Shown: one piece after another, positions 1-53,116 of the stretch
Position numbering within the stretch: the first letter of the stretch is position 1
How the letters are laid out: every line of letters starts with the position of its first letter
Assembly (NCBI GenBank): GCA_001004005.1
Contig: LCQF01000023.1
Coordinates: 1 to 53,116, forward strand
Source: Parcubacteria group bacterium GW2011_GWA2_49_9
GTDB lineage: Bacteria > Patescibacteriota > Minisyncoccia > Phycocordibacterales > UBA10002
Direction: 5' to 3'
Length of the DNA stretch: 53,116 bases
Notes under the pieces: model-generated
Told to the model about the DNA's origin: nothing
Database searches by the model: none
Seen by the model: only the letters and a program-made list of their open reading frames with translations
Position numbers and translations under genes: made by a program

Positions 1-2
1 AC

Positions 3-104
3 ACAGTAGCTCCCGGGGCCGATGGAGCAGAAGGCGAGGGAGAGGAAAAGGAACTTGACCCGGATATGATTGAGGATACGTTTGACGACGTAGACCCCCT
101 CTAA
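3..104 (+). CDS. 3' end of an upstream gene; acidic tail ...IEDTFDDVDPL*; 5' part lies outside the window
   Basis: Frame is open from the window edge to TAA at 102-104. A weak CCCC/GGGG hairpin plus T-run follows at ~164-184. Confidence 0.3.
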   Translation, partial: TVAPGADGAEGEGEEKELDPDMIEDTFDDVDPL

Positions 105-201
105 AAGCGCGGATTCTCGCGGATTAAGACGCGGATAGGCGCTGATGGGAACAAAAAACAAAGCCCCGATACGTTGGGGTTTTTGTTATACTTATCCTTA
201 T

Positions 202-783
202 ATGCACTATCTGGTCATTCTCGGCGCGGCGGCAAACATAGTCGGTACAAGTTTCTACATTCGCGACACATTCCGCGGCACAACCAAGCCGAACAGGGTT
301 ACGTGGCTCCTGTGGAGCGTTATACCGTTCATCGCTTTTGCCGCAGAACTTGCGGCGGGAGTTCGTTGGGCGACTCTTCCCGTTTTCGCGGCGGGATTTA
401 CGCCGTTTATGGTTCTCTGCGCTTCCTTTTTCAATAGAAACTCTTACTGGAAACTGGGTACGCTCGACTATCTGTGCGGCCTCCTTTCCATCATCGCTAT
501 CGTACTCTGGCAACTAACCGGCGAGCCTTCGGTCGCTATCGGGTTTGCCATCCTCGCAGACACACTGGCAACAGTTCCCACGTATGTGAAAACATGGAGT
601 TATCCCGAAACTGAATCCTCGGCGACGTACTTTGGCGGAGTGTTCAGCGCGGCAACAGGTATGATTGTCCTTCCCTCTTTCACCTTCAACGGGCTAGCTT
701 TCCTTGTCTATGCGGCAAGCACGTGTCTCATTCTCATCTTCCTTATTTATCGAAAGAGAATCGCTTCGTCCTTTGGGGCTTAA
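202..783 (+). CDS. Multi-pass integral membrane protein, function unknown
   Basis: ORF 145..783 contains several hydrophobic helices. ATG at 202 (MHYLVILGAAAN...) is preferred because 145-201 overlaps the upstream hairpin/T-run. Confidence 0.6.
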   Translation: MHYLVILGAAANIVGTSFYIRDTFRGTTKPNRVTWLLWSVIPFIAFAAELAAGVRWATLPVFAAGFTPFMVLCASFFNRNSYWKLGTLDYLCGLLSIIAIVLWQLTGEPSVAIGFAILADTLATVPTYVKTWSYPETESSATYFGGVFSAATGMIVLPSFTFNGLAFLVYAASTCLILIFLIYRKRIASSFGA

Positions 784-1994
784 CGGAACTCGATAAACCG
801 ATGTTTGCCAATGCGGTACTTACCCGCAGGAAATGACAGAGCAAAGTCTTCGCCTACTTTTGTATCTGAATCAAGACAAGTGACTGCTCCAGCGGCAATA
901 AGACGACGAAGTTCGGTTTTTGACGCCACAATTCCTTTTTCTATAAGTGTTCCCATCGGGTTTCCTTCACGCGAAATTTCTACAAAATCAACAGGTTTCC
1001 CTTCCGTAAACGCCGCGTCAAATGACGCCCGCGCCTTCGTTGCCTCGTCTCCTCCGTGAAGCAAGGAAACAACCGCCTCCGCAAGTTTCATTTTTTCTTC
1101 TTTCGGGTTCCCTCCGGACTCAAGCCGCTTCTTCATTGCCCCTATTTCCTCTTCGGAAAGAAGCGTGCACGATTCGGCGGCGGGGACAATCGCTCCGTCC
1201 GGCCAGCTCATAATCTTCCCGAAGCAATCGGCCGGTGTATCTAAGAAACTCACCATATTCCCTTCGGTCTTCCCCATTTTTTTCCCGCTCGGGTCGGCGA
1301 GGAGCTTCATGGAAATAACAAACTTCTCTTTGCCTTTCAGTTTTTTCAAGAGGTCGCGCCCTACAAGCATATTAAATGTTTGGTCATTCCCTCCCACCTC
1401 CCCATCAACATCCATAGCGACGCTGTCATAGCCCTGCATAAGCGGATAGAGGAATTCGTGCATATAGAGTTCCTTTCCCTCCGCGATGCGTTTCTGGAAC
1501 ATATCGCGCTTTACCATATCGGCGTGCGTAAGGTGGGAGGAGAGCTCTAGCACATCTGCAAAAGAAAGTTTCTCCAGCCATGTTGAATTGTATTTTAGTT
1601 CTGCCGGATTACCACCGGAAAAAGAAAGCATTTTGCTTGCCTGTGTTTTGTACAGTTTCGCATTCTCCAGCACCTCTTCATGGGTAAGTTTCTTGCGGGT
1701 AGCCGCTTTGTCAGTCGGGTCACCGATCATTCCGGTAAAATCCCCGATAAGAAGAATGACTTTGTGTCCCAGCTCCTGAAACTGCCTAAGCTTAAGTATC
1801 GGAATAATATGCCCAAGATGAAGTGAGGGACCTGTCGGGTCAATGCCCAAATAGATAGTCTGCTGTTCCCCGCTTTTGAGTTTCTTTTCCAAAAACTCCG
1901 CGCTGGGGTATACCCTCTCAACTCCTCGGGTAAGAAGCTCCTTGATGTTGGCTCCATCACTGGTTATCTGCGGTGTTTTGGCGAAAAATGACAT
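780..1994 (-). CDS. tyrS: Tyrosyl-tRNA synthetase
   Basis: Class I HIGH motif (PSLHLGHIIP), KMSKS-type motif (KKMGKT), and a C-terminal S4-like segment (ASKTELRRLIAAGAV). Confidence 0.9.
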   Translation of the reverse strand: MSFFAKTPQITSDGANIKELLTRGVERVYPSAEFLEKKLKSGEQQTIYLGIDPTGPSLHLGHIIPILKLRQFQELGHKVILLIGDFTGMIGDPTDKAATRKKLTHEEVLENAKLYKTQASKMLSFSGGNPAELKYNSTWLEKLSFADVLELSSHLTHADMVKRDMFQKRIAEGKELYMHEFLYPLMQGYDSVAMDVDGEVGGNDQTFNMLVGRDLLKKLKGKEKFVISMKLLADPSGKKMGKTEGNMVSFLDTPADCFGKIMSWPDGAIVPAAESCTLLSEEEIGAMKKRLESGGNPKEEKMKLAEAVVSLLHGGDEATKARASFDAAFTEGKPVDFVEISREGNPMGTLIEKGIVASKTELRRLIAAGAVTCLDSDTKVGEDFALSFPAGKYRIGKHRFIEFR

Positions 1995-2043
1995 GGTTAT
2001 TACTTTAGCACAATGGGCGCGAAATCGGAACGAGGTAAATTAC

Positions 2044-2137
2044 CTAATTCACCTAATTGTCTAATTTCTAATAAAAGGCTAAATAATCAAACTTCTGGGC
2101 TTTATCTTGCTTGTTTCGGTTTTATTAGGTGAATTAG
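2044..2137. repeat. Low-complexity CTAATT-theme inverted repeat in the divergent tyrS/PBP intergenic region
   Basis: ctaattcacctaat (2044-2057) is the exact reverse complement of attaggtgaattag (2124-2137). Further ctaat/attag motifs lie on both sides. Confidence 0.7.
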
Positions 2138-2177
2138 AAATTAGATATTAGAAATTCTTTCTGCTACCATTCTTTCC

Positions 2178-4697
2178 ATGACTCACCGCCACCACCGCCG
2201 TCATATCATACGGAGCTTTCTTCTCCTCTCCCTCTCGCTTGGCTTCTTGGGCGCAGGCCTCCTCATGCTTTGGGTGTCCTCGTGGAAGCTCCCCGACCTG
2301 TCGGAGTTCGGCAGCCGTAAAGTAAGTGAATCAACCAAAATCTATGACCGAACCGGTACGATTCTTCTCTACGACCTCCACAAAGGAGCGCGGAGAACTA
2401 TTGTTCCGTACAGCGAGATGTCGCTTAATGTAAAAAATGCCGCGGTGGCAATAGAAGATAGCGAGTTTTGGCAGCACAGCGGCATACGGATTACGGCAAT
2501 CTTCCGCGCCGTGTTCACCAATCTCTTTCAAGGAAATCTTCTTGGCGGACAAGGCGGCTCAACTATTACCCAGCAGGTTGTGAAGAATTCCCTCCTCACG
2601 AACGAAAAAAAGGTTTCAAGGAAACTAAAGGAGTGGCTTCTCGCACTCCGCATTGAGAAGACGTTGGACAAAGAAACTATTCTTTCTTTGTATTTAAATG
2701 AGATTCCGTATGGAGGTACCGTGTACGGTATCGGTGAAGCCTCGCAAACATTTTTCGGAAAAAATCCGCGAGACCTGTCTCTCGCGGAAGCCGCGTATCT
2801 TGCAGCGCTTCCGAACGCCCCCACCTACTACTCCCCTTACGGCAATCACCGAGACAAACTTGAGGAACGTAAGAACTTAGTTCTTCGCCGCATGCAAGAA
2901 GTCGGCTTTATCACGAAGGAAGAGCATGACGCCGCAAAGAAGGAGGAGGTGACCTTCAAACCAAGCAGCGAAACGGGAATTCTCGCTCCTCATTTTGTCA
3001 TGTATATACGCCAGTATCTGGAGGAGAAATATGGCCGTGAAGCGCTTGAACAGGAAGGGTTTAAAGTGATTACGACACTTGATTACGACCTGCAGAAACT
3101 GGCGGAGGATATCGTCAAAAAGTACGCGTTCTTGAATAAAGAGAAGTTTGACGCCGAAAACGCCGCACTGTCCGCGATTGACCCGAAGACCGGACAGATT
3201 CTTGTTATGGTGGGTTCTCGTGATTATTTTGATAAAGAGATAGACGGAAACTTTAACGTGAGCGTAGCCTACCGTCAGCCGGGCTCGGCGTTCAAACCTT
3301 TCGTGTACGCCGAAGCGATTAAAAAGGGGTACACACCGGAAACCGTCGTGTTTGACCTCCCTACCGAGTTTTCTACCGAATGCAACCCTGACGGAACGCC
3401 GATTCTTCCTCAAAATGAGGATAAGTGTTACAAACCTGAAAACTACGACGGAAACTACCGAGGACCTATATCGCTTCGCGATGCCCTCGCGCAATCGGTC
3501 AACGTCCCCGCTATTCAAGTGCTCTATCTTGCCGGCCTTCGCGATTCCCTTCGCCTTGCCAAAGATATGGGGATTACGACACTCGCCGATACCGACCGCT
3601 ACGGCCTCACCTTGGTGCTTGGAGGCGGCGAGGTAAAGCTTTTGGACCTTACCTCGGCCTATGGTGTCTTCGCCGCGGAAGGAGTCCGCAGAGAGCCCAC
3701 AGGTGTCCTCCGCATAGAAACAAAAGACGGCAAGATAGTGGAAGGGTGGAAAAACACCTACGAACAGGTGCTGGAACCTGAAATAACCCGCACCATCAGC
3801 GATATGCTTTCGGACAACAAAGCGCGGACACCGGCGTTCGGTGCAACCTCTCCGTTATATTTCCCGGGAAGAGATGTCGCGGCAAAAACCGGAACGACCA
3901 ATGACTTCCGTGATGCTTGGATAGTCGGCTATGCGCCCAACCTTGTCGTGGGGGCATGGGCCGGAAACAACGATAACCGGCAAATGCACAAGGTAGCGGC
4001 ATATATCGTCGCCCCACTCTGGAATGAATTTATGAAAGAGGCGCTCAAACGTATCCCTGTTGAATCTTTCTCAAAACCCGCCGAGAAGGACACGTCTTCC
4101 CTTCCTCCGGTGCTTCGTGGTATCTGGCAGGGAAACCGTACGTATTTCGTAGACAAATGGTCCGGCAAACTCGCGACTGAATTTACCCCTCCGGAATTTC
4201 GTGTTGAGCGCGCTGTGCGGGAAATACACTCAATCCTCTATTGGATTGACAAGAGTAACCCGACTGTTCCGCGGATGACCCTTCCGCAAACCGCCCCTCA
4301 ATTTGAGCGGTGGGAGTATGCCGTACGTACATGGGCAACCGAGCAAGGCTTTGCGGATGAGACGGCCGCGGTAATCCCAGTTGAAACCGATGACCTCCAC
4401 CGCCCCGAATTCGCCCCCAGTATCTCAATTACCAACCCTCTTCCCGGGTCCATTCTGGATAAAAAAGAGCACGTGGTTCTGCAAGCCGAGATAGCTTCCC
4501 GCTTCCCTGTCTCGCAGGTTCATTTTTTCGTCAACACTCTCTTTATCGGTTCAAGTACAAAAGCTCCTTGGCGTCTCTCTTTCTCTCCTGCCGAGTTGGA
4601 AACCTTTCTTGGTCAAGACAACGAACTTACGGTCGTGGCGTATGATGCTTTCCAAAACAAAGGACAGGCGACGGTTACGTTTGGGGTTGCGGAGTAG
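2178..4697 (+). CDS. Class A penicillin-binding protein (PBP1A family: glycosyltransferase + transpeptidase) with an extra C-terminal domain
   Basis: N-terminal TM. GT51 motifs EDSEFWQHSGI, GGSTITQQ, RKLKEW. Transpeptidase motifs SAFKPF (SxxK), SVN, KTGTT. Confidence 0.9.
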   Translation: MTHRHHRRHIIRSFLLLSLSLGFLGAGLLMLWVSSWKLPDLSEFGSRKVSESTKIYDRTGTILLYDLHKGARRTIVPYSEMSLNVKNAAVAIEDSEFWQHSGIRITAIFRAVFTNLFQGNLLGGQGGSTITQQVVKNSLLTNEKKVSRKLKEWLLALRIEKTLDKETILSLYLNEIPYGGTVYGIGEASQTFFGKNPRDLSLAEAAYLAALPNAPTYYSPYGNHRDKLEERKNLVLRRMQEVGFITKEEHDAAKKEEVTFKPSSETGILAPHFVMYIRQYLEEKYGREALEQEGFKVITTLDYDLQKLAEDIVKKYAFLNKEKFDAENAALSAIDPKTGQILVMVGSRDYFDKEIDGNFNVSVAYRQPGSAFKPFVYAEAIKKGYTPETVVFDLPTEFSTECNPDGTPILPQNEDKCYKPENYDGNYRGPISLRDALAQSVNVPAIQVLYLAGLRDSLRLAKDMGITTLADTDRYGLTLVLGGGEVKLLDLTSAYGVFAAEGVRREPTGVLRIETKDGKIVEGWKNTYEQVLEPEITRTISDMLSDNKARTPAFGATSPLYFPGRDVAAKTGTTNDFRDAWIVGYAPNLVVGAWAGNNDNRQMHKVAAYIVAPLWNEFMKEALKRIPVESFSKPAEKDTSSLPPVLRGIWQGNRTYFVDKWSGKLATEFTPPEFRVERAVREIHSILYWIDKSNPTVPRMTLPQTAPQFERWEYAVRTWATEQGFADETAAVIPVETDDLHRPEFAPSISITNPLPGSILDKKEHVVLQAEIASRFPVSQVHFFVNTLFIGSSTKAPWRLSFSPAELETFLGQDNELTVVAYDAFQNKGQATVTFGVAE

Positions 4698-4726
4698 CTT
4701 AAGCCTTACACGTTTCGCACTTTATC

Positions 4727-4827
4727 TGTCATTCCCTCGAAAGAGGGAATCCAGTTTGTAGCCGTTTAATAAGGCTCTGGATTCCCCTCCCCGCCTCCGC
4801 GAGGACAAGCTTTCAGGGGAATGACAC
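4727..4827. mobile_element. MITE-like palindromic element, TGTCATYCC...GGAATGACA family (copy A)
   Basis: Termini are tgtcattcc and ggaatgaca. Internal ggaatccag / ctggattcc arms. Related copies at 36221-36283, 38050-38155 and 52289-52350, plus a half-copy inside uvrD. Confidence 0.55.
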
Positions 4828-4849
4828 CGATTGTGTAGGTCCTATAGCT

Positions 4850-4879
4850 AAAACCGAGCACTTTAGGAAAAGTGCTCGG
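4850..4879 (-). terminator. Rho-independent terminator downstream of dnaN
   Basis: 10-bp stem ccgagcactt / aagtgctcgg with a 6-nt loop. On the minus strand it is followed by TTTT. Confidence 0.7.
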
Positions 4880-4918
4880 TCGTGAGAAATATGCTCGCCG
4901 AAAACGGCTCGGTATTTC

Positions 4919-6019
4919 TCAACGATTCATCGGCATCACGAGATACCGGAAACTTGCGTCGCCAACCCCGCCAATAAGCAATGGCTTATTTTCTCCACTG
5001 AAACGAAAAGCGACACTGTCCGCACCGAAGGTGTTCAAACAATCCGCGATGTATCGGTGGTTGAAATTACTTGTCAGTATTTCGCCGGTGAGTGCCGCAG
5101 GGAGAGCCGAGTCACTTTCCCCAAATTCACCGCTTTTAGCGGAAAGGGAGAACTGCTTCTTTTTCGGGTCAAGCGAGAGGCGTAACTGGTTAAATCGGTC
5201 GGAGAAGAGGGTGGTGAGCTTGAGGGCCGAGAGTAGGTCTTCTTTCAGCACCACCGCCTCTGTAGCGAATTCTTTCGGCATAATCTGCCGGTAGTCGGGA
5301 AAAGACCCTTCTACGAGCCGTGTGGTGAAGAGAAGCCCTGTTCCTTCAATAGTAAGCTGTCCTTTTCCGAGCGATATCCGGATTTCATCTTTTTCTTCCT
5401 CTAACATCCTTATTATTTCTGCAACATTCTTTATGGGTATCAGTACTGGTTGGAACGAAGCGGATGTTTTCTTAAAAGGTATTTTTTTTTCCGCCAAGCG
5501 GAACGAGTCTGTCGCGACAAAAACAAGCTCCTCTCCTTCTTGGTAAATATACACACTGGAAAGTTCCGGTTTTAGATTACCCACTGCCCCCGCGTAATGT
5601 ACCGCGCGAAGACCCTTAAGGAGGAGTTGTGGGTCCATAGAAAAACTACCTCCTTCCGCCCTCGGAATAGTTGGAAAATCATCGCTTGGTGTCCCGTTAA
5701 TCGTCGCCTTCGCCCCTTGCGCCGAAACAGTAAGTTTCCCCCCATCCTCTTCAAGAAAAACCCCCTTAGCCGCGCCGAGGTTTGACACAAACGAGGTAAA
5801 AACAGCTGCGGGGACGGCTATCGTTCCCTCTTTTTCAACCTTAACCGGAATAGTGTATTCAACCCCCATATCAAGATTGGTGGAACGAATGGTAAGCGCC
5901 CCTCGTTTTGCTATAAGTAGGAGGTGCGACAAGATAGGAAGAGAGGGGTGTTTTCCCGCGAGCCGTGCCGCTTTGTTTACCACATTCTGCAACTTATCTT
6001 TTATAGCTTCTATTTTCAT
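4919..6019 (-). CDS. dnaN: DNA polymerase III beta sliding clamp
   Basis: 366 aa, immediately downstream of dnaA. N-terminus MKIEAIKDKLQNVV...LPILSHLLL and a three-domain length typical of DnaN. Confidence 0.85.
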   Translation of the reverse strand: MKIEAIKDKLQNVVNKAARLAGKHPSLPILSHLLLIAKRGALTIRSTNLDMGVEYTIPVKVEKEGTIAVPAAVFTSFVSNLGAAKGVFLEEDGGKLTVSAQGAKATINGTPSDDFPTIPRAEGGSFSMDPQLLLKGLRAVHYAGAVGNLKPELSSVYIYQEGEELVFVATDSFRLAEKKIPFKKTSASFQPVLIPIKNVAEIIRMLEEEKDEIRISLGKGQLTIEGTGLLFTTRLVEGSFPDYRQIMPKEFATEAVVLKEDLLSALKLTTLFSDRFNQLRLSLDPKKKQFSLSAKSGEFGESDSALPAALTGEILTSNFNHRYIADCLNTFGADSVAFRFSGENKPLLIGGVGDASFRYLVMPMNR

Positions 6020-6408
6020 CCCGTAGTGAAATTTCAGGTCGTTCGCCGAGGCGGACTATTCCGAGATTTCGGTTAAAACAAGAACGAGGTTTTTAATAAT
6101 AAGATGGTGTATACACTTTTTCTATAAACCTGGAATTCTACTACGGGATTCATACCAATATACACAGTCTTAGTAATCTTACATTATTTTTTATATAAGA
6201 AAGATATTATTAAAGAGGGTGTGGATACGTGGATAAGGGGTAAAAAGAGGTATGTAACAACGGGTTTTTGATTCGGTATACACATACGTTTGGGTAAAAA
6301 GGGTGAACACTGTATTTTTATTTTCCTTCGCTATTGTTTTATCAACTTTTTGTACACACAGTACTAGTCTCTTTCCACACCTTTTTCCACAGGATAGCGC
6401 GATGTGAA
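6020..6408. other. Candidate oriC module (dnaA-dnaN intergenic): DnaA-box cluster plus AT-rich stretch
   Basis: tgtggatac (6220-6228) and gtggataag (6229-6237). R2-like boxes atatacaca (6158-6166) and gtatacaca (6276-6284). tttccaca (6372-6379) and ttttccaca (6383-6391). AT-rich tract 6180-6215. Confidence 0.6.
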
Positions 6409-7818
6409 TTACAGCAGTGCTCGAATCTGATTTATTTCCTGAAGGAGGTTTGGGTCCTCCCGAATCTCATTTTTTATCTTGTCGCATGAGTGGATAACGG
6501 TCGTATGGTCTCTTCCTCCAAGTTTTTGCCCAATGAGCGGGAAAGAAACATTACAGTCTTCGCGTAAAATGTACATCACAAGCTGTCGTGGCTTCACCAC
6601 TTCCTTCCTTCTCGTCTTCTCGTAAATATGGTTCTCGTCAATGTTATAAAAGTCAGCTACGACTTTCGTAATATCCTTAATTGACAAGGCTTTTTTGGGC
6701 TTACTGGTGTTCTTGAGTATGGATTTAACCTCCAAGACACCAAGGTCGCGTCCCTTTACCTGTGTCTGCATCATAATGGAATTCAGAATACCTTCAAGTT
6801 CACGGATATTTCCTTCAAGCGCCGCAGCGATATAGTCGGCCACGTCATCTTGCAGCTGGAATTTCATCATCCGAGCCTTGGTTTTTAAGATAGAAACCCT
6901 CGATTCCCTGTCGGGTGGCGGAATATCCACAATCATTCCCGCAGCGAACCGCGACTTCAGGCGTTCCTCCAAATTCTGGATGTAGTTCGGGTGTTTGTCG
7001 GAGGAAAAAATAATTTGTTTGTTGTGGGCATATAAATCGTTAAACAAATGGAAGAGCTCTTCCTGACTCTTCTCTTTGTTGGAAAAGAACTGGATGTCGT
7101 CCATGATAAGAACGTCATACTGTCGGTATTTTTCCTTAAACTGGCTGATGCGGCTTTGCTGCATCGCGGTGACAAAGTCTTGGGAAAACTTTTCCGACGT
7201 AACGTAAAAGACCTTCTGCCCCTGAAAAGCCGCTTTAATGTGATTTCCTACCGCTTGTATAAGGTGTGTCTTGCCGTGCCCCGTAGAGCCGTAGATAAAG
7301 AGCGGGTTATACGTAATCCCCGGGGTCTTGATAATCGCAAGCGCGGCTGCGTGTGCCAGCTCGTTAAAGGGACCCACCACAAACGAGTCAAAGGTATAAC
7401 GAGGGTTAAGATTGCTTTCCTTGTCCACGTAGTAATCTTGTAACGGAAGCTCGTGGGTGAGCGAAGGAGCGGCTCCTTTTGCTCCGGGGAGGTCCCGCTT
7501 TCTCGGGTCGTCCTTGCTGACGATATATTCAAGGGCGCGCACATGCTCGGAGAGATTTCGGAGTGAACGGAGGATGAACTTATGGTATTTATTAAGGAGC
7601 CAGTCCTTTACGAACGTATTGGGAACGGCAAGATACACCACCCCCTCCTCCACTCGGGAGATAGCCGTGTCCTTAAACCACGTAGTGAAATTCGCCTTTG
7701 AGACAGAAAGTTCTATTTCGATAAGAGCACTCTCCCAAAGTTGCTTCGTGTCGCTCATGGTCACGGAACCCATTGTCGCAACGGGATGAGTATATTCTTC
7801 GCTAAACGTATCGGACAT
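6409..7818 (-). CDS. dnaA: Chromosomal replication initiator DnaA
   Basis: AAA+ Walker A GSTGHGKTHL, Walker B LIMDDIQF, C-terminal DNA-binding signature GGRDHTTVIHSCDKI. The true start may be the second MSDT at 7758. Confidence 0.92.
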   Translation of the reverse strand: MSDTFSEEYTHPVATMGSVTMSDTKQLWESALIEIELSVSKANFTTWFKDTAISRVEEGVVYLAVPNTFVKDWLLNKYHKFILRSLRNLSEHVRALEYIVSKDDPRKRDLPGAKGAAPSLTHELPLQDYYVDKESNLNPRYTFDSFVVGPFNELAHAAALAIIKTPGITYNPLFIYGSTGHGKTHLIQAVGNHIKAAFQGQKVFYVTSEKFSQDFVTAMQQSRISQFKEKYRQYDVLIMDDIQFFSNKEKSQEELFHLFNDLYAHNKQIIFSSDKHPNYIQNLEERLKSRFAAGMIVDIPPPDRESRVSILKTKARMMKFQLQDDVADYIAAALEGNIRELEGILNSIMMQTQVKGRDLGVLEVKSILKNTSKPKKALSIKDITKVVADFYNIDENHIYEKTRRKEVVKPRQLVMYILREDCNVSFPLIGQKLGGRDHTTVIHSCDKIKNEIREDPNLLQEINQIRALL

Positions 7819-7868
7819 CGTAATATTGGTTATCTGTTTTTAGATTCGGCGTGAATAAGTAGGTACAC

Positions 7869-8040
7869 GAGTCTGTCGCACTGATAAGCGCCATACTAAA
7901 AGCGGTATTAAACCCTTATATTTCGTCTTCGCTCGGACGCCATTAAACTGCAGAAGTTTTCGCGGCGCTCCTCGCTAGCCGAAATAAAGAAGATTTTTGT
8001 GGCTTGGCTACTGCGGTCCCATTATCAGTGCGACAGGCTC
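7869..8040. repeat. 19-bp inverted repeat (1 mismatch) enclosing ~134 bp, between dnaA and rpmH
   Basis: gagtctgtcgcactgataa (7869-7887) pairs with ttatcagtgcgacaggctc (8022-8040). Confidence 0.7.
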
Positions 8041-8101
8041 TAGTATATACTGATAACGAAAATACAAAACTTGTAAAAAAGGCAGTGGTATGTTAATAAT
8101 G

Positions 8102-8110
8102 TGTGGATAA
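8102..8110. promoter_or_regulatory. Perfect consensus DnaA box (TGTGGATAA = complement of TTATCCACA) upstream of dnaA
   Basis: Exact 9-mer read in the sequence. Confidence 0.7.
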
Positions 8111-8200
8111 ATAGTGCATAACTTTTGACCAGTAACCATTGACTCTTAACAAAGAAGTTTTCTTGTCAAAAGTTAAAAGTTAATAGTCAGCGGTACAATC

Positions 8201-8353
8201 ATGAGCTTCACCTATAAACCAAAAAGGAAAAAGCGAGCGCGAACGCACGGATTTCTCTCGCGTATGACGACACCGGGAGGCCGAAGCGCCCTTTCAAGGC
8301 GGCGCGCTAAGGGGCGAAAAAAGCTTACCGTGAGCAGGAAGAGAAGCTCTTAG
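8201..8353 (+). CDS. rpmH: 50S ribosomal protein L34
   Basis: Not in the ORF track (50 aa). Manual translation: [50 protein letters not shown]. Classical rpmH-rnpA-yidC-jag order. Confidence 0.9.
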
Positions 8354-8420
8354 GTTCTAGGTTCTAGCAAGACCTCTCTTTTTCTAGAAGCTCAAAGCTA
8401 GTAGCTAAAAGCTTTCCTGT
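8351..8420. repeat. CTAGAAS-theme heptamer hairpin filling the rpmH-rnpA gap
   Basis: taggttctaggttctagc ... ctagaagctcaaagctagtagctaaaagc. It runs from the rpmH stop codon to 1 nt before the rnpA ATG. Confidence 0.6.
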
Positions 8421-8762
8421 ATGCTCCCAAAAGCCAAACGTTTTACCACAGAGGATTTTAAGAAAATGCGGAAAATGCAGACCCTGCACGCTCCGCATTT
8501 TTTTATTCGCTACGCTCCGGTTCCGGCTGGAAGCGAAAAAACCGCGGTTATCGTTTCTTCCGGAACGTATAAAAGAGCGGTTGACCGCAACCTTCTTCGG
8601 CGCAGGATGTATAGTCTTGCGGCGAAACACAGCACCCACCTTGGCGGGAAGGCCTTGACGGTAACTCTAAAAAAAGGGGCGCTTGATGTGTCGTTTACCG
8701 AGTTGGAAAAGGAACTTCTGGCGTTGTTTCCCAAAAAAACGGAGCAAGGCGGGCGACCATAG
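8421..8762 (+). CDS. rnpA: Ribonuclease P protein component
   Basis: 113 aa, basic. RNR-like motif KRAVDRNLLRRR. Positioned after rpmH. Confidence 0.85.
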   Translation: MLPKAKRFTTEDFKKMRKMQTLHAPHFFIRYAPVPAGSEKTAVIVSSGTYKRAVDRNLLRRRMYSLAAKHSTHLGGKALTVTLKKGALDVSFTELEKELLALFPKKTEQGGRP

Positions 8763-8819
8763 CGGAGTAAACGGAAAGTTTGTATTTTACCCTCTTTCGT
8801 CTACAATGGGGGCATGTTT

Positions 8820-8960
8820 CCCGTAGTAGTCCGCCTAAGGCGGACAAGTTGCGGGAACTGTTCGCGGAGAGGGCCGCTTTTGCGCCCACCCAAGCCATTA
8901 TTCGCTAGCCGATTGTTTTTAGTTGTTTCCGCTGGAAACGACTTGAAATTTCACTACGGG
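8820..8960 (+). repeat. Long CCCGTAGTAG...TCACTACGGG leader hairpin abutting the yidC start codon
   Basis: Left arm cccgtagtag at 8820. Right arm tgaaatttcactacggg ends at 8960, directly before ATG 8961. The same element in the same gene-relative orientation lies at 6020-6147 before dnaN. Confidence 0.7.
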
Positions 8961-9700
8961 ATGTTTGCGATGCTGAAAGTGATTTTTTATGTCCCGCTCT
9001 ACAACGGGCTTATTTTTTTAATCGGGGTCCTTCCCGGGCACTCGGGGGCATAGCGGTCATTCTGTTCACGGTTCTCATTAAACTCCTCCTCTCCCCTCTT
9101 TCACATAAAGCGGCGAAATTTCAACTTGAAATGAAGGCGCACGAAGCTGACCTTAACCGCATTAAGGAACAATTCAAAAACGACAAGCAAGCACAGGGCA
9201 AGGCAATTATGGATTTTTATAGAGAGAAGAAGATTAATCCGTTCGCGGGAATCGCCCCTCTTTTCATACAAATTCCAATCGTTATCGCCCTCTATTATGT
9301 GTTTTATGGCGGAGGTCTTCCGGTAATAGACACAGCTCTTTTATACTCATTTGTCCCTGTGCCAACTCCCGATATGCATCTGTTTGGTGTGAATATACTG
9401 GAAAAGAGTCTCGTTCTCGCCATCCTTGCCGGTGTCGCCCAGTTTTTTCAAGCGCACTTCGCTATGCCCCCCGCTCCGCCGAAGACCAGTACCCCTTCTA
9501 TTGGCAACGACCTCGCCCGAGGGATGCATATGCAAATGAAGTATTTCCTACCGGTATTTATGGCGTTTGTCGCCTACGCCGTGAGTGGAGCAGTTGCACT
9601 TTATTTTATAACCAGTAGTCTGTTTACCATCGCTCAAGAAGTCCTTGTCCGGAGGTCACTTGCGAAGGGGCACAACCATAATGCAAATACCGCGAATTAA
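8961..9700 (+). CDS. yidC: YidC/Oxa1-family membrane insertase, interrupted by a 1-nt frameshift at a G5 run (9044-9048)
   Basis: Frame 0 gives MFAMLKVIFYVPLYNGLIFLIGVLPGHSGA*. Frame 2 continues IAVILFTVLIKLLLSPLSHKAAKFQ...INPFAGIAPLFIQIPIVIALY (ORF 9131..9700). One extra G would fuse them. Confidence 0.8.
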
Positions 9701-9772
9701 GAATGCAAATACCGCGAATCAGAAGGTTCGTATTGGCAGTATTCGCATTCCCTATCCGAAGTATTCGCATTA
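9677..9772. repeat. AATGCGAAT-theme inverted repeat filling the yidC-jag gap
   Basis: cataatgcaaataccgcgaat...gaatgcaaataccgcgaatcag / cgtattggcagtattcgcattc...gtattcgcatta. It also encodes the YidC tail HNHNANTAN. Confidence 0.65.
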
Positions 9773-9778
9773 ACTATT

Positions 9779-10291
9779 ATGGATTCAGAACACATTAAAC
9801 AACTTATTGAAGGACTCTTGAAGCATATGCAGGTCTCGGTGCAGAGCATAGACGTATCCGAGTCGGATGGCCGACAGCGCTTTTCCGTTGTTACTCCCGA
9901 CTCGCACATTCTTATCGGAACTAAAGGGGCGCACCTTTCCGCTCTTAACCATCTCATTAAGAAGATGGTTGCGACCAAAGAAAACGCAAAGAAAGACCCT
10001 TCCGCTTCCCCGCTCTCGTCCGGAGAGGGAGAACGGGAGAAGACGTTTTTCGTTGATGTAAACGGCTATCAAGAAGCCGCGCTTGAGAGTGTCAAAAATG
10101 TAGCCAAAATTATGGGTGACCGCGCCCGTTCGTTCAAGACAAGCGTTGAGCTTGACCCGATGTCTTCATACGAACGAATGGTCATCCACTCTTTCTTTCA
10201 GGACGCAAAAGACGTCAAGACGGAATCGGTTGGAGAAGGAGAGCGGCGCCGAGTGGTCATAAAATACACAGGAGAAGGTTCTAGTTTTTAG
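9779..10291 (+). CDS. jag: Jag/KhpB-type RNA-binding protein (KH + R3H)
   Basis: C-terminal R3H-like LDPMSSYERMVIHSFF. Located after yidC. Contains a short inserted low-complexity segment. Confidence 0.75.
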   Translation: MDSEHIKQLIEGLLKHMQVSVQSIDVSESDGRQRFSVVTPDSHILIGTKGAHLSALNHLIKKMVATKENAKKDPSASPLSSGEGEREKTFFVDVNGYQEAALESVKNVAKIMGDRARSFKTSVELDPMSSYERMVIHSFFQDAKDVKTESVGEGERRRVVIKYTGEGSSF

Positions 10292-10709
10292 GTTCTAGCT
10301 TCTAGTTTGGAGATAAGGGAATAGAGCATCTTCATTACTTCAGTGAGCAACGACTCCACTGCTCCATATGAAAGCTTTGCGGTTTTTGATATTCGTTTTG
10401 CAATTTCTATTTGCGTCTCCAGTTCCGCGGCTGACCCGAGTGCGATGTGGAGAAAGTGGCAAAAATCCTTTTTGGTGCTGCGACAACGACCTTCCGCGAT
10501 GTTTGATGGTATGGAAACAACGGCTCGGCGCATCTGTGAGGTGAGCGCGTATCGTTCTTCATTCGGGAACCCCTCGGTGAGTTCATAAACGAGCACTGAG
10601 AGGTCTATTCCCTTCTGCCACACAATTAAGTCTTTATACGATTTGGCGACAGGCGCATTCATAATCATTTCCCTCTTACTAAAAGCTAGAACCTAAAACC
10701 TAGAAGCTA
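10278..10709. mobile_element. Inverted-repeat-flanked cassette carrying the four-helix-bundle gene (IVS-like)
   Basis: Arms are 10278-10307 (ggttctagtttttaggttctagcttctagttt) and 10679-10709 (ctaaaagctagaacctaaaacctagaagcta). They share the complementary core ttttaggttctagctt. Confidence 0.45.
10288..10668 (-). CDS. Four-helix-bundle protein (23S rRNA intervening-sequence protein family; Avd-like fold)
   Basis: YKDLIVWQKGIDL...EERYALTSQMRRAVVSIPSNIAEG...FLHIALGSAAELETQ matches the hallmark pattern of this family. Confidence 0.8.
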   Translation of the reverse strand: MIMNAPVAKSYKDLIVWQKGIDLSVLVYELTEGFPNEERYALTSQMRRAVVSIPSNIAEGRCRSTKKDFCHFLHIALGSAAELETQIEIAKRISKTAKLSYGAVESLLTEVMKMLYSLISKLEART

Positions 10710-11909
10710 TTCTTTCATCTGCAAACTCCACAACGTCTCGCTTCCCTTGTCTATAAAAACAAGAAATTTTTCATCGGAGCTAACCATCGGACGAACAAGG
10801 TCAATCGGGGAACCGCGTTTCCCGCTGATGTCGGAGATGCGTTCTGTCGTACCCGAGGAAAGAGTGATGCTCCACACCTCGTCGGTAAACGGGATGACTC
10901 CTTGATACCACGAATCGGGATAACTCCCCTGCGGAATAACTTTGGGGACTCCGCAATAAACACGGTCGCCACTCTTCGCGAAAGCGCATTTTTCCGGAAA
11001 GGTTGTGACGGACAGGTCACGCGGTTGTCCGTTCGCGTTGTTAAACAAATGTAAGCTCAATGTGGAATCGGGGCTGGCGGAATACAAGATTTCCGTCTTA
11101 ACCGGACTCATTAAGGCGGTAAGTCCCGGGATACCCCGCAGAAGAATAGAGGTTCCTCCCTGTATCGGGTCAAGCAGAAGGAGCATTCCGTCGGCAAAGG
11201 CGGAAGGTTTAGAGAGTAAGAGAATCTTGTTCTCCGATGGCCAAGAAACAAGCCATTCCTTCATCGGAGACCCCCAGAGTTTTACCCTGTTTCCTCCCGC
11301 AAGGTCACTTCGTATGCCTCCAATACCGTCACTTTCTTCCTGAAGGTAAAAGAGTGAATTTCCCGCGGGGGAAACGGTCATATCGGGAAGTCCGCGAGGC
11401 AAAAAAGTCCCCAGAAGCTGTCCATCTCCCTCCGTTGCGCTTGGTTTAATTTCTGCCGAGAAAGATTCTATGGTTTCCCCTCCCTCTCTCACATAACGGG
11501 AAACAAGAGCTGTTCCGGATTTACTCCAGAGGGCTTCATATACTTTTGAAACCGTGGTATTGGTGAGGCGAATCTCTTCGTCCCCCGCCGCCCCAATCTC
11601 ATACACATTGCCGACAGACCGTTCCTGATATCGGACAATCGCTTCCCCGCTCTTGGTCCCGAGTACCGCACCGGCCACCGGCACCTTTGATAACTGGCGG
11701 AGAATCGGCTCAAATGCCCCCGAGCTTGAAGGAGGAAGGATGGTCGGTGGTTCTGTCGTTGGCGGCAACTCTTCACCCGGGGGCGGAAACTCCCCATCTC
11801 CCCCCGAAGGAAGGGGTGTTGGGCGGAAAAAGAAGTACAGAACAATACCGAGCGCCGTGAGTATGAGCACAAGACCGAGCGCTATGAGGATTTTGGTTCT
11901 TCGGGACAT
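10707..11909 (-). CDS. Membrane-anchored protein: Pro-rich linker plus probable beta-propeller-like ectodomain
   Basis: N-terminal TM (ILIALGLVLILTALGIVLYFFF), PPxx linker, then beta-rich repeats. Last gene of the T4SS-like block. Confidence 0.55.
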   Translation of the reverse strand: MSRRTKILIALGLVLILTALGIVLYFFFRPTPLPSGGDGEFPPPGEELPPTTEPPTILPPSSSGAFEPILRQLSKVPVAGAVLGTKSGEAIVRYQERSVGNVYEIGAAGDEEIRLTNTTVSKVYEALWSKSGTALVSRYVREGGETIESFSAEIKPSATEGDGQLLGTFLPRGLPDMTVSPAGNSLFYLQEESDGIGGIRSDLAGGNRVKLWGSPMKEWLVSWPSENKILLLSKPSAFADGMLLLLDPIQGGTSILLRGIPGLTALMSPVKTEILYSASPDSTLSLHLFNNANGQPRDLSVTTFPEKCAFAKSGDRVYCGVPKVIPQGSYPDSWYQGVIPFTDEVWSITLSSGTTERISDISGKRGSPIDLVRPMVSSDEKFLVFIDKGSETLWSLQMKE

Positions 11910-11915
11910 ATAAAA

Positions 11916-13016
11916 CTATGGGGGACAGGCTGTGGAAGGATTTTCATACCCCCTTCCCGCCGCATAGGTAGCTTTCGTCTGTGGGCATCGTTTATAAAAC
12001 TCCGCTTCTGTTTGTATGGTTTGCATCCGCTTTTCCAAATCCGCAGCTTCCTCCAAGAGGCCGCTTGCCCGAAGCTTAAGCGCATCTTCCGCAACCTTGC
12101 CTTTGGCGGCCTCGATCATCCTCGTGACCACAGCATTGTTTTCCGTCTGATTTTTATTAGCTACCGTTGCTTGAGCGGCAGGCAATCCACCACTCCAAGT
12201 CCACTTAAGCGGGTTTACTAGGTCTGTCACTCCGGAAGGAAGCGAACAAGCTCCCACCCCCTGCACGCATTGCCGTATCTGCGTTCTCATATTTGTGGAG
12301 AGATAATCAACCGCCCCTTCATAACTTCTCACGGTTGTTTCCGCTACCCTTAACTTATTTATTGATTCATTGATTTGTCCCGCCTCCGCCGCGTCTTTAT
12401 AGTCCCCTTCCTCCATCCGCTTTTCAAGCTGTTCAATAGTGTCTTTTATACTCACCGCTTTTTGACTGATAGTTTGGGCGCGTTTCAAGGCATCATCCAA
12501 AAACTTATTGTATGCTTCCTCATTCGACAATGCGGGAACCACCGTCAGCCCCCTCCCCGTCAGCGCCTTCGGCACACGCTCAAACGCGAGGGAGAGGTCC
12601 AAATCCCGCCCGAGCGACGGACTGATTTGGTTCATAAAGATATAGGACGCATACACAATCACCAGCCCCCCCATCGCGCGGAGAATCATCGCCTTTCCCT
12701 CGCTATGTCCTAATATAGAGTCGGTAAAAAGGAGGGTAAATCCGCCGTTGACGATGGAGAAGACAGCGAACAGGCCGGCAAGAGCGACCCCGACATTGTA
12801 AATCGTGCGGAGATAGCGCGGGAAGCAGGTAGGAGCTCTACAAGAGGAGAATGTACCGCCCTGAAAGTCCGGTGAGGTAAATTCAGAACCCCTCACGTCT
12901 ATGGGAGCAAGCGGGACATAGTCAATACCCGTCGCCATAACGGGAGTGGCCGAAAAAGCCCAACCGGAAAAAATGATGACGGTTATGCAAAGGCTGTAGA
13001 GGGTTCGTGTGAGCAT
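11916..13016 (-). CDS. T4SS-pilin-like (VirB2/TrbC-like) membrane protein with a C-terminal coiled-coil extension
   Basis: Signal peptide, a CxxxxC pair (SSCRAPTC), then two hydrophobic helices (VGVALAGLFAVFSIVNGGFTLLF; AMGGLVIVYASYIFMN) in the pattern of T4SS pilins. Confidence 0.5.
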   Translation of the reverse strand: MLTRTLYSLCITVIIFSGWAFSATPVMATGIDYVPLAPIDVRGSEFTSPDFQGGTFSSCRAPTCFPRYLRTIYNVGVALAGLFAVFSIVNGGFTLLFTDSILGHSEGKAMILRAMGGLVIVYASYIFMNQISPSLGRDLDLSLAFERVPKALTGRGLTVVPALSNEEAYNKFLDDALKRAQTISQKAVSIKDTIEQLEKRMEEGDYKDAAEAGQINESINKLRVAETTVRSYEGAVDYLSTNMRTQIRQCVQGVGACSLPSGVTDLVNPLKWTWSGGLPAAQATVANKNQTENNAVVTRMIEAAKGKVAEDALKLRASGLLEEAADLEKRMQTIQTEAEFYKRCPQTKATYAAGRGYENPSTACPP

Positions 13017-13033
13017 GTGAGTGATTTCTTATT

Positions 13034-13156
13034 CCTCCTTTCCTAAAGGAGGTGCCGAGGTCTTCCGAGGCGGAGGATTTAAACACCCCCCCTAGCCCCC
13101 TTTATTAAGGGGGATAAATCCCTCCCCCTAACGGGTACTCCCTTTATGAAAGGGAG
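13034..13156. repeat. GC-rich two-hairpin repeat units (3 hairpin-1 copies)
   Basis: ctcctttcctaaaggag, ccccctttattaaggggg, ctccctttatgaaagggag, and the variable stem ccgaggtcttccgaggcgg. Confidence 0.75.
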
Positions 13157-13191
13157 AATTCCGACTAATCGCGTATGTCCCAATTATACTA

Positions 13192-14226
13192 TTATTGCGC
13201 GGCTCCCGCTTCCCCGGAGTTAAAGTCATTCTTCGCGGGGAACTCTATGGTTAATTTTCGCTCCGCGGCTTGGAACGACTTATTCTCGTCGGTGCTGTGC
13301 GTTTCCAAAAACAAGTCCGAAAAACCCGCGTCGTTTGTGGAGCGGCGAAGCGTTACCACCGAGGTGCTCTGCCCCGAAAGTGGAGCATAGTTTAATTGCC
13401 AGTCATACACGAGGTCTTTAGTTGTTTTGGTGTCCGTCTCAAAATAGTATGGAATCGCGCTGATGCGCAATTCATCGCCGGAAAGAGTGAAGCCGCCCAG
13501 AAGCGCTTTTCCGAACAGAATACCGTAGAGAGGATGTTCTTCATAAAACATAAGCCGCGGAGAAACAGGAACGACGGTAATCGTGGCATCCGCGCTCATC
13601 GTGTGGTCCGGACTTTCAACGGTGACCGAGATTGTTTTTATGTTGACGGGAATTTCACCGCGGAAGACAAACAGATTCTTCCCTTTTCCCGAAGAGTCAC
13701 CAACAACATTGTCCCCCTCTTTCCATGTGTAAATAAGGGAGCTTGCGGGCATAACTGACGCACCTGTTGTAAATGAAGGAATGGCGGCGACAAGAACAGT
13801 TCCCTGATACGGCATCAGCGCCTTTCCCTTGTAGAAGGGAGGAGTATAGCTCCCCGCTTGCCAGAGAAGATTTACTTCAGCGGGGCGAAGAGTCAAGCCT
13901 GTGGAGTAGGTATTTCCGTTTTCACCAAGAGCAATCACGCGGACATCCATTCGCTCTCCGCCCTTTCCCGCGACGACGGTAATTTTCTTTTCCCCGACAC
14001 CTCGCTTTACCACGTTATCATTCACAAACCACGTCACGTCGGAACGATTGAGGTCAATGTTATAGCTTTCCACTGAAATCACCGTCTGTTCCCCCGGGCG
14101 AGGGTGTTCGGGGAAAATAGCCATAGAAAGTTCGGTGCCGACAGAGCCGGATTGAGCAAAAAGGTCACTGGGGGACACAACGAACAGAAGCGTTAGGAAA
14201 AAGGTTACGGTAAGGATTCTGCGCAT
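13192..14226 (-). CDS. Secreted beta-rich protein (Ig-like repeat modules), function unknown
   Basis: Start at MRRILTVTFFLTLLFVVSPSDLFAQ (signal peptide). The 48 aa upstream in the ORF track overlap repeat units. Confidence 0.6.
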   Translation of the reverse strand: MRRILTVTFFLTLLFVVSPSDLFAQSGSVGTELSMAIFPEHPRPGEQTVISVESYNIDLNRSDVTWFVNDNVVKRGVGEKKITVVAGKGGERMDVRVIALGENGNTYSTGLTLRPAEVNLLWQAGSYTPPFYKGKALMPYQGTVLVAAIPSFTTGASVMPASSLIYTWKEGDNVVGDSSGKGKNLFVFRGEIPVNIKTISVTVESPDHTMSADATITVVPVSPRLMFYEEHPLYGILFGKALLGGFTLSGDELRISAIPYYFETDTKTTKDLVYDWQLNYAPLSGQSTSVVTLRRSTNDAGFSDLFLETHSTDENKSFQAAERKLTIEFPAKNDFNSGEAGAAQ

Positions 14227-14292
14227 ACTCACATTATATAGCAAAACCAACCTATCGGCTGTGCACAGGAAGGAAATGGAGAAGTTTCGTCT

Positions 14293-14413
14293 TATCTCCC
14301 TTACCAAAGGGAGCACTGCGTTCTGACGCAGGAGGGTTGTCTGCCACCGTTTGGGCGAGAGGGGAAACAACCCCCGCCGTATCAGAATACGGCACCCCCT
14401 TTGCTAAGGGGGA
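14293..14413. repeat. GC-rich two-hairpin repeat units (one forward, one reverse)
   Basis: tatctcccttaccaaagggagcactgcgttctgacgcaggagggttgt ... aacaacccccgccgtatcagaatacggcaccccctttgctaagggggat. Confidence 0.75.
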
Positions 14414-14459
14414 TAAAATCCATCGGCATCCATGTTTGTTTCGAGTGATAAGAAATGCT

Positions 14460-14702
14460 ATGCTACGAACTATGACCATCATCACGATACCCAAACATTT
14501 GGCACATAAAGACCTTGTGCTTATTCCGCGGGCGGAATATGAGGAAATGAAGCGAGGATACACCCCACGCGTTTTCAAAGAAGTTGCGATGACCAAAACG
14601 CAAAAACGCGAGCTTGATGTCGCGCGGCGGGATTATGCGCGCGGCGACGTAGTTACCCTTGATGTATTACGACGGGATTTGGAGCGTAGAAATTCGCGGT
14701 AA
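14460..14702 (+). CDS. Putative antitoxin of a RelE/ParE-type TA pair
   Basis: 80 aa (MLRTMTIITIPKHLAHKDLVLIPRAEYEEMK...), overlapping the downstream RelE-like ORF. The upstream part of ORF 14337.. is repeat DNA. Confidence 0.55.
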   Translation: MLRTMTIITIPKHLAHKDLVLIPRAEYEEMKRGYTPRVFKEVAMTKTQKRELDVARRDYARGDVVTLDVLRRDLERRNSR

Positions 14703-14931
14703 AGCGCGTAAAGTGTTGAAGAAAATCCCGGCAAAGAACGCCGAGACCATTTTTGACGTAATTGAAAGTTTCAAAACCGATCCATTTAGCGGCGACATTG
14801 AGAAACTCGGAGGAGAAGTCAACGTATGGAGACGGCGCGTAGGCCCCTATCGGATTTTTTACGAAATCTATCAGCACACGCATTCTGTGTACGTGTATTG
14901 GATTGAACGTCGTGGTTCAAACACCTATTAG
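14662..14931 (+). CDS. RelE/ParE-family toxin
   Basis: WSVEIRGKARKVLKKIPAKNAETIFDVIESFKTDPFSGDIEKL...WRRRVGPYRIFYEI...VYVYWIERRG is a typical RelE/StbE layout. Confidence 0.75.
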   Translation: MYYDGIWSVEIRGKARKVLKKIPAKNAETIFDVIESFKTDPFSGDIEKLGGEVNVWRRRVGPYRIFYEIYQHTHSVYVYWIERRGSNTY

Positions 14932-14980
14932 GGAACGCTGCTGAATTACAAGGTCGGACCTTGTAGACTTTGTATAGTGG

Positions 14981-16024
14981 TCACAGAATCTGTTCTCCCC
15001 TTTTTGCCATATCCTCTTCCATTTCCTTTTGTCGCTCCGCCTTTGCCTCCGCCCGCTTCCTCTGCCCCTCCTCTGTCTTCGGAAGCGTATCTTTTCCTTC
15101 CATTGGTTGCGCAAAACCATGCTCTTTCCTGTACTCATCCCGAACTTCCTTCTGGCGTTTCGCTTTTTCTTCGGGGGTACGCTCACGCGAACCTTCCATA
15201 GGTCGCCCAAAACCCTGTTGTTTCATATGGTCATCCAAAACCTCCTTTTGCCGTTGTTGGAACGCCGGATGTACACCCCCACCTTGTTTCTGTGTATTCT
15301 GTGTCTGCGGAGTCTGGCGGAATACCGGTTGCGCCCCGATATCCCCTTCCGGTTTCCTGGTGTTTTGCGTCCCAGCTGGTGGAGTCCCTGCCCCGCCTGA
15401 AGGTGTCTGTGCGGTAGGCGAACCTTGCCCAAGTTGTCTTTGGGCGACGGTCCCTTCCCCTGTGTCCACCCCTGCCCCCAACGGGCTTTGTTCCTCCTTC
15501 CCTTTGGCTTGCTCTGTTTTTTCCTTTTGCAGTCGTTCTTGCGCTTCCCTCGCCCCCTGCTCCACTTCTTTCGCTTTTTCCGCAACCTCCTTCATTTTTT
15601 GCTTATCAGCCCCCAACTTTCCGGCTACGTTAGCCGCCTTCCCGACCACCTTGGCGCCAAGTTCAGTTTTGGTGAGGAGGTCTTCCGCGCGGACGTTAAG
15701 AAAGATAAAGACAACCGCCGCCGTCCATGCGGGCAATGCTCCGAGAAACGGAACAAGTTTAATGAAAAACGCGACCGGGAAGGTTAGGAGGCGTTTCGGG
15801 CTCTTTATGAATGTTACACCGTGGCGTTGGAACCAAAACCAAAAGGTTAAATAGGCGAAGACCGACACAAGAGCGCTTGCAATAAGCGAGGCGGCGTTGC
15901 CGATGGCCGGAATCATATCCAGAAATTTCGCGGCCGCAATGCCCCCATCAAACAAAAGAGCCACGGCAACCATAAGCGCGAGGGTCACAAACGTGAGGGA
16001 AGGTTTTTTTGTTGCGGAAGGCAT
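14981..16024 (-). CDS. Polytopic membrane protein with a K/E/Q-rich C-terminal tail containing two GF(G/A)xPMEG repeats
   Basis: Four predicted TM helices in the first ~130 aa. Low-complexity charged tail. Lies within the T4SS-like block. Confidence 0.6.
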   Translation of the reverse strand: MPSATKKPSLTFVTLALMVAVALLFDGGIAAAKFLDMIPAIGNAASLIASALVSVFAYLTFWFWFQRHGVTFIKSPKRLLTFPVAFFIKLVPFLGALPAWTAAVVFIFLNVRAEDLLTKTELGAKVVGKAANVAGKLGADKQKMKEVAEKAKEVEQGAREAQERLQKEKTEQAKGKEEQSPLGAGVDTGEGTVAQRQLGQGSPTAQTPSGGAGTPPAGTQNTRKPEGDIGAQPVFRQTPQTQNTQKQGGGVHPAFQQRQKEVLDDHMKQQGFGRPMEGSRERTPEEKAKRQKEVRDEYRKEHGFAQPMEGKDTLPKTEEGQRKRAEAKAERQKEMEEDMAKRGEQIL

Positions 16025-16033
16025 GGAAAGGAG

Positions 16034-16128
16034 GAAGCTTCTAGCTATTAGGTTTTAGGTTCTAGGACAGGCAAATCAAACGCGAGGACACTTCTTACTA
16101 GAAGCTAGCACCTAGAAGCTGAAAGCTA
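16034..16128. repeat. CTAGAAS-theme intercistronic hairpin (empty, no gene in the loop)
   Basis: gaagcttctagctattaggttttaggttctagg / ctagaagctagcacctagaagctgaaagcta. It spans from the VirB4 stop codon to 9 nt before the next ATG. Confidence 0.7.
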
Positions 16129-17946
16129 CTGTTTGCCTTCCGCCGCCTTCAATTCTTCTTTTGCCGCTTTGATGGAGAGCAGTTGCGACGGGTCGGAGGT
16201 AATAATTTGGTCTTCCGTATACGAGGCGATAACCTTTATGGCGACATGTTTTAGTCCCACGAAGAATAGTCCCTCCCCCACGTCGGATTCCAAAAGAAGA
16301 TATTTTTCTTCATCAGTCAGGTTGAAAATGGTCTGAAGCTTGTCTACCACCGTGGGCGATTGCTTCAAGAGCATTTGCATAGAGGAGTTGGTGAGAATCG
16401 GGAGCCCATATTGGGACTTAAGGAAGTCATCTACGTCTTGTGTGATGGTGGAAAGACCGAGATAGTATTTACGGCCGCGTTTCGCGAGGCCAAGGAGGAA
16501 CGAGGCCGTATCATCCGACTTCATCATCCACCATGCTTCATCAATGACCATCAGACGTTTTTTGAGCTCCTTCCTGATGGAGTTCCAGATAAAGTGCATC
16601 ACGATATACATCGCCGCCGATTTCAGTTCGTCCTCCATATCGCGCAAGGAAAAGACGATAAAGTTCGCGTTGATGTCCACATTGGACGGCTGGTTGATGA
16701 AACCAGACCACGTGCCATGCGTGTATTTTGAAAGGCGTTGCACCAGACTCTCCCCTCCCTGCATACCGGCAAGGACCAGCTCAAAGTCGGAAAGAAGCGG
16801 CGGTTCAATTTTGGAGAAATCGGAATCGGGAGTGATGTCCTTCAGCGCGTAGGTTTCGGTTATCGCGCGGTCTATAATCCCGTCTTCCTCGGCAGTGAGT
16901 CCGCCGAGGAGAATTCGGAACAGCCCCACCAAGTTGATAATGTTGGAGCGAAGCACGTCCGCGGACGATTCGTCTTCCCGAGGAGCCGCGAGTTCAAACG
17001 GATTGATATGATGCTCGGAATTAAGTGAGATATTGAAATACTTTCCTCCTGTGGCCTCGGCAAGAAATTCATATTCCCGCTCGGGGTCAATAACGATAAC
17101 TTCGGTTCCGAACATAAGAGAGCGCAAAATCTCAAGCTTCGTCATATACGATTTTCCCGAGCCACTTTTAGCGAGCGTAATTGAGTTATAGTTCTCTAGA
17201 CTGAAACGGTCAAACAAGACAAGGGAAGAGTTATGGCGGTTGACCCCGTACAAAATACCCTTGTTAGAGGTGAGGTCAAACGAGATAAACGGAAACACGC
17301 TTGAAAGCGGCGATGAATTGAGCTTGTTGTGTACCATAAGCTCGTCGTTCCCCAAAGGCGACGTGCTTCGAAAACCTTGTTCTTGCTGAAACAGCGCAGG
17401 TTTGATGATAACCAGTTTACTTTCCAAAATGGATTTGATTTCATTTTCCGTCTTGTCCAGCTCTTCTTCGGTTGCGGCATAGATAGTGAGATAAATCCCG
17501 ACATCAAACAGCTTTTCCTGCGCCTGCAGGAGGTCGTCGCGAAGCCGCTCCAAGTCCTGGTAGGCCGTTTCAAGCATTGGGTCGCGCACCAGCCCTTTTT
17601 TCTCGCGGTCGGCCATCTGGCTCTGCACCTCGGCGACTTTTTTCTGAAATTGCTTCAGCACTTTCGCGGTGTCCACCGGGTGTACGAAAATACTGATATC
17701 AAACACCTTATCCAGATTGATAATGGGAGCAAACCAACCCTCGGTAAGGTAGCGGGGATATGAAATGACGAAAAAGGTACGAGTGAACTTCCCGCTGACA
17801 TTTAAAGATTTTGGCGCGACCTTAAGCGCCGCGGGAGCGATGACGTCCTGCAGTTCAAGCTGACCCGACTGATAAATCTCCTGCGGCAAGAATTCCGACA
17901 AGTCCTTGTCGTTTTTTTTGGGTTTTAGGAAATCAAATAGCCCCAT
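16126..17946 (-). CDS. virB4: VirB4/TrsE/TraE-family type IV secretion ATPase
   Basis: Walker A LAKSGSGKSY, Walker B RLMVIDEAWWMM, LSTITQDVDDF. N-terminal ISYPRYLTEGWFAPIINLD pattern typical of Gram-positive-type VirB4. Confidence 0.85.
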   Translation of the reverse strand: MGLFDFLKPKKNDKDLSEFLPQEIYQSGQLELQDVIAPAALKVAPKSLNVSGKFTRTFFVISYPRYLTEGWFAPIINLDKVFDISIFVHPVDTAKVLKQFQKKVAEVQSQMADREKKGLVRDPMLETAYQDLERLRDDLLQAQEKLFDVGIYLTIYAATEEELDKTENEIKSILESKLVIIKPALFQQEQGFRSTSPLGNDELMVHNKLNSSPLSSVFPFISFDLTSNKGILYGVNRHNSSLVLFDRFSLENYNSITLAKSGSGKSYMTKLEILRSLMFGTEVIVIDPEREYEFLAEATGGKYFNISLNSEHHINPFELAAPREDESSADVLRSNIINLVGLFRILLGGLTAEEDGIIDRAITETYALKDITPDSDFSKIEPPLLSDFELVLAGMQGGESLVQRLSKYTHGTWSGFINQPSNVDINANFIVFSLRDMEDELKSAAMYIVMHFIWNSIRKELKKRLMVIDEAWWMMKSDDTASFLLGLAKRGRKYYLGLSTITQDVDDFLKSQYGLPILTNSSMQMLLKQSPTVVDKLQTIFNLTDEEKYLLLESDVGEGLFFVGLKHVAIKVIASYTEDQIITSDPSQLLSIKAAKEELKAAEGKQ

Positions 17947-17949
17947 AAT

Positions 17950-18430
17950 AAAGTACCAATCAACTAATCAGAACTAATCTACTAATACCTACGAATCAGA
18001 CCAGACGATTTTGCATTAAAGTTCTCTATCCGCACTATGCGATGAGAACGAACGTAAGTACTACCAAAATTAACCAGAATACCCAGTTTAATTCCTGTGG
18101 CCTGAAGATACCTCTGGGTTTGGACAAAGTCACCACTTGGAATAAAACGCTTGGCTTTCAGTTCAAGGATAATCTTGTCCTCTATAAGAAAGTCAACAAT
18201 GTTATTTGTATCCCCAATCCTGTACTCTCTCTTGTAAATAATGCCCGCCTCCTTTAACTTTTGTTCGAGTAGGTCGGCATATTGTTTTTCCCTTGCAAAT
18301 TTTCCCACCTCATTATGGACTTTATAGCAAAGGCCGACTACATCAAACGAAAGGTCAGGATACAGTAGTCCCACCTCTTTTTTCTTATTTGCAGGTATTT
18401 GTAGATTAGTATTCATTTGCAGATTAGTTT
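17950..18430. mobile_element. Inverted-repeat-flanked cassette carrying GxxExxY-like gene 1 (ACTAATC theme)
   Basis: Arm aactaatctactaatacctacgaatcag (17970-17998) versus the complement of atttgcaggtatttgtagattagta (18388-18412). About 22 of 25 positions match by eye. Confidence 0.45.
17982..18416 (-). CDS. GxxExxY-like PD-(D/E)XK nuclease-superfamily protein
   Basis: Start at MNTNLQ.... LLYPDLSFDVVGLCYKVHNEVGKFAREKQYADLLEQKL...IVDFLIEDKIILELKAKR...LGILVNFG. Confidence 0.75.
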   Translation of the reverse strand: MNTNLQIPANKKKEVGLLYPDLSFDVVGLCYKVHNEVGKFAREKQYADLLEQKLKEAGIIYKREYRIGDTNNIVDFLIEDKIILELKAKRFIPSGDFVQTQRYLQATGIKLGILVNFGSTYVRSHRIVRIENFNAKSSGLIRRY

Positions 18431-19080
18431 TAACTTTCTTGCACGGTCTTCTCGGTTTCCCCCGGGTTGAACAATTGATAAAAGACATCAACAACCTCTT
18501 CGGTTCCAAGTTGCGCCACCCGAACACCGGTCCGGATGAGTCCTTGTTCCACGACGCTGACGCGCTGTTCAAGCTGGGTGCGGTTTTCCTCAAAGCCCTT
18601 CGGCCCCTTTTCGGGAGAAGTATTCTTTGCGCCAAATCCCTCTTTTAGTTTCATCGCCACCCCTCCCCCACTTGCGGAAAGTTGGACGATGGCGGGAGAA
18701 TACGGAACGACGATAAAGAATGTTTTATTCATAATATTCGTTCCCTCCGTAAATTTTGTGACGAAGCCGATATATTCACGCGTCTGGAGCTTCAGTAATT
18801 CATTTTTCTGATTCTTCGCGCGTTCTTCCAGAATCGCGATGTATGGTTTGATATCAAACCGTCTGGACTGCACAATAATTTCCACGGAGAAATCAAGCGA
18901 ATTGAGGAAGTTTTGAAACTGCGAAATAATCGCCGCCTGGTTATCCTCGGATTTCAAGGCGAAATTTATGGACGACGCCATAAGTATGGCGCGTAATCCG
19001 CCGTCTTTCAGGATGACAATGCCATCCCGTATTTCACGGATTTTGACGAACTCCTGCGAAGCCTTTGATGCTATGGCCAT
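18430..19080 (-). CDS. Stand-alone VirB4-N-terminal-domain-like protein
   Basis: IREIRDGIVILKDGGLRAILMASSINFALKSEDNQAAIISQFQNFLNSLDFSVEIIVQSRRFD resembles the N-terminal domain of Gram-positive VirB4 homologues (recalled pattern, not searched). Confidence 0.5.
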   Translation of the reverse strand: MAIASKASQEFVKIREIRDGIVILKDGGLRAILMASSINFALKSEDNQAAIISQFQNFLNSLDFSVEIIVQSRRFDIKPYIAILEERAKNQKNELLKLQTREYIGFVTKFTEGTNIMNKTFFIVVPYSPAIVQLSASGGGVAMKLKEGFGAKNTSPEKGPKGFEENRTQLEQRVSVVEQGLIRTGVRVAQLGTEEVVDVFYQLFNPGETEKTVQES

Positions 19081-19110
19081 ATCATTCGAACGCTACAACT
19101 GTTTATAACT

Positions 19111-19578
19111 CATAATGCGAATGCCGCAAATACTGAATGCAAATACTGCGAATTAAGAAACACGTGAATTCAATACCCGTTTTGGATAGAGATTTTGTTG
19201 TTGAAAGTTTACGATAAGACCAAGTTTGAGATTGAGAACCGAAAGGTATCGTTGCATCTGATAGTAATCCTCTCGAGTGACGTGATGTTTGGCCTTTAAG
19301 TCAACAACTATTATACCTTCAATAACGAAATCAGGCACATTGCGCCACGCTTTTTCCCCTACAAACGATGGGGGAAGGCGTACTTCACGCGTATACGATA
19401 AGTTTGCTTTTTTTAGTCCCTCTTCAAAGGCATCGGCGTAGGATTGTTCCGTTCGAAAACGGCCCAAGTCATTGTGGACTTTAAAACAGAGTCCGTTGAT
19501 TTTGTACGATAGTTCTGGATACACCACGCCGTCGTTATTTGCAGCATTCGCATTCTTCATTTGCAGTATTTGCATTAT
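19111..19578. mobile_element. Inverted-repeat-flanked cassette carrying GxxExxY-like gene 2 (AATGCGAAT theme)
   Basis: cataatgcgaatgccgcaaatactgaatgcaaatactgcgaatta (19111-19155) versus the complement of ttatttgcagcattcgcattcttcatttgcagtatttgcattat (19535-19578). About 35 of 44 positions match by eye. Confidence 0.5.
19153..19560 (-). CDS. GxxExxY-like PD-(D/E)XK nuclease-superfamily protein (paralogue of 17982..18416)
   Basis: VVYPELSYKINGLCFKVHNDLGRFRTEQSYADAFEEGL...VPDFVIEGIIVVDLKAKH...LGLIVNF. Start is uncertain (19560 or 19575). Confidence 0.75.
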   Translation of the reverse strand: MKNANAANNDGVVYPELSYKINGLCFKVHNDLGRFRTEQSYADAFEEGLKKANLSYTREVRLPPSFVGEKAWRNVPDFVIEGIIVVDLKAKHHVTREDYYQMQRYLSVLNLKLGLIVNFQQQNLYPKRVLNSRVS

Positions 19579-19618
19579 ATTTATCTTTTGACGTTTTGAT
19601 TTATATCCAGTGCCCACG

Positions 19619-19882
19619 TTAGGTCAAACGATTGGAAAGGACATAGGCAATCGCGGCCTGCATCATAAAGATGAAAGGTTTTCCGTTCGGTTTGTAGAAT
19701 GCCAGTGCGGCCGCGAGGCCGGCAATAGGGGCGATAATGAGTACCGCGAGATAAAAAGGCAGGAAATTATACGCGATATATCCCATGCCTATTCCACCCA
19801 CGATATACACAAATTGCTTGATGCTGAACGGCCCAAGTATCTTGTCCTCTATGTTGATGAATTGTGGAACCTGGAACCTCAT
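19619..19882 (-). CDS. PrgI-family (VirB3-like) small membrane protein
   Basis: 87 aa from MRFQVPQFINIEDKILGPFSIKQFVYIVGG..., with two TM helices. The upstream 67 aa in the ORF track are repeat DNA. Confidence 0.65.
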   Translation of the reverse strand: MRFQVPQFINIEDKILGPFSIKQFVYIVGGIGMGYIAYNFLPFYLAVLIIAPIAGLAAALAFYKPNGKPFIFMMQAAIAYVLSNRLT

Positions 19883-19997
19883 ATATATAATGCGAATACT
19901 ACTAATACCGAATGCGAATACCACGAATGAAACTCCCCAAAAGAGACTTTCTGATTTGCAGTATTCGCATTTTCCATTCGCGGTATTTGCATTATGG
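19883..19997. repeat. AATGCGAAT-theme intercistronic hairpin (empty)
   Basis: ataatgcgaatactactaataccgaatgcgaatacc ... gcagtattcgcattttccattcgcggtatttgcattatgg. It starts 2 nt after the upstream stop and ends 4 nt before the PrgI ATG. Confidence 0.7.
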
Positions 19998-21857
19998 TTA
20001 CTGCAAGGGTTCGCGGTACGGGTCAGTTGAGTAACGCTTTTCTTCCCTCGGAAGCGACATAGGAGCCTGTAGTTTTTGGTCAAGGAAATCCTCTTCCTCT
20101 TCCCCGTTCATTTGAGGGGAGTCCGCCGGCTGGCGGAGAGGTGGGGTATTTGATTCGCTCTGCGGTCGGGTTTTATCCCCATCCCCATCCCCCTTAGCAA
20201 AGGGGGCTGCCTTGGGGGGTTGTCTGGTAAAGGGGGTGCTCCCGTCTGCGGGAGCGGGGGTTGTAATACCCCTCCTGCCGGAGACGGCAGTGCTCCCCTT
20301 ATTAGGGGAGATAGCCTTCCCTTCGGGGGGTGGAATGTTTGGAATTGCCGGCTCAAGTTTATTAATCGGATATTTCGGAAGAGGCGAAGACGACGACCCG
20401 ATAGTGTTTATGGAAGGCTTCCATCCGGTAGGCCCTATGGGGGAAGCTTTTGACTGATAGCCTTTAGCTGTTAGAGAAGAGCTTGGGAGAGTGGGGGCTG
20501 CGATTCTCGGCACAGGGACGATACCTTTAGGATTTTCAATATCCCGAAGTACGTCCGCTCGGCTTAAGGGTTCTTCTTCTCCCCCTCCCCTATCCCCCTT
20601 ACCAAAGGGGGTGCCTCCGTCCGCGGAGGCGGGGGTTGTTTTTCCCATACCAAAGGGGGTGCCAGACAACCCTCCTGCCGAAGACGGCAGTGCTCCCTTT
20701 AGTAAGGGAGATGCGGCGAGACCGGGGGTTGTCCCCACTTGTTTTTTCAGGATATTCTCCCCCATATTCCACTTCGCTCCGGCGGAGTACGGAGTAGAAG
20801 AAGCTGATAGTGGAATAGTCGTAGACTGCTTATAGCTTTTAGCTTCTAGTTTATTCTGACTAGAACCTAAAACCTGAAACCTAGCACCTGTTTCTGGGCT
20901 AGAACCTTGAACCTGAAAGCTAGAAGCTGGCTTCGGCACCACGCTCGGTTTCGGAATTGAAAATGAAGTTCCCGCTTCCAGCCGTGGACCAACTCCTACC
21001 GGAGGAGGCTGCACCACTTCCGCATGCATGCTGCGGAGCGATTCGCGCACCTTCACGAGAATCTGCGAACTCACATCGCGGGCGATTTCTCTCGCTCGCT
21101 CCTCGGGAACGCGGAGGCGGTCGGCAAGGTTCTTGATGAAGTCGGCAGGGTGCGTGAGTCCGAGGAGGACAAGCCCCGTCTCGCTCGCGAGCGCGGCCAT
21201 CTGGTCCACGTGCAAGAGGTACTTCTTGGCGATGGCTTGAATGGCATTCGCGGTATCTACCGAAGAAACCGATTGACGGAGGCCCATCGGCAGGTCTTCA
21301 AACGCATTCCGGAGTTCTTCCTCCGAGTACTTTGTTCCCGCGGCGATACGAATAAGCGCCCGTATGTGATTAGGTTCTAGCTTCAAGCTGTTAGCTTCTA
21401 GTTTATTCTGACTAGAGCCTTGAACCTGAAACCTAGCACCTGTCTCTTGGCTAGAACCTGAAACCTGAAAGCTAGAAGCTGGTTTTATCGGCTCCGGCAC
21501 TCTACCCTCTTTAATCGGATACCCCGCCTGTTTCAAAATCGGAAGAACCGGGTCAAATAGTTTCGTTTGGAGTTCGTAGGCAATCGTGGGGATTTTCGGC
21601 ACATTGTCTTCCTCAATGTTTTTGTCTTGTTGTATGAACGCGACGAGCGTATCCGGTGAGGCCTCCCCTTTCAGAACACGAAGTACTCCTTCACAGAGCG
21701 CTCCGGTTTCAGCGAAGACAAACCCCTGTTCGGCGGCAATAGTCGTTGGGAGAATATGTATTTCCGCCACCCCTTTATCAAGGAGCGCGCTGAATACTTT
21801 CTCCGGAAGCGATTCCAGAAAGAGTGATAGTCTTTCTCTTGCGTCTTGAGGATTCAT
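19998..21857 (-). CDS. Hypothetical protein: ~300-aa structured N-terminal part plus a long tail built largely from repeat-element insertions
   Basis: The ORF stays open through two ~90-bp CTAGAAS modules and many GC-rich units (peptides PLLKGALPSSAGG, GTPFGKGD, APFAKGDGDGD). Ends ...DPYREPLQ. Confidence 0.6.
   Translation of the reverse strand: MNPQDARERLSLFLESLPEKVFSALLDKGVAEIHILPTTIAAEQGFVFAETGALCEGVLRVLKGEASPDTLVAFIQQDKNIEEDNVPKIPTIAYELQTKLFDPVLPILKQAGYPIKEGRVPEPIKPASSFQVSGSSQETGARFQVQGSSQNKLEANSLKLEPNHIRALIRIAAGTKYSEEELRNAFEDLPMGLRQSVSSVDTANAIQAIAKKYLLHVDQMAALASETGLVLLGLTHPADFIKNLADRLRVPEERAREIARDVSSQILVKVRESLRSMHAEVVQPPPVGVGPRLEAGTSFSIPKPSVVPKPASSFQVQGSSPETGARFQVLGSSQNKLEAKSYKQSTTIPLSASSTPYSAGAKWNMGENILKKQVGTTPGLAASPLLKGALPSSAGGLSGTPFGMGKTTPASADGGTPFGKGDRGGGEEEPLSRADVLRDIENPKGIVPVPRIAAPTLPSSSLTAKGYQSKASPIGPTGWKPSINTIGSSSSPLPKYPINKLEPAIPNIPPPEGKAISPNKGSTAVSGRRGITTPAPADGSTPFTRQPPKAAPFAKGDGDGDKTRPQSESNTPPLRQPADSPQMNGEEEEDFLDQKLQAPMSLPREEKRYSTDPYREPLQ
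20841..20930. repeat. ~90-bp CTAGAAS module with AGCTTCTAG/CTAGAAGCT termini (copy 1, in-frame in ORF)
   Basis: Near-identical to 21393-21482 by eye. Encodes PASSFQVQGSSPETGARFQVLGSSQNKLEA. Confidence 0.75.
21393..21482. repeat. ~90-bp CTAGAAS module (copy 2, in-frame in ORF)
   Basis: Same termini and same internal order as 20841-20930. Encodes PASSFQVSGSSQETGARFQVQGSSQNKLEA. Confidence 0.75.
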
Positions 21858-21863
21858 ACCTGT

Positions 21864-23153
21864 TTAAGCGACGATACCATAACGTCCGAACGGCTGGGTC
21901 TTCTCGGTCATTGGGGGAAGACCCTTCTCCGCGCGATATTTGTTAATCTTCTTCATTACTGGAGCCTCCATTGGGTCTTTACCTTTTGCCTCTGCGGCGC
22001 CTGGGCCCGAACCCCCGTATTCGCGCAGACGGCCGTAGATGGAGGGGTGCGAACGAGCGTCAGTACGTCCCACGATAGCTTTGATGATTTCATACCAATC
22101 CTGCAATTCAGGGCTTATTTCGTTGAATGGAATAAAACTTCCACCTGCCATATTTACGAACCAAGAGAAAATGTTCGCGTTCTTTTTGGTCATATCCCGT
22201 TTACCGAGAACGTCGTTCTTAAATTCCCGTATAAAAAACTCCACCATCGGTATTTTCACATCCAAGTCGCGTTTACTGTAGAACTGAAGTTGGTTGACGT
22301 CCAAGTTTCGCATCACTACCCAGAAATTTCTGAACATTCCCGACATTCCCGTGAACTCGTCGTCGGCAAGGTTTTGAGACACTTGGTCGTACATCTTCAG
22401 ACCGGCCTTAAAGCGGATATTATAGGCCTCGTTTTTGTCTACGGTATCGTAGATTGGTTCGTCTTTCGGGTCGGCAAATTTCGTTCTGTGTGTTTCTATG
22501 AGGTCTTGGTACCTCTGTGAGATGCTTTTGTCACTGTCCTTTCCATACGACTCACCATCGTCATCCTTCCACTTCCCCGGCCAGTCCCATGTCGCGAAGA
22601 ACTCCTTCTCCCCCTGTTTCTTCAGCCGCTCGTTGGCATCCTTCCGCAACTTGTCCATAGCCTCTTTCTGGTGTTTCGCGATTTCTTTACACACGTCCGG
22701 ATTAAAGCCCCACGTCAGGTCGGCGCTATCAAGCACGTACTCGCGTTTCTTGGTACGCGCGACGTCCTCCTTAAACCGCATATCAAATTTGTCGCTATTA
22801 CGGACCCGTTTCCACGCCCCATACATCGTTGTTTGGGTAACCGTTTCAACGTCAAAGATGTCCTGTGCGTACCGGTACCAGCTTTCAATTTCCGTGATGT
22901 CCTCCCCCATCGCGCGCAGGGTTTTACGAAGTCCGGGAGCAACTTCACCAAGCCCCGCTTGTTTTGGCACCTCTATCCTGTCCCACTCACCAGACGCATA
23001 TCTCCTTTCACGCTCCTCCCGCTTAGCAGCCTCTATTTCCTCTTTTGTTTTCGCAATTTTTTTCTGCAAGCCGCGGACCTCCTCCTGGATTTCTTGTATC
23101 CGTTTCGTCTTTTCTTCTTCCTGTGTGGGAACTTTAATTGTTTCGGTTGCCAT
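21864..23153 (-). CDS. Hypothetical cytoplasmic protein with an N-terminal coiled coil (T4SS-block member)
   Basis: 429-aa ORF, no TM, no motif I recognise. Tightly packed between T4SS-like genes. Confidence 0.55.
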   Translation of the reverse strand: MATETIKVPTQEEEKTKRIQEIQEEVRGLQKKIAKTKEEIEAAKREERERRYASGEWDRIEVPKQAGLGEVAPGLRKTLRAMGEDITEIESWYRYAQDIFDVETVTQTTMYGAWKRVRNSDKFDMRFKEDVARTKKREYVLDSADLTWGFNPDVCKEIAKHQKEAMDKLRKDANERLKKQGEKEFFATWDWPGKWKDDDGESYGKDSDKSISQRYQDLIETHRTKFADPKDEPIYDTVDKNEAYNIRFKAGLKMYDQVSQNLADDEFTGMSGMFRNFWVVMRNLDVNQLQFYSKRDLDVKIPMVEFFIREFKNDVLGKRDMTKKNANIFSWFVNMAGGSFIPFNEISPELQDWYEIIKAIVGRTDARSHPSIYGRLREYGGSGPGAAEAKGKDPMEAPVMKKINKYRAEKGLPPMTEKTQPFGRYGIVA

Positions 23154-23191
23154 ACGAGTTATTTTATAGTGCTAATGCGGTTACGACCAGA

Positions 23192-24028
23192 CTAGTCTTC
23201 TTTGAGCACCTTCTCCAGTCTTCTAAATAGCTCTTCCAGTGTGGACGTTTGATCTCCAAGCACCTTTTGAAGCGCGGGCGCGATGTTCTCAAGTGCCGCA
23301 GTCTGTTTGTTTTCTAGCTTTTGATACGTAAGCATGTTCTTGCGGTACCGCTCGTTTCTATCGTCAACAAGAAGACCTTTCTGCTTCAGTCGGTGTGTTC
23401 TGTTGTGGAAGAACTCGTGCTTCTCTTCTTCGGTTAAGGCGTGTTCATCATCTCGTATGGCCACCGCGTGGCTTGTCGGCATATATTCGTAATCCACCAT
23501 CGCTCTGTTGTTGAGGAAGTCATTTTTGGGCGTCAGTTCGGCGGCTTCTTTCGGAGTGATGTGCGCCCACGCGTGCGAAATGATTTGCGCGAGCTCGCTC
23601 ATCTCCGTACTGTGGTCTTTGTTGAATGTCGCGAGTAGTTTTTCCGCCTTTGATAACTCTTCTTCCGCCGCCGCCAGCTTCTTGTATTCAGGAGAAAGGG
23701 CTTCTTTTGCCTTAGCGGCCTTTTCTTGCAGGGCGGTGTCGGCCGGGTTCTTGGCAACCTCTTTCTGTACGGCTCGGAACGTTTTCCAGTCTTCGTCCTT
23801 CTTTTTTTGCTCGGGCGTCGGCCCTTTTGCGTCAGAGAGTTTCTTTTCCTCCTCGGTCTTGGAGCGCGCCCCCTGGGTCTTCCTTTGCCTTTCTAATCTT
23901 TTCCTCCAACGCGGGGGCATTGGCCATCTTGACCAAGTCTTTAGAAGCTTTCGCAGCCTCCAGCTCTTTCTCCATCGCCTCAATATCTTTCCCCACTTTC
24001 TCAAGATTTTTCTGCGCTTCGTCAACAT
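23192..24028 (-). CDS. Hypothetical protein; probably the frameshifted C-terminal continuation of the VirB6-like ORF
   Basis: Overlaps 23832..26381 by ~197 nt. Removing one C from the C5 run 23869-23873 reads ...KAKEDPGARSKTEEEKKLSDAKGPTPEQKKK... continuously. Confidence 0.5.
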   Translation of the reverse strand: MLTKRRKILRKWGKILRRWRKSWRLRKLLKTWSRWPMPPRWRKRLERQRKTQGARSKTEEEKKLSDAKGPTPEQKKKDEDWKTFRAVQKEVAKNPADTALQEKAAKAKEALSPEYKKLAAAEEELSKAEKLLATFNKDHSTEMSELAQIISHAWAHITPKEAAELTPKNDFLNNRAMVDYEYMPTSHAVAIRDDEHALTEEEKHEFFHNRTHRLKQKGLLVDDRNERYRKNMLTYQKLENKQTAALENIAPALQKVLGDQTSTLEELFRRLEKVLKED

Positions 24029-26381
24029 TTTTCTGGTCGGCTGGGTCTGGTTTTTTCGCCTTCTCTGCTTCCAGCTTTGTTTGTGCCAACGTCACCGCGT
24101 CTTCTGCCAGCTTTATGGCATTTCGCTGGTCCTGCGTAAGACCCGCTGTCTTGGCGGTCTTCAGCTCATCTTCCGCAGTCTTAATGCGTGCTTGGTGGTC
24201 AGGTTTGATTTCTTCCACCTCCGTAAGCTCTTCCTTTTTCGTCTTGAGCTCTTCCTGCAAGTCCGTCACTTTTTGGGTATTTTCCGGTGTCGGATTATTT
24301 TTTGCGTCCGCCTCCGCTTTCTCAAGGGATTTCTGGCTCTGTGCCACGGCTGCTTTTTTCTCCTCAATCTTTTTCTGCTGGTCCGGCGGGAAAGCCTTCG
24401 CCTCGGCAAGCGCTTTCTCCTTTTCTCGCACGGTCTTCTGTTGTTCAGGCGTTAATCCAGCCTTCGCGCCCTCAATCGCCTCTTTTTGTTTCGCCACCTC
24501 CTTCGTCGCATCTTCCTTTCCCGTTTCAAGATGTTCTTCCTTCTCGTGAAGCGGGTCAAGTTTCGCTCCCGCTTGCCGCGCTTTTGTTATATTACCGATG
24601 ACATGACGTTTCGATGCCCTTTCTTCGTCCTCCTCATAAGCCTCCTCAAGCGACTTCCCTCCGATATTTGCGTGCGCGAGTGCTCCCGTCGTTACTCCAC
24701 GCACCGCCTGCCCGATAAAGGTGTTTCCAAGTTTTGTCTGTCCAAGTCGTTCTTCCATATAGCGAGGGTCCATAAACTGACCTACGGTGCGCACGGCAGT
24801 GAGTTTTTCCTGCGTCTTCTCTCCCGCAGCGTTTATCCCCTTTCCAATTCTCGTATCCTTAAAATTTCCAAAGACTTTGTTATTGAGTAGTCTTGAATTC
24901 ACCAGTTTCTGCATCCCTTTTCCGATATTTCCTCCACCCTCCACTGCTGTTGATGGCAGTTTGATAAGACCCCGTGCGCCGGCGCTCGCAACACCAATGG
25001 CGCCGCCTTTTATCTTCTCCCAGCCAGCCATTGCCATATCGCTTCCTTTCGCGCCGAGGGATTCGGCGACGACAAGACATCCGACCATCAAGCAAATCAG
25101 AATGACGAAATTAAATATTATAGCGATGCTATTCGTCCCCGTGCCGGTAATAGCGGAGGCAAAACCTGCCGTGTTAAAACTCTCTTGAAACGCGGGAGCG
25201 TTGATGGTTTTGACGACGACATAGGCGAGCGCGAGATACAGCGGGGCGAAAAACGCCTGGCTCCAGAGCTTGCTCCACCATTGGTGCGCCATACCCGACG
25301 CCCCCGGCAAAATGAGCCCGACGAAGGCAAGTGGCGAAAGCATCATCAGCATAATGAGCGTAATCGCGCGATAGATAAACATAATCGCCGCGGCGAAAAA
25401 CACCCACGCCGTCACGATGATAAAGAGCGAGCCGAAGAGGCCGATGAGAATGATGTTCGTGAACGAGAGAGGCGTCTTGGTTGCTCCGGAGGCGGCCGCA
25501 CTCTGGAGATAATTGTCAGTGTCAAGCCCCGTCTGCGTCCGGTCATTTGTGTTATAGAGGGTTGAAAGTTTGAGACCATACAGGAACGATTCGGAAAGGC
25601 CACTATCGTAATCCCCTTCTTTCCCCGGCTCCACAATCAGCGAATAGAAGTGGAGCGCGGCGACGTTGGACACATCCACCACCGCTTTGGTGATGAAGAG
25701 CGAAAAGTTCATAAAGAGCGCGACAAGCACCATCTGTGCGAGAAGCCCCCACGCTTTTTTGCCGTTATCGCCGATACCGAGGGTGATGGACATACCGCAC
25801 CAGAGCGCGACGAAGATAAAGACGATATTGGCGAGGTCACGCAGAACTTTCCACCCGATGTCCACGACAGGGAGCCTTTCCAAAAGAGTATTGAGGTTCA
25901 GCGTATAGTGGAGCGTCATATTAAGGAGCACGCCGGCAATCCACAGGGTGCGAGCCGACACCCACATCGCGAAGTTCATCACCTGTGCGACGCATCCGTT
26001 GAAGTTGAAACGAAGCCCTGTCATTCCGCCAAAACAGGTCATTTGAGCCGCTTGGTCATCTTTCAGTTGATTCGCCGCCACGGTTGCCGCGCTTTCTTCC
26101 GTTGCGATTGGCTGGCTTCCCGGAGCTCCTCCGGGAGTAGCGGGAGCAAATACCCCCGACGGGTCATACCCTAAATCGCTCGGCTTATCCGCGGCAGCGG
26201 GTAGCGTTGCTGGACCGCCATAGTTACCAGTTTCGGGGTTAAATTCATATGGGTCAGTAGGAGGATTAAAGGTCGTTGCCTGAAGGATGGCCGGTCCCAC
26301 CAGCATCCACGCGAACCCTCCGATGAAGACGGAGATGAAGAGCGTCGCGATATGAAGTTTTTTGGTTCGGAGGAAGTGCAT
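23832..26381 (-). CDS. VirB6/TrbL-like polytopic membrane protein with a long K/E-rich coiled-coil tail
   Basis: N-terminal TM, ~100-aa ectodomain, about 6-8 TM helices (aa ~130-480), then ~370 aa of charged coiled coil. Confidence 0.6.
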   Translation of the reverse strand: MHFLRTKKLHIATLFISVFIGGFAWMLVGPAILQATTFNPPTDPYEFNPETGNYGGPATLPAAADKPSDLGYDPSGVFAPATPGGAPGSQPIATEESAATVAANQLKDDQAAQMTCFGGMTGLRFNFNGCVAQVMNFAMWVSARTLWIAGVLLNMTLHYTLNLNTLLERLPVVDIGWKVLRDLANIVFIFVALWCGMSITLGIGDNGKKAWGLLAQMVLVALFMNFSLFITKAVVDVSNVAALHFYSLIVEPGKEGDYDSGLSESFLYGLKLSTLYNTNDRTQTGLDTDNYLQSAAASGATKTPLSFTNIILIGLFGSLFIIVTAWVFFAAAIMFIYRAITLIMLMMLSPLAFVGLILPGASGMAHQWWSKLWSQAFFAPLYLALAYVVVKTINAPAFQESFNTAGFASAITGTGTNSIAIIFNFVILICLMVGCLVVAESLGAKGSDMAMAGWEKIKGGAIGVASAGARGLIKLPSTAVEGGGNIGKGMQKLVNSRLLNNKVFGNFKDTRIGKGINAAGEKTQEKLTAVRTVGQFMDPRYMEERLGQTKLGNTFIGQAVRGVTTGALAHANIGGKSLEEAYEEDEERASKRHVIGNITKARQAGAKLDPLHEKEEHLETGKEDATKEVAKQKEAIEGAKAGLTPEQQKTVREKEKALAEAKAFPPDQQKKIEEKKAAVAQSQKSLEKAEADAKNNPTPENTQKVTDLQEELKTKKEELTEVEEIKPDHQARIKTAEDELKTAKTAGLTQDQRNAIKLAEDAVTLAQTKLEAEKAKKPDPADQKNVDEAQKNLEKVGKDIEAMEKELEAAKASKDLVKMANAPALEEKIRKAKEDPGGALQDRGGKETL

Positions 26382-26400
26382 AGTTTCTACTTTTTTGCTT

Positions 26401-26625
26401 TTGTCTTAATCCCCCTTAGCAAAGGGGGTGGCCGAGTCCGCGAGGCCGGGGGTTGTTCTTATTCTCCTAGTCTACGACTACAAGCTTTAGTAAAGGGGGT
26501 GCCCGAGTCGGCGAGGGCGGGGGTTGTTTTTTATCTCCCTCATTACCACACCCCTCCTGCCGAAGACGGCACAGTCTGCGACTATTCCAGTGCTCCCCTT
26601 ACTAGGGGAGATGGGGAGAAGTAAG
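26401..26625. repeat. GC-rich two-hairpin repeat array with an embedded TAGTCTACGACTA module
   Basis: atcccccttagcaaagggggtggccgagtccgcgaggccgggggttgt; ctagtctacgactac; tagtaaagggggtgcccgagtcggcgagggcgggggttgt; cctcctgccgaagacggca; ctccccttactaggggag. Confidence 0.8.
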
Positions 26626-26655
26626 ATTGCGCACATTTTCGTTTTATCTTTCATA

Positions 26656-29307
26656 TCATTGTACCGTGAACTCGGCCGTTGTCGTCCCGACCACTTTTTC
26701 TGTGGCTGTCCCCGCGTCGGTAACCGCGTTAATAACAATCTTGAACGGAAGGTTAGTCGTTGGCGTTCCCTTCACCATCAGCTGTATCGGACGGGTATTT
26801 CGCAGTACCAAGTCCTCCGCGAACAGAAGCTCGGCCAGAGGCTCGGCAGGCGTGGCGTTTAGCGTGGCGTTCAGAGCACGCGCGTCGGCGGTGTAGTCTA
26901 TGCCCTTTTCCGCATCAAACTCAATCATCGTCTCGGCTTTGGACGTGCCGTCAATAGCATAGGTAAAGGTGAGACTGCTAAAGTTACTGAAGAAATCGGT
27001 AGGCGTTTTGTCATACGGCGTCTTGGTGCCTTCTATGTCATTGCAAGCGGTAAACTGTTGTGTGCACCTAAAATACCTCGCGAGGAAGGAAACCTTGTCC
27101 TGCGCCTTATTCGGGAGGAAGGAAATGTTATCCCACGTGAAGGTGTCTCCTTCATATCCGATGGTTAAGGCTGTACTTCTTGCCGTCCAGTCACGTGGCT
27201 GGCTCATAGTTTTCTGCGCGGGAGATACGGTGAACGAGAACGGTACAACCTGTGTCGGAGTGTTGCCCGACGTATCTAAACGCGTCGCCTTGCCGATAAC
27301 CTCCACTTCGGCGATGGCAAGAGTCATTGATGCAGGGTCCCCTGTTTGGGAAATTCTAAGGAAACGTCCTTTGACTGTAGGTGCGGGAAGGGGGACTTTG
27401 AAAACGGATTCCAGTACTCGTCCCCTGTATAGGACGAGAGGGGTTCCACTATCGGCGACAAGCGTTACTTCCACGTTTCCGTCTCGGAGCGAATTGCGAT
27501 ACTCCGATTGAGTCGCATCCCCCCTTGCCCAGTCTCCACTAAGGCGGTATATATTTATTTCGCGTATTTCATTGACAATCCACTCTCTCTTTTTCGTCAC
27601 CCTCTCTGTCTCTAAATCAACCTCCCACCACTCGGATGTGCCCGCTTTGGTACAGGAAAAAGTGCCATAATGGATGCTTCCCGATGACGGATTTCCATCC
27701 ACGGCTTGTTGTGGGAACGAATCAACGGACCTTACTGCTGGCATCCCGCACTCTCCTTGCGATTGTGTGGCAAATTTCCCGGTTGAAATATTTCCTTCAC
27801 TACTTTGAGGTTGAGGCGGTGGCGGCGCACCTGCCCCGGGCGTTACCGGTGTCCCATCGCCCAACACCCCGCGCCCGCCCGCGGCGGCATCGTCAATCAG
27901 CTTATTCCACGCGTTTGCGCACCCCGCCTTGACTGCGGCGAAATAGGCATTCCACGTCGTAAAACCGTCTCTCGTCACGGGAACAAGGTCAGCCACGCCG
28001 ACTTTTCTGTACATTGCCGGCACAAACGGGCTGGTATCTCCCTTAACAACACCAGCCGTTTTACCCACACCAAGGTTGTCCGTCCATACCTGCATACTTG
28101 TCCAGTTTGGGGGAGCGGGTATGCTGTCGTCCGGCTCATAAAATCCGCTTTTTTCAGGCTTTTCTACGGTCGCCGGATAATACCGCAGATGGCAGTCAAT
28201 TCCCTCTGGAGTCTTGGCGTCAACGGCGCCGACTCCCTTAGTCGGGTCGGTGAAAAGCGCGTCTGTGGCACTCTGTCCGCTGTCCGTAATGCTCCCTTTG
28301 CTCGCGCCGAGAAGTCCGCCAACACCGGTCATTGCCTTCACCAAAAGCTGGTTAATGAGTGCGCCGACCACCTCGTCAATCTCGCTCGCGAGTTCCAATT
28401 CGTGGAAGGTGGTGGCGAGTGCGCCGGTCGTCTGGCCTTCAATAATGCTTCCGGGAGTTTTAATCGGACCTTCTTTGATGCAGGGGCCTTTTCGTATCAC
28501 CTTGTTATTTGCGCCTTTGATATCCGGCCCCCACTTTTCACAGCTCCGCCACGATTTGAATCCTTTTCCCCAATCCAAAAGCTTGATTTGTTGGCCGGTC
28601 GCCGTCGTAATACTCGCGCTCATAATACTCGTTGCTCCGATGTAGGCCCCGTATGGATTGTTTGATTGTGTACCGGCGATATGCACCCACCTACTCAAGT
28701 TTCCCGAGCCTACGGTACCCGACACGAAGCTATCATACGCGCCCTGCACGTTGGCAATGACGTCCGAAAGACGGCAGGTAACCGTCTCTCGGGTACGGAG
28801 CGACATATTGAGGCCGAGCGCGAATTTGATGTTGAGCTTAAACGGAGCGCACAAAAGCGGGGAAATGTCCTGAATGATTTTGCCGATAGTCTGGTCGGCG
28901 ACATCCGAGAAGAATCCTTCGGGGTTGGTGATAAATGAGGGCGAGCCTTCAAACCCGGTGTTAATCCAGTTGACGATTGATTGCGTGAAGGTATGTAAAA
29001 GGGTCTTCGCGATAATCTTCGTCAGCGACTTCATAAAACAAGCCGACCACTCGTTGCTTGCCGCCGAACCCGCACCCTGCGTATTAATGATATTACCGCC
29101 CGCGCTGTTCGTACCCACTGATATAACTGCGTTGACTGCGTTGGCAGTTGTCCCGATGCCCGTTGTTACGGCTTTCGCCGAGAAACATTGCGCAAGCGAA
29201 ACCAACGCTTCAGCTTTTTCGGGACGCGCGAAAAGAAGCGCAGGTATAACTAGCGTTATAGCCAAAAACCCGAGGAGCATCTTTTTAGTCGCCTCTCTCA
29301 CGTCCAC
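26656..29307 (-). CDS. Large secreted/surface protein with an F5/8 type C (discoidin)-like domain
   Basis: N-terminal TM/signal. Central segment AVDGNPSSG...TSEWWEVDLETE...INIYRLSG...GRFLRISQ...LAIAEVEVIGK matches the discoidin/fucolectin-like pattern. First gene of the T4SS-like block. Confidence 0.65.
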   Translation of the reverse strand: MDVREATKKMLLGFLAITLVIPALLFARPEKAEALVSLAQCFSAKAVTTGIGTTANAVNAVISVGTNSAGGNIINTQGAGSAASNEWSACFMKSLTKIIAKTLLHTFTQSIVNWINTGFEGSPSFITNPEGFFSDVADQTIGKIIQDISPLLCAPFKLNIKFALGLNMSLRTRETVTCRLSDVIANVQGAYDSFVSGTVGSGNLSRWVHIAGTQSNNPYGAYIGATSIMSASITTATGQQIKLLDWGKGFKSWRSCEKWGPDIKGANNKVIRKGPCIKEGPIKTPGSIIEGQTTGALATTFHELELASEIDEVVGALINQLLVKAMTGVGGLLGASKGSITDSGQSATDALFTDPTKGVGAVDAKTPEGIDCHLRYYPATVEKPEKSGFYEPDDSIPAPPNWTSMQVWTDNLGVGKTAGVVKGDTSPFVPAMYRKVGVADLVPVTRDGFTTWNAYFAAVKAGCANAWNKLIDDAAAGGRGVLGDGTPVTPGAGAPPPPQPQSSEGNISTGKFATQSQGECGMPAVRSVDSFPQQAVDGNPSSGSIHYGTFSCTKAGTSEWWEVDLETERVTKKREWIVNEIREINIYRLSGDWARGDATQSEYRNSLRDGNVEVTLVADSGTPLVLYRGRVLESVFKVPLPAPTVKGRFLRISQTGDPASMTLAIAEVEVIGKATRLDTSGNTPTQVVPFSFTVSPAQKTMSQPRDWTARSTALTIGYEGDTFTWDNISFLPNKAQDKVSFLARYFRCTQQFTACNDIEGTKTPYDKTPTDFFSNFSSLTFTYAIDGTSKAETMIEFDAEKGIDYTADARALNATLNATPAEPLAELLFAEDLVLRNTRPIQLMVKGTPTTNLPFKIVINAVTDAGTATEKVVGTTTAEFTVQ

Positions 29308-29368
29308 GTTAGTATAGCAGAGGAATGGGGATAATCGGTGGAAAAACAGTGGATAGTGCTTTCTTTTT

Positions 29369-29770
29369 TATCTCCCTTACTAAAGGGAGTCACGAATTCT
29401 GATTCGGGGAGGGTTGTTATCCCCCTTAGTAAAGTGAAATAGTCGTAGACTAGGGGTGACCAGCCGTAGTTTGCGGCAAACTACGGCTGGTCGGGGGTTG
29501 TTTACACCCCTCCTCCGACGTGACGTCGGAGTGCTCCCTTTGCTAAGGGAGATTCGGCGGAGGCGGGTGTTGTATCTCCCTTACTAAATGGAGTCCCCGA
29601 GTCTGCGAGGGGGAGGGTTGTTATCCCCCTAGTCTACAGTCTACGACTGCAGGCTGACTACTTCGTTACAAAGGGGGTGACCAGCCGTAGTTTGCGGCAA
29701 ACTACGGCTGGTCGGGGGTTGTATCTCCCTTAGAAAAGGGAGTACCGCCGTCTTCGGTGGGGAGGGTTGT
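29369..29770. repeat. Tandem array of ~7 GC-rich two-hairpin units (mostly forward orientation)
   Basis: Constant parts are tatc[ct]cccttaNtaaaggg[ag]g and gg[ga]gggttgt. They alternate with variable palindromic stems (cacgaattctgattcgg; accagccgtagtttgcggcaaactacggctggt, seen twice; ccccgagtctgcgagggg; accgccgtcttcggtgg). Confidence 0.85.
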
Positions 29771-30118
29771 TCTTTTCTTTATCCACAACTCAATCTCTCG
29801 CAACACACTGTCCAAATTATTTCTTACCTCGCCTTCCGTAAACCGAAGAACAGTAACCCCCAGCTTTTCCAATAGTTGTTGTCGCCTTACGTCCTTTTCA
29901 ATTTTTGCATCATGCGTTATGCCATCTATTTCAATAGCAAGGTTGAGCGGGGCGCAATAAAAATCAACGATATAAGATAGAATCGGCTTTTGCCGCGAGA
30001 ACGGATAGCCAATCTTTTTACCCTTTAGTTCTTTCCACAGCAAGACCTCTCCGAGAGTGCCATTTTTTCGGAGGCCTTGAGATAATTTCTTGAGCTCTTG
30101 GTTGTAGTATATTTTCAT
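29702..30118 (-). CDS. DUF559 (Vsr-like) endonuclease-domain protein
   Basis: LWKELKGKKIGYPFSRQKPILSYIVDFYCAPLNLAIEIDGITHD...LGVTVLRFTEGEV. The C-terminal tail TEDGGTPFSKGDTTPDQP is read from repeat units. Confidence 0.8.
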   Translation of the reverse strand: MKIYYNQELKKLSQGLRKNGTLGEVLLWKELKGKKIGYPFSRQKPILSYIVDFYCAPLNLAIEIDGITHDAKIEKDVRRQQLLEKLGVTVLRFTEGEVRNNLDSVLREIELWIKKRTTLPTEDGGTPFSKGDTTPDQP

Positions 30119-30122
30119 AGGG

Positions 30123-30379
30123 TTATCTCCCCTAGTAAGGGGAGCACTGCCGTCTTCGGCAGGAGGGGTGTGGCAAAGGGAGAGGTTAAGACAACCCCCG
30201 CCGTATCAGAATACGGCACCCCCTTTATTAAGGGGGATACAACCCCCGACCAGCCGTAGTTTGCGGCAAACTACGGCTGGGCAACCCCTTTTCTAAGGGA
30301 GATACAACCCCCCCTCGCCGACGAGAGCACCTCATTTGCTGAACAACCCCCCAAGGCAGCCCCCTTTGTTAAGGGGGAT
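30123..30379. repeat. Array of GC-rich two-hairpin units (mostly reverse orientation), mirror of 29369-29770
   Basis: acaacccccgccgtatcagaatacggcaccccctttattaagggggat; acaacccccgaccagccgtagtttgcggcaaactacggctgggcaaccccttttctaagggagat; acaaccccccaaggcagcccccttt gttaagggggat. Confidence 0.85.
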
Positions 30380-30394
30380 AACCGCCATCGCACT

Positions 30395-31237
30395 TTACTG
30401 CGTCAGTATGTACCCCGCTTCCCCTTTCGCAAACAGTATGTTCTTCATCACAAGGTAATCTGAAATATCAGTAAAGGCGCGTACCAACTTTTCCACCGCG
30501 GCGGGATACGCGGTAGCGGTTGAGAGTGTTTGCACCGGGTCAGTCATAGCCTCGTAGCGCTTTATTCTGTCATCAAGATTGGCAAGGTCTATCCCATCCT
30601 CGTTCTCCAACGCGCGCTCAAAGATGATAAGTTCGCTCTCCCCGCCTTCTTTATGGGCGATAACGACGGCGCCTACGGCGTTCCCATACGCCCAGAGCGA
30701 GACATCGGTATCTTCGTCGGCAAAGACGAGCTCACTCTCGGTATATACCTTACTCGGCTTCGCCTCGGGATAACGCTGGATAAAGTCCTCAAGAAGTTTT
30801 TGCTCTTCTTCCGCGGTAAACGGCTGGCCGGACTGTTTGAGTGCCAGATATTTGGCGAACAATTCTCGGGAAAGGCGGTCGGTTTCGGTCCAATCACCCC
30901 CGCCCGGAACGATTTTTTGTTCAATCGTGCCTTTATCCAGCTCGTCTTCCGGCCCCTCCTTGGTAGGATTTCGGCCAAGCTTTATCTCTTCCCCATCTGT
31001 TGTGGTATCGCCATCGGTATCGGGATTGAGGACATCGGTATGCCACAGTTCTTCCTCCCAATCTTTCAAACCATCGTTATCTTGGTCGCGCGAAAGGACG
31101 GCCACCGCTTTTGAAGCCTGTTCGGGGGTCACGCGGCTGAATGTAATTTCCGAACGGCCGCTGTACATAAACCAAACACCGCCCCCGATAAGGGCGAGGA
31201 GGATGATGCCGATACTAATTTTTGTGCGGAAGGTCAT
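30395..31237 (-). CDS. Membrane-anchored protein with a thrombospondin-type-3-like Ca-binding repeat
   Basis: Start MTFRTKISIGIILLALIGGGVWF. DQDNDGLKDWEEELWHTDVLNPDTDGDTTTDGEE. Paralogue of 31391..32425. Confidence 0.65.
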   Translation of the reverse strand: MTFRTKISIGIILLALIGGGVWFMYSGRSEITFSRVTPEQASKAVAVLSRDQDNDGLKDWEEELWHTDVLNPDTDGDTTTDGEEIKLGRNPTKEGPEDELDKGTIEQKIVPGGGDWTETDRLSRELFAKYLALKQSGQPFTAEEEQKLLEDFIQRYPEAKPSKVYTESELVFADEDTDVSLWAYGNAVGAVVIAHKEGGESELIIFERALENEDGIDLANLDDRIKRYEAMTDPVQTLSTATAYPAAVEKLVRAFTDISDYLVMKNILFAKGEAGYILTQ

Positions 31238-31390
31238 AGTTTTTCTGATTCTCCCTTTCTTAAAGGGAGCACTTGAGTCTTCGAAAGGAGGGATTTTTCT
31301 AAATCCTCCGCCTCGCCGACTCGGCACCTCCTTAGTCTACGACTACAGGTTAACAGGAGGAATTAAGACCAGTATACCAAATTCTTCTCC

Positions 31391-32425
31391 TTACCGCGGA
31401 AACGAGAAAATACTTCCCGGTTCGCCTTGGCTGAAGCCCACACCTTCGTTGTATAAGAAGTCGGAAACGGCCACAAACGCCTTGGCAAGGGCAAGAGAAC
31501 TCTCACTGTACTCGGTTATATCGGGACCGGAAAGATAAGCTCCTGCTTTTGTGCCCGAAATAGTCTGAATACTTCTCGCGTAATTTTGATAGGCACGAAC
31601 AAGTGCCGAATGTACCGAAGAAGCCTTTTCTGGCGACACCACCGCCGCAATGTCCAGAGCAATCTGGTCGTACTTTTTCGCGAGTTTTCCGAAGCCTTGA
31701 AGTAGAGCCTCGGTCATTTTCGTATTTCCCGACGCACTGTTCCAAAAAGCAAGCTCGGCGTCCGAGTCGGTCGCGGCCGTTTGTATGGGGGCACCGAGCG
31801 CGTTCCCGAAACTATGCAGAGGATTTTCAGCCTGTGCCTGTTCCCTCCCCTCCGTTTCTAAGGAGGGGACTTGAGGGGTGGTGGTGTCCCCCTTAGAAAA
31901 GGGGGTGCCTCCGTCTGCGGAGGCGGGGGTTGTAGGAGTTGTAGTTTCTTGTGTTAAAAGGGGAACAACCCTCCCCGCCGAAGACGGCGGTACTCCCTTT
32001 AGTAAGGGAGTAACAACCCCCGTCCTCGCCGACTCGGACACCCCCTTTTCTAAGGGGGATTGCAGAACCATTACGGGAGTTTCCAGAGAATCATTCGGTC
32101 CTCCCTTTCTCGGATTTCTATGTGCCACCACTTCCGCTCCATCCGGCGTTCCGTCGCTGTCGGTGTCGGGTTTTTCGGGGTCCGTACCCCAAAGGGCTTC
32201 TTCCCAATCCGGAAGTCCATCGCTGTCTATGTCAAACGTGGAAAACGCTGGTTGTATCCCCCTTAGTAAAGTGGAATAGTCGTAGACTAGGGGTGCCGTA
32301 TTCCGATACGGCGGGGGTTGTTCGGTTCGACTCTTTGACAAAAACCAAATACCGAGTGCGACAAGAAAAAGGATTCCAATGAGAAGCATAACCTCGGTTA
32401 TGAGAGTACCGATAGATTTTTTCAT
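31391..32425 (-). CDS. Membrane-anchored TSP3-like repeat protein (paralogue) carrying ~70 aa of in-frame repeat-unit insertion
   Basis: DIDSDGLPDWEEALWGTDPEKPDTDSDGTPDGAE. Inserted segment PLEKGVSESARTGVVTPLLKGVPPSSAGRVVPLL...ASADGGTPFSKGD. Confidence 0.65.
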   Translation of the reverse strand: MKKSIGTLITEVMLLIGILFLVALGIWFLSKSRTEQPPPYRNTAPLVYDYSTLLRGIQPAFSTFDIDSDGLPDWEEALWGTDPEKPDTDSDGTPDGAEVVAHRNPRKGGPNDSLETPVMVLQSPLEKGVSESARTGVVTPLLKGVPPSSAGRVVPLLTQETTTPTTPASADGGTPFSKGDTTTPQVPSLETEGREQAQAENPLHSFGNALGAPIQTAATDSDAELAFWNSASGNTKMTEALLQGFGKLAKKYDQIALDIAAVVSPEKASSVHSALVRAYQNYARSIQTISGTKAGAYLSGPDITEYSESSLALAKAFVAVSDFLYNEGVGFSQGEPGSIFSFPR

Positions 32426-32443
32426 GTGTTACCATTGTAGTAT

Positions 32444-32920
32444 ATGTGCGCCTCTTTCGGAAAGAAATTACTAATTTTTTTGGCGATATGTTTACTCGCC
32501 ACTCCTCTTTCCGCATCCGCGATTTTTGACTTTGGCGGGCGGGTGACCAACTTTCCAGGGCTTCCCGGAGGCATTATGAGCGCGTTCGCGCTTCCCGCGT
32601 TTCCACCTCCGGGGGTGTTTAGTTTCTGGTATCCGGTGGGGCCGGGCTGTCTCAACGGCGTACAAGAAGTAAATCAGATACAGGCGGTCGGCGTGCCACA
32701 GCCCCCCATTCTCCTTCAGTTTGTAGGGCAATATACCTTTATGATGGGCCCCGCGATGCATCCGGGCCAGCAGATTCTCGGGAAATATGCTCCTATACCG
32801 ATGGTGTGCATGGCAAACTTCGTCTCTTGGATATATGTCGGATTCTCTCTGGTACCCGTGGTTATCCCGCTCCCGTTCTTCTTCGCCCCGCTCATCATCT
32901 ACAACGGGTCAACCATTTGA
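32444..32920 (+). CDS. Small secreted Pro/Gly-rich protein, function unknown
   Basis: Signal peptide KKLLIFLAICLLATPLSASA. Hydrophobic C-terminus. Confidence 0.5.
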   Translation: MCASFGKKLLIFLAICLLATPLSASAIFDFGGRVTNFPGLPGGIMSAFALPAFPPPGVFSFWYPVGPGCLNGVQEVNQIQAVGVPQPPILLQFVGQYTFMMGPAMHPGQQILGKYAPIPMVCMANFVSWIYVGFSLVPVVIPLPFFFAPLIIYNGSTI

Positions 32921-32943
32921 GATGAATATACGAAAATATGTAT

Positions 32944-32979
32944 CCCGTAGTGAGAAATTCTGATTTCTCTACTACTGGG
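32944..32979. repeat. Short CCCGTAGTGA...CTACTACTGGG hairpin
   Basis: cccgtagtgagaaattctgatttctctactactggg. Confidence 0.7.
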
Positions 32980-33004
32980 ACGAATTATACAAATATACGA
33001 ATGG

Positions 33005-33892
33005 CTACGAATAAGAAAGAAACAAGAAGAGGTGTTTCCAATCCGCGAGAGACAGATTTTCCGGACGCGCTTTCTCCGCGATGTTGCACTCTTTGAGCGT
33101 TGCGGAAGTAACCCCTACATTTGACGCGAGAAGTTTCCTCGGATGAGCGAATCCTTTTTTGAGGAAAGCAAAGAACTCCTGTTCGTTCATTCTCCCTTTC
33201 CTAAAGGGAGTACCGCCTTCCGAGGCGGGGAGGGATTTAAATCCTCCGGCCTCGCCGACTCGGCCACCTCCTTTTGCAAAGGAGGAATAAGAGTCGGTGC
33301 CCGTAAAAAATTCTTTTGAGATATGCTCAATCGCGATAATCGCGGAATCCACGTTCGGTGGCGGAGAAAAGGCTCCCGCCTTTACGGTACCGATATACTT
33401 CGGCGTCCCGTAGGCTTTGACACTTATGGAGAGAATGCTTTCTTTTTTATCGCTGGCGACTATTCTCCGTGCCACTTCTTTTTGTAAGAGCAGGACCATT
33501 GTGTGTGGCGGACACTCTGTCCCTTGGAGAAATTTCCGCAAAAATTGTCCCGTAATGTAATACGGCAAATTCGCCACGATTTTGTAGGGCTTCTTTGAAA
33601 ATTGAAAATTGAAAATTGAAAATTCCAATATGTCGGCATGGATGAGCTCAAACTCTCCTGAAGCGATTTCGGCTGCAAACTTCTGTTCCAACACGGGAAT
33701 AAGCCGGTCGTCTTTTTCAACCGCGATGACTTTTCCCGCTTGCTTGAGCAGTAATTCCGTAAGGACTCCCTCCCCCGGGCCTACCTCAAGCACGGTGTCG
33801 GCAGGCAGAAGCTGTGCCGCCCCCACTATTTTCTGGAGCGCGCCTGCGGAGCGAAGAAAATGTTGACCGAGCGTTTTTTTAGCAAAAACCAT
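33005..33892 (-). CDS. rsmA: 16S rRNA (adenine1518/1519-N6)-dimethyltransferase RsmA/KsgA, with two in-frame repeat insertions
   Basis: KKTLGQHFL, VLEVGPGEGVLT, KIVANLPYYIT. Insertions are gaaaatt x4 (33597-33624) and GC-rich units (33191-33285, SFAKGGGRVGEAGGFKSLPASEGGTPFRKG). Confidence 0.88.
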   Translation of the reverse strand: MVFAKKTLGQHFLRSAGALQKIVGAAQLLPADTVLEVGPGEGVLTELLLKQAGKVIAVEKDDRLIPVLEQKFAAEIASGEFELIHADILEFSIFNFQFSKKPYKIVANLPYYITGQFLRKFLQGTECPPHTMVLLLQKEVARRIVASDKKESILSISVKAYGTPKYIGTVKAGAFSPPPNVDSAIIAIEHISKEFFTGTDSYSSFAKGGGRVGEAGGFKSLPASEGGTPFRKGRMNEQEFFAFLKKGFAHPRKLLASNVGVTSATLKECNIAEKARPENLSLADWKHLFLFLSYS

Positions 33893-33993
33893 AATGCGAA
33901 TCTACGAATAGCTATGCGAATACTGCGAATGCCGATGAAGTCGGAATCTTATTCGTGGTATTCGCATTCTTCATTTGCGGTATTCGCATTATG
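33893..33993. repeat. AATGCGAAT-theme ~100-bp imperfect palindrome exactly filling the uvrD-stop to rsmA-start gap
   Basis: Starts cataatgcgaat... and ends ...attcgcattatg. The rsmA ATG itself pairs with the distal CAT. Confidence 0.8.
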
Positions 33994-36123
33994 TTAATCA
34001 AAAAAGATTATCTTCCCTCCCCCTTCCAGGTAATTTTCAGCCTGCAGGAATTCTTCGTCAATGTCAAAGATGAATTCCGACGGCACCGTTACTTGTCGTG
34101 AGCCGAAAATGGTTCGGACCCCGGCGTATGTCAGGAAGACTTTCTTCTTTGCTCTGGTGACTGCCACATAAAACAGGCGGCGCTCCTCCTCGGCCGCCCC
34201 TTCGTCAAGCGTTTCTCCCATACGTTCGTGCGGGAACAGCCCTTCTTCAAGGCCGGAAATAAATACATAGGTAAATTCAAGTCCTTTTGACGCATGCACC
34301 GTCATAAGCCGTACCGCGGGTTTCTCCTCTTGGAGCTCGTCCTGGTCGCTCTGAAGCGCTACGTCGGAAAGGAATTGATCTACTGCCGCAGTTCTGTCAT
34401 TCCCCTGCTCCCGCCCCTCTCCCTTTCGGGAGCTCCCCTCAAGCAGGGGAGCTGGGGAATCCAGTTCTTTTTGAGTCCCACTCTGGCCCCCCGCATAGTC
34501 TACGACTACTCCGCTCTGCTCCGTCGCGAGGATGACAGACGGCGTGGTTTCAGGGGTCACTGCGTCGTACCTCGTCGCGAAGGTTACGAGTTCCTTGATA
34601 TTTTCCAGACGTTCCTCGTCTTCCGAACCTCCTTTTTTGAGCTCCGCCTCAAGTCCGCTCGCGCTCACAATCCACTTAATAGCCTCCGAAAGCGGCAGAC
34701 TGGAAAGTCTTTGGCGGAATTCCGCTAGCAGTTTTTTAAACGTAGCAAGTTTTTCGCGCATGGCGGGCGGAAGCTCCTTTTCTTTCCCCGCAAAGATTTT
34801 GAGAAGCGTCACCTTGCCAATACCACGCGGAGGAACGTTGATAATCCGTCGCACGTCACCGATACTCTCGGGGTTTTCAGCGGCACGGACATAGGAAAGG
34901 ACATCTTTCACCTCTCTGCGTTCAAAAAAGCGCACTCCAAGAACCTGATACGGCACTTCCTCTCGGAGAAAAGCTTCTTCAAGCGCGCGGCTTTGGAAGT
35001 TCGCCCTGAACAGGACGGCAATAGCGGAGGGGGATGCGCCCTCGGCGATAAGCTGTTTGGAACGCTGTGCGATAAAGGAGGCTTCCTGCACTTCGTCATA
35101 GGCGGTAAACAGTCCCACCTTCTCCCCCTCCCCGTTTTTCGTGAAGAGCGTCTTCTCTCTCCGCATTTTATTTTTCTCAATAATGCGGTTTGCTACCGTG
35201 AGAATGGTCTGGGTAGAGCGGTAATTTTCTTCAAGCAGTACTATCTTTGACTTCGGATAGTCCTTTTCAAAATTCAGAATGTTTTTGATACTCGCTCCCC
35301 GCCAGCTGTAGATGTTCTGGTCAATGTCGCCGACTACCGCGATATTCTTCTCCGCGTCGGCAAGCGATTTCGCGATGATGTATTGCACGTGATTCGTGTC
35401 CTGATACTCGTCAATATGGATATAGCGCCAGCGTTTCTGATAGTGCGCACGCACCATCTCATCTTTCTGCAATAAGACGGCCGTTTTTAACAAAAGGTCG
35501 TCAAAATCAAGCGCCTTTTCTTTGCGGAGAATCGCCTCATACTTTTCCCAGATATCCGCGACTATCGCCGGATAGTAGTCTCCTTCGGAGCGCGCCTTAA
35601 ACTCTTCGCAGGTCACCATCTTCCCTTTCTCACGGCTAATTGACCCGAGAATTTTCCCCGGCTCAAACTGTTTCGGGTCAAGGTCCGTTTCCCTAATCGC
35701 CTCTTTGAGGGCACGTATAGAATCACTACGGTCAAAAATAGTAAACCGTTTGGAAAGACCGAGCCGCTGGCTGTTTTCTCGCAGAATATATACGCCAAGC
35801 GAGTGAAACGTACCGAGCCAAGGGAAGCTGATAGCTTTTAGGTTCTGACTTCTAGGATGTTCCATTCCCTCGGTTTGGCCTAGAAGCTGAAAGCTAGAAC
35901 CTAAAAGCTGGCGGACTCTCTCGCGCATCTCCTTCGCCGCTTTATTCGTAAAAGTGATGGCAAGTATTGACTCTGGAGCGACCCCCTGCTTAATGAGGTG
36001 AAGAATTCGGTGCGTGATTACCCGTGTCTTGCCCGCTCCCGCTCCGGCGACAATAAGAAGGGGGCCCTCGGTATGCTCCACGGCTTCCCGTTGCCGCGCA
36101 TTGAGTCCGAGAAGATAGTCCAT
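33994..36123 (-). CDS. pcrA: UvrD/PcrA-family ATP-dependent DNA helicase, with in-frame repeat insertions
   Basis: Start MDYLLGLNARQREAV. Walker A AGAGAGKTRV. DEYQDTN. VHASKGLEF. Insertions at 35827-35912 (CTAGAAS hairpin) and ~34397-34515 (MITE half-copy plus TAGTCTACGACTA). Confidence 0.9.
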   Translation of the reverse strand: MDYLLGLNARQREAVEHTEGPLLIVAGAGAGKTRVITHRILHLIKQGVAPESILAITFTNKAAKEMRERVRQLLGSSFQLLGQTEGMEHPRSQNLKAISFPWLGTFHSLGVYILRENSQRLGLSKRFTIFDRSDSIRALKEAIRETDLDPKQFEPGKILGSISREKGKMVTCEEFKARSEGDYYPAIVADIWEKYEAILRKEKALDFDDLLLKTAVLLQKDEMVRAHYQKRWRYIHIDEYQDTNHVQYIIAKSLADAEKNIAVVGDIDQNIYSWRGASIKNILNFEKDYPKSKIVLLEENYRSTQTILTVANRIIEKNKMRREKTLFTKNGEGEKVGLFTAYDEVQEASFIAQRSKQLIAEGASPSAIAVLFRANFQSRALEEAFLREEVPYQVLGVRFFERREVKDVLSYVRAAENPESIGDVRRIINVPPRGIGKVTLLKIFAGKEKELPPAMREKLATFKKLLAEFRQRLSSLPLSEAIKWIVSASGLEAELKKGGSEDEERLENIKELVTFATRYDAVTPETTPSVILATEQSGVVVDYAGGQSGTQKELDSPAPLLEGSSRKGEGREQGNDRTAAVDQFLSDVALQSDQDELQEEKPAVRLMTVHASKGLEFTYVFISGLEEGLFPHERMGETLDEGAAEEERRLFYVAVTRAKKKVFLTYAGVRTIFGSRQVTVPSEFIFDIDEEFLQAENYLEGGGKIIFFD

Positions 36124-36220
36124 AGTTGCACCACTATAACAGAAAGAAAAATCCGAAGCACGAACTTGTGAAAAGCACGAAGCACGAAGCACGAAATCCT
36201 AAAGAATTAACATTTCTTAA

Positions 36221-36283
36221 TGTCATCCTCGTGAAAACGGGGGACCAGAGTTTTCTGGATTCCCGCCTTCGCGGGAACGACAG
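36221..36283. mobile_element. MITE-like element, TGTCATYCC family (short copy B)
   Basis: tgtcatcctcgtgaaaacgggggaccagagttttctggattcccgccttcgcgggaacgaca. Confidence 0.5.
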
Positions 36284-36378
36284 AAGACTGTCGTTTGTTT
36301 CGGATTTCGATATTCGGATTTCGAATTTAGATTGAGTTTTTACTCAATCTCCGCTATCCACAGGGTACCGGTTTTCCT

Positions 36379-36407
36379 TTGACATTACACCCCCGTTCAC
36401 CTATAGT
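36379..36407 (+). promoter_or_regulatory. Sigma-70-type promoter (TTGACA - 17 nt - TATAGT)
   Basis: ttgaca 36379-36384, 17-nt spacer, tatagt 36402-36407. It lies ~310 nt upstream of the LysM/M23 gene. Confidence 0.65.
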
Positions 36408-36715
36408 ATAAGGGTCCTGGCAGACTGGGCGATTGATAAAGATGGCCTTGTAAGGCCGTTTTTAACGGAAGGAACGGCAAGAGTGACTACCGAGAGCAGA
36501 GCTTTTAAGCAATCTAATCAGTGCGTACATCATCTTTTCGGGAACCCATGTAATAGCTCGTAGGGTTTTCGCGTTTTTGATAGCACGGTTGGTTTCGGGA
36601 AAGTTCTCCTTTCGGCCTTTCTTTTATAGCGACACTCCCTCACAATTCATTACAACGAACCCATCTCACCTCAGAGGTTCGAAGCGCCACGGCTCACTAT
36701 ATACGCCCTGTAGTA
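36408..36715 (+). ncRNA. Long structured 5' leader; candidate c-di-AMP (ydaO/yuaA-type) riboswitch
   Basis: Segments ACGGAAGGAACGG, GCAAUCUAAUC, CGGGAACCCA and AAUAGCUCGUAGGG resemble recalled ydaO core blocks (ACGGAGGAACC, UAAUC, GGGGACCCA, AGCUAAC..CGUAAG). The downstream gene class fits. Not verified by a covariance model. Confidence 0.35.
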
Positions 36716-37705
36716 GTGTGGCTTTTTGTGTGTTTGGTAGCCTTGGCCCCTTGGGGTGCGCATGCGGGAGTTCTTTCGTTTATCGGAAACCTTTTCGCGA
36801 AAGAAGCCGAGGCTGAAGTCACGTTTTCGCCCGTTAACTCCCAGACTATCGGGCTTCTCGCGCCGGCGCTCAACCCGGACCCGAACCCTGCCAAAGGAGG
36901 CGGAGATATCACGGTAGTTGGAGGAGTCGCGCTTCTTTCTGAAACCGGACCCGCAGGGACGCTTGCAGATATTGAAGAAAACCAGAGTGGTGTTATCAGC
37001 ATTTACGTGGTTCGTGAAGGCGACACGCTTAGTGCTATCGCTAAGATGTTTGGTGTTACCGTGAGTACGATTGCGTGGGCGAACGATATCTCTAGAAGCG
37101 TCATCCGACCGGGACAGACGCTTATTATTTTACCGATTTCCGGCGTCCGGCACACCGTGGTCAAGGGTGACACCATACAGAGTATTGCCAAAAAATATAA
37201 GGCTGACTTGACTGAAATCACGCAATACAATCATTTTGGCGAAAATACGAAGCTCGCCATAGGCGATATTGTACTTGTACCCGATGGTGAAATCGCTCCT
37301 CCGCCTTCAAATGTGGCCAGTCGTCCGGCAATCCTCCGTGGCGCGGGCGGTCCGAGCTATGACGGCTACTATCTTCGCCCCCTTATTGGCGGACGAAAGA
37401 CGCAGGGTCTTCACGGTTACAATGGTGTGGATATTGCAAGCTATCTTGGCGCCCCGATTCTCGCTTCAGCAGCCGGCACTGTCATTATTGCCAGAACATC
37501 AGGTTGGAATGGAGGATATGGAAACTATATCGTCATTGCGCACCCGAACGGTACGCAAACGCTCTACAGCCACCTTTCAAGCCTCGCCGTCACGGCGGGT
37601 GAATCGGTTACCCGCGGCGAAATCATCGGCTATATGGGTTCTACGGGACGTTCTACTGGCACACACCTCCACTTTGAAGTCCGCGGAGCTAAAAACCCCT
37701 TTTAG
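36716..37705 (+). CDS. LysM-domain M23-family peptidoglycan metalloendopeptidase
   Basis: Two LysM repeats (YVVREGDTLSAIAKMFGV...; HTVVKGDTIQSIAKKYKA...). M23 motifs HGYNGVD and GSTGRSTGTHLHFE. GTG start. Confidence 0.88.
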   Translation: MWLFVCLVALAPWGAHAGVLSFIGNLFAKEAEAEVTFSPVNSQTIGLLAPALNPDPNPAKGGGDITVVGGVALLSETGPAGTLADIEENQSGVISIYVVREGDTLSAIAKMFGVTVSTIAWANDISRSVIRPGQTLIILPISGVRHTVVKGDTIQSIAKKYKADLTEITQYNHFGENTKLAIGDIVLVPDGEIAPPPSNVASRPAILRGAGGPSYDGYYLRPLIGGRKTQGLHGYNGVDIASYLGAPILASAAGTVIIARTSGWNGGYGNYIVIAHPNGTQTLYSHLSSLAVTAGESVTRGEIIGYMGSTGRSTGTHLHFEVRGAKNPF

Positions 37706-37775
37706 CCTCACATGCCCCCCTCCCCCTTTCTAAGGGGGAGAATTGAAGAGGGGGTTGTGACTCTCAATGGAGCAG

Positions 37776-37796
37776 ACCGCGGAAACGCGGTTTTTT
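37776..37796 (+). terminator. Rho-independent terminator after the M23 gene
   Basis: accgcg-gaaa-cgcggt followed by TTTTTT. Confidence 0.75.
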
Positions 37797-38049
37797 CGTT
37801 CTCGCTCTTCCTCCCCTCCTCAGTTGAGGTGAGAAGCGAATACGTGAAGCTTCGCAAGACCTTGAGCGCTCCGTCTTCGGAGAGAGCGAAAGGTGTATAG
37901 TTTCTGTAAGAAAGGGAATTAAAAGGGGTGGTGGTGTTATCCCCCTTAGTAAAGGGGGTGCCGCATTCGATGTGGCGGGGGTTGTTTCTTTTTCTTTCAA
38001 GGCGCTACGCAGTCCTATATACAGAGGACTTACGCATTTCGTGCGTTTT

Positions 38050-38155
38050 TGTCATTCCAGCGACGGAGCAGTAGCGGAGTAGTCGTAGACTAAGCTGGAA
38101 TCCAGTATAGGGCTGTTTTTTAGGCTCTGGATTCCACTTTTCAGTGGAATGACAC
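38050..38155. mobile_element. MITE-like element, TGTCATYCC family (copy C), with an embedded TAGTCGTAGACTA module
   Basis: tgtcattccagcgacgg...gtagtcgtagactaagctggaatccag...ctctggattccacttttcagtggaatgacac. The right flank resembles the right flank of copy A. Confidence 0.55.
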
Positions 38156-38176
38156 TGATTGCGTATGTCCTAATAC

Positions 38177-38206
38177 AAAAAACCGAGGTCTGCACCAGCG
38201 CAGACC
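38177..38206 (-). terminator. Rho-independent terminator (minus strand) after the small basic ORF
   Basis: ggtctgc-N6-gcagacc followed on the minus strand by tcggTTTTTT. Confidence 0.65.
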
Positions 38207-38230
38207 CCATAACACATTTCGACAGTCGCT

Positions 38231-38623
38231 TCACTCCCCTACGCGAGTGAACCAACCCCTCCTCCCCGCTCTCCCGAGGCTATCTAGCATACAGCCGATT
38301 TTCTTTCGGACCGTTTTTACTAGTTCACCATTTTCGTGAGAAGCGTTTCGGCATTGCCACCGTTCGTCAACGCGTAATTCCTTTCCCCCTTTTTTTGTTC
38401 GGGGTGGAGTGTAATCAAGGCGGTCAACGCGGAGCCTGCGTTTATTATGCACGACGCGGAAATGACAGTGTTTTTCTTTAGTTGGGGCAGAAGTGCGTTT
38501 GGTCCCGAACGGAATTTCTCGGAAGACAAACAGTTCTCTGCCGACGCGGAAACTTTTGCCGTCCAGTTTGCCTACAGTGCACCCGAACACGCCGATTCTA
38601 ATTTCAGTTTTTTTGTTCTTCAC
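38231..38623 (-). CDS. Small, very basic protein of unknown function
   Basis: Strong SD AAGGAGG 5 nt before an in-frame GTG at 38623. 130 aa. Terminator downstream. No family recognised. Confidence 0.45.
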   Translation of the reverse strand: MKNKKTEIRIGVFGCTVGKLDGKSFRVGRELFVFREIPFGTKRTSAPTKEKHCHFRVVHNKRRLRVDRLDYTPPRTKKGGKELRVDERWQCRNASHENGELVKTVRKKIGCMLDSLGRAGRRGWFTRVGE

Positions 38624-38745
38624 CGACTCCTCCTTGGTTGGTTGTGAGCTGTTGTTTGCAAGTAGCATACTCCTTTTTTCCGATATGCAAACCGGAAGGC
38701 ACGACTTTTCGCAAGAAACTTGACATACAATCAATTGCCGCGGCC

Positions 38746-39443
38746 CTAAAAGCTGTGGCGATTTTCTTTGTAAATGCGAAAACCTATTTTACTTGAGGGG
38801 GTTGTTGGAGGGGTAAGTAGTCTTTTGATGGCATCAAACACGATTTTAAACTGCTGGTCGTATTTATTTTCCATTTTCTCAATTTTTATGCGCAGTTCTC
38901 GGTTAGAGGCGATAAGTTCTCGGAGCTTGGTGAAAGTTCTAATGATTTGGATGTTAACCTGAACCGCTCGCTTGCTGTTCAGGACACTTGAAAGCATCGC
39001 GACGCCTTGCTCGGTGAAGGCATAAGGTAGTTTTCTTCGCCCACCATAACTTGAAGTCGCAATTTGCGACTTCAAGTTATGTCTATTCAAGGTCGCAATT
39101 TGCGACCTTGAAAAAGCATCTGATTCAAATTTAGTAAGAGCCTATCCACTATCTAATGCCTAGGCGAAATGTTCAAAATTCGTTGCGAAAATTGAGGATT
39201 TTGAGGAAGCATATCGAGATATGCTGACGAAATGCGGTTAGATAGTGGATAGGCTCTAAGTTGAAACATAAAATCAATCGGAAATCTTTCGCTGTTTCTT
39301 CGCACAGCTTCATTGAGCCTTCGCGTCTCCACTCCATATAATTCCGCCAAGTCGCGGTCCAACATGACTTTCTTCCCACGGATAAAAAATATCTTGCTCT
39401 CTATCTTGTCTGGTATCACAGTCAGCATTTGTATGCGATTCAT
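38746..39443 (-). pseudogene. ORF6N-domain (KilA-N/Rha-like) protein gene split by a 120-bp MITE
   Basis: N-part is ...IFFIRGKKVMLDRDLAELYGVETRRLNEAVRRNSERFPIDFMFQL. C-part is ...SQIATSSYGGRRKLPYAFTEQGVAMLSSVLNSKRAVQVNIQIIRTF. Deleting 122 bp restores one frame. Confidence 0.85.
39137..39256. mobile_element. 120-bp MITE with ~19-20-bp terminal inverted repeats and a putative TA target duplication
   Basis: agagcctatccactatctaa (39137-39156) pairs with ttagatagtggataggctc(t) (39238-39257). TA at 39135-39136 and at 39257-39258. Confidence 0.75.
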
Positions 39444-39479
39444 TTTCTTTTCTGTAAGCTAACAGCTAGAACCTAAAAG

Positions 39480-41057
39480 CTATAAGCTATTCCCCAACTG
39501 CTTCGGCCGATACTGCAACGCTTCCATTAGGTCGCCGGTCTGTACATCGTCGTGCCCCTCAAGGTCGGCGACGGTGCGGGCAAGCTTGATAAGGCGATGG
39601 TAGGAACGGGCAGAAAGGTCGTGCTTCTTGGCGGCGAGATTGAGAGCTTGTTTAACATCATCGGAAAGAGGAATTGCGACAGCGATGTCCCGCGGGCCAA
39701 CATCACTGTTGGTTTTGAACGGCAGTTTTAATTTTTTATACCGTTCCTCGGCTCGCGCACGAGCGACCGATACTTTTTTGCGTACCGCTTCACTTGTTTC
39801 TTCACTTCCCCGCCCCTCGGTGAGCTTCTCATGCTCTACGATGGACACTTCGGTCCACAAGTCAATGCGGTCTACAATCGGGCCGGAAATTTTTCGCTTG
39901 TAGCGGTCAATCTGGTGCTGTCCGCAACTGCACACTTTTCCTTTCACCCCGTTATTCCCGCAGGGACAGGGATTCATGGCGGTAATCAATGTGAAATGCG
40001 CGGGAAATTGCGCCGAACCTTTGACGCGAGCGACGGAAACAACACGGTCTTCAAGCGGTTGGCGGAGTGCGTCAATCACCCTTCGTTCAAATTCGGGAAA
40101 TTCATCCAAGAAAAGCACTCCTCGGTGCGCGAGGGTGATTTCTCCCGGCTTGGGAATGGAACCACCACCCACAAGCGCGATATATGAGGCAGTATGATGC
40201 GGCGCGCGAAATGGCGGATAGGTGATAAGAGGTTCTTGAAGTGCTCCCGCGACCGAATGAATGCCGGTCACTTCAAGAGCCTGTTCAATATCCAGCGGGG
40301 GCAATATGGAAATAAAAGCTTTGGCGAGAAGTGTCTTCCCTGTGCCCGGTGGTCCCCACATCGCGATGTTATGTCCACCCGCCGCGGCGATTTCAAGTCC
40401 GCGTTTCGCCGTTCTCTGTCCCTTCACGTCGGCAAAATCCACCTGATACTCCCGCGTTCCCACTTCAAATGTGGTTAGTGGAACCGGTTTCATTTTCCGC
40501 TTCTGAATAAACGGGCGCTCATCATCGGGGAGGATATCCTTCTCTGTAAGGTGTGCGGAGAGGTCCCAAAGATTTTTCACTCCATAGACGTCAATACCAT
40601 CAATAAGCGCCGCCTCTTTCGCGTTTTCAAGCGGGACATACACTTCTTTAAAACCGGAACGTTTCGCTTCGCGGACAATCGGCAAGACTCCATCTATTCC
40701 CTGCACCATACCGTCAAGTGAAAGTTCTCCGACAAACAATTTTCCCTTCACGTCCGCGGGAAGGCATTTGGAGGCGATTAAGTAGCCGACCGCCATCGGA
40801 AGGTCAAAGCTCGGCCCCTCTTTCTTCGTGTCCGCGGGAGCGAGCGAAATGACGATTTTGTGATTTTTCTGTTTCGGCGACTTAAATCCGGTATTTTTTA
40901 TCGCCGCGCTGATGCGGTCTTTCGCTTCTTCCACCGCTTTGTCGGGGAGGCCCACTATGGAAAACGCGTTGAGGCCCTTAGAGAGGTCAACCTCAACGCG
41001 TACCAGAGAAGTCTTCAGGAGATGGACTTGAGCGGAACTGACAGTTGCGAAACTCAT
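39480..41057 (-). CDS. comM: YifB/ComM-family Mg-chelatase-like AAA+ ATPase
   Basis: N-terminal Lon-protease-like domain, Walker A GPPGTGKTLLAKAF, Walker B VLFLDEFPEF. Start at MSFATVSSAQV. Confidence 0.88.
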   Translation of the reverse strand: MSFATVSSAQVHLLKTSLVRVEVDLSKGLNAFSIVGLPDKAVEEAKDRISAAIKNTGFKSPKQKNHKIVISLAPADTKKEGPSFDLPMAVGYLIASKCLPADVKGKLFVGELSLDGMVQGIDGVLPIVREAKRSGFKEVYVPLENAKEAALIDGIDVYGVKNLWDLSAHLTEKDILPDDERPFIQKRKMKPVPLTTFEVGTREYQVDFADVKGQRTAKRGLEIAAAGGHNIAMWGPPGTGKTLLAKAFISILPPLDIEQALEVTGIHSVAGALQEPLITYPPFRAPHHTASYIALVGGGSIPKPGEITLAHRGVLFLDEFPEFERRVIDALRQPLEDRVVSVARVKGSAQFPAHFTLITAMNPCPCGNNGVKGKVCSCGQHQIDRYKRKISGPIVDRIDLWTEVSIVEHEKLTEGRGSEETSEAVRKKVSVARARAEERYKKLKLPFKTNSDVGPRDIAVAIPLSDDVKQALNLAAKKHDLSARSYHRLIKLARTVADLEGHDDVQTGDLMEALQYRPKQLGNSL

Positions 41058-41065
41058 ATAGAAAG

Positions 41066-41165
41066 TACTAATCAACTAATTTGGGTACTAATCTACAAAT
41101 GCTTACTAATCCGAAGAGTCTTATTCGTAAGCATTAGCAGATTCGTCTCATTCGCAGATTGGTAC
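41066..41165. repeat. ACTAATC-theme ~100-bp imperfect palindrome filling the dksA-stop to comM-start gap
   Basis: gtactaatcaactaatttgggtactaatctacaaatgcttactaatccgaag / cttattcgtaagcattagcagattcgtctcattcgcagattggtac. Confidence 0.75.
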
Positions 41166-41528
41166 TTACTTTCCCATATGCGCCTTGCATGTCGTCGCCG
41201 CGGGATTTGCCGAAAGTCGGTCAGCTTCAATTTCTTTCTCGCAGACGGCGCAGTGCCCGTAGCTTCCGTTTTCTACGCGCTCAAGAGCGTCTTTTACCTC
41301 ACCGAGACGTGATTCCAGCTGGCGCACGATCGCGGTGTTTTCTTCAAACGATTCAATCTTTTCCGCCGCTTCATCCCTGTCGGGTGAAGCACTGTCGCGG
41401 TCGGAGGCAACCGGCTCCCAATCACCGACTGTACCGGGGCTTCGCCTTCCCACGGTGCCGAGCTCTTTCTCAACAAGGTCTTTCTCCGTAAGGAGTTTCT
41501 TTTTGAATGTAGTGGTGTCTAGGGTCAT
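41166..41528 (-). CDS. DksA/TraR-family zinc-finger protein
   Basis: Start MTLDTTTFKKKLL. Coiled-coil region. C-terminal HCAVCEKEIEADRLSANPAATTCKAH. Confidence 0.75.
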   Translation of the reverse strand: MTLDTTTFKKKLLTEKDLVEKELGTVGRRSPGTVGDWEPVASDRDSASPDRDEAAEKIESFEENTAIVRQLESRLGEVKDALERVENGSYGHCAVCEKEIEADRLSANPAATTCKAHMGK

Positions 41529-41687
41529 AACGACATGATACCATACGGTATCAAAATACGAAATTCTAATATCGAAATCCGAAACAAATTCCAATTTCTA
41601 AATTTCAAGATCTGAAACAAGGCTCGTTTACGTTTTCTTATTTGAGATTTAGATATTGTCTAGAATCTCGGATTTCGTGCTTCGGAT

Positions 41688-42653
41688 TTATTTCAACCGT
41701 CCTCCCCCTGCTTTGCCAATAAGGGTTTTCAGTGTTTCCTCATTCGTCGTGAGGACAAGCGTTTGTTTATCAATAAATGAATAGAGAAAGACAATCGCAT
41801 CTTGCGGTCCAAACGCGGCACGCGCGTCTTTGTTTCGTATCACGACGTCTTTGAAGATAAGTTGGTTTTGGAGCGCCTCGGCAGTTGTGCTTCCCACATT
41901 CGCCAGAAGTTCACGTGGATTCACCCCAAACAGCGGGCCAATATCATCCAAGAGCGTTGTTTCAAAGGAAAGCATCGCAGGAAACGCGTTATCGTATGAA
42001 GAAACGCTAAAGAGGAGAAACGGTTGCCCTCCTTGGAACCCGTGGAGACCAAACACAGGAGTGTTTCCTAGCGCTCTCGTAAGTGCGGATGGAGCAGTCG
42101 CTTGAAGCAAGCTAAACAAATTCGGTGTCGTTAGGGTGGCTCCGCCGATTGTCACGGGAATCGCGCGCAGCTCATTTTGTGGAACCGAAATTGCCTCTAT
42201 GCTTTTACGCAAGAGGGTTATAGCTCCCGCCCTCGTTTCTTTTCCTTGGAGCGCAATCGCGGTTGTCGCTTTGGGAGTTACTTGCGTGACGGGTGCTGTT
42301 ATGGGAGGCGGCGTAGTCCGGAAAAAGAAATAAGCCCCGATTCCGATTCCGACGCCGATTCCGACGACGACAAAAAGAATAAGCCGCCAGTTCCAATGAG
42401 CTTGAATCGGGAGAGCATTTCCAATACTGAATATTTTGGTCGGAGAAGAGGATTCAACCTGTTCCTCTTGTTGCCTCGCCCGCTCACCTTCAGCGAGCGC
42501 GATGGTGGTTTTTGAGACATGCTGTTTCTGCATCATTTCTTCCACGTCGCTCTGGTACGTCCGAATACGCGGAAGTTCATCCGAAGTGTTCGGCTGTGGA
42601 GGAAGTTCATTGTTTGGGTCCGATGCCGGTTGTCGAAATTGTTCTGGAGGCAT
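41688..42653 (-). CDS. Single-pass membrane protein, function unknown
   Basis: Disordered N-terminus, TM LILFVVVGIGVGIGIGAYFFF, ~200-aa ectodomain. Confidence 0.55.
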   Translation of the reverse strand: MPPEQFRQPASDPNNELPPQPNTSDELPRIRTYQSDVEEMMQKQHVSKTTIALAEGERARQQEEQVESSSPTKIFSIGNALPIQAHWNWRLILFVVVGIGVGIGIGAYFFFRTTPPPITAPVTQVTPKATTAIALQGKETRAGAITLLRKSIEAISVPQNELRAIPVTIGGATLTTPNLFSLLQATAPSALTRALGNTPVFGLHGFQGGQPFLLFSVSSYDNAFPAMLSFETTLLDDIGPLFGVNPRELLANVGSTTAEALQNQLIFKDVVIRNKDARAAFGPQDAIVFLYSFIDKQTLVLTTNEETLKTLIGKAGGGRLK

Positions 42654-42762
42654 ATCTGTATTGTCGCAATAAATACATCTCGAATCAAACTCTCGTTCAA
42701 ATACGAATCATCCCGAAACTAATTCGGGATGATTCGGGCGACTATTCTGGACTAACTGGCTC

Positions 42763-44928
42763 TTAGACCTTTGGTGTCGGCTTCTTGATGAAGTTCGGGT
42801 CGGCGTCCTTGATGGAGAGCTTGATGCGGCCACGTTCCTTGTCAATTTCTTTGACGACGACTGGCACCTTGTCCCCCACTTTGAGTACGGACTCTACTCG
42901 GTCAATACGGAATGGGGCGATTTCGGAAACGTGTACCATTCCATCGGTGTTATCATTCAGTTCCACGAAAGCTCCGAACTCGGCGATTTTCACCACGGTG
43001 CCCGTGAGACGGTCACCCGGGGAGAATTCGTGCGTAAGCTCTTCTATCATCTTCGCCGCTTTGCCCGCGCTCCCTTCTTTGCCGGAAATAAATATCGTGC
43101 CATCCTCTTCAATATCAATCGCGTCAACGCCGGTCTTCTCCTTGATACCGTTAATCGTCTTGCCTCCCCCGCCGATCACGAGGCCAATCTGGTCTTTCTT
43201 TACCTTGATGATGATAATTTTCGGAGCAAGCGGAGAAATATCAGGCCGAGGTGAAGCGATTTCACGCGTAATTACTTCCAGAATCTTGTACCGTGCCTGC
43301 TTCGCTTTCTCAAACGCTTCAGTGAGAATCGGAAGTGGAATGCCGTTTACCTTCACGTCCATCTGCACGGCGGTCACTCCCGCTTTCGTTCCGGCGACTT
43401 TGAAGTCCATATCGCCATGATGGTCTTCCGGCCCCTGAATGTCGGTCAGCACTTTGTATTCCTTCGAATTTCGCATCATCAGTCCCGACGCTATTCCAGC
43501 AACCGGCGCGGTAATCGGTACCCCGCCGTCCATAAGAGCAAGTGTTGAGCCACAAACCGAACCCATTGAGGTGGAACCGTTTGAGGCGAGAGCTTCAGAC
43601 ACAAGACGAATCGTGTAGGGGAATTTCTCCATAGCGGGGATAACCGGAAGAAGGGCTTTCTCCGCGAGCGCGCCGTGGCCAATCATACGGCGGTTGGTTG
43701 AGCCGATGCGTCCTGTCTCGCCCGTTGAGAACGGTGGGAAGTTGTAGTGGTGCAAAAATCGCTTCTTGGAGTCGTGGATTTCCATGTTGTCGATAATTTG
43801 CGCGTCACCCGGACCTCCGAGTGTGAGTACCGACAGTACGTGTGTCTGTCCGCGGTAGAAAATACCGGAACCGTGAAGCATTTTTGAAACACCTCCCGCT
43901 TTTGCGTAGAGAGTACGCACTTCGTCCATACCGCGCCCGTCCGGACGGCGGTTATTATCAATCGCTTCATCGTGAATGAGATTGTTGACCTCGTCCTCAT
44001 AGAGGTTGTCAAAGACACTCGGCTTCGTGTCGGGGAATCGTTCTTTTGCGATAGCCATCCACTCACCTTTCAGTTCATAGATACGTGCGTTTCCCGCTTG
44101 GCCGAAAACGTACTCCTTCATCCGAGTTGCGATTTTTTCCGCAAAAAGTTCCTTGAGGGTTACCGGTGTTTCAGGAAGCGCGACAGTCTGCTTCTTCTTA
44201 CCGATTTCGGAAACAATCTGTTTCTGCCACGTCTGGATTTTTTCAATTTCTCCCGATGCCTCCTCAAGTCCGGCGACAATGACTCCTTCCTGAACCTCCT
44301 TCCCTCCCACTTCTATCATATTCACGAGGCCGTCTTTCCCACAGGCCACCAGGTCCATTTCAAATTCGGGATTTTCGGCACGGTCTTTGTAAGCAGGATT
44401 AATAATGAAGAATTTTTTTCCATCTGCGTTTATCTGCGTTTCTTCATATCCGCGTTTATCCGCGAGTAGCCCGATACGGACTGCGGAAACAGGGCCGTTC
44501 CACGGAATGTCAGACACTCCGAGTGCGAGACTGGCTCCGATAACGGCGAGAATATCCGGGTCATCTTCGGCAATAGAAAGAATCGTAATCACCACCTGCA
44601 CGTCGCGACGCATCCGCTGGTCAAACAGCGGGCGGATGGTACGGTCTACGATGCGTCCAGAAAGTACCGCCTCATCGGTCGGACGTCCTTCACGGCGGAT
44701 AAAGCGTGAGCCGAGGATTTCTCCCGCGGCGTAGAAGCGTTCTTCGTAATCAACCGTGAGCGGGAAGAAGTCCATATCCTTCTCTCCTTTGGACATCGTC
44801 GCGGTCACAAGTGCCGTCGTGTCGCCGTACTTCATAATCACCGAGCCGTTCGCCTGTTCGGCAAGGTCGGTAAACTCGGCGGTCAATTTCTTTCCGCCGA
44901 CTTCTATAGAAAACTCTTTCTTTTGCAT
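42763..44928 (-). CDS. pnp: Polyribonucleotide nucleotidyltransferase (PNPase)
   Basis: Two RNase PH domains, a KH domain (GKTINGIKEKTG) and an S1 domain (GTVVKIAEFGAFVEL). Start at MQKKEFSIEVGGKKL. Confidence 0.92.
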   Translation of the reverse strand: MQKKEFSIEVGGKKLTAEFTDLAEQANGSVIMKYGDTTALVTATMSKGEKDMDFFPLTVDYEERFYAAGEILGSRFIRREGRPTDEAVLSGRIVDRTIRPLFDQRMRRDVQVVITILSIAEDDPDILAVIGASLALGVSDIPWNGPVSAVRIGLLADKRGYEETQINADGKKFFIINPAYKDRAENPEFEMDLVACGKDGLVNMIEVGGKEVQEGVIVAGLEEASGEIEKIQTWQKQIVSEIGKKKQTVALPETPVTLKELFAEKIATRMKEYVFGQAGNARIYELKGEWMAIAKERFPDTKPSVFDNLYEDEVNNLIHDEAIDNNRRPDGRGMDEVRTLYAKAGGVSKMLHGSGIFYRGQTHVLSVLTLGGPGDAQIIDNMEIHDSKKRFLHHYNFPPFSTGETGRIGSTNRRMIGHGALAEKALLPVIPAMEKFPYTIRLVSEALASNGSTSMGSVCGSTLALMDGGVPITAPVAGIASGLMMRNSKEYKVLTDIQGPEDHHGDMDFKVAGTKAGVTAVQMDVKVNGIPLPILTEAFEKAKQARYKILEVITREIASPRPDISPLAPKIIIIKVKKDQIGLVIGGGGKTINGIKEKTGVDAIDIEEDGTIFISGKEGSAGKAAKMIEELTHEFSPGDRLTGTVVKIAEFGAFVELNDNTDGMVHVSEIAPFRIDRVESVLKVGDKVPVVVKEIDKERGRIKLSIKDADPNFIKKPTPKV

Positions 44929-44934
44929 AAAAGA

Positions 44935-45095
44935 CCACGGAAGCGACACGGAAGGAAGAACACGGAAGCGACACGGAACCTTCCTATTCCCCCTTTATAA
45001 AAGGGAGCACTGCCGTCTTCGGCAGGAGGGATTTAGTTCCGATTCTGTTCCGCGTTGCTTTGGTTCTGTGTCAGTTCTGCGTATTGAGGCTGACC
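44935..45095. repeat. CACGGAA-theme inverted repeat with a GC-rich two-hairpin unit in its loop
   Basis: cacggaagcgacacggaaggaagaacacggaagcgacacggaacc ... ccccctttataaaagggagcactgccgtcttcggcaggaggg ... gttccgattctgttccgcgttgctttggttctgtg. Confidence 0.65.
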
Positions 45096-45232
45096 TCTAG
45101 ATTGGAGACTTGAACGCACTGTTCAGGTCTGTGTATCCAGAGACCAACCGTTACTGATAATTGACGTCAGTCTAGCACAGTTTTCCCCCTTGTAATATTT
45201 GACAACGTCGCCATCTACTTGTAATTTAAACA

Positions 45233-45607
45233 ATGGAGTCGGACACTTCTGACATCCTCGACAACAACAATCAGCGAGAAAATAGTATGATTCATCCAAA
45301 AAAGACTTCCAGCGAAGTAACTTTGCTGGATATTGGAGCAACCGTCCTTACTGCTGGCGTGTTCGCCTTAGTCGCAGTGGGAATTGCGGGGATAGCAGGT
45401 GCTGTCCTGTCTGGCGGACGGGAGAGAGAAGGAGAAGACCCTATCAATCCTTCCGACTCTAAAATCCCAGAGCCGGAAAGCCAACCCATACAACCACCAC
45501 CAGGAAAACCCGTCCGGGTTGCGGGCATTGTGAGCTTTGCCACCCGCGGAATGGTGATTTTTGTCCGGAGTGCGGTTACGATAACGACTAAGGTCAGACG
45601 GCCTTAG
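45233..45607 (+). CDS. Small single-TM protein; a CxxC...CxxC zinc ribbon is encoded in another frame at its 3' end
   Basis: TM ATVLTAGVFALVAVGIAGIAGAVL. Alternate frame 45520-45591 reads CGHCELCHPRNGDFCPECGYDND*. Confidence 0.45.
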   Translation: MESDTSDILDNNNQRENSMIHPKKTSSEVTLLDIGATVLTAGVFALVAVGIAGIAGAVLSGGREREGEDPINPSDSKIPEPESQPIQPPPGKPVRVAGIVSFATRGMVIFVRSAVTITTKVRRP

Positions 45608-45694
45608 CCATACGCAATTTTTTTAGAGCGGTACACCTCGTGTATCGCTTTTTCTTACCTAAAAGCTAGAACCTAAAAGCTAAAAGCCGTTTTT

Positions 45695-46207
45695 TTACCT
45701 CCTGCTCCCCAAGAGATACTTCCTCGGATTTTCGTCCAAGTCCAAAAAGTCGTCGCAGACTTCAAGAAGTTTGCCTGATGTTGATTTGCCAAACGCGGCA
45801 ACTTCCACCTGACACCCCTGCATCTTGAGATATTCCACAAGCGGGACAAAGTCTCCGTCGCCGGCAACAATAATCACGACATCTAGTTTTGGTGCAAGTT
45901 TTACCGCGTCAATCGCGATTCCGACGTCCCAATCGGCCTTTTTTGCTCCACTACCGAAGATTTGAAGCGGCTTTGACTTCGTTTCAATACCGACTTTCTC
46001 CAAAGCTTCAAAAAACCCTTTCTCTTCGCCACTTTCCGTCGTAATGAGGTATGCGATTGCGCGGACCAGAATACGGTCCCCCACCACATCCTTGAGGACT
46101 TGGCCGAAGTTTACGTTTGCGTGATAAAGATTCTTCGCGCTGTGATACAAATTTTGCGTGTCAATAAAAACACCGACTCGCTGCTCTACATGTTTGATAA
46201 CTGCCAT
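45695..46207 (-). CDS. NYN-domain (LabA/DUF88-like) protein
   Basis: VGVFIDTQNLYHSAK...ADWDVGIAIDAV...VVIIVAGDGDFVPLVEYL. Start at MAVIKHVEQRV. Confidence 0.75.
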   Translation of the reverse strand: MAVIKHVEQRVGVFIDTQNLYHSAKNLYHANVNFGQVLKDVVGDRILVRAIAYLITTESGEEKGFFEALEKVGIETKSKPLQIFGSGAKKADWDVGIAIDAVKLAPKLDVVIIVAGDGDFVPLVEYLKMQGCQVEVAAFGKSTSGKLLEVCDDFLDLDENPRKYLLGSRR

Positions 46208-46256
46208 GGCTGATTTGTAAGGAGCATAGCGACTATACAAATCGCCATCCAGCCGT

Positions 46257-46352
46257 AGTTTTTTCACAGAATGTGAATCCTAAGACTGAACATCTCCCGA
46301 CGATTAAACGTATTAAAAAATAGAACTAACTTATTAAAAACTACGGCTGGAT
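46257..46352. repeat. 17-bp perfect inverted repeat with a 62-nt loop between rpsO and the NYN gene
   Basis: atccagccgtagttttt (46257-46273) pairs with aaaaactacggctggat (46336-46352). The arms match the CCAGCCGTAGTTT variable stem of the GC-rich units at 29461 and 29681. Confidence 0.75.
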
Positions 46353-46407
46353 AATGTTTGGCGGTGATATTTTATAGAGCTTCGCTCATAACATATCAGC
46401 CAAGCCA

Positions 46408-46674
46408 TTACTTCTTTAAATCCATCTTCTTCAAGATGGCGTTGTAACGACGGGTATTCTTCTTCTGAAGATAGCGGAGGTGTGATTGTCTATCTGCAAC
46501 CATTGAGAGAAGACCGCGTCGCGAATGCGTGTCCTTCTTGTGCTCTTTAAGGTGTTTGGAGAGTTCGTCAATGCGTTTTGTGAGCACAGCAATCTGAACT
46601 TCCGGTGACCCCGTATCCTTATCGTGAATGGCTACTTCCTTTATGATTTTTTGCTTGCGGTTTTTCGTTAACAT
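46408..46674 (-). CDS. rpsO: 30S ribosomal protein S15
   Basis: GSPEVQIAVLTKRIDELSKHLKEHKKDTHSRRGLLSMV. Upstream of pnp, in the classical rpsO...pnp neighbourhood. Confidence 0.9.
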   Translation of the reverse strand: MLTKNRKQKIIKEVAIHDKDTGSPEVQIAVLTKRIDELSKHLKEHKKDTHSRRGLLSMVADRQSHLRYLQKKNTRRYNAILKKMDLKK

Positions 46675-46787
46675 GGTGCAATGAGAATAGCATAAAAGGC
46701 TTTATATTGCAAGCTGTTTAGCTTTATTGCTGGGTAAAATGACTCAAAACAGCAACAATAACCTCCTCAAATAAGCTGAAACAAGCG

Positions 46788-46834
46788 TATAAAGGACAGT
46801 TATCCACATGGTGTCCTTTACGCTGTCCTTTATA
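46788..46834. promoter_or_regulatory. ATAAAGGACA / TGTCCTTTA motif triad (1 forward + 2 reverse) enclosing a perfect DnaA box
   Basis: tataaaggacag 46788-46799; TTATCCACA 46800-46808; tgtccttta 46812-46820; tgtcctttata 46824-46834. TATACT follows at 46841. Confidence 0.5.
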
Positions 46835-46849
46835 AAGAGCTATACTAGT

Positions 46850-47168
46850 GGCAGTCGGGGGAATGTGTAGATTGCATTGCCCTGAAACGCGGTTCTTTGA
46901 AAGAGGATTCAACTCTCTCTTATCGGAAGAAAAATTCCAAAAGCTAGATTCTTGGGAAATGTTTTCACATTTTTCTTAATTCGGGAACCACTTTCCCGGG
47001 CTGGCTATCATCAGTCTTTTCTTTCCGATTCTCCTAGGTCGGTTCGACGATTGTCGGACTTAGGCCTTTGCCAAATCTCACACCGTGAGATTCGGCACAA
47101 GCCGTCCCTACAGGTTAAACCTTCTTTCAAGAAACCAAAGAAGGCCGCCCTGTTCGGGCGGCTTTTCT
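46850..47168 (+). ncRNA. Candidate unannotated structured transcript (class unknown)
   Basis: ~320-nt gap without a convincing ORF. -10-like TATACT at 46841. Local hairpins (aatctcac/gtgagatt 47072-47092; cggga/tcccg). GC-rich hairpin plus T-run at 47144-47168. Confidence 0.25.
47144..47168. terminator. Probable bidirectional Rho-independent terminator (downstream of cca on minus; end of candidate transcript on plus)
   Basis: gccgccc-tgttc-gggcggc, with a T-run on plus and a T-rich tract on minus. Confidence 0.6.
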
Positions 47169-47271
47169 TATCAGTTGTTAGATTTAGGATTAAAGATTTA
47201 AGTAAGACAACACTGGGGCTTCGGCTTCTCTCCTCTTCCTAAAACCTAGAAGCTAACAGCTAAAACCTTCT

Positions 47272-48744
47272 TCAAGATACCCAATGCTTCTTTCGTATCT
47301 CTTTTAGGGTCATTTCCTCCTCTTTTTCCTTGGTTTGCTTCGCCTTTTCTCCTACCGCCGCAAGCTCACTTTCCGGTAAGGCGGCAAGCTCCAAGGCTCT
47401 TTTTTCAAGATATTCCTCGGTATTCCTCGTTGGGTCATCCAAAACCTCCTCTAGCAGTACATGCAGTATGTTCCCTATCGAAGGCCCGGGGACTAGTTTG
47501 GTAATCTCTAGGATTCTTCCACCGTTTATCTTCAGCATCCCGACGGAGAGCGGGTCCCTCATTACCTCATCAACCATAGAATGATATTTACGGAGCCTAT
47601 AGGGGCTTTCTTTCGGTCTTCCGGTACCGATACGGTCGCATGTCCTAACATCCATCAGGTCCCAGATATGTTCCTTTCCCACCCGTGTGACGATTCTTCG
47701 TACCGCAGAATGTGTAATTTGCTCGGTATCGGAAAAGAACATATGCCACCTCACCAGTGTTGTTACGGTTTCAATCATTTTCTTCGGAAAAGCGAGGCGA
47801 GCCATAATTTTCGCCGCCATTTTTGCCCCCATCATATCGTGGCCATAGAACGTCCAGTCCTTTTTCTCTTCCGACCAGCGTCTTGTAGCCGGTTTCCCTA
47901 TGTCATGAAAGAGGGCCGCGAGGCGTGTTTCAAGTGAAAAGCCCTTTTTCGCGGCGTGTTCAACTGTTCGCAGTGTATGCTCAAACACATCAAACGAATG
48001 TGCCTTGTTCTGCGCAACCCCGATACCCTCTTCAAGCTCCGGAGCAATATGCTTCAGAATTCCTAATTTCTGGCTTAAGATAAGGCCAATCTGTGGTCGT
48101 GGAGACATGACAATTCGTATGAATTCCTCACGAATTCGCTCCCCCGCCATCAGTTTAATGTGTTTTGCGTTCGTGGCGATGGCATTCTGGGTCGCAGGGT
48201 CAATCGTAAAATCAAGTTCCACGGCTATTCGTATCGCCCGTAGCATTCGGAGCGCATCCTCATTAAATCGTGCTTCCGGCTCCCCTACCGTACGGATAGT
48301 TTTCTTTTTTAGGTCAGTCTGTCCGTCAAAGAGGTCCACAATCTTTCCCGAAAGCGTTAAGGCGATGGCGTTAATCGTGAAATCACGACGCTTGAGGTCA
48401 TCTTCGAGCTTGGAGCTCCACACGACCGAATCAGGCCGCCGCTTGTCCGTATATCCCCCCTCAAGGCGGTATGGGGTTACCTCCACGACTTTCAAGGTCT
48501 CGTCCTCTACTCCATCGTTCACTACTCCCACAGTGCCATATTCATTCTCATAGAAGGTATTGGTAAACAATGTGGCGATTTGTTCAGGTGTGGCGTTGGT
48601 TGTGATATCCCAATCCTTCGGTTTCCGAGAAATAAGCAGGTCCCGTACGCATCCCCCGATAAGATACGCTTCAAAACCCTTGTTTTCCAAGGTTTTTGCA
48701 ACTTGAGCGATTTCTTTGGGAATAAGAATTTTTTCAATCCTCAT
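47272..48744 (-). CDS. cca: CCA-adding tRNA nucleotidyltransferase with HD domain
   Basis: GGCVRDLL, KDWDITT, HD motif FHDIGK. Start at MRIEKILIPKE; the longer track ORF runs into the tRNA. Confidence 0.88.
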   Translation of the reverse strand: MRIEKILIPKEIAQVAKTLENKGFEAYLIGGCVRDLLISRKPKDWDITTNATPEQIATLFTNTFYENEYGTVGVVNDGVEDETLKVVEVTPYRLEGGYTDKRRPDSVVWSSKLEDDLKRRDFTINAIALTLSGKIVDLFDGQTDLKKKTIRTVGEPEARFNEDALRMLRAIRIAVELDFTIDPATQNAIATNAKHIKLMAGERIREEFIRIVMSPRPQIGLILSQKLGILKHIAPELEEGIGVAQNKAHSFDVFEHTLRTVEHAAKKGFSLETRLAALFHDIGKPATRRWSEEKKDWTFYGHDMMGAKMAAKIMARLAFPKKMIETVTTLVRWHMFFSDTEQITHSAVRRIVTRVGKEHIWDLMDVRTCDRIGTGRPKESPYRLRKYHSMVDEVMRDPLSVGMLKINGGRILEITKLVPGPSIGNILHVLLEEVLDDPTRNTEEYLEKRALELAALPESELAAVGEKAKQTKEKEEEMTLKEIRKKHWVS

Positions 48745-48754
48745 AAACTTTTTT

Positions 48755-48827
48755 TGCGCCCGGCAGGACTCGAACCTGCAACCCCTTGGTTCGAAGCCAA
48801 GTACTCTATCCTTTGAGCTACGGGCGC
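48755..48827 (-). tRNA. tRNA-Arg (anticodon UCG), no encoded CCA
   Basis: Acceptor GCGCCCG/CGGGCGC, anticodon stem CTTGG/CCAAG with loop CTTCGAA, T arm GCAGG-TTCGAGT-CCTGC. Confidence 0.9.
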
Positions 48828-48908
48828 GCAGATTAATCATAATCTATTTGGTCAAAAATTGTTAGTTTTCCACACCGAACCCGCAATTTGTACTGTACAA
48901 TTAGTATT

Positions 48909-49586
48909 ATGCGGTTTGATAAAGAAAAAGCCTTTGAGTTGAGGCGAGCCGGAAAGAGCTACAAGGCGATAAAGGCAGAATTAGGTATGTCGCTAGCAAC
49001 TCTTTCGGATTGGTTTAGAAATGAGGAATGGTCGAAAGATATCAAATCCAGGCTTTCTTCCGAATCTTCAACTAAGAACTCTTATAAGTTAGATTTGATG
49101 CGTAGGGCCAGAAGAAAACAACTCGATTTACTTTATGAAAGGGCTCAAAAAGAAGCCTTTGAAGAGTATCAGACACATCAAAATAACCCCGTTTTTATCG
49201 CCGGACTTATGATTTATTGGGGCGAAGGGGACAAACTATCTAAATATCGCTCGGGGATAGCGAACACAGAACCCCTTATGATCAAGGTATTTTTGCGTTT
49301 TTTGCTGGAAATCTGCCGGATCCAAAAGGAAAAGATACGAATATGGCTACTACTTTACCCTGATTTAGACGAATTACTTTGCAAAAAGTACTGGATGCAG
49401 TACACAGGACTGCAAGATGACAATTTCTTCCAGAGTATTCGGATAGAAGGCAAAAGTCGAGTACGCAGGTTGAACTATGGAGTCTGTAATGTGAGCATCA
49501 GCAATAGATATTTCAAAGAGAAGATGCTAATATGGCTCACGTTAGCGTCAAAGCATTTTGCCAATTCTGAAGCGGGTATAGTTTAA
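48909..49586 (+). CDS. HTH plus LAGLIDADG-like (homing-endonuclease-like) protein
   Basis: N-terminal resolvase-type HTH (SYKAIKAELGMSLATLSDWF). VFIAGLMIYWGEGDK resembles a LAGLIDADG motif. The 3' end overlaps tRNA-Gly by 15 nt. Lower-GC DNA. Confidence 0.45.
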   Translation: MRFDKEKAFELRRAGKSYKAIKAELGMSLATLSDWFRNEEWSKDIKSRLSSESSTKNSYKLDLMRRARRKQLDLLYERAQKEAFEEYQTHQNNPVFIAGLMIYWGEGDKLSKYRSGIANTEPLMIKVFLRFLLEICRIQKEKIRIWLLLYPDLDELLCKKYWMQYTGLQDDNFFQSIRIEGKSRVRRLNYGVCNVSISNRYFKEKMLIWLTLASKHFANSEAGIV

Positions 49587-49642
49587 TGGCAGGACGGCTC
49601 CTTGCCAAGGAGCAGGCGGGAGTTCGATTCTCCCTACCCGCA
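49572..49642 (+). tRNA. tRNA-Gly (anticodon GCC), no encoded CCA
   Basis: Acceptor GCGGGTA/TACCCGC, anticodon stem GCTCC/GGAGC with loop TTGCCAA, T arm GGGAG-TTCGATT-CTCCC. Confidence 0.9.
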
Positions 49643-49668
49643 CAGCAGTCTTTTAACAAAAAAGCGAG

Positions 49669-49758
49669 AATACTCTTTGAACGGGGCTTGCGAACGCGAC
49701 GGCGGAGCACTTGAGGAGTTTTTCAGCAGAAAAACTCCGTACCCGTTCAAAGAGTATT
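49669..49758. repeat. 90-nt nested hairpin immediately downstream of tRNA-Gly
   Basis: Outer 17-bp perfect stem aatactctttgaacggg / cccgttcaaagagtatt. Inner 9-bp stem ggagttttt / aaaaactcc. Confidence 0.7.
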
Positions 49759-49924
49759 TGAGCGGCCACCTGTGGATAAGACAGGGGATATGTGTATAAA
49801 GGACACACTCACGGTTCACATGAAATGAGTGAAAACGGCTAATAACAAGACTTAATTGAAAAAGACAGGTCAAACAAAGTCTTTTAATGTTTCACATGAA
49901 ACATATATAATTTGAGAATTAAAA

Positions 49925-50338
49925 ATGGAAAAGTCAATAGTTTTACAAGTAGGAGTTAAGATTTTTCTAAAGAATGAATTTGGCAAGTATTTGCTTTTGA
50001 AAAGGTCACCTGTCCGTTATCCGAATATAAAAAATTTCTGGGACATCCCAGGCGGAAGAATCTTCCCAGGGACACCACTTTTGGAAAATATAAAAAGGGA
50101 AGTCTTTGAGGAGACAAAACTTTCAGTTGCTGGCGACCTGAAATTAATAGGCGCACAGGACATTATCCGGTTACCCGAGAAACATATCGTGCGTTTAACT
50201 TTTTCGGCGGCAACCTCCGGTGAACCTGTCCTTAATGAGGAGCATTTGGAATTCAAATGGCTGACATTGGAGGAAATGAAAAACATAAAAGAGCTTGATG
50301 AGTTTACGCGTGAAATTTTAGAGAAGAATCTTATTTGA
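49925..50338 (+). CDS. NUDIX hydrolase
   Basis: Nudix box GGRIFPGTPLLENIKREVFEETKL. Confidence 0.85.
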   Translation: MEKSIVLQVGVKIFLKNEFGKYLLLKRSPVRYPNIKNFWDIPGGRIFPGTPLLENIKREVFEETKLSVAGDLKLIGAQDIIRLPEKHIVRLTFSAATSGEPVLNEEHLEFKWLTLEEMKNIKELDEFTREILEKNLI

Positions 50339-50343
50339 TAAAA

Positions 50344-50377
50344 ATATTTGTCCGCCCGAGGTAGACAAATATTTTTT
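50344..50377 (+). terminator. Rho-independent terminator after the NUDIX gene
   Basis: atatttgtc / gacaaatat 9-bp stem, 11-nt loop, T-run. Confidence 0.7.
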
Positions 50378-50388
50378 GCTTTACAAAA

Positions 50389-50880
50389 GTGGGGAAGACA
50401 CAGAAAACTGGTTCGCTCGGTGAAGAACTTGTAACAATGTTTCTTATGAAACGAGGGTACACGATTCTTCATCGGAATTATAGAAGGCCGTGGGGTGAGT
50501 TGGATGTCGTTGCTGTGAAGAAAAATAAAATTCACTTTGTTGAGGTGAAAGCGATGTCACGGGGGTTTGTTTCAGATGAAACCCGCTTGCCCCGTAGTGA
50601 ACCGAGTCCGCGAGGTTCTACTACTGGGGTTTCATCAGAAACATCCGGTCGTGAAAAGGCGTTGGCATACGTGCACTCTGGGATAAAGAAAGATCGCTTC
50701 AGGGCGGAGGATAATGTGAATGCTGTAAAAATGAAGCGATTAGGCCGTATAATACAGACCTATTTGGGTGCGGAACATGTTTCATCTGAAACAAACTGGC
50801 AGTTTGATGTGGCAACGGTATATATAGACGGTACACAGAAGAAAGCAAAAATAAATTTTATGGAGGACCTCATTTTGTGA
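50389..50880 (+). CDS. YraN/UPF0102-family endonuclease-like protein with an in-frame palindromic insertion
   Basis: GSLGEELVTMFLMKRGYTILHRNYRRPWGELDVVA...IHFVEVKA...QFDVATVYI. Insertion ~50569-50642 (VSDETRLPRSEPSPRGSTTGVSSET). GTG start. Confidence 0.7.
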   Translation: MGKTQKTGSLGEELVTMFLMKRGYTILHRNYRRPWGELDVVAVKKNKIHFVEVKAMSRGFVSDETRLPRSEPSPRGSTTGVSSETSGREKALAYVHSGIKKDRFRAEDNVNAVKMKRLGRIIQTYLGAEHVSSETNWQFDVATVYIDGTQKKAKINFMEDLIL

Positions 50881-50883
50881 ATT

Positions 50884-50930
50884 CATAAAGGACATAGCAT
50901 ATTTGATATGTCCTTTATGAATGTCCTTTA
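50884..50930. promoter_or_regulatory. Second ATAAAGGACA / TGTCCTTTA motif triad (same 1 forward + 2 reverse architecture), upstream of tRNA-Pro
   Basis: cataaaggaca 50884-50894; tgtcctttatg 50909-50919; tgtccttta 50922-50930. Confidence 0.5.
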
Positions 50931-50971
50931 GAAAAATAGTGAGGGTCGTGTTAGTATCAAAGAGTTTTAAT

Positions 50972-51042
50972 CGGGGTATGGTGTAACGGTAGCATACTTG
51001 CTTTGGGAGCAAGCAGTCCCAGTTCAAATCTGGGTACCCCGA
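50972..51042 (+). tRNA. tRNA-Pro (anticodon UGG), no encoded CCA
   Basis: Acceptor CGGGGTA/TACCCCG, anticodon stem CTTGC/GCAAG with loop TTTGGGA, T arm CCCAG-TTCAAAT-CTGGG. Confidence 0.88.
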
Positions 51043-51064
51043 ATTGGTAATTGAGTCCGACGCG

Positions 51065-51104
51065 CCCCGTAGTGAATCGAGTCTTCAAGATTCTACTACT
51101 GGGG
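51065..51104. repeat. Short CCCCGTAGTGA...CTACTACTGGGG hairpin
   Basis: ccccgtagtgaatcgagtcttcaagattctactactgggg. Near-identical arms to the copy inside the YraN gene (50590-50629). Confidence 0.75.
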
Positions 51105-51138
51105 TTCTCGGCTCCCCGAAAATATTTCTTTTTGAGCT

Positions 51139-51543
51139 ATGAGAAAAAAAATTGTCTACAATCAACCGCTGGAAAAACAGATTGGTTTTTCACGAGCTGT
51201 GCGGGTAGGAAATATCATCGCGGTTAGTGGAACGGCTCCGATTGCCGTTGATGGTTCTGTGACAACCCCGGGGGATGTGTATGGACAAACGAAACGTTGT
51301 TTGGAGATTATCAAAGATGTGATTGAGAAAACGGGCGGGAACATTACAGACGTGATTCGCACCCGGATTTTCCTTACCGACATTGAAGAGTGGAAAAAGG
51401 CTGCAGAAGCGCACGGGGAATATTTCTCTGAAACCCAGCCAGCCTGTACCTTCGTGGAGGTATCGCGTTTTATACATCCAGAGTGGCTTATAGAGATTGA
51501 GGCTGATGCGGTAATCAGTCCCGACAATGAAGATCATCATTAA
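51139..51543 (+). CDS. RidA/YjgF-family (Rid) protein
   Basis: RVGNIIAVSGTAPI...VYGQTKRCLEIIKDVIEKTGGNITDVIRTRIFLTDI...IEIEADAVI. Confidence 0.8.
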   Translation: MRKKIVYNQPLEKQIGFSRAVRVGNIIAVSGTAPIAVDGSVTTPGDVYGQTKRCLEIIKDVIEKTGGNITDVIRTRIFLTDIEEWKKAAEAHGEYFSETQPACTFVEVSRFIHPEWLIEIEADAVISPDNEDHH

Positions 51544-52285
51544 CAACCTGGCGGTTGAGTATGAAGACGCCGGCAAAGGACCGGTGATGCTCCTTTTACA
51601 CGGTTGGATGACCAGTTTGCATACCTTTGATGGGGTAACCCCGCTTCTTTCAGGTACTTTCCGGATGGTACGGCTTGATTTGCCGGGGTTTGGTGGGAGT
51701 GAAGCGCCGAAAGAGTCTTGGGGGGTGGGGGACTATGTTCAGTTTGTAAAGTCTTTCTGCGGCAAACTCGGTATTCAGCCCGACGTACTGGTCGGTCATT
51801 CATTCGGAGGACGCGTGATTCTGAAAGGAGTATCGGAGGGGGCACTTACCGCACAAAAACTGGTGCTTATTGCATCAGCGGGACTGAAAACGCACAAGAG
51901 TAAGGCGAAATTGTTTTTGGTAGCCTCAAAAATAGGGAAAATGGGTCTCGTCTTCTTACCCAACGGTATTCAAGAGCGGCTTCGCCGGAAGCTGTATGGG
52001 ATGGCTGGGAGTACCGATTATCTGGATATTTCCTCGCCGGTCATGAAAGAAACCTTTCTCCGGTCTACGAAAGAGGATTTAGCTGACTCGGCACAGAGGA
52101 TACAGTCCCCGACCCTGCTTATCTGGGGGCGAAACGACATAGTTACTCCGCTTTCAGATGGAAAACGCTTGCAAGCATTGATTTTCGGTTCCAAACTTGA
52201 GGTTATAGACGATGCGGCGCACTTTGTGCATGAGGAAAATCCGGAGGAAGTGGCAGATTTAATTAAAAAGTTCATTCTTAGGTAA
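51527..52285 (+). CDS. Alpha/beta-fold hydrolase
   Basis: LLLHGW, nucleophile elbow GHSFGG, C-terminal ...DAAHFVHEENPEE. Confidence 0.8.
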   Translation: MKIIINNLAVEYEDAGKGPVMLLLHGWMTSLHTFDGVTPLLSGTFRMVRLDLPGFGGSEAPKESWGVGDYVQFVKSFCGKLGIQPDVLVGHSFGGRVILKGVSEGALTAQKLVLIASAGLKTHKSKAKLFLVASKIGKMGLVFLPNGIQERLRRKLYGMAGSTDYLDISSPVMKETFLRSTKEDLADSAQRIQSPTLLIWGRNDIVTPLSDGKRLQALIFGSKLEVIDDAAHFVHEENPEEVADLIKKFILR

Positions 52286-52288
52286 GTC

Positions 52289-52350
52289 TGTCATCCTCGC
52301 GAACGCGGGGATCCAGGAGAACTGGATTCCAATTTTCATTGGAATGACAC
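52289..52350. mobile_element. MITE-like element, TGTCATYCC family (short copy D)
   Basis: tgtcatcctcgcgaacgcggggatccaggagaactggattccaattttcattggaatgacac. Confidence 0.55.
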
Positions 52351-52356
52351 AACTAC

Positions 52357-53116
52357 ATGCAGACCACCCTCAAAAATTTCATTTCTCGCTACCACCCGCG
52401 CTCTATCCGCTCGCTCGTCTATATGGCACAGCAGAGCGAATACCACCCGCGGGAATTTTTGAAGTGGCTCTGGCGCACCGGCGATTTTCTGCGTGTTGAA
52501 CAGCGCAAAACGCTCGTCAAGACGCCAAAAGCACTACTCTTTCTCGCCGCCCTCTATCTTTTCGCGATTCTTTGGTTTGCGTTCACTCTTTGGGTGCTTT
52601 TGGTGGGAGTGGTATGGTGGAAGTATCTTGTCTTTCTTCTCATACTAGCACCAATACAAGATACAACAATGTTACTTATCACATTAGGAATACTCTTTGC
52701 TCTTAATCACACTTACTCATTCATAAAAAATTCTGTTGAAGATGGTTATATGAGTGCTAAAGCTGAAAAGGAATATTACCATATCATTGAAGAAACTGCT
52801 GATGGTCTTGGTAGAAATCCTAGGCGTTCAGTAAGGTGGTTAGAAAGATTAATTGTTCACTTTGATACTACCCCTGAAATTCAACATCAAAGACAAATAG
52901 AAAGAGGAGATTCATTAGAAAAAGTAATTCCTATAAAATATCTTACTGCATTAAATAAACTTAATGAAAATTATGTTTTTGCAACTGATTCAGCGTATAA
53001 TGATCGTGGTGAGCTTTTGCCTAAATCAGAAAGAATTGATGTGTATAAAGAATTTAATTTAATACCTCCAGCAGTTATGAGATTGCCTAGTGGTGTTCAT
53101 TTTGGTGATTCGCCTA
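52357..53116 (+). CDS. Partial ORF running off the window. The N-terminal ~95 aa resemble the membrane N-extension of CPR Mur-ligase-like proteins; the remainder is low-GC sequence of unknown type
   Basis: ATG 52357. Manual translation MQTTLKNFISRYHPRSIRSLVYMAQQSEYHPREFLKWLWRTGDFLRVEQRKTL..., two TM helices, no stop up to 53116. GC falls sharply after ~52640. Confidence 0.5.
   Translation, partial: MQTTLKNFISRYHPRSIRSLVYMAQQSEYHPREFLKWLWRTGDFLRVEQRKTLVKTPKALLFLAALYLFAILWFAFTLWVLLVGVVWWKYLVFLLILAPIQDTTMLLITLGILFALNHTYSFIKNSVEDGYMSAKAEKEYYHIIEETADGLGRNPRRSVRWLERLIVHFDTTPEIQHQRQIERGDSLEKVIPIKYLTALNKLNENYVFATDSAYNDRGELLPKSERIDVYKEFNLIPPAVMRLPSGVHFGDSP

Follow-up and report, generated by a model that had tools for sequence, protein, structure and literature searches.

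Hairpin elements upstream of dnaN and yidC

The window analysed here is a whole contig of 53,116 nucleotides (C23) from the Parcubacteria-type genome of a groundwater bacterium, 910 kb in 44 contigs (G000; 49% G+C, 92% complete). Two of its genes, dnaN and yidC, were found to be preceded by an identical 17-mer, TGAAATTTCACTACGGG, which lies directly 5' of the ATG in both cases (6020-6036 on the minus strand for dnaN and 8944-8960 on the plus strand for yidC), as the first reading of the sequence had it. The minus strand reads ...GAACGACCTGAAATTTCACTACGGG at 6020-6045 and continues with the ATG of dnaN, and the plus strand reads ...AAACGACTTGAAATTTCACTACGGG at 8935-8960 and continues with the ATG of yidC at 8961. 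Beyond the shared 17-mer, the two boxes agree at six out of seven further bases. Allowing up to three mismatches, three matches to the 17-mer occur in the window compared to 0.21 expected, and none of 100 shuffled sequences gave three. The partner arm CCCGTAGTAG is located 128 nt upstream of dnaN (6138-6147, minus strand) and 141 nt upstream of yidC (8820-8829, plus strand). The two copies represent one element type with identical orientation relative to the gene, in line with the first reading of the sequence.

A long leader hairpin had been proposed for both genes. It was found with its full stem of about 20 base pairs in the dnaN copy (RNA fold of -38.7 kcal/mol, z = -3.9), whereas the yidC copy retains no more than the outer 8-9 base pairs because its 5' arm is rearranged beyond CCCGTAGTAG. 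The base of the stem does extend to the start codon, with the A and U of the dnaN AUG being paired in the predicted fold. The positions of all annotated features are given in Table 1.

Table 1. Annotated features in the window (positions of the whole stretch; strand as read).
Feature	Position	Strand	Remark
dnaN, 366 aa	4919..6019	-	ATG 6017-6019 adjoins element
Right duplicate ATGAAA (dnaN start)	6014-6019	-	
Long hairpin element copy, dnaN	6020..6147	-	128 nt
3' arm of dnaN copy	6020-6039	-	
Small inner hairpin GTCCGCCTCGGCGAAC of dnaN copy	6041-6056	-	
Weak promoter-like site TAGAAA-17-TATTAT within dnaN copy	6096..6124	-	
5' arm of dnaN copy	6128-6147	-	
Left (old) duplicate of dnaN start region, ATGAAT	6148..6153	-	
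Native yidC -10 box TACAAT	8802..8807	+	6 nt 5' of old ATG; leaderless promoter
Left duplicate ATGTTT at yidC	8814..8819	+	
Long hairpin element copy, yidC	8820..8960	+	141 nt
Right duplicate ATGTTT (yidC start)	8961-8966	+	
Family-B hairpin	32944..32978	-	between convergent genes
Family-B hairpin	50591..50627	-	in frame in YraN-like ORF 50389-50880
Family-B hairpin	51066..51102	-	intergenic

The spacer between dnaA and dnaN (6148-6408) contains TTATCCACA-type DnaA boxes that are conserved throughout the genus, and the dnaN element is therefore positioned at the edge of the presumed replication origin. The yidC gene is interrupted at 9040-9053 by a one-base deletion (tcgggggcaTAG in G000, tcaGTGGGGatc or similar in the relatives, encoding ..GHSVGIAV..), so that the 30 N-terminal codons are in one frame and the other 217 in another. 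Since the genome contains only one yidC, a true pseudogene is less likely here than an assembly error or a variant within the population.

Three short hairpins at 32944, 50590 and 51065 had been taken as short versions of the long hairpin. All three exist, but as members of a separate, related family of short hairpins that is not placed at start codons. This family, termed family B, has the form CCCCAGTAGTAGAA-N12-16-TTCACTACGGGG and about ten copies were found in the genome. The YraN-like protein that contains one of them is about 40 residues longer than usual because translation runs in frame through the short hairpin repeat and the sequence around it. An Rfam 15 E-value scan of 5800-9200 placed no family on the long elements, and its two matches elsewhere were at chance level. 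The GxxExxY-type cassettes at 17950-19578 were rejected as relatives, as their termini are unrelated to the long element.

Genomic copies and target duplications

A total of six elements of 128-141 nt were found in the genome, all of which start with CCCGTAGTAGAATTTCA, end with TGAAATTTCACTACGGG and are followed by an ATG. A gene-specific duplicate of the start region is located 5' of each copy (ATGAA, ATGTTT, ATGAAT, ATGAA, ATGGAA and ATG). Besides the flanks at dnaN and yidC (Table 1), the left and right flanks are ATGAAT and ATGAAT in copy C8a, ATGAAT and ATGAAG in copy C8b, ATGGAAT and ATGGAAC in copy C44, and ATGT and ATGAAC in copy C13. The ATG of a real gene adjoins five of the six copies and only one is found elsewhere, i.e., the motif does not occur mostly away from start codons. 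Long genes follow four of the copies (dnaN, yidC, a sugar transferase gene and a substrate-binding protein gene), whereas a fifth is followed by a 25-aa ORF that is conserved in a relative. The sixth (contig C8, 30148-30275) sits between convergent gene ends where its ATGAA is no start codon, and the target is therefore not strictly a functional start.

The 25-aa ORF (contig C8, 28773-28847, minus strand) encodes a very basic peptide, MNKKEKHARKKQRKKHGKKIQVRHR, with 24 of 25 residues shared with G002, and all nucleotide differences within the 24 nt comparable are synonymous; it is probably a real small gene. Two adjacent near-perfect palindromes of another repeat type, ctgtagaagttaaacctctacag and ctgtagaggtttaacttctaca, were observed beside an element copy on the same contig (29005-29062). 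A composite transposon made of the two inverted copies on this contig was rejected, as the intervening 1.17 kb encodes a beta-lactamase-like hydrolase and no transposase.

Comparison with relatives revealed orthologous sites without the element. The yidC site is empty in G009 and G010, where it reads ..tctacaatggggg(g/a)ATGTTTGC.., and in G000 it is filled, with ..tctacaatgggggcATGTTT followed by the 141-nt element and ATGTTTGC... Similarly, the sugar-transferase gene has an empty site in G010 (..caaccactATGTTCTCACAT) and a filled site in G009 (..caaccactATGT, the element, then ATATGTTCTCACAT). The dnaN site is empty in G009 (..ttattggtatttATGAAAATAG) and in six other genomes. Among these same-genus loci, the insertion is clean at yidC and at the sugar-transferase gene and less clean at dnaN. 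The dnaN copy of G000 is shared with G002, where the interior is homologous, the 5' arm and the old promoter are lost and the 3' half remains; the closer relatives G009 and G010 have no copy. The presence of the element thus does not match relatedness, which indicates that copies are also lost cleanly or exchanged.

These comparisons show that the long element is an insertion which duplicates a short piece of its target (4-6 bp), beginning at the start codon or one nucleotide inside it. As a result of the duplication, one intact start codon adjoins the 3' arm while the old copy decays upstream of the element, and the intact start codon left behind explains why even essential genes can carry the element. 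The long element is a short non-coding repeat, present in several copies and with terminal inverted repeats, and target-site duplication together with empty sites in relatives was found at yidC, dnaN and the sugar-transferase gene, all of which are properties of transposable elements of the miniature inverted-repeat type (MITEs). A leader dedicated to dnaN and yidC, as first envisaged, is not what the empty sites and the duplications show; the two copies are rather among six genomic copies of a mobile insertion. We consider it probable, with good confidence, that the element is mobile, non-autonomous and MITE-like, with the 17-mer as the 3' terminal arm of its hairpin and with the ends (T)CCCGTAGTAGAATTTCAGG... 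and ...CCTGAAATTTCACTACGGG(A).

Target sites in related genomes

The 17-mer is present in 20 out of 61 related genomes with a patchy distribution. It was also found in other Patescibacteria records, including a 701-kb contig (JBBTWE010000001.1) with at least ten copies. About 29 different genes in the relatives carry a copy exactly at the start codon, either ATG or GTG, with two exceptions, and the register at about 29 genes is exact within 0-2 nt. Among the carrier genes are rplI and rpmI, one that resembles ribonucleotide reductase, and genes whose products are membrane and sugar enzymes. The reverse orientation was found for five copies, two of them on a GTG start (left GTGTAC and right GTGTAT in gene orientation).

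A sister lineage of elements shares the outer 12-14 nt of the long element and differs in the inner arms. In its copies the left flank is xTTGAC and the right flank GTTGAC. A TANNNT -10 box is found 16-18 nt downstream of the TTGAC at ten of the twelve sites, with near matches at two more, and this spacing indicates that the sister-lineage copies sit in real -35 boxes. At one locus (L050, contig C74 of G008) two tandem copies of this lineage share one GTTGAC; here a copy is inserted into the -35 box that was rebuilt by the previous copy.

The left x in the sister lineage is C, A or G and mostly not G, whereas the right copy always has G, so that the last base is the element's own and not part of the duplication. 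In the start-codon copies, a T precedes CCCG and an A follows GGG in nearly all cases. The most economical model is an element N-CCCGTAG...CTACGGG-N' with T..A or C..G as its end bases and a duplication of 4-5 bp (TGAA, TGTT, TGGA(A), TATG or TTGA), although 5-6 bp is also possible. Under this model the last base of the element completes the start codon. The model is supported by a full-length copy whose left flank is ATGAC and whose right flank is a rebuilt GTGATT.., and some left junctions are shifted by one base.

A -10 box at leaderless spacing was found at 11 of the 31 target sites compared to roughly 19% genome-wide. Leaderless starts thus appear to be favoured but not required, and leaderless genes as a strict target requirement were rejected on the same count.

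The element thus inserts at many unrelated genes, in both orientations and on both ATG and GTG, and a sister lineage does so at TTGAC -35 boxes. As an alternative to target choice, insertion might be nearly random with a weak T-rich 4-mer as target, the bias towards starts and -35 boxes reflecting sites that are harmless and that cannot be lost by imprecise deletion in a compact, deletion-biased genome. This would agree with the diverse duplicated 4-mers (TGAA, TGTT, TGGA, TGCA, TATG, TTGA and TACA), with most insertions being old and common to several species, and with the one copy at a non-start ATGAA. We regard it as unlikely, however, given the exact register at so many genes and the rough estimate from our crude gene set that intergenic ATGs should exceed start codons several-fold. 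In addition, different arms are associated with different targets (start codons or TTGAC), which points to target choice. These lineage-specific targets argue for target choice, to which the survival of signal-rebuilding insertions surely adds.

Full-length elements carrying a nuclease gene

Two elements of 317 and 318 nt (on contig C2 of G008 and contig C23 of G033) were found to share the ends of the long element (CCCGTAGTAGAATTTTA... and ...TAAAATTTCACTACGGG), and both are placed on start codons. Their sole gene encodes a protein of 89-92 aa consisting of a bare GIY-YIG domain (Pfam GIY-YIG, E = 4e-19 and 9e-18). In a PDB sequence search, the best solved relative of this nuclease was the UPF0213 protein EF2693 (1ywl, E = 3e-7), followed by SLX1. 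The GIY-YIG nuclease of these same-ended elements corresponds to no known transposase class. Small GIY-YIG genes of this kind are present in 48 of the 61 relatives, many of them inside other hairpin-bounded units of about 280 nt with ends starting CCCG...

A cognate nuclease with the arms of the long element was not found in the 92%-complete G000. Two small GIY-YIG genes of this genome were considered for the role and rejected, one being enclosed by CCCTGTTAAAT hairpins and the other located beside a tRNA. The former is an 87-aa gene in a unit of about 385 nt (contig C16, ~11000-11390) bounded by the hairpins CCCTGTTAAAT... and ...ATTTAACAGGG, which represents a sister type; its protein is 46% identical to the nuclease of the 317-nt element.

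The architecture of the full-length elements and the analogy with Ssn nucleases (PMC11893778) suggest a link between the nuclease and movement. A different source of mobility was also considered, namely that the copies are REP/REPIN-type repeats serviced by the RAYT-like Y1 transposases of G000. The genome has three Y1_Tnp genes, and the long element has a GTAG near the foot of its hairpin, as REPs do. None of the three genes is flanked by CCCGTAGTAG hairpins, however, REPs occur without target duplication, and the putatively autonomous relatives carry a GIY-YIG gene and not Y1, which leaves this explanation highly improbable.

Conservation of the stem

The arms pair over 20 positions in the 37 distinct copies analysed. 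In all of these copies pair 9 is A.C and pair 10 is G.T, while seven stem positions show multiple types of Watson-Crick pair. Between orthologous copies, defined as those with a homologous interior, the arms are 91-100% identical compared to 58-82% for the interior, 41-86% for the upstream spacer and 56-85% for the first 40 nt of the gene. Two compensatory double changes were observed in situ, one at pair 8 (T-A in G000, C-G in G002) and another at pair 13 (T-A in G008, C-G in G002). The invariant mismatch together with the maintained pairing fits recognition by a protein of a single strand in its folded form. Both features also suggest that the host needs the fold after insertion, and the strong conservation of the arms in situ is not what would be expected of a dead passenger.

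The 3' arm is preceded by a small hairpin and by a conserved motif rich in purines, GGA(T/A)AGT. In three copies on JBBTWE010000001.1 (L107, L112 and L114), the small inner hairpin of the element is a complete short hairpin of the family-B type, CCCGTAGTAGAAGCGAAGCTTTCACTACGGG, so that the long element there looks like a hairpin nested in a hairpin.

Translation starts and expression of dnaN and yidC

The start codons of G000 show no Shine-Dalgarno (SD) enrichment in our crude gene set, and a sharp peak of TANNNT (-10) was observed 6-7 nt upstream. Leaderless genes are therefore common and the lack of an SD is the rule. The earlier observation that neither start has an SD is correct in itself, but it does not set dnaN and yidC apart from the rest of the genome. 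Judged by these motifs, translation initiation in G000 appears to be largely SD-independent and often leaderless.

Within the genus, TAGAAT or TACAAT followed by 6 nt and the ATG of yidC was found in 11 of 12 readable upstream regions, with G016 as the exception, which indicates that yidC was leaderless already before the insertion. In G000, the native promoter now faces the old ATGTTT, which lies 147 nt upstream of the gene. The element copy at yidC consists of 47 stop-free codons in the same frame as yidC, so translation from the old start could add 49 residues; such an open copy could also arise by chance, with a probability of roughly 10% by a rough estimate.

In the dnaN copy, a promoter-like TAGAAA-17-TATTAT was found, although such sites are no more numerous there than in shuffles. 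Its TTATTAT block is kept in the 5'-truncated copy of G002, which suggests that an internal promoter can serve dnaN and that the hairpin is not indispensable. G002 presumably expresses dnaN from this copy without a 5' arm, which would speak against an absolute need for the hairpin. Two further routes were rejected. A promoter in the 3' arm giving a leaderless transcript would require a TANNNT at -12/-13 before the ATG, and none is present there. Translational coupling through the stop of an upstream ORF near the gene ATG does not agree with element lengths that differ modulo 3 and with the varied ORF ends.

An rnc gene encoding RNase III is present in G000 (contig C39, 815-1207), and cleavage of the 20-bp helix is therefore possible. 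Since pairing is maintained in situ and this gene is present, occlusion of initiation or cleavage to a leaderless or near-leaderless mRNA is plausible. In its strong form, this would make the element a host regulatory leader in which the hairpin governs initiation at both dnaN and yidC, through sequestration of the AUG or through cleavage at the hairpin base (e.g., by RNase III) to yield a near-leaderless mRNA. The pairing of the A and U of the AUG in the stable dnaN fold, the compensatory changes and the richness of the genome in leaderless genes all speak for such a role, as does the helix itself, since 20 base pairs with a central mismatch resemble an RNase III substrate and the rnc gene is at hand. 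Yet the empty sites in close relatives show that the element is dispensable for these genes, the genes that carry copies have unrelated functions, most of the stem is lost in the yidC copy, G002 dnaN retains the 3' half only, and the full-length relatives contain a nuclease gene. We therefore find a regulatory leader quite improbable as the primary explanation. A regulatory role for dnaN or yidC is at best a secondary consequence of a mobile element.

Proposed mechanism and significance

In the mobile-element reading that we prefer, the nuclease would act like the Ssn nucleases in recognising the hairpin folded from a single strand, and would drive excision and insertion, with the joining possibly left to host repair. 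The copies in G000 would have been moved in trans or may be relics. Their concentration at start codons would reflect a real choice of target together with the survival of those insertions in which the signal is restored. In the cases of dnaN and yidC, a passenger element would separate the gene from its old promoter, and three routes of expression can be envisaged. Transcription may read through from the old promoter, the hairpin being looped out or processed; a promoter may lie within the AT-rich interior (dnaN); or translation may run in frame through the element (possible for yidC).

A literature search returned no description of hairpin elements that target start codons. It is possible, and we offer this only tentatively, that the hairpin-bounded GIY-YIG units and their gene-less derivatives form an undescribed class of transposable elements which home to start codons and -35 boxes and rebuild them. 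The RNA hairpin would then be kept by host-level selection, since its folding (by looping out or by cutting, e.g., by RNase III) would be needed for translation of the downstream, often leaderless gene, and the element would act as a ligation-free intron of the mRNA 5' end.

If start codons and -35 boxes are truly chosen, the target specificity would be of a kind new for mobile DNA, and selfish DNA would have a way to live at the positions of a minimal genome that are under the tightest constraint. Small GIY-YIG nucleases of the Ssn type, outside Neisseria, would also gain a role as movers of hairpin elements. For annotation, it matters that inserts of this kind are routinely found in front of start codons and 5' ends in CPR genomes, one copy here lying in the presumed oriC spacer. 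The elements also provide a natural test bed for the tolerance of leaderless or SD-less genes to a structured insert of 130 nt.

Comparison with known systems

The Correia/NEMIS elements of Neisseria are MITEs of roughly 100-150 bp that are non-autonomous and have terminal inverted repeats and a target duplication, and the long element resembles them in all of these respects, including its size class. They are often found beside gene starts and are transcribed within mRNAs, where their hairpins are cut by RNase III. Correia elements duplicate TA, whereas the long element shows a 4-6-bp duplication at the start codon, an invariant stem mismatch and a GIY-YIG partner rather than a DDE transposase. 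To our knowledge, Correia elements derive from no known nuclease element.

Rickettsia palindromic elements (RPEs) are small palindromic repeats that occur in frame inside coding sequences. The elements described here are likewise small palindromic repeats tolerated in or at the edge of essential genes, and a family-B copy lies in frame in YraN. We know of neither start-codon targeting nor a nuclease-bearing parent for RPEs.

The intervening sequences of 23S rRNA are inserts that are removed by RNase III. The long element has in common with them a long base helix that could let the host cut the insert from the RNA without ligation; a helix of about 20 bp in the predicted transcript and an rnc gene in the genome were both found. 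It differs in that the target is the 5' end of an mRNA and not rRNA.

The IS200/IS605 and REP/RAYT systems use a Y1 HUH enzyme, have subterminal hairpins and make no target duplication. In these systems, imperfect hairpins in single-stranded DNA are recognised and miniature palindromic derivatives exist (cited in PMC11893778). In the elements described here, by contrast, the hairpin is terminal, and the Y1 genes of G000 are not associated with long-element hairpins.

The closest parallel in layout is found in the Ssn nucleases, GIY-YIG proteins of about 94 aa that cut only single-stranded DNA beside a hairpin repeat which flanks their gene and litters the genome (PMC11893778). Chenal et al. 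(2025) note that this repeat-gene-repeat layout is IS-like and raise mobility as a hypothesis only (PMC11893778); the terms 'start codon', 'MITE' and 'Patescibacteria' do not occur in that paper. As in Ssn with its NTS/SRM repeats (SsnA of Neisseria meningitidis; PMC11893778), we observed a single-domain GIY-YIG protein of about 90 aa with hairpin repeats on both sides and a repeat that is scattered genome-wide, the proteins here having 89-92 aa with arms on either side. The likeness to the Ssn clade (cd10448) is one of layout and domain, the best solved relative being UPF0213 EF2693. Unlike in Ssn, the arms enclose the gene as a single unit of about 300 nt, and the gene-less derivatives duplicate their target and sit on start codons or -35 boxes.

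Follow-up and report, generated by a model that had tools for sequence, protein, structure and literature searches.

A 433-nt element between jag and the conserved hypothetical gene p400 carries a four-helix-bundle (4HB) gene between two inverted arms of tandem heptamers, and comparison with relatives shows that the gene moves together with its arms from one host site to another. The gene and its arms very probably form one mobile unit. The overall best explanation, which we regard as probable, is a cassette of the type known from ORF-bearing rRNA intervening sequences (IVSs). The element lies in a window of 53,116 nt, the whole stretch of DNA that was analysed, and its 4HB gene is single-copy in the 0.91-Mb genome. 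Below, this genome is referred to as G000, while other G numbers denote relatives.

Architecture of the cassette and its host site

The arms of the cassette are 31 nt each, lie 371 nt apart in inverted orientation and are 89-90% complementary. Each is made up of four tandem heptamers of the word CTAGAAS (Table 1), and an exact 16-mer, TTTTAGGTTCTAGCTT, is common to both, at 10286-10301 on the plus strand and 10683-10698 on the minus strand. An earlier note on this DNA had described a loop-in-a-stem layout, with arms sharing a common core on either side of the gene; this description holds, although the left arm begins at 10276 and not at 10277. The note had missed the heptamer arrays, and the arms are not private to the cassette. 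At three or fewer mismatches, the 16-mer has 26 matches in the window against 0.6 expected from shuffles, and the arms are two members of a family of 65-78 arrays in the genome, most of them gene-less.

The arms also contribute to the reading frames around them. The left arm carries the jag stop (10289-10291) together with the last six codons and the stop (10288-10290) of the 4HB ORF, which has no stop codon of its own and ends ...KLEART, while the right arm adjoins or overlaps the p400 stop codon (10707-10709). The claim that the cassette gene and both neighbours read their last codons from the arms is thus correct for Jag (GSSF) and the 4HB gene (KLEART), but p400 takes its stop codon only. 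Read outward, 42% of arms have stops in all three frames, compared with 11.5% of shuffled arms and 23% for the inward reading; forward TAACTGA repeats of Beggiatoaceae likewise have stops in all three frames (PMC4679880). A role for these stops is only partly borne out, as they are a tendency of the arms and not the reason for period 7.

The gene order yidC-jag-[site]-p400 is kept across the genus and the order, and what occupies the site varies. G016 and G003 have short gene-less hairpins built from each genome's own heptamers, while G009, G010 and G014 have an Ssn/NTS cassette, with NTS-like hairpins identical to Neisseria NTS at 26 of 28 bases. In G014, what is left of an AGCT-type array pair surrounds this cassette, and other relatives have a MerR pair or ORF-less filler. 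The Jag tail after ..IKY is different in every relative and tracks the local arm. Because the host stop TAG is merged with the first repeat unit, a target-site duplication is not readable at the cassette. An Rfam search of the cassette region gave no match, a G+C-rich stem with a T run as in an intrinsic terminator was not found at the cassette, and neither was a transposase of the kind that would mark a MITE.

Table 1. Coordinates of the cassette, its neighbours and other members of the CTAGAAS family in the window
Feature	Position	Strand	Remarks
jag/khpB (KH + R3H)	9779-10291	+	PF01424 R3H, E 2.9e-18; NF041568 Jag_EloR; last four codons (GSSF) and stop from left arm
Left arm (downstream arm in 4HB sense)	10276-10306	+	heptamers GTTCTAG TTTTTAG GTTCTAG CTTCTAG at 10278-10305
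4HB gene (S23p / 23S-rRNA-IVS protein family)	10288-10668	-	126 aa; PF05635, TIGR02436
Spacer, 10 nt	10669-10678	-	Shine-Dalgarno-like AAGAGGGAA immediately 5′ of 4HB ATG
Right arm (upstream arm in 4HB sense)	10678-10708	+	heptamers CTAAAAG CTAGAAC CTAAAAC CTAGAAG at 10679-10706
p400, conserved hypothetical	10707-11909	-	co-directional with 4HB gene, converges on jag
Gene-less CTAGAAS hairpin	8347-8411		directly after rpmH stop
Gene-less CTAGAAS hairpin	16038-16125		between two co-directional minus-strand genes; proximal arm 1 nt past stop
Gene-less CTAGAAS hairpin	35828-35914		
Solo CTAGAAS array	39452-39486		adjoins stop of 531-aa minus-strand gene
Solo CTAGAAS array	45659-45686		9 nt from stop of minus-strand gene
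Solo CTAGAAS array	47239-47266		6 nt from stop of 522-aa minus-strand gene

The four-helix-bundle protein

S23p/IVS proteins have been known since the 1990s, with two crystal structures, and we know of no function assigned to them. The assignment of the 126-aa ORF to the four-helix-bundle / 23S-IVS family, made in the earlier note, is confirmed by profile searches, with matches to PF05635 23S_rRNA_IVP (E 1.6e-37, 128.4 bits, cut-off 33.8) and to TIGR02436 (E 6.6e-37, 126.1 bits, cut-off 24). The protein contains the hallmark motif SQxRRA..SIPSNIAEG, and Q45, R48, N56, A58, E59, G60 and E82 are invariant among 20 aligned relatives. Its AF2 model (pLDDT 92.4) predicts helices at residues 15-31, 36-61, 66-92 and 102-124. 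In the PDB, phmmer matches 2GSC (E 1.9e-24), and Foldseek with the model matches 2GSC (XCC0516) at TM 0.79-0.90, 2RLD (BT_0352) at TM 0.68-0.81 and bAvd at TM about 0.7-0.8. The exact protein sequence is not on record in public assemblies. By homology, the 4HB protein would be a pentamer resembling that of Avd: the solved S23p relatives 2GSC and 2RLD have five chains per entry, and a homopentamer is stated for the S23p family (PMC4990558). In profile searches, PF05635 and bAvd-like models were the only matches, with no nuclease or transposase family and no catalytic domain able to account for mobility, so that any cutting or copying would fall to host enzymes.

Gene and arms relocate as one unit

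The comparison with relatives that the earlier note had proposed yields empty sites as well as copies of the cassette elsewhere. Cassettes of the CTAGAAS clade are present in four genomes (G000, G010, G002 and G013), with 84-86% amino acid identity and the same arms at four different host sites. An alignment of these four cassettes spans from the host stop TAG+CTTCTAG.. to ..CTAGAACCT, with homology absent beyond the arm ends. In G010 and G002, the same arm-gene-arm build stands between co-directional genes. A filled and an empty state can be compared at the p392/p366 junction, where G008, G001, G002 and G004 have spacers of 5-12 nt with no arrays, while G010 has a 440-nt arm-gene-arm insert. 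Protein and arm sequences are both under purifying selection: dN/dS of the 4HB gene is 0.03-0.10 against orthologous cassettes, and the arms of the CTAGAAS clade are 81-97% identical compared with 26-55% at fourfold sites.

The build extends well beyond this clade. Flanking inverted arms are found at 84% of 67 related PF05635 genes and at 72% of 79 genes from many phyla, compared with 6% of control small genes, which bears out the view that the design is not coincidental; the arm period is 7 in 42 of 49. The same build is also found inside 16S rRNA in the relatives G012 and G037, and loci L044 and L045 are rRNA IVSs of this build. Occupancy is patchy: genomes carry 0-10 4HB genes, 4 of the 20 members of the genus have none, and close relatives differ in which sites are filled.

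Heptamer arrays and their match to protein clades

The count of 4 x 7-nt CTAGAAS arrays in G000 compares with 0-2 in shuffled genomes, and period-7 arrays number 97 against at most 14 for each of the periods 5, 6 and 8-11. The polarity of arrays next to stop codons is 25 sense to 1 antisense, and some arrays sit in frame within ORFs. Other heptamer families in G000 (AAGGATT, TTGAAAA and GTTAAC types) have no cognate 4HB gene, and arrays therefore persist, or arise, without a gene.

Each protein clade keeps its own heptamer word. Among the 67 related PF05635 genes, protein clades follow heptamer type and not genome, and within one genome different 4HB clades have different arms; the arms are clade-specific, not a theme shared across gene families. 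On a maximum-likelihood tree of 62 proteins, the 19 heptamer classes require 19 changes, where the minimum is 18 and shuffles average 25.0, with 0 of 300 shuffles reaching 19. The genome label on the same tree requires 27 changes against 25.3 in shuffles. Simple linkage by descent could account for this match of clade to word.

Gene-less arrays are commonest in genomes that encode the cognate clade. Three-unit CTARAAS arrays number 120 in G000, 67 in G010, 67 in G013 and 41 in G002, exactly the genomes with a homolog of at least 84% identity, and average 5.2 in genomes without one (Spearman 0.63, across kin genomes that are not independent samples). Three-unit ARCGTRT arrays number 106 in G013 and 41 in G016, the carriers of that clade, with only 3 in G000, and the two words tested thus have opposite abundance patterns in G000 and G016. 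There are exceptions, as G020, G035, G014, G008, G015 and G025 have 20-32 matches to the CTAGAAS pattern without a close 4HB homolog, and G025 has no PF05635 match at all.

RNA folding

Folding of the RNA, which the earlier note had suggested, places the arms as the closing stem of both the MFE and centroid folds (z = -3.9), although the pairing itself does not appear to be selected. Cognate arm pairs are 78% complementary, compared with a mean of 81% and a 95th percentile of 90% for non-cognate pairs of the family, and arm mismatches lack a G.U bias (45 vs 45). The 89-90% complementarity of the present arms falls inside the spread seen for arbitrary pairs from the family. Since cognate arms pair no better than non-cognate ones, it is the word that is conserved rather than the stem, and on these two grounds we do not claim a selected stem. 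The genome has an RNase III gene, and the chances that the cassette transcript would be processed by this enzyme appear evenly balanced.

Alternative explanations

The reading that was initially favoured takes the hairpin as resident and the gene as its passenger. Here, jag and p400 would have species-specific 3′-end hairpins of the host (terminator- or REP-like), and the 4HB gene would have landed in the permissive loop. The arrays that begin at the stops of many cargo-less genes fit this reading, as do the gene-less hairpins of own heptamers at the jag/p400 site in G016 and G003, the unrelated cargo there in other relatives (Ssn/NTS, MerR pair, ORF-less filler) and the nesting of the G014 Ssn cassette in AGCT-type remnants. 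However, a scan of 10150-10850 found no promoter-like or terminator-like site, and the same clade and arms recur together at three further sites that are not orthologous, with homology stopping at the arm tips. The reading was dropped, and is now judged quite improbable, because the p392/p366 junction lacks arrays in four relatives and has arms plus gene in G010, because the boundary alignment ends with the arms, and because 4HB clades in one genome differ in their arms. The arms and the gene could also have come together by coincidence, as two independent solo arrays, one per convergent stop, that bracket an unrelated small gene. Solo arrays after stops are indeed common, and any two family members are about 80% complementary, but the recurrence of the arm-gene-arm build refutes this, since the identical architecture recurs for the clade between co-directional genes in G010 and G002 and arms recur at 84% of related genes; we hold such a coincidence to be very improbable.

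A domesticated post-transcriptional system is unlikely, but has several observations on its side. In this scenario, the 4HB protein would be a host RNA-binding factor, the arrays would mark mRNA 3′ ends (for stability, termination or processing) and the copy at its own gene would serve autoregulation. The strict polarity of arrays relative to the upstream gene (25 to 1), the strong selection on protein and arm sequence, and the conservation of the word and not of the pairing are all consistent with this, as are the action of the structural relative Avd in an RNA-protein complex (PDB 8UB7 matches) and the arrays of Xanthomonas, which are transcribed and occupy the sense strand at most 50 bp from stops (PMC4692102). 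Against it stand the patchy occupancy and turnover of sites (0-10 genes per genome, none in 4 of 20 genus members), the same build in rRNA genes and the arrays that lie in frame inside ORFs, while the polarity has another possible explanation in host genes that now end within an arm. The fold raises a further alternative, in which the 4HB protein is the Avd accessory of a diversity-generating retroelement (DGR) and acts in trans with the reverse transcriptase (RT) of the genome. The Foldseek match to bAvd, weak profile matches (PF22296, E 2.6e-4; NF033474, E 8.7e-6) and a DGR-type RT on contig C36 point in this direction. Yet these profile scores fall far under their cut-offs (21.9 vs 40 for PF22296 and 26 vs 80 for NF033474), compared with 128 bits for PF05635, and no TR/VR pair lies near the cassette. 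The only RT, that on contig C36, is accompanied by a bAvd-like ORF next to it (PF22296, E 2.2e-5) and by a target gene of its own. Because of the sub-cut-off scores and the separate Avd-like partner of this RT, the Avd reading was rejected as extremely improbable.

Comparison with known systems

The closest precedents for an IVS-type cassette are the ORF-bearing rRNA IVSs of Coxiella burnetii, Leptospira, Brucella and Xanthomonas (PMC4990558). In Coxiella, the IVS measures 444 nt; its S23p ORF is preceded by tandem heptamers ahead of the ATG, and its 28-bp stem is cleaved by RNase III (PMC4990558). The element described here shares the S23p / PF05635 protein, a similar size (433 nt), a stem of about 28 bp whose strands are terminal inverted repeats and whose loop contains the ORF, and tandem heptamers directly 5′ of the ATG, and relatives of this genome have the build in 16S rRNA. 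It differs in that it lies between the protein-coding genes jag and p400 and not in an rRNA helix, in that its arms supply the stop codons of its neighbours, and in that these arms belong to a family of about 78 arrays scattered over the genome, mostly without a gene. Excision by RNase III would here be a presumed step.

Two systems that pair a protein with a dispersed repeat offer further parallels. The genes of Ssn GIY-YIG nucleases are flanked by hairpin repeats, and the enzymes cut beside these repeats (Chenal et al., 2025; PMC11893778). As with Ssn and its NTS/SRM repeats (PMC11893778), a small gene lies between copies of a genome-dispersed repeat, repeat abundance goes with gene presence (with exceptions here such as G025 and G035), and the jag/p400 site itself is occupied by an Ssn/NTS cassette in G009, G010 and G014. 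In contrast to Ssn, the 4HB protein lacks a nuclease fold, its repeats are built of tandem heptamers where NTS is one hairpin, and the tie between protein and repeat comes from sequence comparison. REP/REPIN repeats with RAYT resemble the present system in being species- or clade-specific intergenic inverted repeats, in having a repeat-flanked partner gene in one or few copies, and in having gene-less copies that far outnumber gene-bearing ones. Unlike RAYT, the 4HB protein lacks a Y1 transposase domain. Its arms have a period of 7 nt, where REPs are imperfect palindromes, and a single genome can contain many 4HB clades with a different word for each.

The arrays themselves resemble known heptamer repeats, namely GGGAATC of Xanthomonas and GGGGAYT of Nostoc (PMC4692102), TAACTGA of Beggiatoaceae (PMC4679880) and cyanobacterial STRR, all with 2-6 copies of tandem 7-nt units at gene boundaries; in Xanthomonas, 70-75 convergent pairs have such arrays (PMC4692102). 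The papers on these repeats (PMC4692102; PMC4679880) name no partner protein and mention neither S23p nor a four-helix bundle, while the arrays here are tied to PF05635 clades. The bAvd proteins of DGRs (PDB 4DWL, 8UB7) share the four-helix-bundle fold and, with the S23p relatives, the five-chain arrangement, but are only 10-16% identical to the 4HB protein; the SxPSNIAEG hallmark is PF05635-specific, the Avd models stay under cut-off and no RT, TR or VR adjoins the 4HB gene.

Proposed explanation

In the IVS-type explanation, the heritable and relocatable unit would consist of an upstream four-heptamer arm, a ribosome-binding site, a 4HB gene that lacks a stop and a promoter of its own, and the second arm in inverted orientation. 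The 4HB gene would be expressed by read-through from p400, the likely source of its transcription. In the p400 transcript, the arms could pair over about 28 bp, and RNase III might cleave this stem as in rRNA IVSs and so free the cassette RNA from the host mRNA. Such cassettes would have given rise to the gene-less hairpins and solo arrays, the latter retained where a host gene now ends inside an arm. By analogy with Ssn/NTS, the 4HB protein would recognise arrays of its own heptamer and thereby act as a sequence-specific partner to the repeat family, a relation like that of Ssn to NTS/SRM and of RAYT to REP. We lean slightly towards a 4HB protein that reads heptamers; protein binding, RNase III cutting and the mechanism of transfer are steps that we infer.

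If true, this explanation ties the S23p/IVS proteins, whose function has been unassigned since the 1990s, to the heptamer excess in bacterial intergenic DNA. The rRNA IVSs would be one landing place of a more general cassette, inserted between genes not only in reduced CPR genomes but across many other phyla, and 4HB proteins might serve as programmable readers of short nucleic-acid words. The pairing of clade and word provides a testable clue to both the S23p proteins and the heptamer repeats. A broader version is possible but doubtful: S23p/IVP pentamers would read tandem heptamers sequence-specifically, perhaps with each protomer engaging one 7-nt unit, and their clades would have co-diversified with their words, which would explain the heptamer excess at bacterial gene boundaries. 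It would describe a new type of mobile or semi-selfish element in which the encoded protein is a specificity factor and not an enzyme, with rRNA IVSs as its best-known insertions.

Two GxxExxY cassettes in the window (17955-18428 and 19111-19584) share this layout, the parallel that the earlier note had drawn, and have arm words of their own. The common insertion mechanism that it proposed is plausible by analogy for 4HB, GxxExxY and GIY-YIG cassettes, the mechanism itself being presumed. The arm words of both GxxExxY cassettes likewise form genome-wide families.

The cassette gene and its setting

The source genome (0.91 Mb, 44 contigs, 49% G+C) carries its origin-proximal cluster, dnaA and rpmH-rnpA-yidC-jag, on the contig C23, and it is here, between jag and the conserved hypothetical gene p400, that a four-helix-bundle (4HB) gene of the S23p/23S rRNA intervening-sequence (IVS) family is found between two inverted arms. 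The total length of this cassette is 433 nt, and each arm consists of four tandem heptamers, CTAGAAS (STTCTAG on the other strand). Two reading frames close within the left arm, that of jag (..GSSF*) and that of the 4HB gene (..KLEART*); the right arm has the p400 stop codon as its final triplet. The earlier note had described the ORF, the arms and the protein ends, and its description was right to within one base. Its family assignment was confirmed by a TIGR02436 match, and the results below include the RNA fold and the search for further arm copies that it suggested.

Features of the window around the cassette and of other arm families
Feature	Position	Strand	Remarks
GCRAAT gene-less hairpin	9680-9775		yidC-jag spacer
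jag	9779-10291	+
Cassette arms	10276-10306 and 10678-10708		31 nt each, 90% complementary
4HB ORF	10288-10668	-	126 aa; PF05635 E 1.6e-37, TIGR02436 E 6.6e-37
p400	10707-11909	-	co-directional with the 4HB ORF
p392/p366 junction	13017-13191
GxxExxY gene	18051-18356		bracketed by ACTAAT arms
GCRAAT arms	19111-19153/19537-19584		bracket GxxExxY gene 19195-19515
GCRAAT gene-less hairpin	19881-19996
619-aa ORF	19998-21857	-	no Pfam match
CTAGAAS-family arrays	20829-20926 and 21374-21478		within the 619-aa ORF

The PF05635-type gene is present in a single copy in a whole-genome search. An AlphaFold2 model, for which the input alignment held 20 relatives, has four helices (pLDDT 92.4) and superposes on XCC0516 of Xanthomonas campestris, the best solved structure by sequence (2GSC, E 1.9e-24), with a TM of 0.8-0.9, and also on 2RLD. 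Agreement with Avd (4DWL, 8UB7), the accessory protein of diversity-generating retroelements (DGRs), is weaker (TM about 0.7-0.8).

Heptamer arrays in the source genome

CTAGAAS arrays number 65 across the genome by strict criteria and 78 by looser ones, compared with 0-2 in shuffled genomes. The majority lack a gene, part of them forming hairpins with 5-65-nt loops and part standing solo. Period 7 stands alone here, with 97 arrays, where periods 5, 6, 8, 9, 10 and 11 give 14, 3, 1, 1, 0 and 0. Arrays lying between -20 and +12 nt of a stop, as called by simple longest-ORF gene calls, show STTYTAG on the sense strand of that gene in 25 cases and on the antisense strand in one, and both cassette arms obey this polarity rule, with jag as the gene for one arm and p400 for the second.

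Smaller heptamer families are also present: AAGGATT (about 10 arrays), TTGAAAA/AATTATC/AAATTGG (about 15), GTTAAC types (about 10) and AAATCWT (about 9). For AAGGATT, TTGAAAA, the GTTAAC types and AAATCWT the assembly holds no cognate 4HB gene; cognate genes for some such words (AATCCTT, GTTAAC, AACCAAT) are seen in relatives only. Translation runs in frame through the two arrays inside the 619-aa ORF and gives ..PASSFQVQGSSPETGARFQVLGSSQNKLEAKSYKQ.. twice, as near duplicates; units in which TAG would be in frame read CTGAAAC, not CTAGAAC, and so the frame is open.

Gene and arms as one unit

Non-redundant PF05635 genes were collected from 24 related genomes; of the 67 obtained, 84% are flanked by an inverted repeat scoring at least 12, versus 6% among 342 small genes taken as controls from the source genome (median score 17 versus 7.5). 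The arm period is 7 nearly always and 8 in a few. A single genome may hold several words, as in G013, whose different 4HB genes carry CTAGAAS, GTAGRKG and ACGTGTA. Protein clades coincide with the arm word: on a maximum-likelihood protein tree, from which the last 8 residues were trimmed because they are possibly arm-encoded, the 19 word classes need 19 changes (minimum 18), where shuffled labels need a mean of 25.0 and 0 of 300 shuffles reach 19. The genome label is scattered on the same tree (27 changes versus 25.3). The clade of the source-genome gene (SH-aLRT support 99%) has as its only other members the genes of G010, G002 and G013 (84-86% identity), all with CTAGAAS arms and each at a different host site.

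At the jag site, the gene order yidC-jag-[X]-p400 is kept throughout the genus and the order, with X highly variable among the relatives compared, which are draft MAGs. X is a 4HB gene in the source genome, G008 and G004 (56-61% identity), a distant one in G013 (31%) and another, in reverse orientation, in G017 (27%). It is a 93-aa GIY-YIG gene in G009, G010 and G014, a solo NTS-type hairpin in G002 (L010), an ORF-less filler in G015, and in G001 (L014) a 1.3-kb insert without a cassette, encoding a MerR-type HTH protein of 243 aa and a DUF4325/STAS-like protein of 105 aa. The gene-less state that the earlier note proposed to look for downstream of jag was found as short hairpins in G016 and G003 and as a gap of 40-170 nt outside the genus. 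The arm word at this site also changes between genomes.

We first read the arms as resident 3′-end hairpins of the host genes, with the 4HB gene as a passenger in the loop, and the variability of the orthologous site seemed to agree. This reading was abandoned on the clade-specific arm words and two further comparisons. When the four cassettes of the clade are aligned with their flanks, homology runs from the host stop TAG plus CTTCTAG... to ...CTAGAACCT, with none outside. The p392/p366 junction has repeat-free spacers of 5-12 nt in G008, G001, G002 and G004, while in G010 it holds a 440-nt arm-gene-arm insert that extends from the stop to the following ATG; the arms therefore arrive together with the gene. 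The comparisons show that arms and gene form a unit able to relocate, that its heptamer arms are constrained and specific to the clade, and that a family of gene-less copies is dispersed. In the source genome itself, small G+C-rich hairpins (tccctttcataaaggga, gggggagggatttatccccc.., cctcctttaggaaaggagg) follow one another in the p392/p366 spacer.

Array abundance and selection

Abundance was counted as three CTARAAS units with at most 2 mismatches, in related genomes that are non-independent samples: the source genome has 120 matches, G010 67, G013 67 and G002 41, the very four genomes in which the clade occurs, and genomes without any homolog have a mean of 5.2, with zero in most. The count is 30 in G009, where the nearest gene shows 69% identity and is flanked by AGCTTAT arms. 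A second word, ARCGTRT, which belongs to another clade, reaches 106 in G013 and 41 in G016, its two carriers, with 3 in the source genome and 0 outside the genus. The two words are thus opposed in the source genome and G016, and both occur in G013, which carries a gene of each clade. Arrays and cognate gene are not linked absolutely: 22-32 CTAGAAS matches were counted in each of G020, G035, G014, G008, G015 and G025, none of which has a close homolog.

Comparisons among the four cassettes give a dN/dS of 0.03-0.10 (synonymous sites are saturated), and the arms are 81-97% identical versus 26-55% at fourfold-degenerate sites; the arm sequence is therefore conserved well past neutral expectation. 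Pairing as such left no signal in two comparisons: in the source genome, adjacent left and right arms match at a mean of 78% and arms of different loci at 81%, and among 214 mismatches in 56 cassettes there is no excess of G.U-compatible ones on either strand (45 versus 45). It is the word in its inverted arrangement that is conserved, as it would be for a recognised motif. In the 461-nt transcript, the arms close the stem in both the MFE and centroid folds (z = -3.9). Across the 67 related cassettes, the strand of the upstream arm that reads in gene sense is in every case the one poor in C (A 40%, T 28%, G 19%, C 12%), stops in all three frames occur in 42% of upstream arms versus 11.5% of shuffled arms, and periods divisible by three are absent.

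Likeness to rRNA intervening sequences and Ssn/NTS elements

In G037 (L044) and G012 (L045), a PF05635 gene with CTGGAAR heptamer arms lies in the 5′ domain of the 16S rRNA gene, after ..GCAAGTCGAACG, and the cassette build therefore also occurs in this lineage as an IVS of the classical kind, here in 16S. The Coxiella IVS, of 444 nt, has an S23p ORF, a 28-bp terminal stem and, closely preceding the ATG, 3 or 4 GACAGAT heptamers in tandem, and our cassette shares this anatomy; RNase III cuts the Coxiella IVS within its stem (PMC4990558). An RNase III gene was found in the source genome. A search of the cassette for promoter-like sites, terminator-like sites and Rfam matches gave none, and a Shine-Dalgarno-like AAGAGGGAA lies 3-4 nt upstream of the 4HB ATG, which together would fit a gene expressed from transcripts that read through from p400.

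The GIY-YIG inserts at the jag site (L007, L008, L013; PF01541 E 1.5e-16) lie between inverted hairpins TGTCATTCCCGCGGAGGCGGGAATCCAG, which here, in a CPR lineage, are identical at 26/28 positions to the Neisseria NTS consensus CGTCATTCCCGCGMAVGCGGGAATCYRG of the published Ssn system. Ssn nucleases of the GIY-YIG family have been shown to cut single-stranded DNA beside hairpin repeats; these repeats border the nuclease genes themselves and are also dispersed genome-wide (PMC11893778). The 4HB cassette likewise places a small gene between two members of a repeat family scattered through the genome; the words are clade-specific and their abundance goes with the gene, although the 4HB protein lacks a nuclease fold. 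This analogy shaped the explanation we propose, in which the 4HB protein would read its own heptamers, the stem of the cassette transcript would be an RNase III site, and the gene-less hairpins and solo arrays may descend from cassettes, solo arrays surviving where the host gene now terminates within the arm. Host genes ending within an arm are Jag in the source genome and p392 in G010 (..ENSF*). Solved S23p-type relatives are pentamers (PMC4990558), and 2GSC and 2RLD have five chains each; Avd, also a pentamer, works in an RNA-protein complex (8UB7).

Generality and other elements

A scan of 185,579 species' genomes gave at least 598 relatives, and the 79 loci sampled come from Patescibacteria, Bacteroidota, Acidobacteriota, Clostridia, Proteobacteria, Planctomycetota, Verrucomicrobiota and others. 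Arms score at least 12 in 72% of these loci, and the period in many-phyla loci is 7 in 42/49, 8 in 4 and 9 in 1. Besides the IVS literature, full-text searches gave a survey of rRNA inserts in CPR bacteria, in which 23S_rRNA_IVP ORFs are listed (PMC11270868). The full text of papers on intergenic heptamer repeats gave no mention of S23p, and no published link between the PF05635 family and heptamer arrays was found in the full-text literature searched, an absence that is not proof.

A second periodic arm family in the source genome, with GCRAAT words, gives 59 paired hits versus 2 in a shuffle, and a third, with ACTAAT words, gives 9 versus 1. A DGR lies on contig C36 (1-2445). Its reverse transcriptase (LGNVTSQ motif, PF00078 E 3.5e-23) is cut by the contig end and adjoined by a bAvd-like ORF (PF22296 E 2.2e-5), accompanied by a template-like copy rich in Asn and by a target gene whose end reads ..GYLPDSAHPNLRARV. 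The reverse transcriptase also has an odd insert (..NWIPASARLDSARLAGMT..) that resembles a translated NTS-type hairpin.

Follow-up and report, generated by a model that had tools for sequence, protein, structure and literature searches.

The minus-strand gene block at positions 10707-29307 of the window (the whole stretch of DNA analyzed here, 53,116 nucleotides of a contig of Parcubacteria group bacterium GW2011_GWA2_49_9) is almost certainly the chromosomal type IV secretion system (T4SS) gene cluster of Patescibacteria, a cluster without a relaxase. It very probably represents a vertically inherited Patescibacteria T4SS derived from monoderm MPF_FATA conjugation machinery, in the arrangement typical of Paceibacteria (Parcubacteria), and the conserved block probably reaches as far as 32425. 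The locus is not a new observation: the system has already been described in papers of 2023 to 2025 (Wang et al. 2023, Cell; Quinonero-Coronel et al. 2025, Microb Genom). VirB4 was reported in 2417 of 3035 Patescibacteria genomes and relaxases in only about 100; a Patescibacteria VirB4 clade occurs with TrsD, PrgI, VirB6 and VirB2 partners and without a relaxase, and the Paceibacteria locus lies near dnaA, dnaN, rnpA and ksgA (PMC12102498).

Core components of the secretion system

A check of open reading frames (ORFs) and translations confirmed the presence, minus-strand orientation and coordinates of all genes named in the initial annotation, and its view of a T4SS-like block gained family support for VirB4, TrsD, PrgI, VirB6 and the pilin module. 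The VirB4 ATPase (16126-17946; 606 aa), whose N-terminal domain is encoded separately, matches P-loop_TraG (7.6e-25) and AAA_10 (4.5e-13) in Pfam and exceeds the cutoff of NCBIfam NF045971, the VirB4-like conjugal transfer ATPase of the CD1110 family (369.8 bits, cutoff 325), over model positions 173-733 of 752; the Walker A (AKSGSGKS) and Walker B (VIDEAW) motifs are both readable in its translation. The separate VirB4 N-domain proposed earlier was likewise recovered as a free-standing TrsD-type protein of 216 aa (18430-19080), which matches positions 2-118 of the CD1110 model (1e-5), positions 105-241 of VirB4_plasma (2.9e-11) and TrsD (NF041427, 2e-5), carries a precomputed Pfam assignment to PF26593 (TraC-like) and is present in all of the 80 best related loci. 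The small PrgI/VirB3-like membrane protein (ORF 19619-20083, protein placed at 19619-20026; conserved core 19619-19870), also correctly named, contains a hydrophobic hairpin, matches PF12666 at 3.2e-9 (37.7 bits, gathering cutoff 27) and occurs in 77 of these 80 loci.

The VirB6/TrbL-like polytopic protein with its long K/E-rich tail extends over 23192-26381, in two ORFs instead of the single one assumed initially. The larger ORF (23832-26381; 849 aa) has about six hydrophobic helices and in Pfam matches TrbL_4 alone, below the cutoff (2.2e-4); TrbL matches were obtained for 6 of 36 syntenic homologues and TrbL_3 matches for 17 of 94 database homologues. The identity proposed initially is further supported by the AF2 model (pLDDT 74, pTM 0.69), for which the top Foldseek matches in the PDB are chains of the R388 TrwJ/VirB5-TrwI/VirB6 stalk. 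Residues 48-277 of the smaller ORF (23192-24028) align to the C-terminal 230 aa of VirB6 orthologues of 1022 and 936 aa, an alignment which indicates that the gene is split here and that this ORF is the detached VirB6 C-terminus. Because the frame break near 23832-24028 falls within a low-complexity K/E-rich stretch that is represented by unknown residues (XXXX) in another assembly of the same organism, it is likely an assembly artefact.

The gene at 11916-13016 encodes a signal peptide and two hydrophobic helices (aa 35-139), which form a VirB2-like T4SS_pilin module, followed by a 230-aa coiled-coil C-terminal extension. No direct Pfam match was found for this protein; however, an HMM trained on 28 syntenic relatives and not on the window copy matches it at 1.7e-21 over aa 35-139 and nothing else in the window, and PF18895 (T4SS_pilin) is found in 26 of the 29 alignment members, which include the window copy, itself without a match. 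The earlier description as a T4SS-pilin-like two-helix protein thus holds. A single pilin-module gene is present here. The C-terminal extension may not be compatible with a filament of the classical VirB2 type. No VirB8-like or VirB1-like gene was recognized within the block. A scan for hydrophobic segments assigned a single N-terminal segment to each of five proteins and none to VirB4, TrsD and two further proteins of 619 and 429 aa.

Exported and anchored proteins

Several genes of the block encode Sec-exported or membrane-anchored proteins, and for the window copies of VirB6 and of the lectin-type, Ig-like and propeller proteins the family labels score below curated thresholds. The secreted or anchored 883-aa protein (26656-29307, minus strand) consists of a conserved helical N-terminal domain (approximately aa 85-340), a lectin-type (F5/8 type C-like) region and a variable C-terminus; its gene, found in 58 of the 80 best loci, always lies directly upstream of VirB6, and its family comprises 6327 clusters at E<=1e-3. 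The discoidin label given to it initially is weak here (2.6e-4) and stronger among relatives, 7 of 34 of which match at up to 2.7e-12. The Ig-like secreted protein (13192-14226, minus strand; 344 aa), with an N-terminal hydrophobic segment and three Ig-like beta-sandwich repeats, is encoded downstream of VirB4 in 75 of 80 loci; its label, too, is weak (family profile against the phage Hoc Ig-like protein, 0.003), with relatives matching BiPBP_C, Ig_3 and PKD_3. Similarly, the anchored beta-propeller suggested earlier is a TolB-like protein of 400 aa (10707-11909, minus strand) with a single N-terminal transmembrane (TM) segment, for which the family profile matches TolB weakly (1.5e-4) and relatives show weak Pfam matches to PD40, DPPIV_N and DUF5050. 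Its gene is the last of the block, adjoining jag and yidC, and is present in 61 of the 80 loci. Directly downstream of VirB4, a 347-aa membrane protein with three to four TM segments and a long charged tail (14981-16024, minus strand) yielded no family match in Pfam and NCBIfam profile searches, and in 40 of 80 loci phmmer detected a homologue of its TM part at this site.

Two paralogous proteins of 310 and 344 aa encoded between ksgA and the 883-aa gene (30395-32425, minus strand) are probably accessory members of the T4SS block. Each has one N-terminal TM segment and TSP3-type calcium-binding repeats (weak TSP3_bac matches), and positional homologues were found in 30 and 19 of the 80 best loci, respectively.

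Conservation of the locus

Dozens of species-level genomes of Paceibacteria share the gene order uvrD-ksgA-...-VirB6-PrgI-TrsD-VirB4-...-yidC-dnaA-dnaN, which indicates that the locus is vertically inherited and not an integrative and conjugative element (ICE). The flanks, uvrD-ksgA on one side and yidC-rnpA-dnaA-dnaN on the other, are shared across species; more than 40 loci retain them in full, and many species keep the core, pilin-module and exported-protein genes at this fixed site between ksgA/uvrD and yidC/dnaA. The cluster adjoins dnaA in most ultra-small Patescibacteria, and the initial annotation was right to place it about 3 kb from this gene: dnaA (6409-7818) and the end of the block are 2.9 kb apart. 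The cytoplasmic core is highly conserved. Among the 80 best Patescibacteria loci, VirB4 is 75-82% identical (median 77%), values that are inflated relative to those of the other genes by the selection of these loci by VirB4 similarity, and median identities are 59% for TrsD and 48% for PrgI; the exported parts (Ig-like, propeller, 883-aa, pilin-module and VirB6 proteins) reach 28-32%. For comparison, the medians for the housekeeping proteins DnaA and DnaN are 61% and 44%.

The block encodes two further cytoplasmic proteins. The 619-aa protein encoded upstream of PrgI (19998-21857, minus strand) has no TM segment and combines a conserved helical domain at its center with the motif RYSTDPYREPL at its C-terminus; it finds counterparts in 41 of the 80 loci, matching over only about 17% of its length. 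Most relatives have a version of about 230 aa (median of the orthologues, 232 aa) and the two closest one of 532-574 aa, and the alignment reveals inserted repeat-derived peptides. The protein initially called repeat-laden is a smaller conserved one that has grown here through in-frame insertions of a palindromic repeat. The neighboring 429-aa protein (21864-23153, minus strand; between VirB6 and the 619-aa gene), correctly listed as cytoplasmic in that it has no TM segment, is lineage-specific: it has only eight homologues among 5.8 billion proteins, encoded at the same position of the T4SS locus in the relatives that have them, and no counterpart in the 80 other loci.

Inserted genes and alternative explanations

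The initial annotation described the block as interrupted only by a plus-strand toxin-antitoxin pair. This pair, a ParE-type toxin (14662-14931; ParE_toxin 2e-6, 28.7 bits, cutoff 23) with an upstream 80-aa antitoxin (together 14460-14931), is real, has a counterpart in none of the 80 related loci and is seen in other assemblies of the same organism; it is an organism-specific insertion outside the machine. Unlisted were two small minus-strand PDDEXK_3 (GxxExxY) genes, one between TrsD and VirB4 (17982-18416; PF13366, 2.6e-19) and one between PrgI and TrsD (19153-19560; PF13366, 1.1e-23), which are also insertions and not parts of the secretion machine. The former is missing at that position in most relatives, and in others PDDEXK_3 or 23S_rRNA_IVP genes fill such slots in other combinations. 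These insertions, together with a DUF559 gene, the broken VirB6 frame and the palindromic repeats within ORFs, might suggest a non-functional locus that is undergoing pseudogenization in this organism. However, the core ORFs are all intact and well conserved (for VirB4, the identities given above), the insertions sit between genes or keep the frame, and the VirB6 break is likely artefactual, which makes decay extremely improbable.

It is also very unlikely that the block is, or is the fixed remnant of, a conjugative element that still transfers DNA by means of a coupling protein encoded far away and a relaxase that escaped recognition, possibly mobilizing the chromosome from near the origin. 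VirB4 does belong to a conjugation family (CD1110, MPF_FATA), and TrsD, PrgI and VirB6 are conjugation components; VirD4-type (T4CP) homologues occur in most Patescibacteria genomes far from virB4 (PMC12102498), and such a protein could be encoded elsewhere in this genome. Moreover, the neighborhood includes, in conserved synteny, a UvrD/PcrA-type helicase (33994-36192), and for this reason the initial wording that all DNA-processing components are lacking cannot be claimed in its strict form. On the other hand, family profile searches detected no relaxase, VirD4, VirB11 or integrase in any ORF scanned on the 53-kb contig, as had been stated, nor is there a repeat-bounded island; the flanks are identical across species, the G+C content of the block is similar to that of the flanking genes, relaxases, in just about 100 of 3035 genomes, are unlinked to this VirB4 clade, and the T4CP of S. 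epibionticum is dispensable, its T4SS essential (PMC12102498). Shared flanks, VirB4 conservation, gene content of the contig and the literature thus favor the host-encoded, non-conjugative apparatus proposed initially over an ICE. As in Helicobacter pylori ComB and archaeal Ced, relaxase and coupling protein are absent, and a VirB4-driven channel might bring in DNA from the host or the environment as a nutrient source for an organism unable to make nucleotides. Consistent with such an uptake machine, VirB4 matches CedB (1.2e-9), ComM (39480-41075) and UvrD are encoded on the same contig, and the T4SS of the class ABY1 is co-localized with comF, recG and radA (PMC12102498). Yet the CedB match is weak and restricted to the P-loop region (37 bits, cutoff 700), the block contains no ComEC, ComEA or CedA-like genes, and the abundance of lectin-type and Ig-like surface proteins is easier to reconcile with contact between cells than with free DNA being taken up. 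In S. epibionticum, deletion of comEC abolishes competence and leaves the cells viable, but the T4SS is essential (PMC10633639; PMC12857230); transformation therefore does not explain essentiality, and we consider this explanation unlikely.

Putative function

From our analysis, a non-conjugative role in host contact is the likely function of the block. Wang et al. 2023 (PMC10633639) showed that the counterpart of this system in Saccharibacteria is essential when they grow as epibionts, and in S. epibionticum this applies to both T4SS genes and pilins (PMC10633639; PMC12857230); so far, essentiality has been established in a Saccharibacterium only. The S. epibionticum locus also differs in having a six-pilin array, lysozyme and peptidase genes and an NTF2-like protein, in contrast to the one pilin-module gene of the block described here. 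For Paceibacteria, attachment, effector delivery or uptake are candidate functions.

In model T4SSs, VirB4 alone, without VirD4, suffices for pilin dislocation and pilus biogenesis. VirB4 and TrsD, tethered by PrgI, might power the step in which the pilin-module protein is pulled out of the membrane, and the extracted protein would then, with VirB6 as the platform, build up into a stalk or a short filament. The exported proteins, which evolve fast, would decorate or flank this structure and bind the envelope of the epibiont's host cell. We regard this specific combination of filament and adhesins as tentative, with slightly less than an even chance of being correct. The resulting channel would serve interaction with the host, by protein export or uptake of host material, rather than conjugative transfer of the bacterium's own DNA.

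A conserved chromosomal locus beside the origin genes

The window is one entire contig of 53,116 bp from Parcubacteria group bacterium GW2011_GWA2_49_9 (locus tags UY50_C0023). Its minus-strand block at 10707-29307 is the published type IV secretion system (T4SS) of the Patescibacteria clade in its Paceibacteria arrangement, and thus no new kind of system but a clean, typical example of a known one. Quinonero-Coronel et al. (2025, Microb Genom, PMC12102498) found VirB4 in 2417 of 3035 Patescibacteria genomes, where it forms a monophyletic clade nested in MPF_FATA, with TrsD as its commonest partner and with PrgI, VirB6 and VirB2-like pilins nearby; relaxases occurred in only about 100 Patescibacteria genomes, coupling proteins (T4CPs) were rarely near virB4, and the Paceibacteria locus lay close to dnaA, dnaN, rnpA and ksgA. 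The corresponding features were verified in the window, namely an MPF_FATA-type VirB4 with TrsD, PrgI/VirB3, VirB6 and a VirB2-like pilin, the absence of a relaxase or T4CP near virB4, and the adjoining dnaA, dnaN, rnpA and ksgA. Nothing essential differs; the extras of the window are two PDDEXK_3 genes, a ParE toxin-antitoxin pair, a DUF559 gene, a split VirB6, a lineage-specific 429-aa gene and repeat-inflated ORFs. Because the same composition and position were already published, the initial annotation, which had described a host-encoded, T4SS-like block devoid of DNA-processing parts, was correct yet a rediscovery of a known system.

A scan for VirB4 in one genome per GTDB species returned at least 559 relatives, the best 80 of which (75-82% identity) were used for comparison. 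These are uncultured-bacterium MAGs whose titles mostly read Patescibacteria, Paceibacterota, Parcubacteria or Saccharibacteria, for example Taylor-, Zambryski-, Nomura- and Adlerbacteria. None of the best 80 in the similarity listing is a plasmid or ICE record, and their taxonomy appears consistent with the published Patescibacteria clade. When the window proteins were compared with these 80 loci by tblastn, the gene order was found to be fixed from uvrD to dnaN: uvrD, ksgA, (TSP3-repeat proteins), 883-aa family, VirB6, (619-aa family), PrgI, TrsD, VirB4, (4-TM protein), Ig-like, (pilin-module), propeller, [jag yidC rnpA], dnaA, dnaN. In the window, dnaN (4919-6019), dnaA (6409-7818), rnpA, yidC and jag form the left flank of the block, and ksgA (33005-33892), a UvrD/PcrA-type helicase gene (33994-36192) and an M23/LysM peptidase gene form the right one; nearly all genes between about 10.3 and 48.8 kb lie on the minus strand. 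The same arrangement is present in independent groundwater assemblies. The initial annotation had proposed a comparison of synteny across related CPR genomes, and gene order proved to be conserved over the 80 loci, with shared housekeeping flanks in dozens of species.

Many of the 80 loci are truncated, which must be kept in mind when reading the presence counts: homologues were found of VirB4 and the TrsD-type gene in all 80, of PrgI in 77, of the Ig-like protein in 75, of VirB6 in 62, of the propeller protein in 61, of the 883-aa family in 58 and of dnaA in 52. Median identity drops from the cytoplasmic motor (VirB4 77%, inflated relative to the other genes by the ranking of loci on VirB4 similarity; TrsD 59%; PrgI 48%) to the exported and membrane parts (28-32%), with DnaA at 61%, DnaN at 44% and KsgA at 43%. 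The block measures 18.6 kb here versus about 11-12 kb in relatives. Even with this ranking bias, the block stands as a chromosomal locus passed on vertically, as opposed to an island. A promoter and terminator scan of the block gave results at chance level.

Sites resembling DnaA boxes cluster on both sides of dnaA (6220-6497 and 8102); 5 of 22 sites with at most one mismatch lie near the gene, plus one perfect DnaA box at 8102. Contrary to these boxes, GC skew and coding strand change sign near 48.8 kb, beside tRNA genes, and two more DnaA boxes (49771, 49791) are located near this switch.

The cytoplasmic motor

The 606-aa VirB4 ATPase (16126-17946, minus strand) matches NCBIfam NF045971 (conju_CD1110 family) with 369.8 bits against a cutoff of 325, the match beginning only at model position 173, and Pfam P-loop_TraG at 7.6e-25; a Walker A (AKSGSGKS) and a Walker B motif (VIDEAW) are readable in its translation. 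It is of the monoderm conjugation (MPF_FATA) type, and its Walker motifs are intact. The part absent from the VirB4 match is covered by the 216-aa TrsD-type protein (18430-19080, minus strand), which spans positions 2-118 of the conju_CD1110 model and also matches the N-terminal part of VirB4_plasma (2.9e-11), TrsD (2e-5) and, in precomputed Pfam annotation, PF26593 TraC-like. This separate protein is thus predicted to provide the N-terminal domain missing from VirB4; its TrsD profile had no match in the PDB. PrgI/VirB3 (19619-20026, minus strand) matches PF12666 above the Pfam gathering cutoff. These matches confirm three initial assignments, the VirB4 ATPase with its Walker motifs, the separate VirB4-N-domain-like protein and the PrgI/VirB3-like protein. 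We rejected the reading that VirB4 was broken apart by a PDDEXK_3 insertion, because relatives without that insertion all show the TrsD/VirB4 split, which has also been described before (PMC12102498).

Membrane and exported components

VirB6 is encoded on the minus strand by an 849-aa polytopic ORF with about six transmembrane helices (23832-26381) and a detached C-terminal ORF (23192-24028). The sole direct match of the 849-aa ORF is to TrbL_4 (2.2e-4, below threshold), but TrbL is matched by 6 of 36 syntenic homologues, and TrbL_3 is carried by 17 of 94 database homologues. For an AF2 model of residues 1-500 (pLDDT 74, pTM 0.69), the best PDB matches are the R388 TrwJ/VirB5-TrwI/VirB6 stalk chains (probability 1.00; E 0.011, which is marginal; TM about 0.44-0.46, target-normalised), and the family profile retrieved from PDB sequences only coiled-coil noise due to the tail. 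A VirB6/TrbL-type polytopic protein is therefore encoded near virB4, the window copy itself being sub-threshold. The 278-aa ORF at 23192-24028 was rejected as a gene of its own: its residues 48-277 align with the final 230 residues of VirB6 orthologues that measure 1022 aa and 936 aa in close relatives (38% identity, 3e-40). At about 1,050 aa, VirB6 is therefore one protein whose frame is broken at 23832-24028, within a K/E-rich and A-rich stretch, by a genuine frameshift or an error of assembly, leaving the conserved C-terminus in the downstream ORF; the L083 assembly, from the same organism, shows a run of unknown residues (XXXX) at this junction. The VirB6/TrbL-like identity initially assigned thus stands through the relatives and the R388 fold match, although the gene is split.

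The protein encoded at 11916-13016 (minus strand) is predicted to combine a VirB2-like T4SS_pilin module with a long C-terminal extension. The window copy has no direct Pfam match, but an HMM built from 28 syntenic relatives, with the window copy left out, recognises its residues 35-139 (1.7e-21) and no other ORF in the window; PF18895 T4SS_pilin is matched by 26 of the 29 alignment members, a number which includes the unmatched window copy. Transitive homology thus points to a VirB2-like pilin gene near virB4, and the earlier pilin-like label holds by way of the relatives, not by direct Pfam match. In several related loci (L022:15113-15868, L028:15314-16363, L030, L032, L033 and L069) the module is joined to a domain of the cell-wall hydrolase kind, in place of the coiled-coil tail seen in the window protein; SLT and CHAP domains were recognised by Pfam, and visual inspection of the alignment showed a GGTExGH-type, DD-peptidase-like segment. 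These fusions suggest that a VirB1-like function may come from the pilin-module family.

The 883-aa protein (26656-29307, minus strand) belongs to a very large family, with 6,327 clusters in an exhaustive profile search at E<=1e-3 (over 6,300 at 50% identity), whose gene always lies directly upstream of VirB6. The family consensus shows a PVxD-type motif after the signal peptide, and two members match DUF4141, which we take to be the N-terminal motif of conjugative-transposon TraI. Only close members and no remote link were listed by the profile search; the sole PDB match of the profile, to Ski7, was dismissed as spurious and due to low complexity. An AF2 model of the N-domain (aa 1-360, 79-sequence alignment) is of low confidence (pLDDT 65, pTM 0.36), and a Foldseek search of it against the PDB returned nothing significant. 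It is conceivable, but in our estimation rather unlikely, that the conserved helical N-domain, to which lectin-type and Ig-like domains are joined, takes the place of the missing VirB5-like subunit in the stalk or at its tip. If true, this protein, the pilin-module protein and the extended VirB6 would make up a stalk of the diderm VirB2/VirB5/VirB6 kind within a monoderm envelope, and the Paceibacteria stalk would be tipped by a host-glycan-binding adhesin.

The putative labels of the exported proteins, lectin-type (883-aa protein), TolB-like propeller (10707-11909, minus strand) and Ig-like repeats (13192-14226, minus strand), agree across relatives but are weakly supported in sequence searches, and the same applies to the discoidin, Ig-like and propeller labels of the initial annotation.

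Lineage-specific genes and inserted elements

The 619-aa protein (19998-21857, minus strand) has orthologues of about 230 aa in most relatives, the two closest excepted (532-574 aa), and the window copy is lengthened by an N-terminal domain of the sub-lineage and by in-frame palindromic repeat insertions. The repeats for which it was singled out earlier are indeed present, but the protein is at its core a shorter conserved one. Among 5.8 billion proteins, the cytoplasmic 429-aa protein (21864-23153, minus strand) has only 8 homologues. They come from the closest relatives, and there the gene always separates VirB6 from the one upstream of PrgI. It had been counted as a member of the block, and it does occupy the same slot of the T4SS locus in all genomes having it, but it is lineage-specific and could be a substrate or regulator of that kind. 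Comparison with the 80 related loci shows the ParE toxin-antitoxin pair and the DUF559 gene to be organism-specific insertions.

Missing from the earlier member list were two minus-strand PDDEXK_3 (GxxExxY) genes (17982-18416 and 19153-19560) sited among PrgI, TrsD and VirB4. Small PDDEXK_3 or 23S_rRNA_IVP (four-helix-bundle) genes recur in the short gaps around these three genes, both in the window (17982-18416, 19153-19560, 10288-10668) and in related loci (the close relative L087, 13010-14274; L088, 8533-10932). The order is PrgI-PDDEXK-TrsD-PDDEXK-VirB4 in the window, IVP-PrgI-PDDEXK-TrsD-VirB4 in L087 and IVP-PrgI-IVP-TrsD-PDDEXK-VirB4 in L088. With combinations varying by genome, these genes seem to behave like mobile cassettes aimed at a highly conserved operon. 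The peptide strings 'NHNANTAN' and 'TNLQMNTNLQ', read in translations, recur at the yidC C-terminus (9670-9700), upstream of PrgI (about 19950-20060) and at the start of a PDDEXK_3 gene (about 18380-18420), which suggests another short DNA repeat tied to the PDDEXK_3 cassettes, seen at the level of translations only.

A dispersed repeat of about 50 nt consists of two adjacent 7-bp hairpins with the consensus AACAACCCCCGCC, a variable stem-loop and GGCACCCCCTTTnnTAAGGGGGATA. The consensus has 18 matches in the window (13096, 14295, 14395, 20188, 20593, 20693, 26410, 29371, 29534, 29724, 30219, 30284, 30360, 31887, 32041, 32257, 37721 and 37940) versus 0 expected by chance, and weaker copies lie at 13134, 29577, 31253, 31989, 33194 and 44991. 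Fold z-scores range from -2.6 to -6.1 for the four copies folded, and the stems differ among copies with compensatory changes. Copies are found both between genes and in frame within them, with insertions of 36 aa in KsgA and of 51 aa and about 30 aa in the 619-aa protein, while orthologues of relatives bear the same element at different positions; in this the repeat resembles Rickettsia palindromic elements. Its exact core occurs only in this organism, plus one copy in L087, and Rfam has no family for the window repeats, three tRNAs being the only matches. These hairpins belong to a dispersed family and do not form one single oriT, a feature recognisable only through its cognate relaxase.

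An ORF6N/Rha-type gene is present as two adjacent ORFs, 39153-39443 matching the first half of the Pfam model and 38746-39090 the second half; the gene is therefore probably frameshifted or a pseudogene.

Relation to characterised systems

Transposon sequencing in Southlakia epibionticum showed that epibiotic growth requires the T4SS and pilins encoded by SEML1_0006-0019 (Wang et al. 2023, Cell, PMC10633639). That system likewise lies near origin genes, comprises VirB4, TrsD-like, PrgI and VirB6-like proteins, VirB2-like pilins and an exported Ig-like protein (Ig-like/PEGA there), and has no recognised relaxase or coupling protein. Features of S. epibionticum only are an array of six small pilins, in place of the one pilin-module protein with a long tail in the window, an NTF2-like (VirB8-like) protein, and lysozyme, cysteine-peptidase (VirB1-like) and DD-peptidase genes adjoining VirB4; no hydrolase or NTF2-like gene was recognised in the block. 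Essentiality is so far a result for S. epibionticum only.

The staphylococcal pGO1 and enterococcal pIP501 systems (TrsC-TrsD-TrsE, an MPF_FATA subclass) also divide VirB4 function between a small TrsD and an ATPase of about 600-700 aa, which corresponds to 216 aa plus 606 aa in the window, and have the VirB3-like gene upstream as well. In contrast to the window, they are plasmid-borne, possess a relaxase, T4CP, oriT, VirB1-type hydrolase and VirB8-like proteins, and are without a pilin, for which the window has a module. With the diderm VirB2-VirB5-VirB6 stalk of R388 and pKM101 the window shares the VirB2-like pilin module and the model match of the VirB6 membrane domain, marginal as its E value is; however, no VirB5 homologue is demonstrated, VirB7, VirB9 and VirB10 are lacking, and the window VirB6 has a cytoplasmic tail of several hundred residues. 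Bordetella Ptl and H. pylori ComB, whose substrates are other than their own conjugative DNA, resemble the locus in having neither VirD4 nor relaxase, but they are diderm systems with VirB7-10, and their sequence relationship to it is limited to VirB4, VirB3 and VirB6.

Proposed function

Composition, predicted topology and conservation pattern in the window are the basis for the following model. VirB4, held in place by PrgI and working with TrsD as its free-standing N-domain, would provide the energy to pull the pilin-module protein out of the membrane and assemble it on VirB6 into a stalk or filament. The lectin-type, Ig-like, propeller and TSP3-repeat proteins (the latter a pair at 30395-32425, minus strand) might touch the host envelope, and the channel would serve host interaction instead of conjugation. 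A 2025 review speculates that the system, together with a possible pilus, is a conduit between epibiont and host (PMC12857230).

Conjugation by a functional or relic ICE is unlikely because synteny is conserved and mobility genes are lacking on the contig. As the initial annotation had stated, no relaxase (MOB family), VirD4/TcpA-type coupling protein, VirB11 or integrase was found in the scanned ORFs of the 53-kb contig; moreover, dozens of species share identical housekeeping flanks, and the G+C content of the block is like that of neighbouring genes. Synteny, missing mobility genes and the literature all support its host-encoded, non-ICE reading. The main alternative to a host-interaction channel would be a ComB- or Ced-type system that imports DNA. 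VirB4 does match CedB, but partially and with 37 bits against a cutoff of 700, and ComM is encoded 10 kb away, yet this is a general recombination helicase. The uptake partners looked for (ComEC, ComEA, CedA/CedA1/CedA2) are absent from the block, and the viability of an S. epibionticum comEC deletion (PMC10633639; PMC12857230) also counts against import.

A channel for host interaction fits the pattern of conservation, as a motor more conserved than DnaA combined with fast-evolving exported parts is what a host-interface apparatus would show. Few machines have been tied by experiment to the epibiotic lifestyle of this huge, largely uncultivated radiation, and the Patescibacteria T4SS is among them.

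Follow-up and report, generated by a model that had tools for sequence, protein, structure and literature searches.

Intervening sequences (IVSs) of rRNA were discovered in 1990. In REPtrons, a RAYT transposase gene lies between inverted REP sequences, and REPINs are dispersed. The IVS of Coxiella is 428–444 nt long; its terminal repeats form a 28-bp stem whose loop contains an ORF, with tandem heptamers ahead of the start codon. It is excised by RNase III, and the origin and mobility of IVSs, as well as the function of the S23p ORF, are unexplained (PMC4990558). A survey of rRNA insertions in the Candidate Phyla Radiation (CPR) records 22 ORFs assigned to PF05635; the terms "PDDEXK" and "PF13366" are both absent from its supplement (PMC11270868). 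In Neisseria mRNAs, Correia elements bind RNase III and are either cleaved or protected by it (PMC2649163). A search of the literature on GxxExxY, PDDEXK_3 and 23S_rRNA_IVP proteins with inverted repeats found no earlier account of this architecture outside rRNA. The palindrome-bounded inserts at gene junctions described below apparently form a large, hitherto undescribed family.

The window, that is, the whole stretch of DNA analyzed here (53,116 nucleotides), comes from a groundwater bacterium, and the operon of interest consists of secretion-system (T4SS) genes. According to the ORF list, the two nuclease genes, n1 and n2, and all neighbouring genes of the region are located on the minus strand (Table 1). 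No rRNA was found in the window, for which Rfam gives three tRNAs only, or in the 18 related loci tested.

Table 1. Coordinates of the nuclease cassettes, host genes, gene-less hairpins and sister cassette in the window
Feature	Position	Strand	Remarks
VirB4C, VirB4 C-terminal ATPase part, 606 aa	16126..17946	-	matches conju_CD1110 positions 173-733
n1 inverted repeat, 46 nt	17955-18000 / 18383-18428		76% complementary
n1 3' arm	17955..18000	-	ends 8 nt ahead of VirB4C ATG
n1, GxxExxY / PD-(D/E)XK nuclease ORF, 144 aa	17982..18416	-	PF13366 and TIGR04256 matches
n1 5' arm	18383..18428	-	five C-N-A-A-T iterons on sense strand; 1 nt past VirB4N stop
VirB4N, VirB4 N-terminal part, 216 aa	18430..19080	-	TrsD/TraC-like; separate ORF in relatives also
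n2 inverted repeat, 47 nt	19112-19158 / 19532-19578		77% complementary
n2 3' arm	19112..19158	-	overlaps n2 stop codon; ends 31 nt ahead of VirB4N ATG
n2, GxxExxY / PD-(D/E)XK nuclease ORF, 140 aa, UY50_C0023G0020	19153..19575	-	PF13366 and TIGR04256 matches
n2 5' arm	19532..19584	-	four C-N-A-A-T iterons
PrgI-family protein, 87 aa	19619..19882	-	from ATG at 19882
Gene-less hairpin, n2 arm family	19887..19995	-	42-nt arms, 25-nt loop; junction of ORF 19998-21857 stop and PrgI ATG (19882)
Gene-less hairpin, n2 arm family	9679..9772	+	YidC-like / Jag-like gene junction
Gene-less hairpin, n2 arm family	~33885/33889..33994	-	assigned by arm clustering
Gene-less hairpin, n1 arm family	~41055/41068..41162	-	wedged at junction of two minus-strand genes
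Gene-less CTAAT-type hairpin, third sub-family	2044..2151	.	divergent intergenic region
Sister cassette, 31-nt inverted repeat	10276..10708	-	90% complementary; AGCTTCTAG-type arms
23S_rRNA_IVP (PF05635) four-helix-bundle ORF, 126 aa	10288-10668	-	inside sister cassette

The sequence-only reading of the window had proposed two ORFs of ~135–145 aa encoding GxxExxY-like PD-(D/E)XK proteins, and both were confirmed by profile searches. The scores of n1 and n2 were 72 and 84.6 bits with PF13366 (PDDEXK_3, cut-off 22 bits) and 70.9 and 80.4 bits with TIGR04256 (GxxExxY, curated cut-off 35 bits). As for S23p/23S_rRNA_IVP and HUH/Y1 transposases, neither identity was found, the cassette ORFs matching PF13366 only. 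Among 60 GxxExxY homologues, the PD-(D/E)XK residues D82 and K94 do not vary, and D/E92 is nearly invariant. The AlphaFold2 model of the nuclease has a mean pLDDT of 89. Its best Foldseek matches in the PDB are PD-(D/E)XK enzymes, with E ≤ 0.001 for the top hit only; the TM-scores do not exceed 0.52, and the neighbours are generic, so that DNA and RNA substrates are not separable. Comparison of the nuclease sequence with solved structures gave no match. By the profile cut-offs, conserved residues and predicted fold, n1 and n2 are judged to be intact PD-(D/E)XK enzymes. PMC3424549 gives the function of PF13366 as "Unknown". PADLOC defence models gave no matches, and no homologues of the GxxExxY nucleases were detected in the phage collection.

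The ends of both ORFs run into the flanking repeats. The arms encode approximately the first 14 and the last 6 codons of n1, for which an alternative in-frame GTG start is located at ~18374; n2 has an alternative GTG start at ~19527, and in its orthologues the start codon lies 3' of the arm. The low-complexity N-termini of these proteins, together with some "fused" CPR ORFs, are probably translated hairpin arms, which matters for the annotation of CPR genomes.

Each of the two cassettes spans approximately 470 bases. The n1 cassette fills the spacer between VirB4N and VirB4C except for 1 nt on its upstream side and 8 nt on its downstream side, and the arms of the n2 cassette begin 34 nt past the PrgI stop codon and end 31 nt ahead of the VirB4N start. 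The two nuclease genes are paralogues located less than 1.2 kb apart. It was considered that a cassette had split VirB4; this was rejected because relatives have the N/C split without any insert. No excess of promoter-like sites was found in the region.

Each ORF had also been described as bracketed by a long imperfect inverted repeat, and this description holds: the repeats of 46–47 nt are 76–77% complementary, and their gapped-alignment scores (37 for n1, 41 for n2) exceed those of 1500 random placements in related DNA (mean 16.1, 99th percentile 24, maximum 31). In minimum-free-energy folds of the sense RNA, the arms of n1 and n2 pair as the outermost stem, in agreement with the proposal that each nuclease gene sits in the loop of a 40–50-bp stem. 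The fold z-scores are −4.7 for n1 and −3.8 for n2, none of 100 shuffles being equally stable, and the duplexes between the arms have energies of −38.9 and −44.4 kcal/mol, respectively. The arms are of low complexity and their complementarity reaches just 76–77%, as would be the case if low-complexity sequence paired by chance or the assembly were faulty; however, this explanation is already refuted and its probability is close to nil, since the repeat scores lie far above the null, the stems appear in the predicted folds and are matched by no shuffle, and the same architecture is found again in 71 of the 77 relatives. In addition, the same arrangement is reproduced in independent ENA and Logan assemblies, which rules out an assembly artefact.

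The two repeats had been assigned separate low-complexity themes, and here the earlier description has to be corrected: ACTAATC and AATGCGAAT are variants of one C-N-A-A-T iteron, of which both repeats are arrays. Each arm carries three to five copies (mean 3.7) spaced 8–10 nt apart, an approximately 15-fold enrichment over background. Between arms, the core bases of the iteron are complementary in 99–100% of cases, the spacers in 79% and the N position in 49%. Mispairing at N next to an invariant core is better explained by recognition of the sequence than by pairing. In the n2 stems of the window and of two related loci (L167 and L168; three sequences in all), the iteron register shifts. Arm sequences vary from genome to genome.

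These stems could be explained at the level of RNA alone. RNase III would cut the stem from the polycistronic RNA as it does in the rRNA IVS, the nuclease would be a passenger, and the cassette would spread by recombination or horizontal transfer. Such an explanation would account for the 40–47-bp stems predicted in the sense RNA, the strict co-orientation with host genes, a size and layout like those of the RNase III-excised Coxiella IVS and the presence of PF05635, an IVS-type protein, in identical cassettes; Correia elements in Neisseria mRNAs likewise are RNase III targets (PMC2649163). Nevertheless, we regard it as unlikely. The sense strand shows no excess of G-U over A-C among stem mismatches (59 versus 64 in 56 elements; a smaller T4SS set gave 24 versus 13), and sense and antisense stem energies are about equal, with no consistent difference and no advantage for the sense strand. 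The pattern of a free N and an invariant core also argues against it, cleavage would sever the operon mRNA amid coupled genes, related hairpins occur in frame inside ORFs, and the existence of solo hairpins cognate to each nuclease would be left without explanation.

The cassettes were then compared with those of relatives. Among 77 metagenomic GxxExxY relatives (40–64% identity), 71 have inverted-repeat arms scoring at least 24 (median 38, null mean 17), and in the T4SS loci together with the window flanking inverted repeats accompany at least 14 of the 16 genes that encode GxxExxY or four-helix-bundle proteins. The metagenomic relatives lie within a few nt of their neighbours and share the orientation of the upstream gene in 40 of 42 cases and of the downstream gene in 44 of 46; in the T4SS loci, all 13 inserted genes are co-oriented with the operon. 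Cassettes occupy many different junctions (56 non-redundant metagenomic contexts), and the architecture is also found outside the CPR, in Treponema, Bernardetia and Prevotella.

Occupancy of the same junctions varies among relatives. In 80 orthologous operons, they are empty, carry a gene-less hairpin or contain a GxxExxY or 23S_rRNA_IVP cassette. Of 82 loci, 62 have a VirB4N–VirB4C gap of at most 28 nt; in 15 it measures 48–171 nt, many of these gaps being low-complexity hairpins, and in the remaining 5 it measures 449–502 nt. At this junction, loci L011, L019 and L078 harbour four-helix-bundle cassettes with different arm sequences. The closest n2 homologues (73–77% identity) reside at the same PrgI–VirB4N site in related genomes, indicating vertical inheritance at that depth and not frequent jumping. 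The suggestion of a self-contained, possibly mobile cassette gains strong support from the filled, hairpin-only and empty orthologous sites, and is also backed by the constancy of the arms-plus-ORF unit in the 71 relatives, which lie in other contexts.

The position of the hairpins exactly at stop/start junctions, the retention of n2 at one site in related genomes and the orientation of the n2 family, in all four elements of which the 5'-type arm comes first in the direction of host transcription, would fit a punctuation of operons that benefits the host. In that case, the hairpins would be regulatory RNA or DNA structures acting in mRNA stability, processing or translational coupling, and the loop ORFs would be domesticated, for example in defence or repair. 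We consider this quite improbable, since 62 of the 82 VirB4N–VirB4C junctions function without a hairpin, occupancy is sporadic with differing arm classes at one junction, arm sequences differ among genomes and the PADLOC defence families are unmatched.

Gene-less hairpins with C-N-A-A-T arms were found at no fewer than five positions in the 53 kb (~94–108 nt each), and four of them fall into the n1 or n2 arm families. Arm clustering places the solos at 9679, 19887 and 33885 with the n2 arms and the solo at 41055 with those of n1. Under a strict criterion, the window contains two filled and four solo C-N-A-A-T elements, and the other T4SS loci (929 kb) contain one solo and no filled element, the sole GxxExxY cassette in those loci (L004) scoring below this criterion; the association of solos with nucleases is drawn from partial genomes. 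With terminal inverted repeats, small size and several related copies, the gene-less hairpins have the features of MITEs (miniature inverted-repeat transposable elements) or Correia-like elements. In the hairpin 33889..33994, as read from the sequence, the ATAATG and CATTATG termini apparently provide the stop codon of the preceding gene and the start codon of the following one. No clear target-site duplication was found; the flanks are just 1–9 nt long and AT-rich, and the ATAATG/CATTATG termini are part of the inverted repeat.

Families consisting of one master and its solos, together with the same-site inheritance of n2, resemble the arrangement of REPINs (PMC3116915) and RAYTs, for which RAYT genes with inverted REP flanks are the precedent. 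The nuclease would then be a single-copy, vertically inherited and immobile host gene that disperses or maintains gene-less hairpins. This appears very improbable: the fold is that of PD-(D/E)XK enzymes and not of HUH tyrosine transposases, two paralogues stand less than 1.2 kb apart, many different junctions are occupied in the 56 non-redundant metagenomic contexts, and one junction can hold different cassette types in different species.

The four-helix-bundle (23S_rRNA_IVP) cassettes, one of which is present in the window, may be a sister lineage with its own arm classes. Among them, the arm class tracks the protein clade, and hairpins of this type occur in frame inside the long ORFs 19998-21857 and 33994-36123. 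These cassettes share the architecture without having a nuclease, which indicates that the ORF need not be a mobility enzyme.

On balance, we lean slightly towards the view that n1 and n2 are the cargo of small selfish mobile cassettes that are built like IVSs and reside in mRNA operons. Each cassette (~430–520 bp) behaves as one unit, in which the ORF lies between a 5' arm and its reverse complement, the 3' arm, with three to five C-N-A-A-T iterons per arm about one helical turn apart. It would lack a promoter of its own and be co-transcribed with the host operon. The PD-(D/E)XK nuclease may bind the iterons and provide the DNA cleavage for copying or transposition, and the ORF-less hairpins may be deletion derivatives, possibly moved in trans like MITEs. 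The insertion would be tolerable if the long stem reunites the upstream stop with the downstream start, whether RNase III excises the insert, as happens to rRNA IVSs, or translational coupling is kept. Several observations count against the selfish-cassette view, namely, the absent RNA-level signature, the lack of a clear target-site duplication and the same-site inheritance of n2; moreover, we know of no transposition chemistry in PF13366, which counts against the role of a mobility enzyme.

A broader proposal is offered tentatively, as a possibility: GxxExxY and 23S_rRNA_IVP proteins might mark autonomous palindromic mobile elements with iteron arms, a class not recognised before, of which the classical 23S/16S rRNA IVSs would be the special case resident in rRNA. 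Insertion at a junction would be harmless in such a class as the stem re-joins the flanks. If this proposal were true, the origin and spread of IVSs would be explained. The locus represents a tractable model in which one kind of cassette, with either of two protein families, resides in mRNA operons, and it offers defined iterons, filled, hairpin-only and empty alleles of one junction in ~80 species and cognate gene-less copies. Testable predictions follow, including binding of the nuclease to the iterons, cleavage of the stem and translational coupling across it.

Among known systems, the layout matches that of the Coxiella IVS, in line with the likeness to ORF-containing 23S rRNA IVSs noted from the sequence at the outset. 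The IVSs of this kind in Coxiella burnetii and Leptospira, which encode the S23p protein, resemble the cassettes in size (about 430–470 nt), in the long terminal-repeat stem with one small loop ORF, in the short tandem repeats of the 5' arm region and in sporadic phylogenetic distribution, and the IVS protein family PF05635 itself occurs in identical cassettes of the window and related operons. The cassettes differ in being located in spacers of mRNA-operon genes instead of helix 25 or 45 of 23S rRNA, in encoding PF13366 PD-(D/E)XK proteins (n1 and n2) instead of S23p/23S_rRNA_IVP, and in having longer (~46 nt), imperfect arms made of C-N-A-A-T iterons.

Correia elements and MITEs (ERIC and others) share with the gene-less hairpins a short, inverted-repeat-bounded, multi-copy form; they likewise lie beside or between genes, are co-transcribed and form hairpins that are possible RNase III substrates (PMC2649163, PMC10969869). 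Unlike them, the hairpins described here have an ORF-bearing counterpart with matching arms on the same contig, arms composed of iteron arrays, insertion in stop/start spacers and no clear target-site duplication. The REPtron is similar in that a small nuclease-type gene lies amid inverted repeats with cognate gene-less hairpins elsewhere in the genome, whereas the cassette enzyme is PD-(D/E)XK and not HUH/Y1, and the gene-bearing cassette varies in presence among species and occupies many sites. Free-standing homing endonuclease genes of phage operons are also small nuclease ORFs between conserved co-oriented genes and show presence/absence polymorphism among relatives, but the cassettes have long flanking inverted repeats and use many junctions instead of one cognate target. 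Finally, Rickettsia palindromic elements are palindromes tolerated in transcribed or coding sequence, like the in-frame four-helix-bundle-type hairpins found here, whereas the n1 and n2 cassettes are intergenic and gene-bearing and have no sequence relationship with them.

The nuclease genes n1 and n2 are cargo of palindromic cassettes with iteron arms, which belong to a widespread family, and cognate gene-less derivatives of these cassettes share the same genome. The window comprises the complete contig UY50_C0023 (53,116 nt), which originates from a groundwater metagenome, and every gene near n1 and n2 lies on the minus strand. The two VirB4 products match separate parts of the CD1110-type VirB4 model of NCBIfam (the 216-aa protein positions 2-118, the 606-aa protein positions 173-733), and VirB4 is therefore split into an N-terminal (VirB4N) and a C-terminal (VirB4C) gene. 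The split recurs in 80 orthologous Paceibacterota loci. The sequences of 63 related insert-free operons directly show the stop-then-ATG junction; the split is ancestral, and a cassette as its cause was ruled out. The two-ORF arrangement resembles TrsD/TrsE of Gram-positive conjugation systems. A small gene pair downstream of the T4SS genes (14337-14931), one member of which is a weak ParE-toxin Pfam match in database gene calls, may be a toxin-antitoxin module.

Genes, arms and hairpin elements in the window (genes in transcription order)
Feature	Position	Strand	Details
619-aa ORF	21857-19998	-	first
PrgI-family gene	19882-19619	-	second
Nuclease n2	19575-19153	-	third
VirB4 N-terminal protein	19080-18430	-	fourth; 216 aa
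Nuclease n1	18416-17982	-	fifth
VirB4 ATPase	17946-16126	-	sixth; 606 aa
n1 arms	17955-18000/18383-18428	-	46 nt, 76% complementary (repeat search)
n2 arms	19112-19158/19532-19578	-	47 nt, 77% complementary (repeat search)
Third gene-bearing cassette	10276-10708		31-nt arms, 90% complementary, around 126-aa 23S_rRNA_IVP (PF05635) four-helix-bundle protein
Gene-less hairpin	19887-19995		n2-type arms; between 619-aa ORF and PrgI
Gene-less hairpin	2044-2151
Gene-less hairpin	9679-9772
Gene-less hairpin	33889-33994
Gene-less hairpin	41068-41162

Both nucleases score above the curated cut-offs of PF13366 and TIGR04256, as expected from their assignment to PD-(D/E)XK (GxxExxY-like) proteins in the sequence-only reading. 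The long imperfect inverted repeats which that reading placed around each ORF were likewise recovered, with arm alignment scores of 37 (n1) and 41 (n2) against a mean of 16, a 99th percentile of 24 and a maximum of 31 for 1500 random placements. In the folding analysis it had proposed, the arms form the closing stem of the sense-strand RNA (z = -4.7 and -3.8, respectively). The n1 element fills the VirB4N-VirB4C spacer: TAA-a-[474 nt]-actttatt-ATG.

The AlphaFold2 model of the nuclease is confident (pLDDT 89). The structures closest to it are those of generic PD-(D/E)XK enzymes: LHK/lambda exonuclease and Cas4 lead, and Hjc and the tRNA-splicing endonuclease match more weakly. The annotated or longest-ORF nuclease N-termini, MQILQMKNANAANNDG at 19527-19575 and MNTNLQIPANKKKE at 18374-18416, are translated 5' arms. 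The arm-encoded N-terminus of n2 is probably incidental, because its orthologues in the related loci L167 and L168 start just past the 5' arm and the model shows residues 1-14 as disordered. Where GxxExxY proteins have a low-complexity N-terminus, it probably represents over-extension of the start codon into the repeat.

Scanning a GxxExxY alignment against metagenomes yielded 80 loci (40-64% identity). Inverted repeats scoring at least 24 flank 71 of 77 testable genes (median 38). For 56 non-redundant elements, 40/42 upstream and 44/46 downstream neighbours share the orientation of the element; the 5' arm usually lies a few nt from the upstream stop, and the downstream ATG usually 1-9 nt past the 3' arm. 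The arms have in common the motif C-N-A-A-T (3.7 copies per arm, 8-10 nt apart, ~15-fold over background). ACTAATC and AATGCGAAT, previously read as each repeat's own low-complexity theme, are indeed present but are not separate themes, both being this one iteron. Complementarity between arms is 99-100% at the four core bases, only 49% at N and 79% in the spacers. The invariant core and the free, usually mismatched N argue that the sequence itself is specifically recognised, in the simplest case by a protein, and that pairing is not all that is under selection. Inverted-repeat-flanked GxxExxY genes also occur in replicons of Treponema saccharophilum, Bernardetia and Prevotella nigrescens. As for the four-helix-bundle cassettes, arm class tracks protein clade: L012a and L082, each the best hit of the other, both have AACCAACAAC arms, and a pairing of the same kind links L027 with L078b.

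Cassettes are gained and lost at orthologous sites. A scan with one genome per species found 80 Paceibacterota loci (VirB4C 75-82% identical) in which the PrgI-VirB4N-VirB4C order is kept. The VirB4N-VirB4C junction is empty in 62 of 82 loci (gap ≤ 28 nt; stop-to-ATG mostly 1-9 nt where read directly). Gaps of 48-171 nt (15/82) are in many cases low-complexity hairpins, such as the one in L048, whose 54-nt arms consist of ATACGAA repeats, and gaps of 449-502 nt (5/82) comprise the window's own genome twice and three loci (L011, L019, L078) with a four-helix-bundle gene. These states strongly support the earlier suggestion of a self-contained, possibly mobile cassette. Between PrgI and VirB4N, L004 has a GxxExxY cassette, whereas L012, L027, L078 and L082 have four-helix-bundle cassettes. 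Flanking repeats exceed the null 99th percentile for at least 14 of 16 GxxExxY or four-helix-bundle genes, the window's three included. Since one junction carries different cassettes with different arms in different species, the insertions must have been independent. All 13 inserted genes at the T4SS loci are co-oriented with the operon and lie upstream of VirB4C, with none in the 6 kb downstream of it; this suggests a hot spot.

The closer relative L167 (GCA_038058305.1) has four cassettes in this T4SS operon (2125-6387), in the order four-helix-bundle, GxxExxY, four-helix-bundle, four-helix-bundle. The n2 orthologues of L167 and L168 (73-77% identity) occupy the PrgI-VirB4N site as n2 itself does, and the n2 insertion is therefore vertically inherited at that depth. 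The other operon (L168; GCA_038057695.1, 1860-3556) has a composite layout: 5' arm, loop, 3' arm, nuclease ORF, second 3' arm.

Within the window, the third gene-bearing cassette has the nuclease-cassette architecture, although its arms belong to another class (AGCTTCTAG type). The n2 arms cluster with hairpins 9679, 19887 and 33885 (arm-by-arm scores 31-61) and the n1 arms with hairpin 41055 (27-47), versus cross-family scores of 10-27. Arms from separate elements often resemble one another more closely than an element's own two arms do, so each element appears to have distinct 5'-type and 3'-type ends; the 5'-type end lies upstream relative to flanking-gene transcription in 4/4 of the n2 family, a small sample, and one that would be confounded if the orientation of genes also tracks replication direction. 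Termini of hairpin 33889-33994 and of many L083-L162 loci read ATAATG...CATTATG, and thus the upstream TAA stop or downstream ATG is often supplied by the arms themselves; such a stop and start would face each other at the stem base.

Gene-less hairpins whose arms are of the four-helix-bundle class lie in frame within long ORFs at 21372-21480 and ~20899-20990 (ORF 19998-21857) and at 35826-35909 (ORF 33994-36123), translated as ASSFQVxGSSxETGARFQV. They resemble Rickettsia palindromic elements; alternatively, they may reflect gene fusion through stop-free hairpins. In L021, the 619-aa ORF has an orthologue of only 208 aa. A separate G+C-rich family with long inverted repeats, ACAACCCCCG...GGGGGTTGT and CCCTTTAGTAAGGG, occupies 29366-30337 and 31887-33234, with copies within ORFs at ~20100-20800 and 14250-14600; several ORFs contain its translation as TPFGKGD / SPLLKG motifs.

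Stem pairs comprise 1920 Watson-Crick, 59 G-U, 64 A-C and 246 other, that is, no sense-strand wobble excess among mismatches, and the duplexes of the sense and antisense strands have similar energies. The wobble counts, duplex energies and in-frame hairpins are compatible with RNase III cleavage but give it no support. Strict co-orientation and the lack of an excess of promoter-like sites fit co-transcription of the cassettes with the host operon. We infer that the nuclease would drive cassette mobility, that the stem would neutralise the effect of insertion and that RNase III may take part.

The function of PF13366 is given as 'Unknown' (PMC3424549), and literature searches on GxxExxY, PDDEXK_3 and 23S_rRNA_IVP yielded no account of this cassette architecture in protein-coding operons. 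A survey of CPR rRNA insertions reported 22 PF05635 ORFs; 'PDDEXK' and 'PF13366' are absent from its supplement (PMC11270868). Correia elements provide the precedent: these inverted-repeat elements are co-transcribed and bound by RNase III, which cleaves or protects them (PMC2649163). In the Coxiella intervening sequence (428-444 nt), terminal repeats form a 28-bp stem, the loop contains an ORF for an S23p four-helix-bundle protein, and tandem heptamers precede the start; the sequence is excised by RNase III, and its origin is debated between transposon remnant and mobile element (PMC4990558). The nuclease cassettes are built like such rRNA intervening sequences with an ORF; their location differs, as they are wedged between the genes of mRNA operons.
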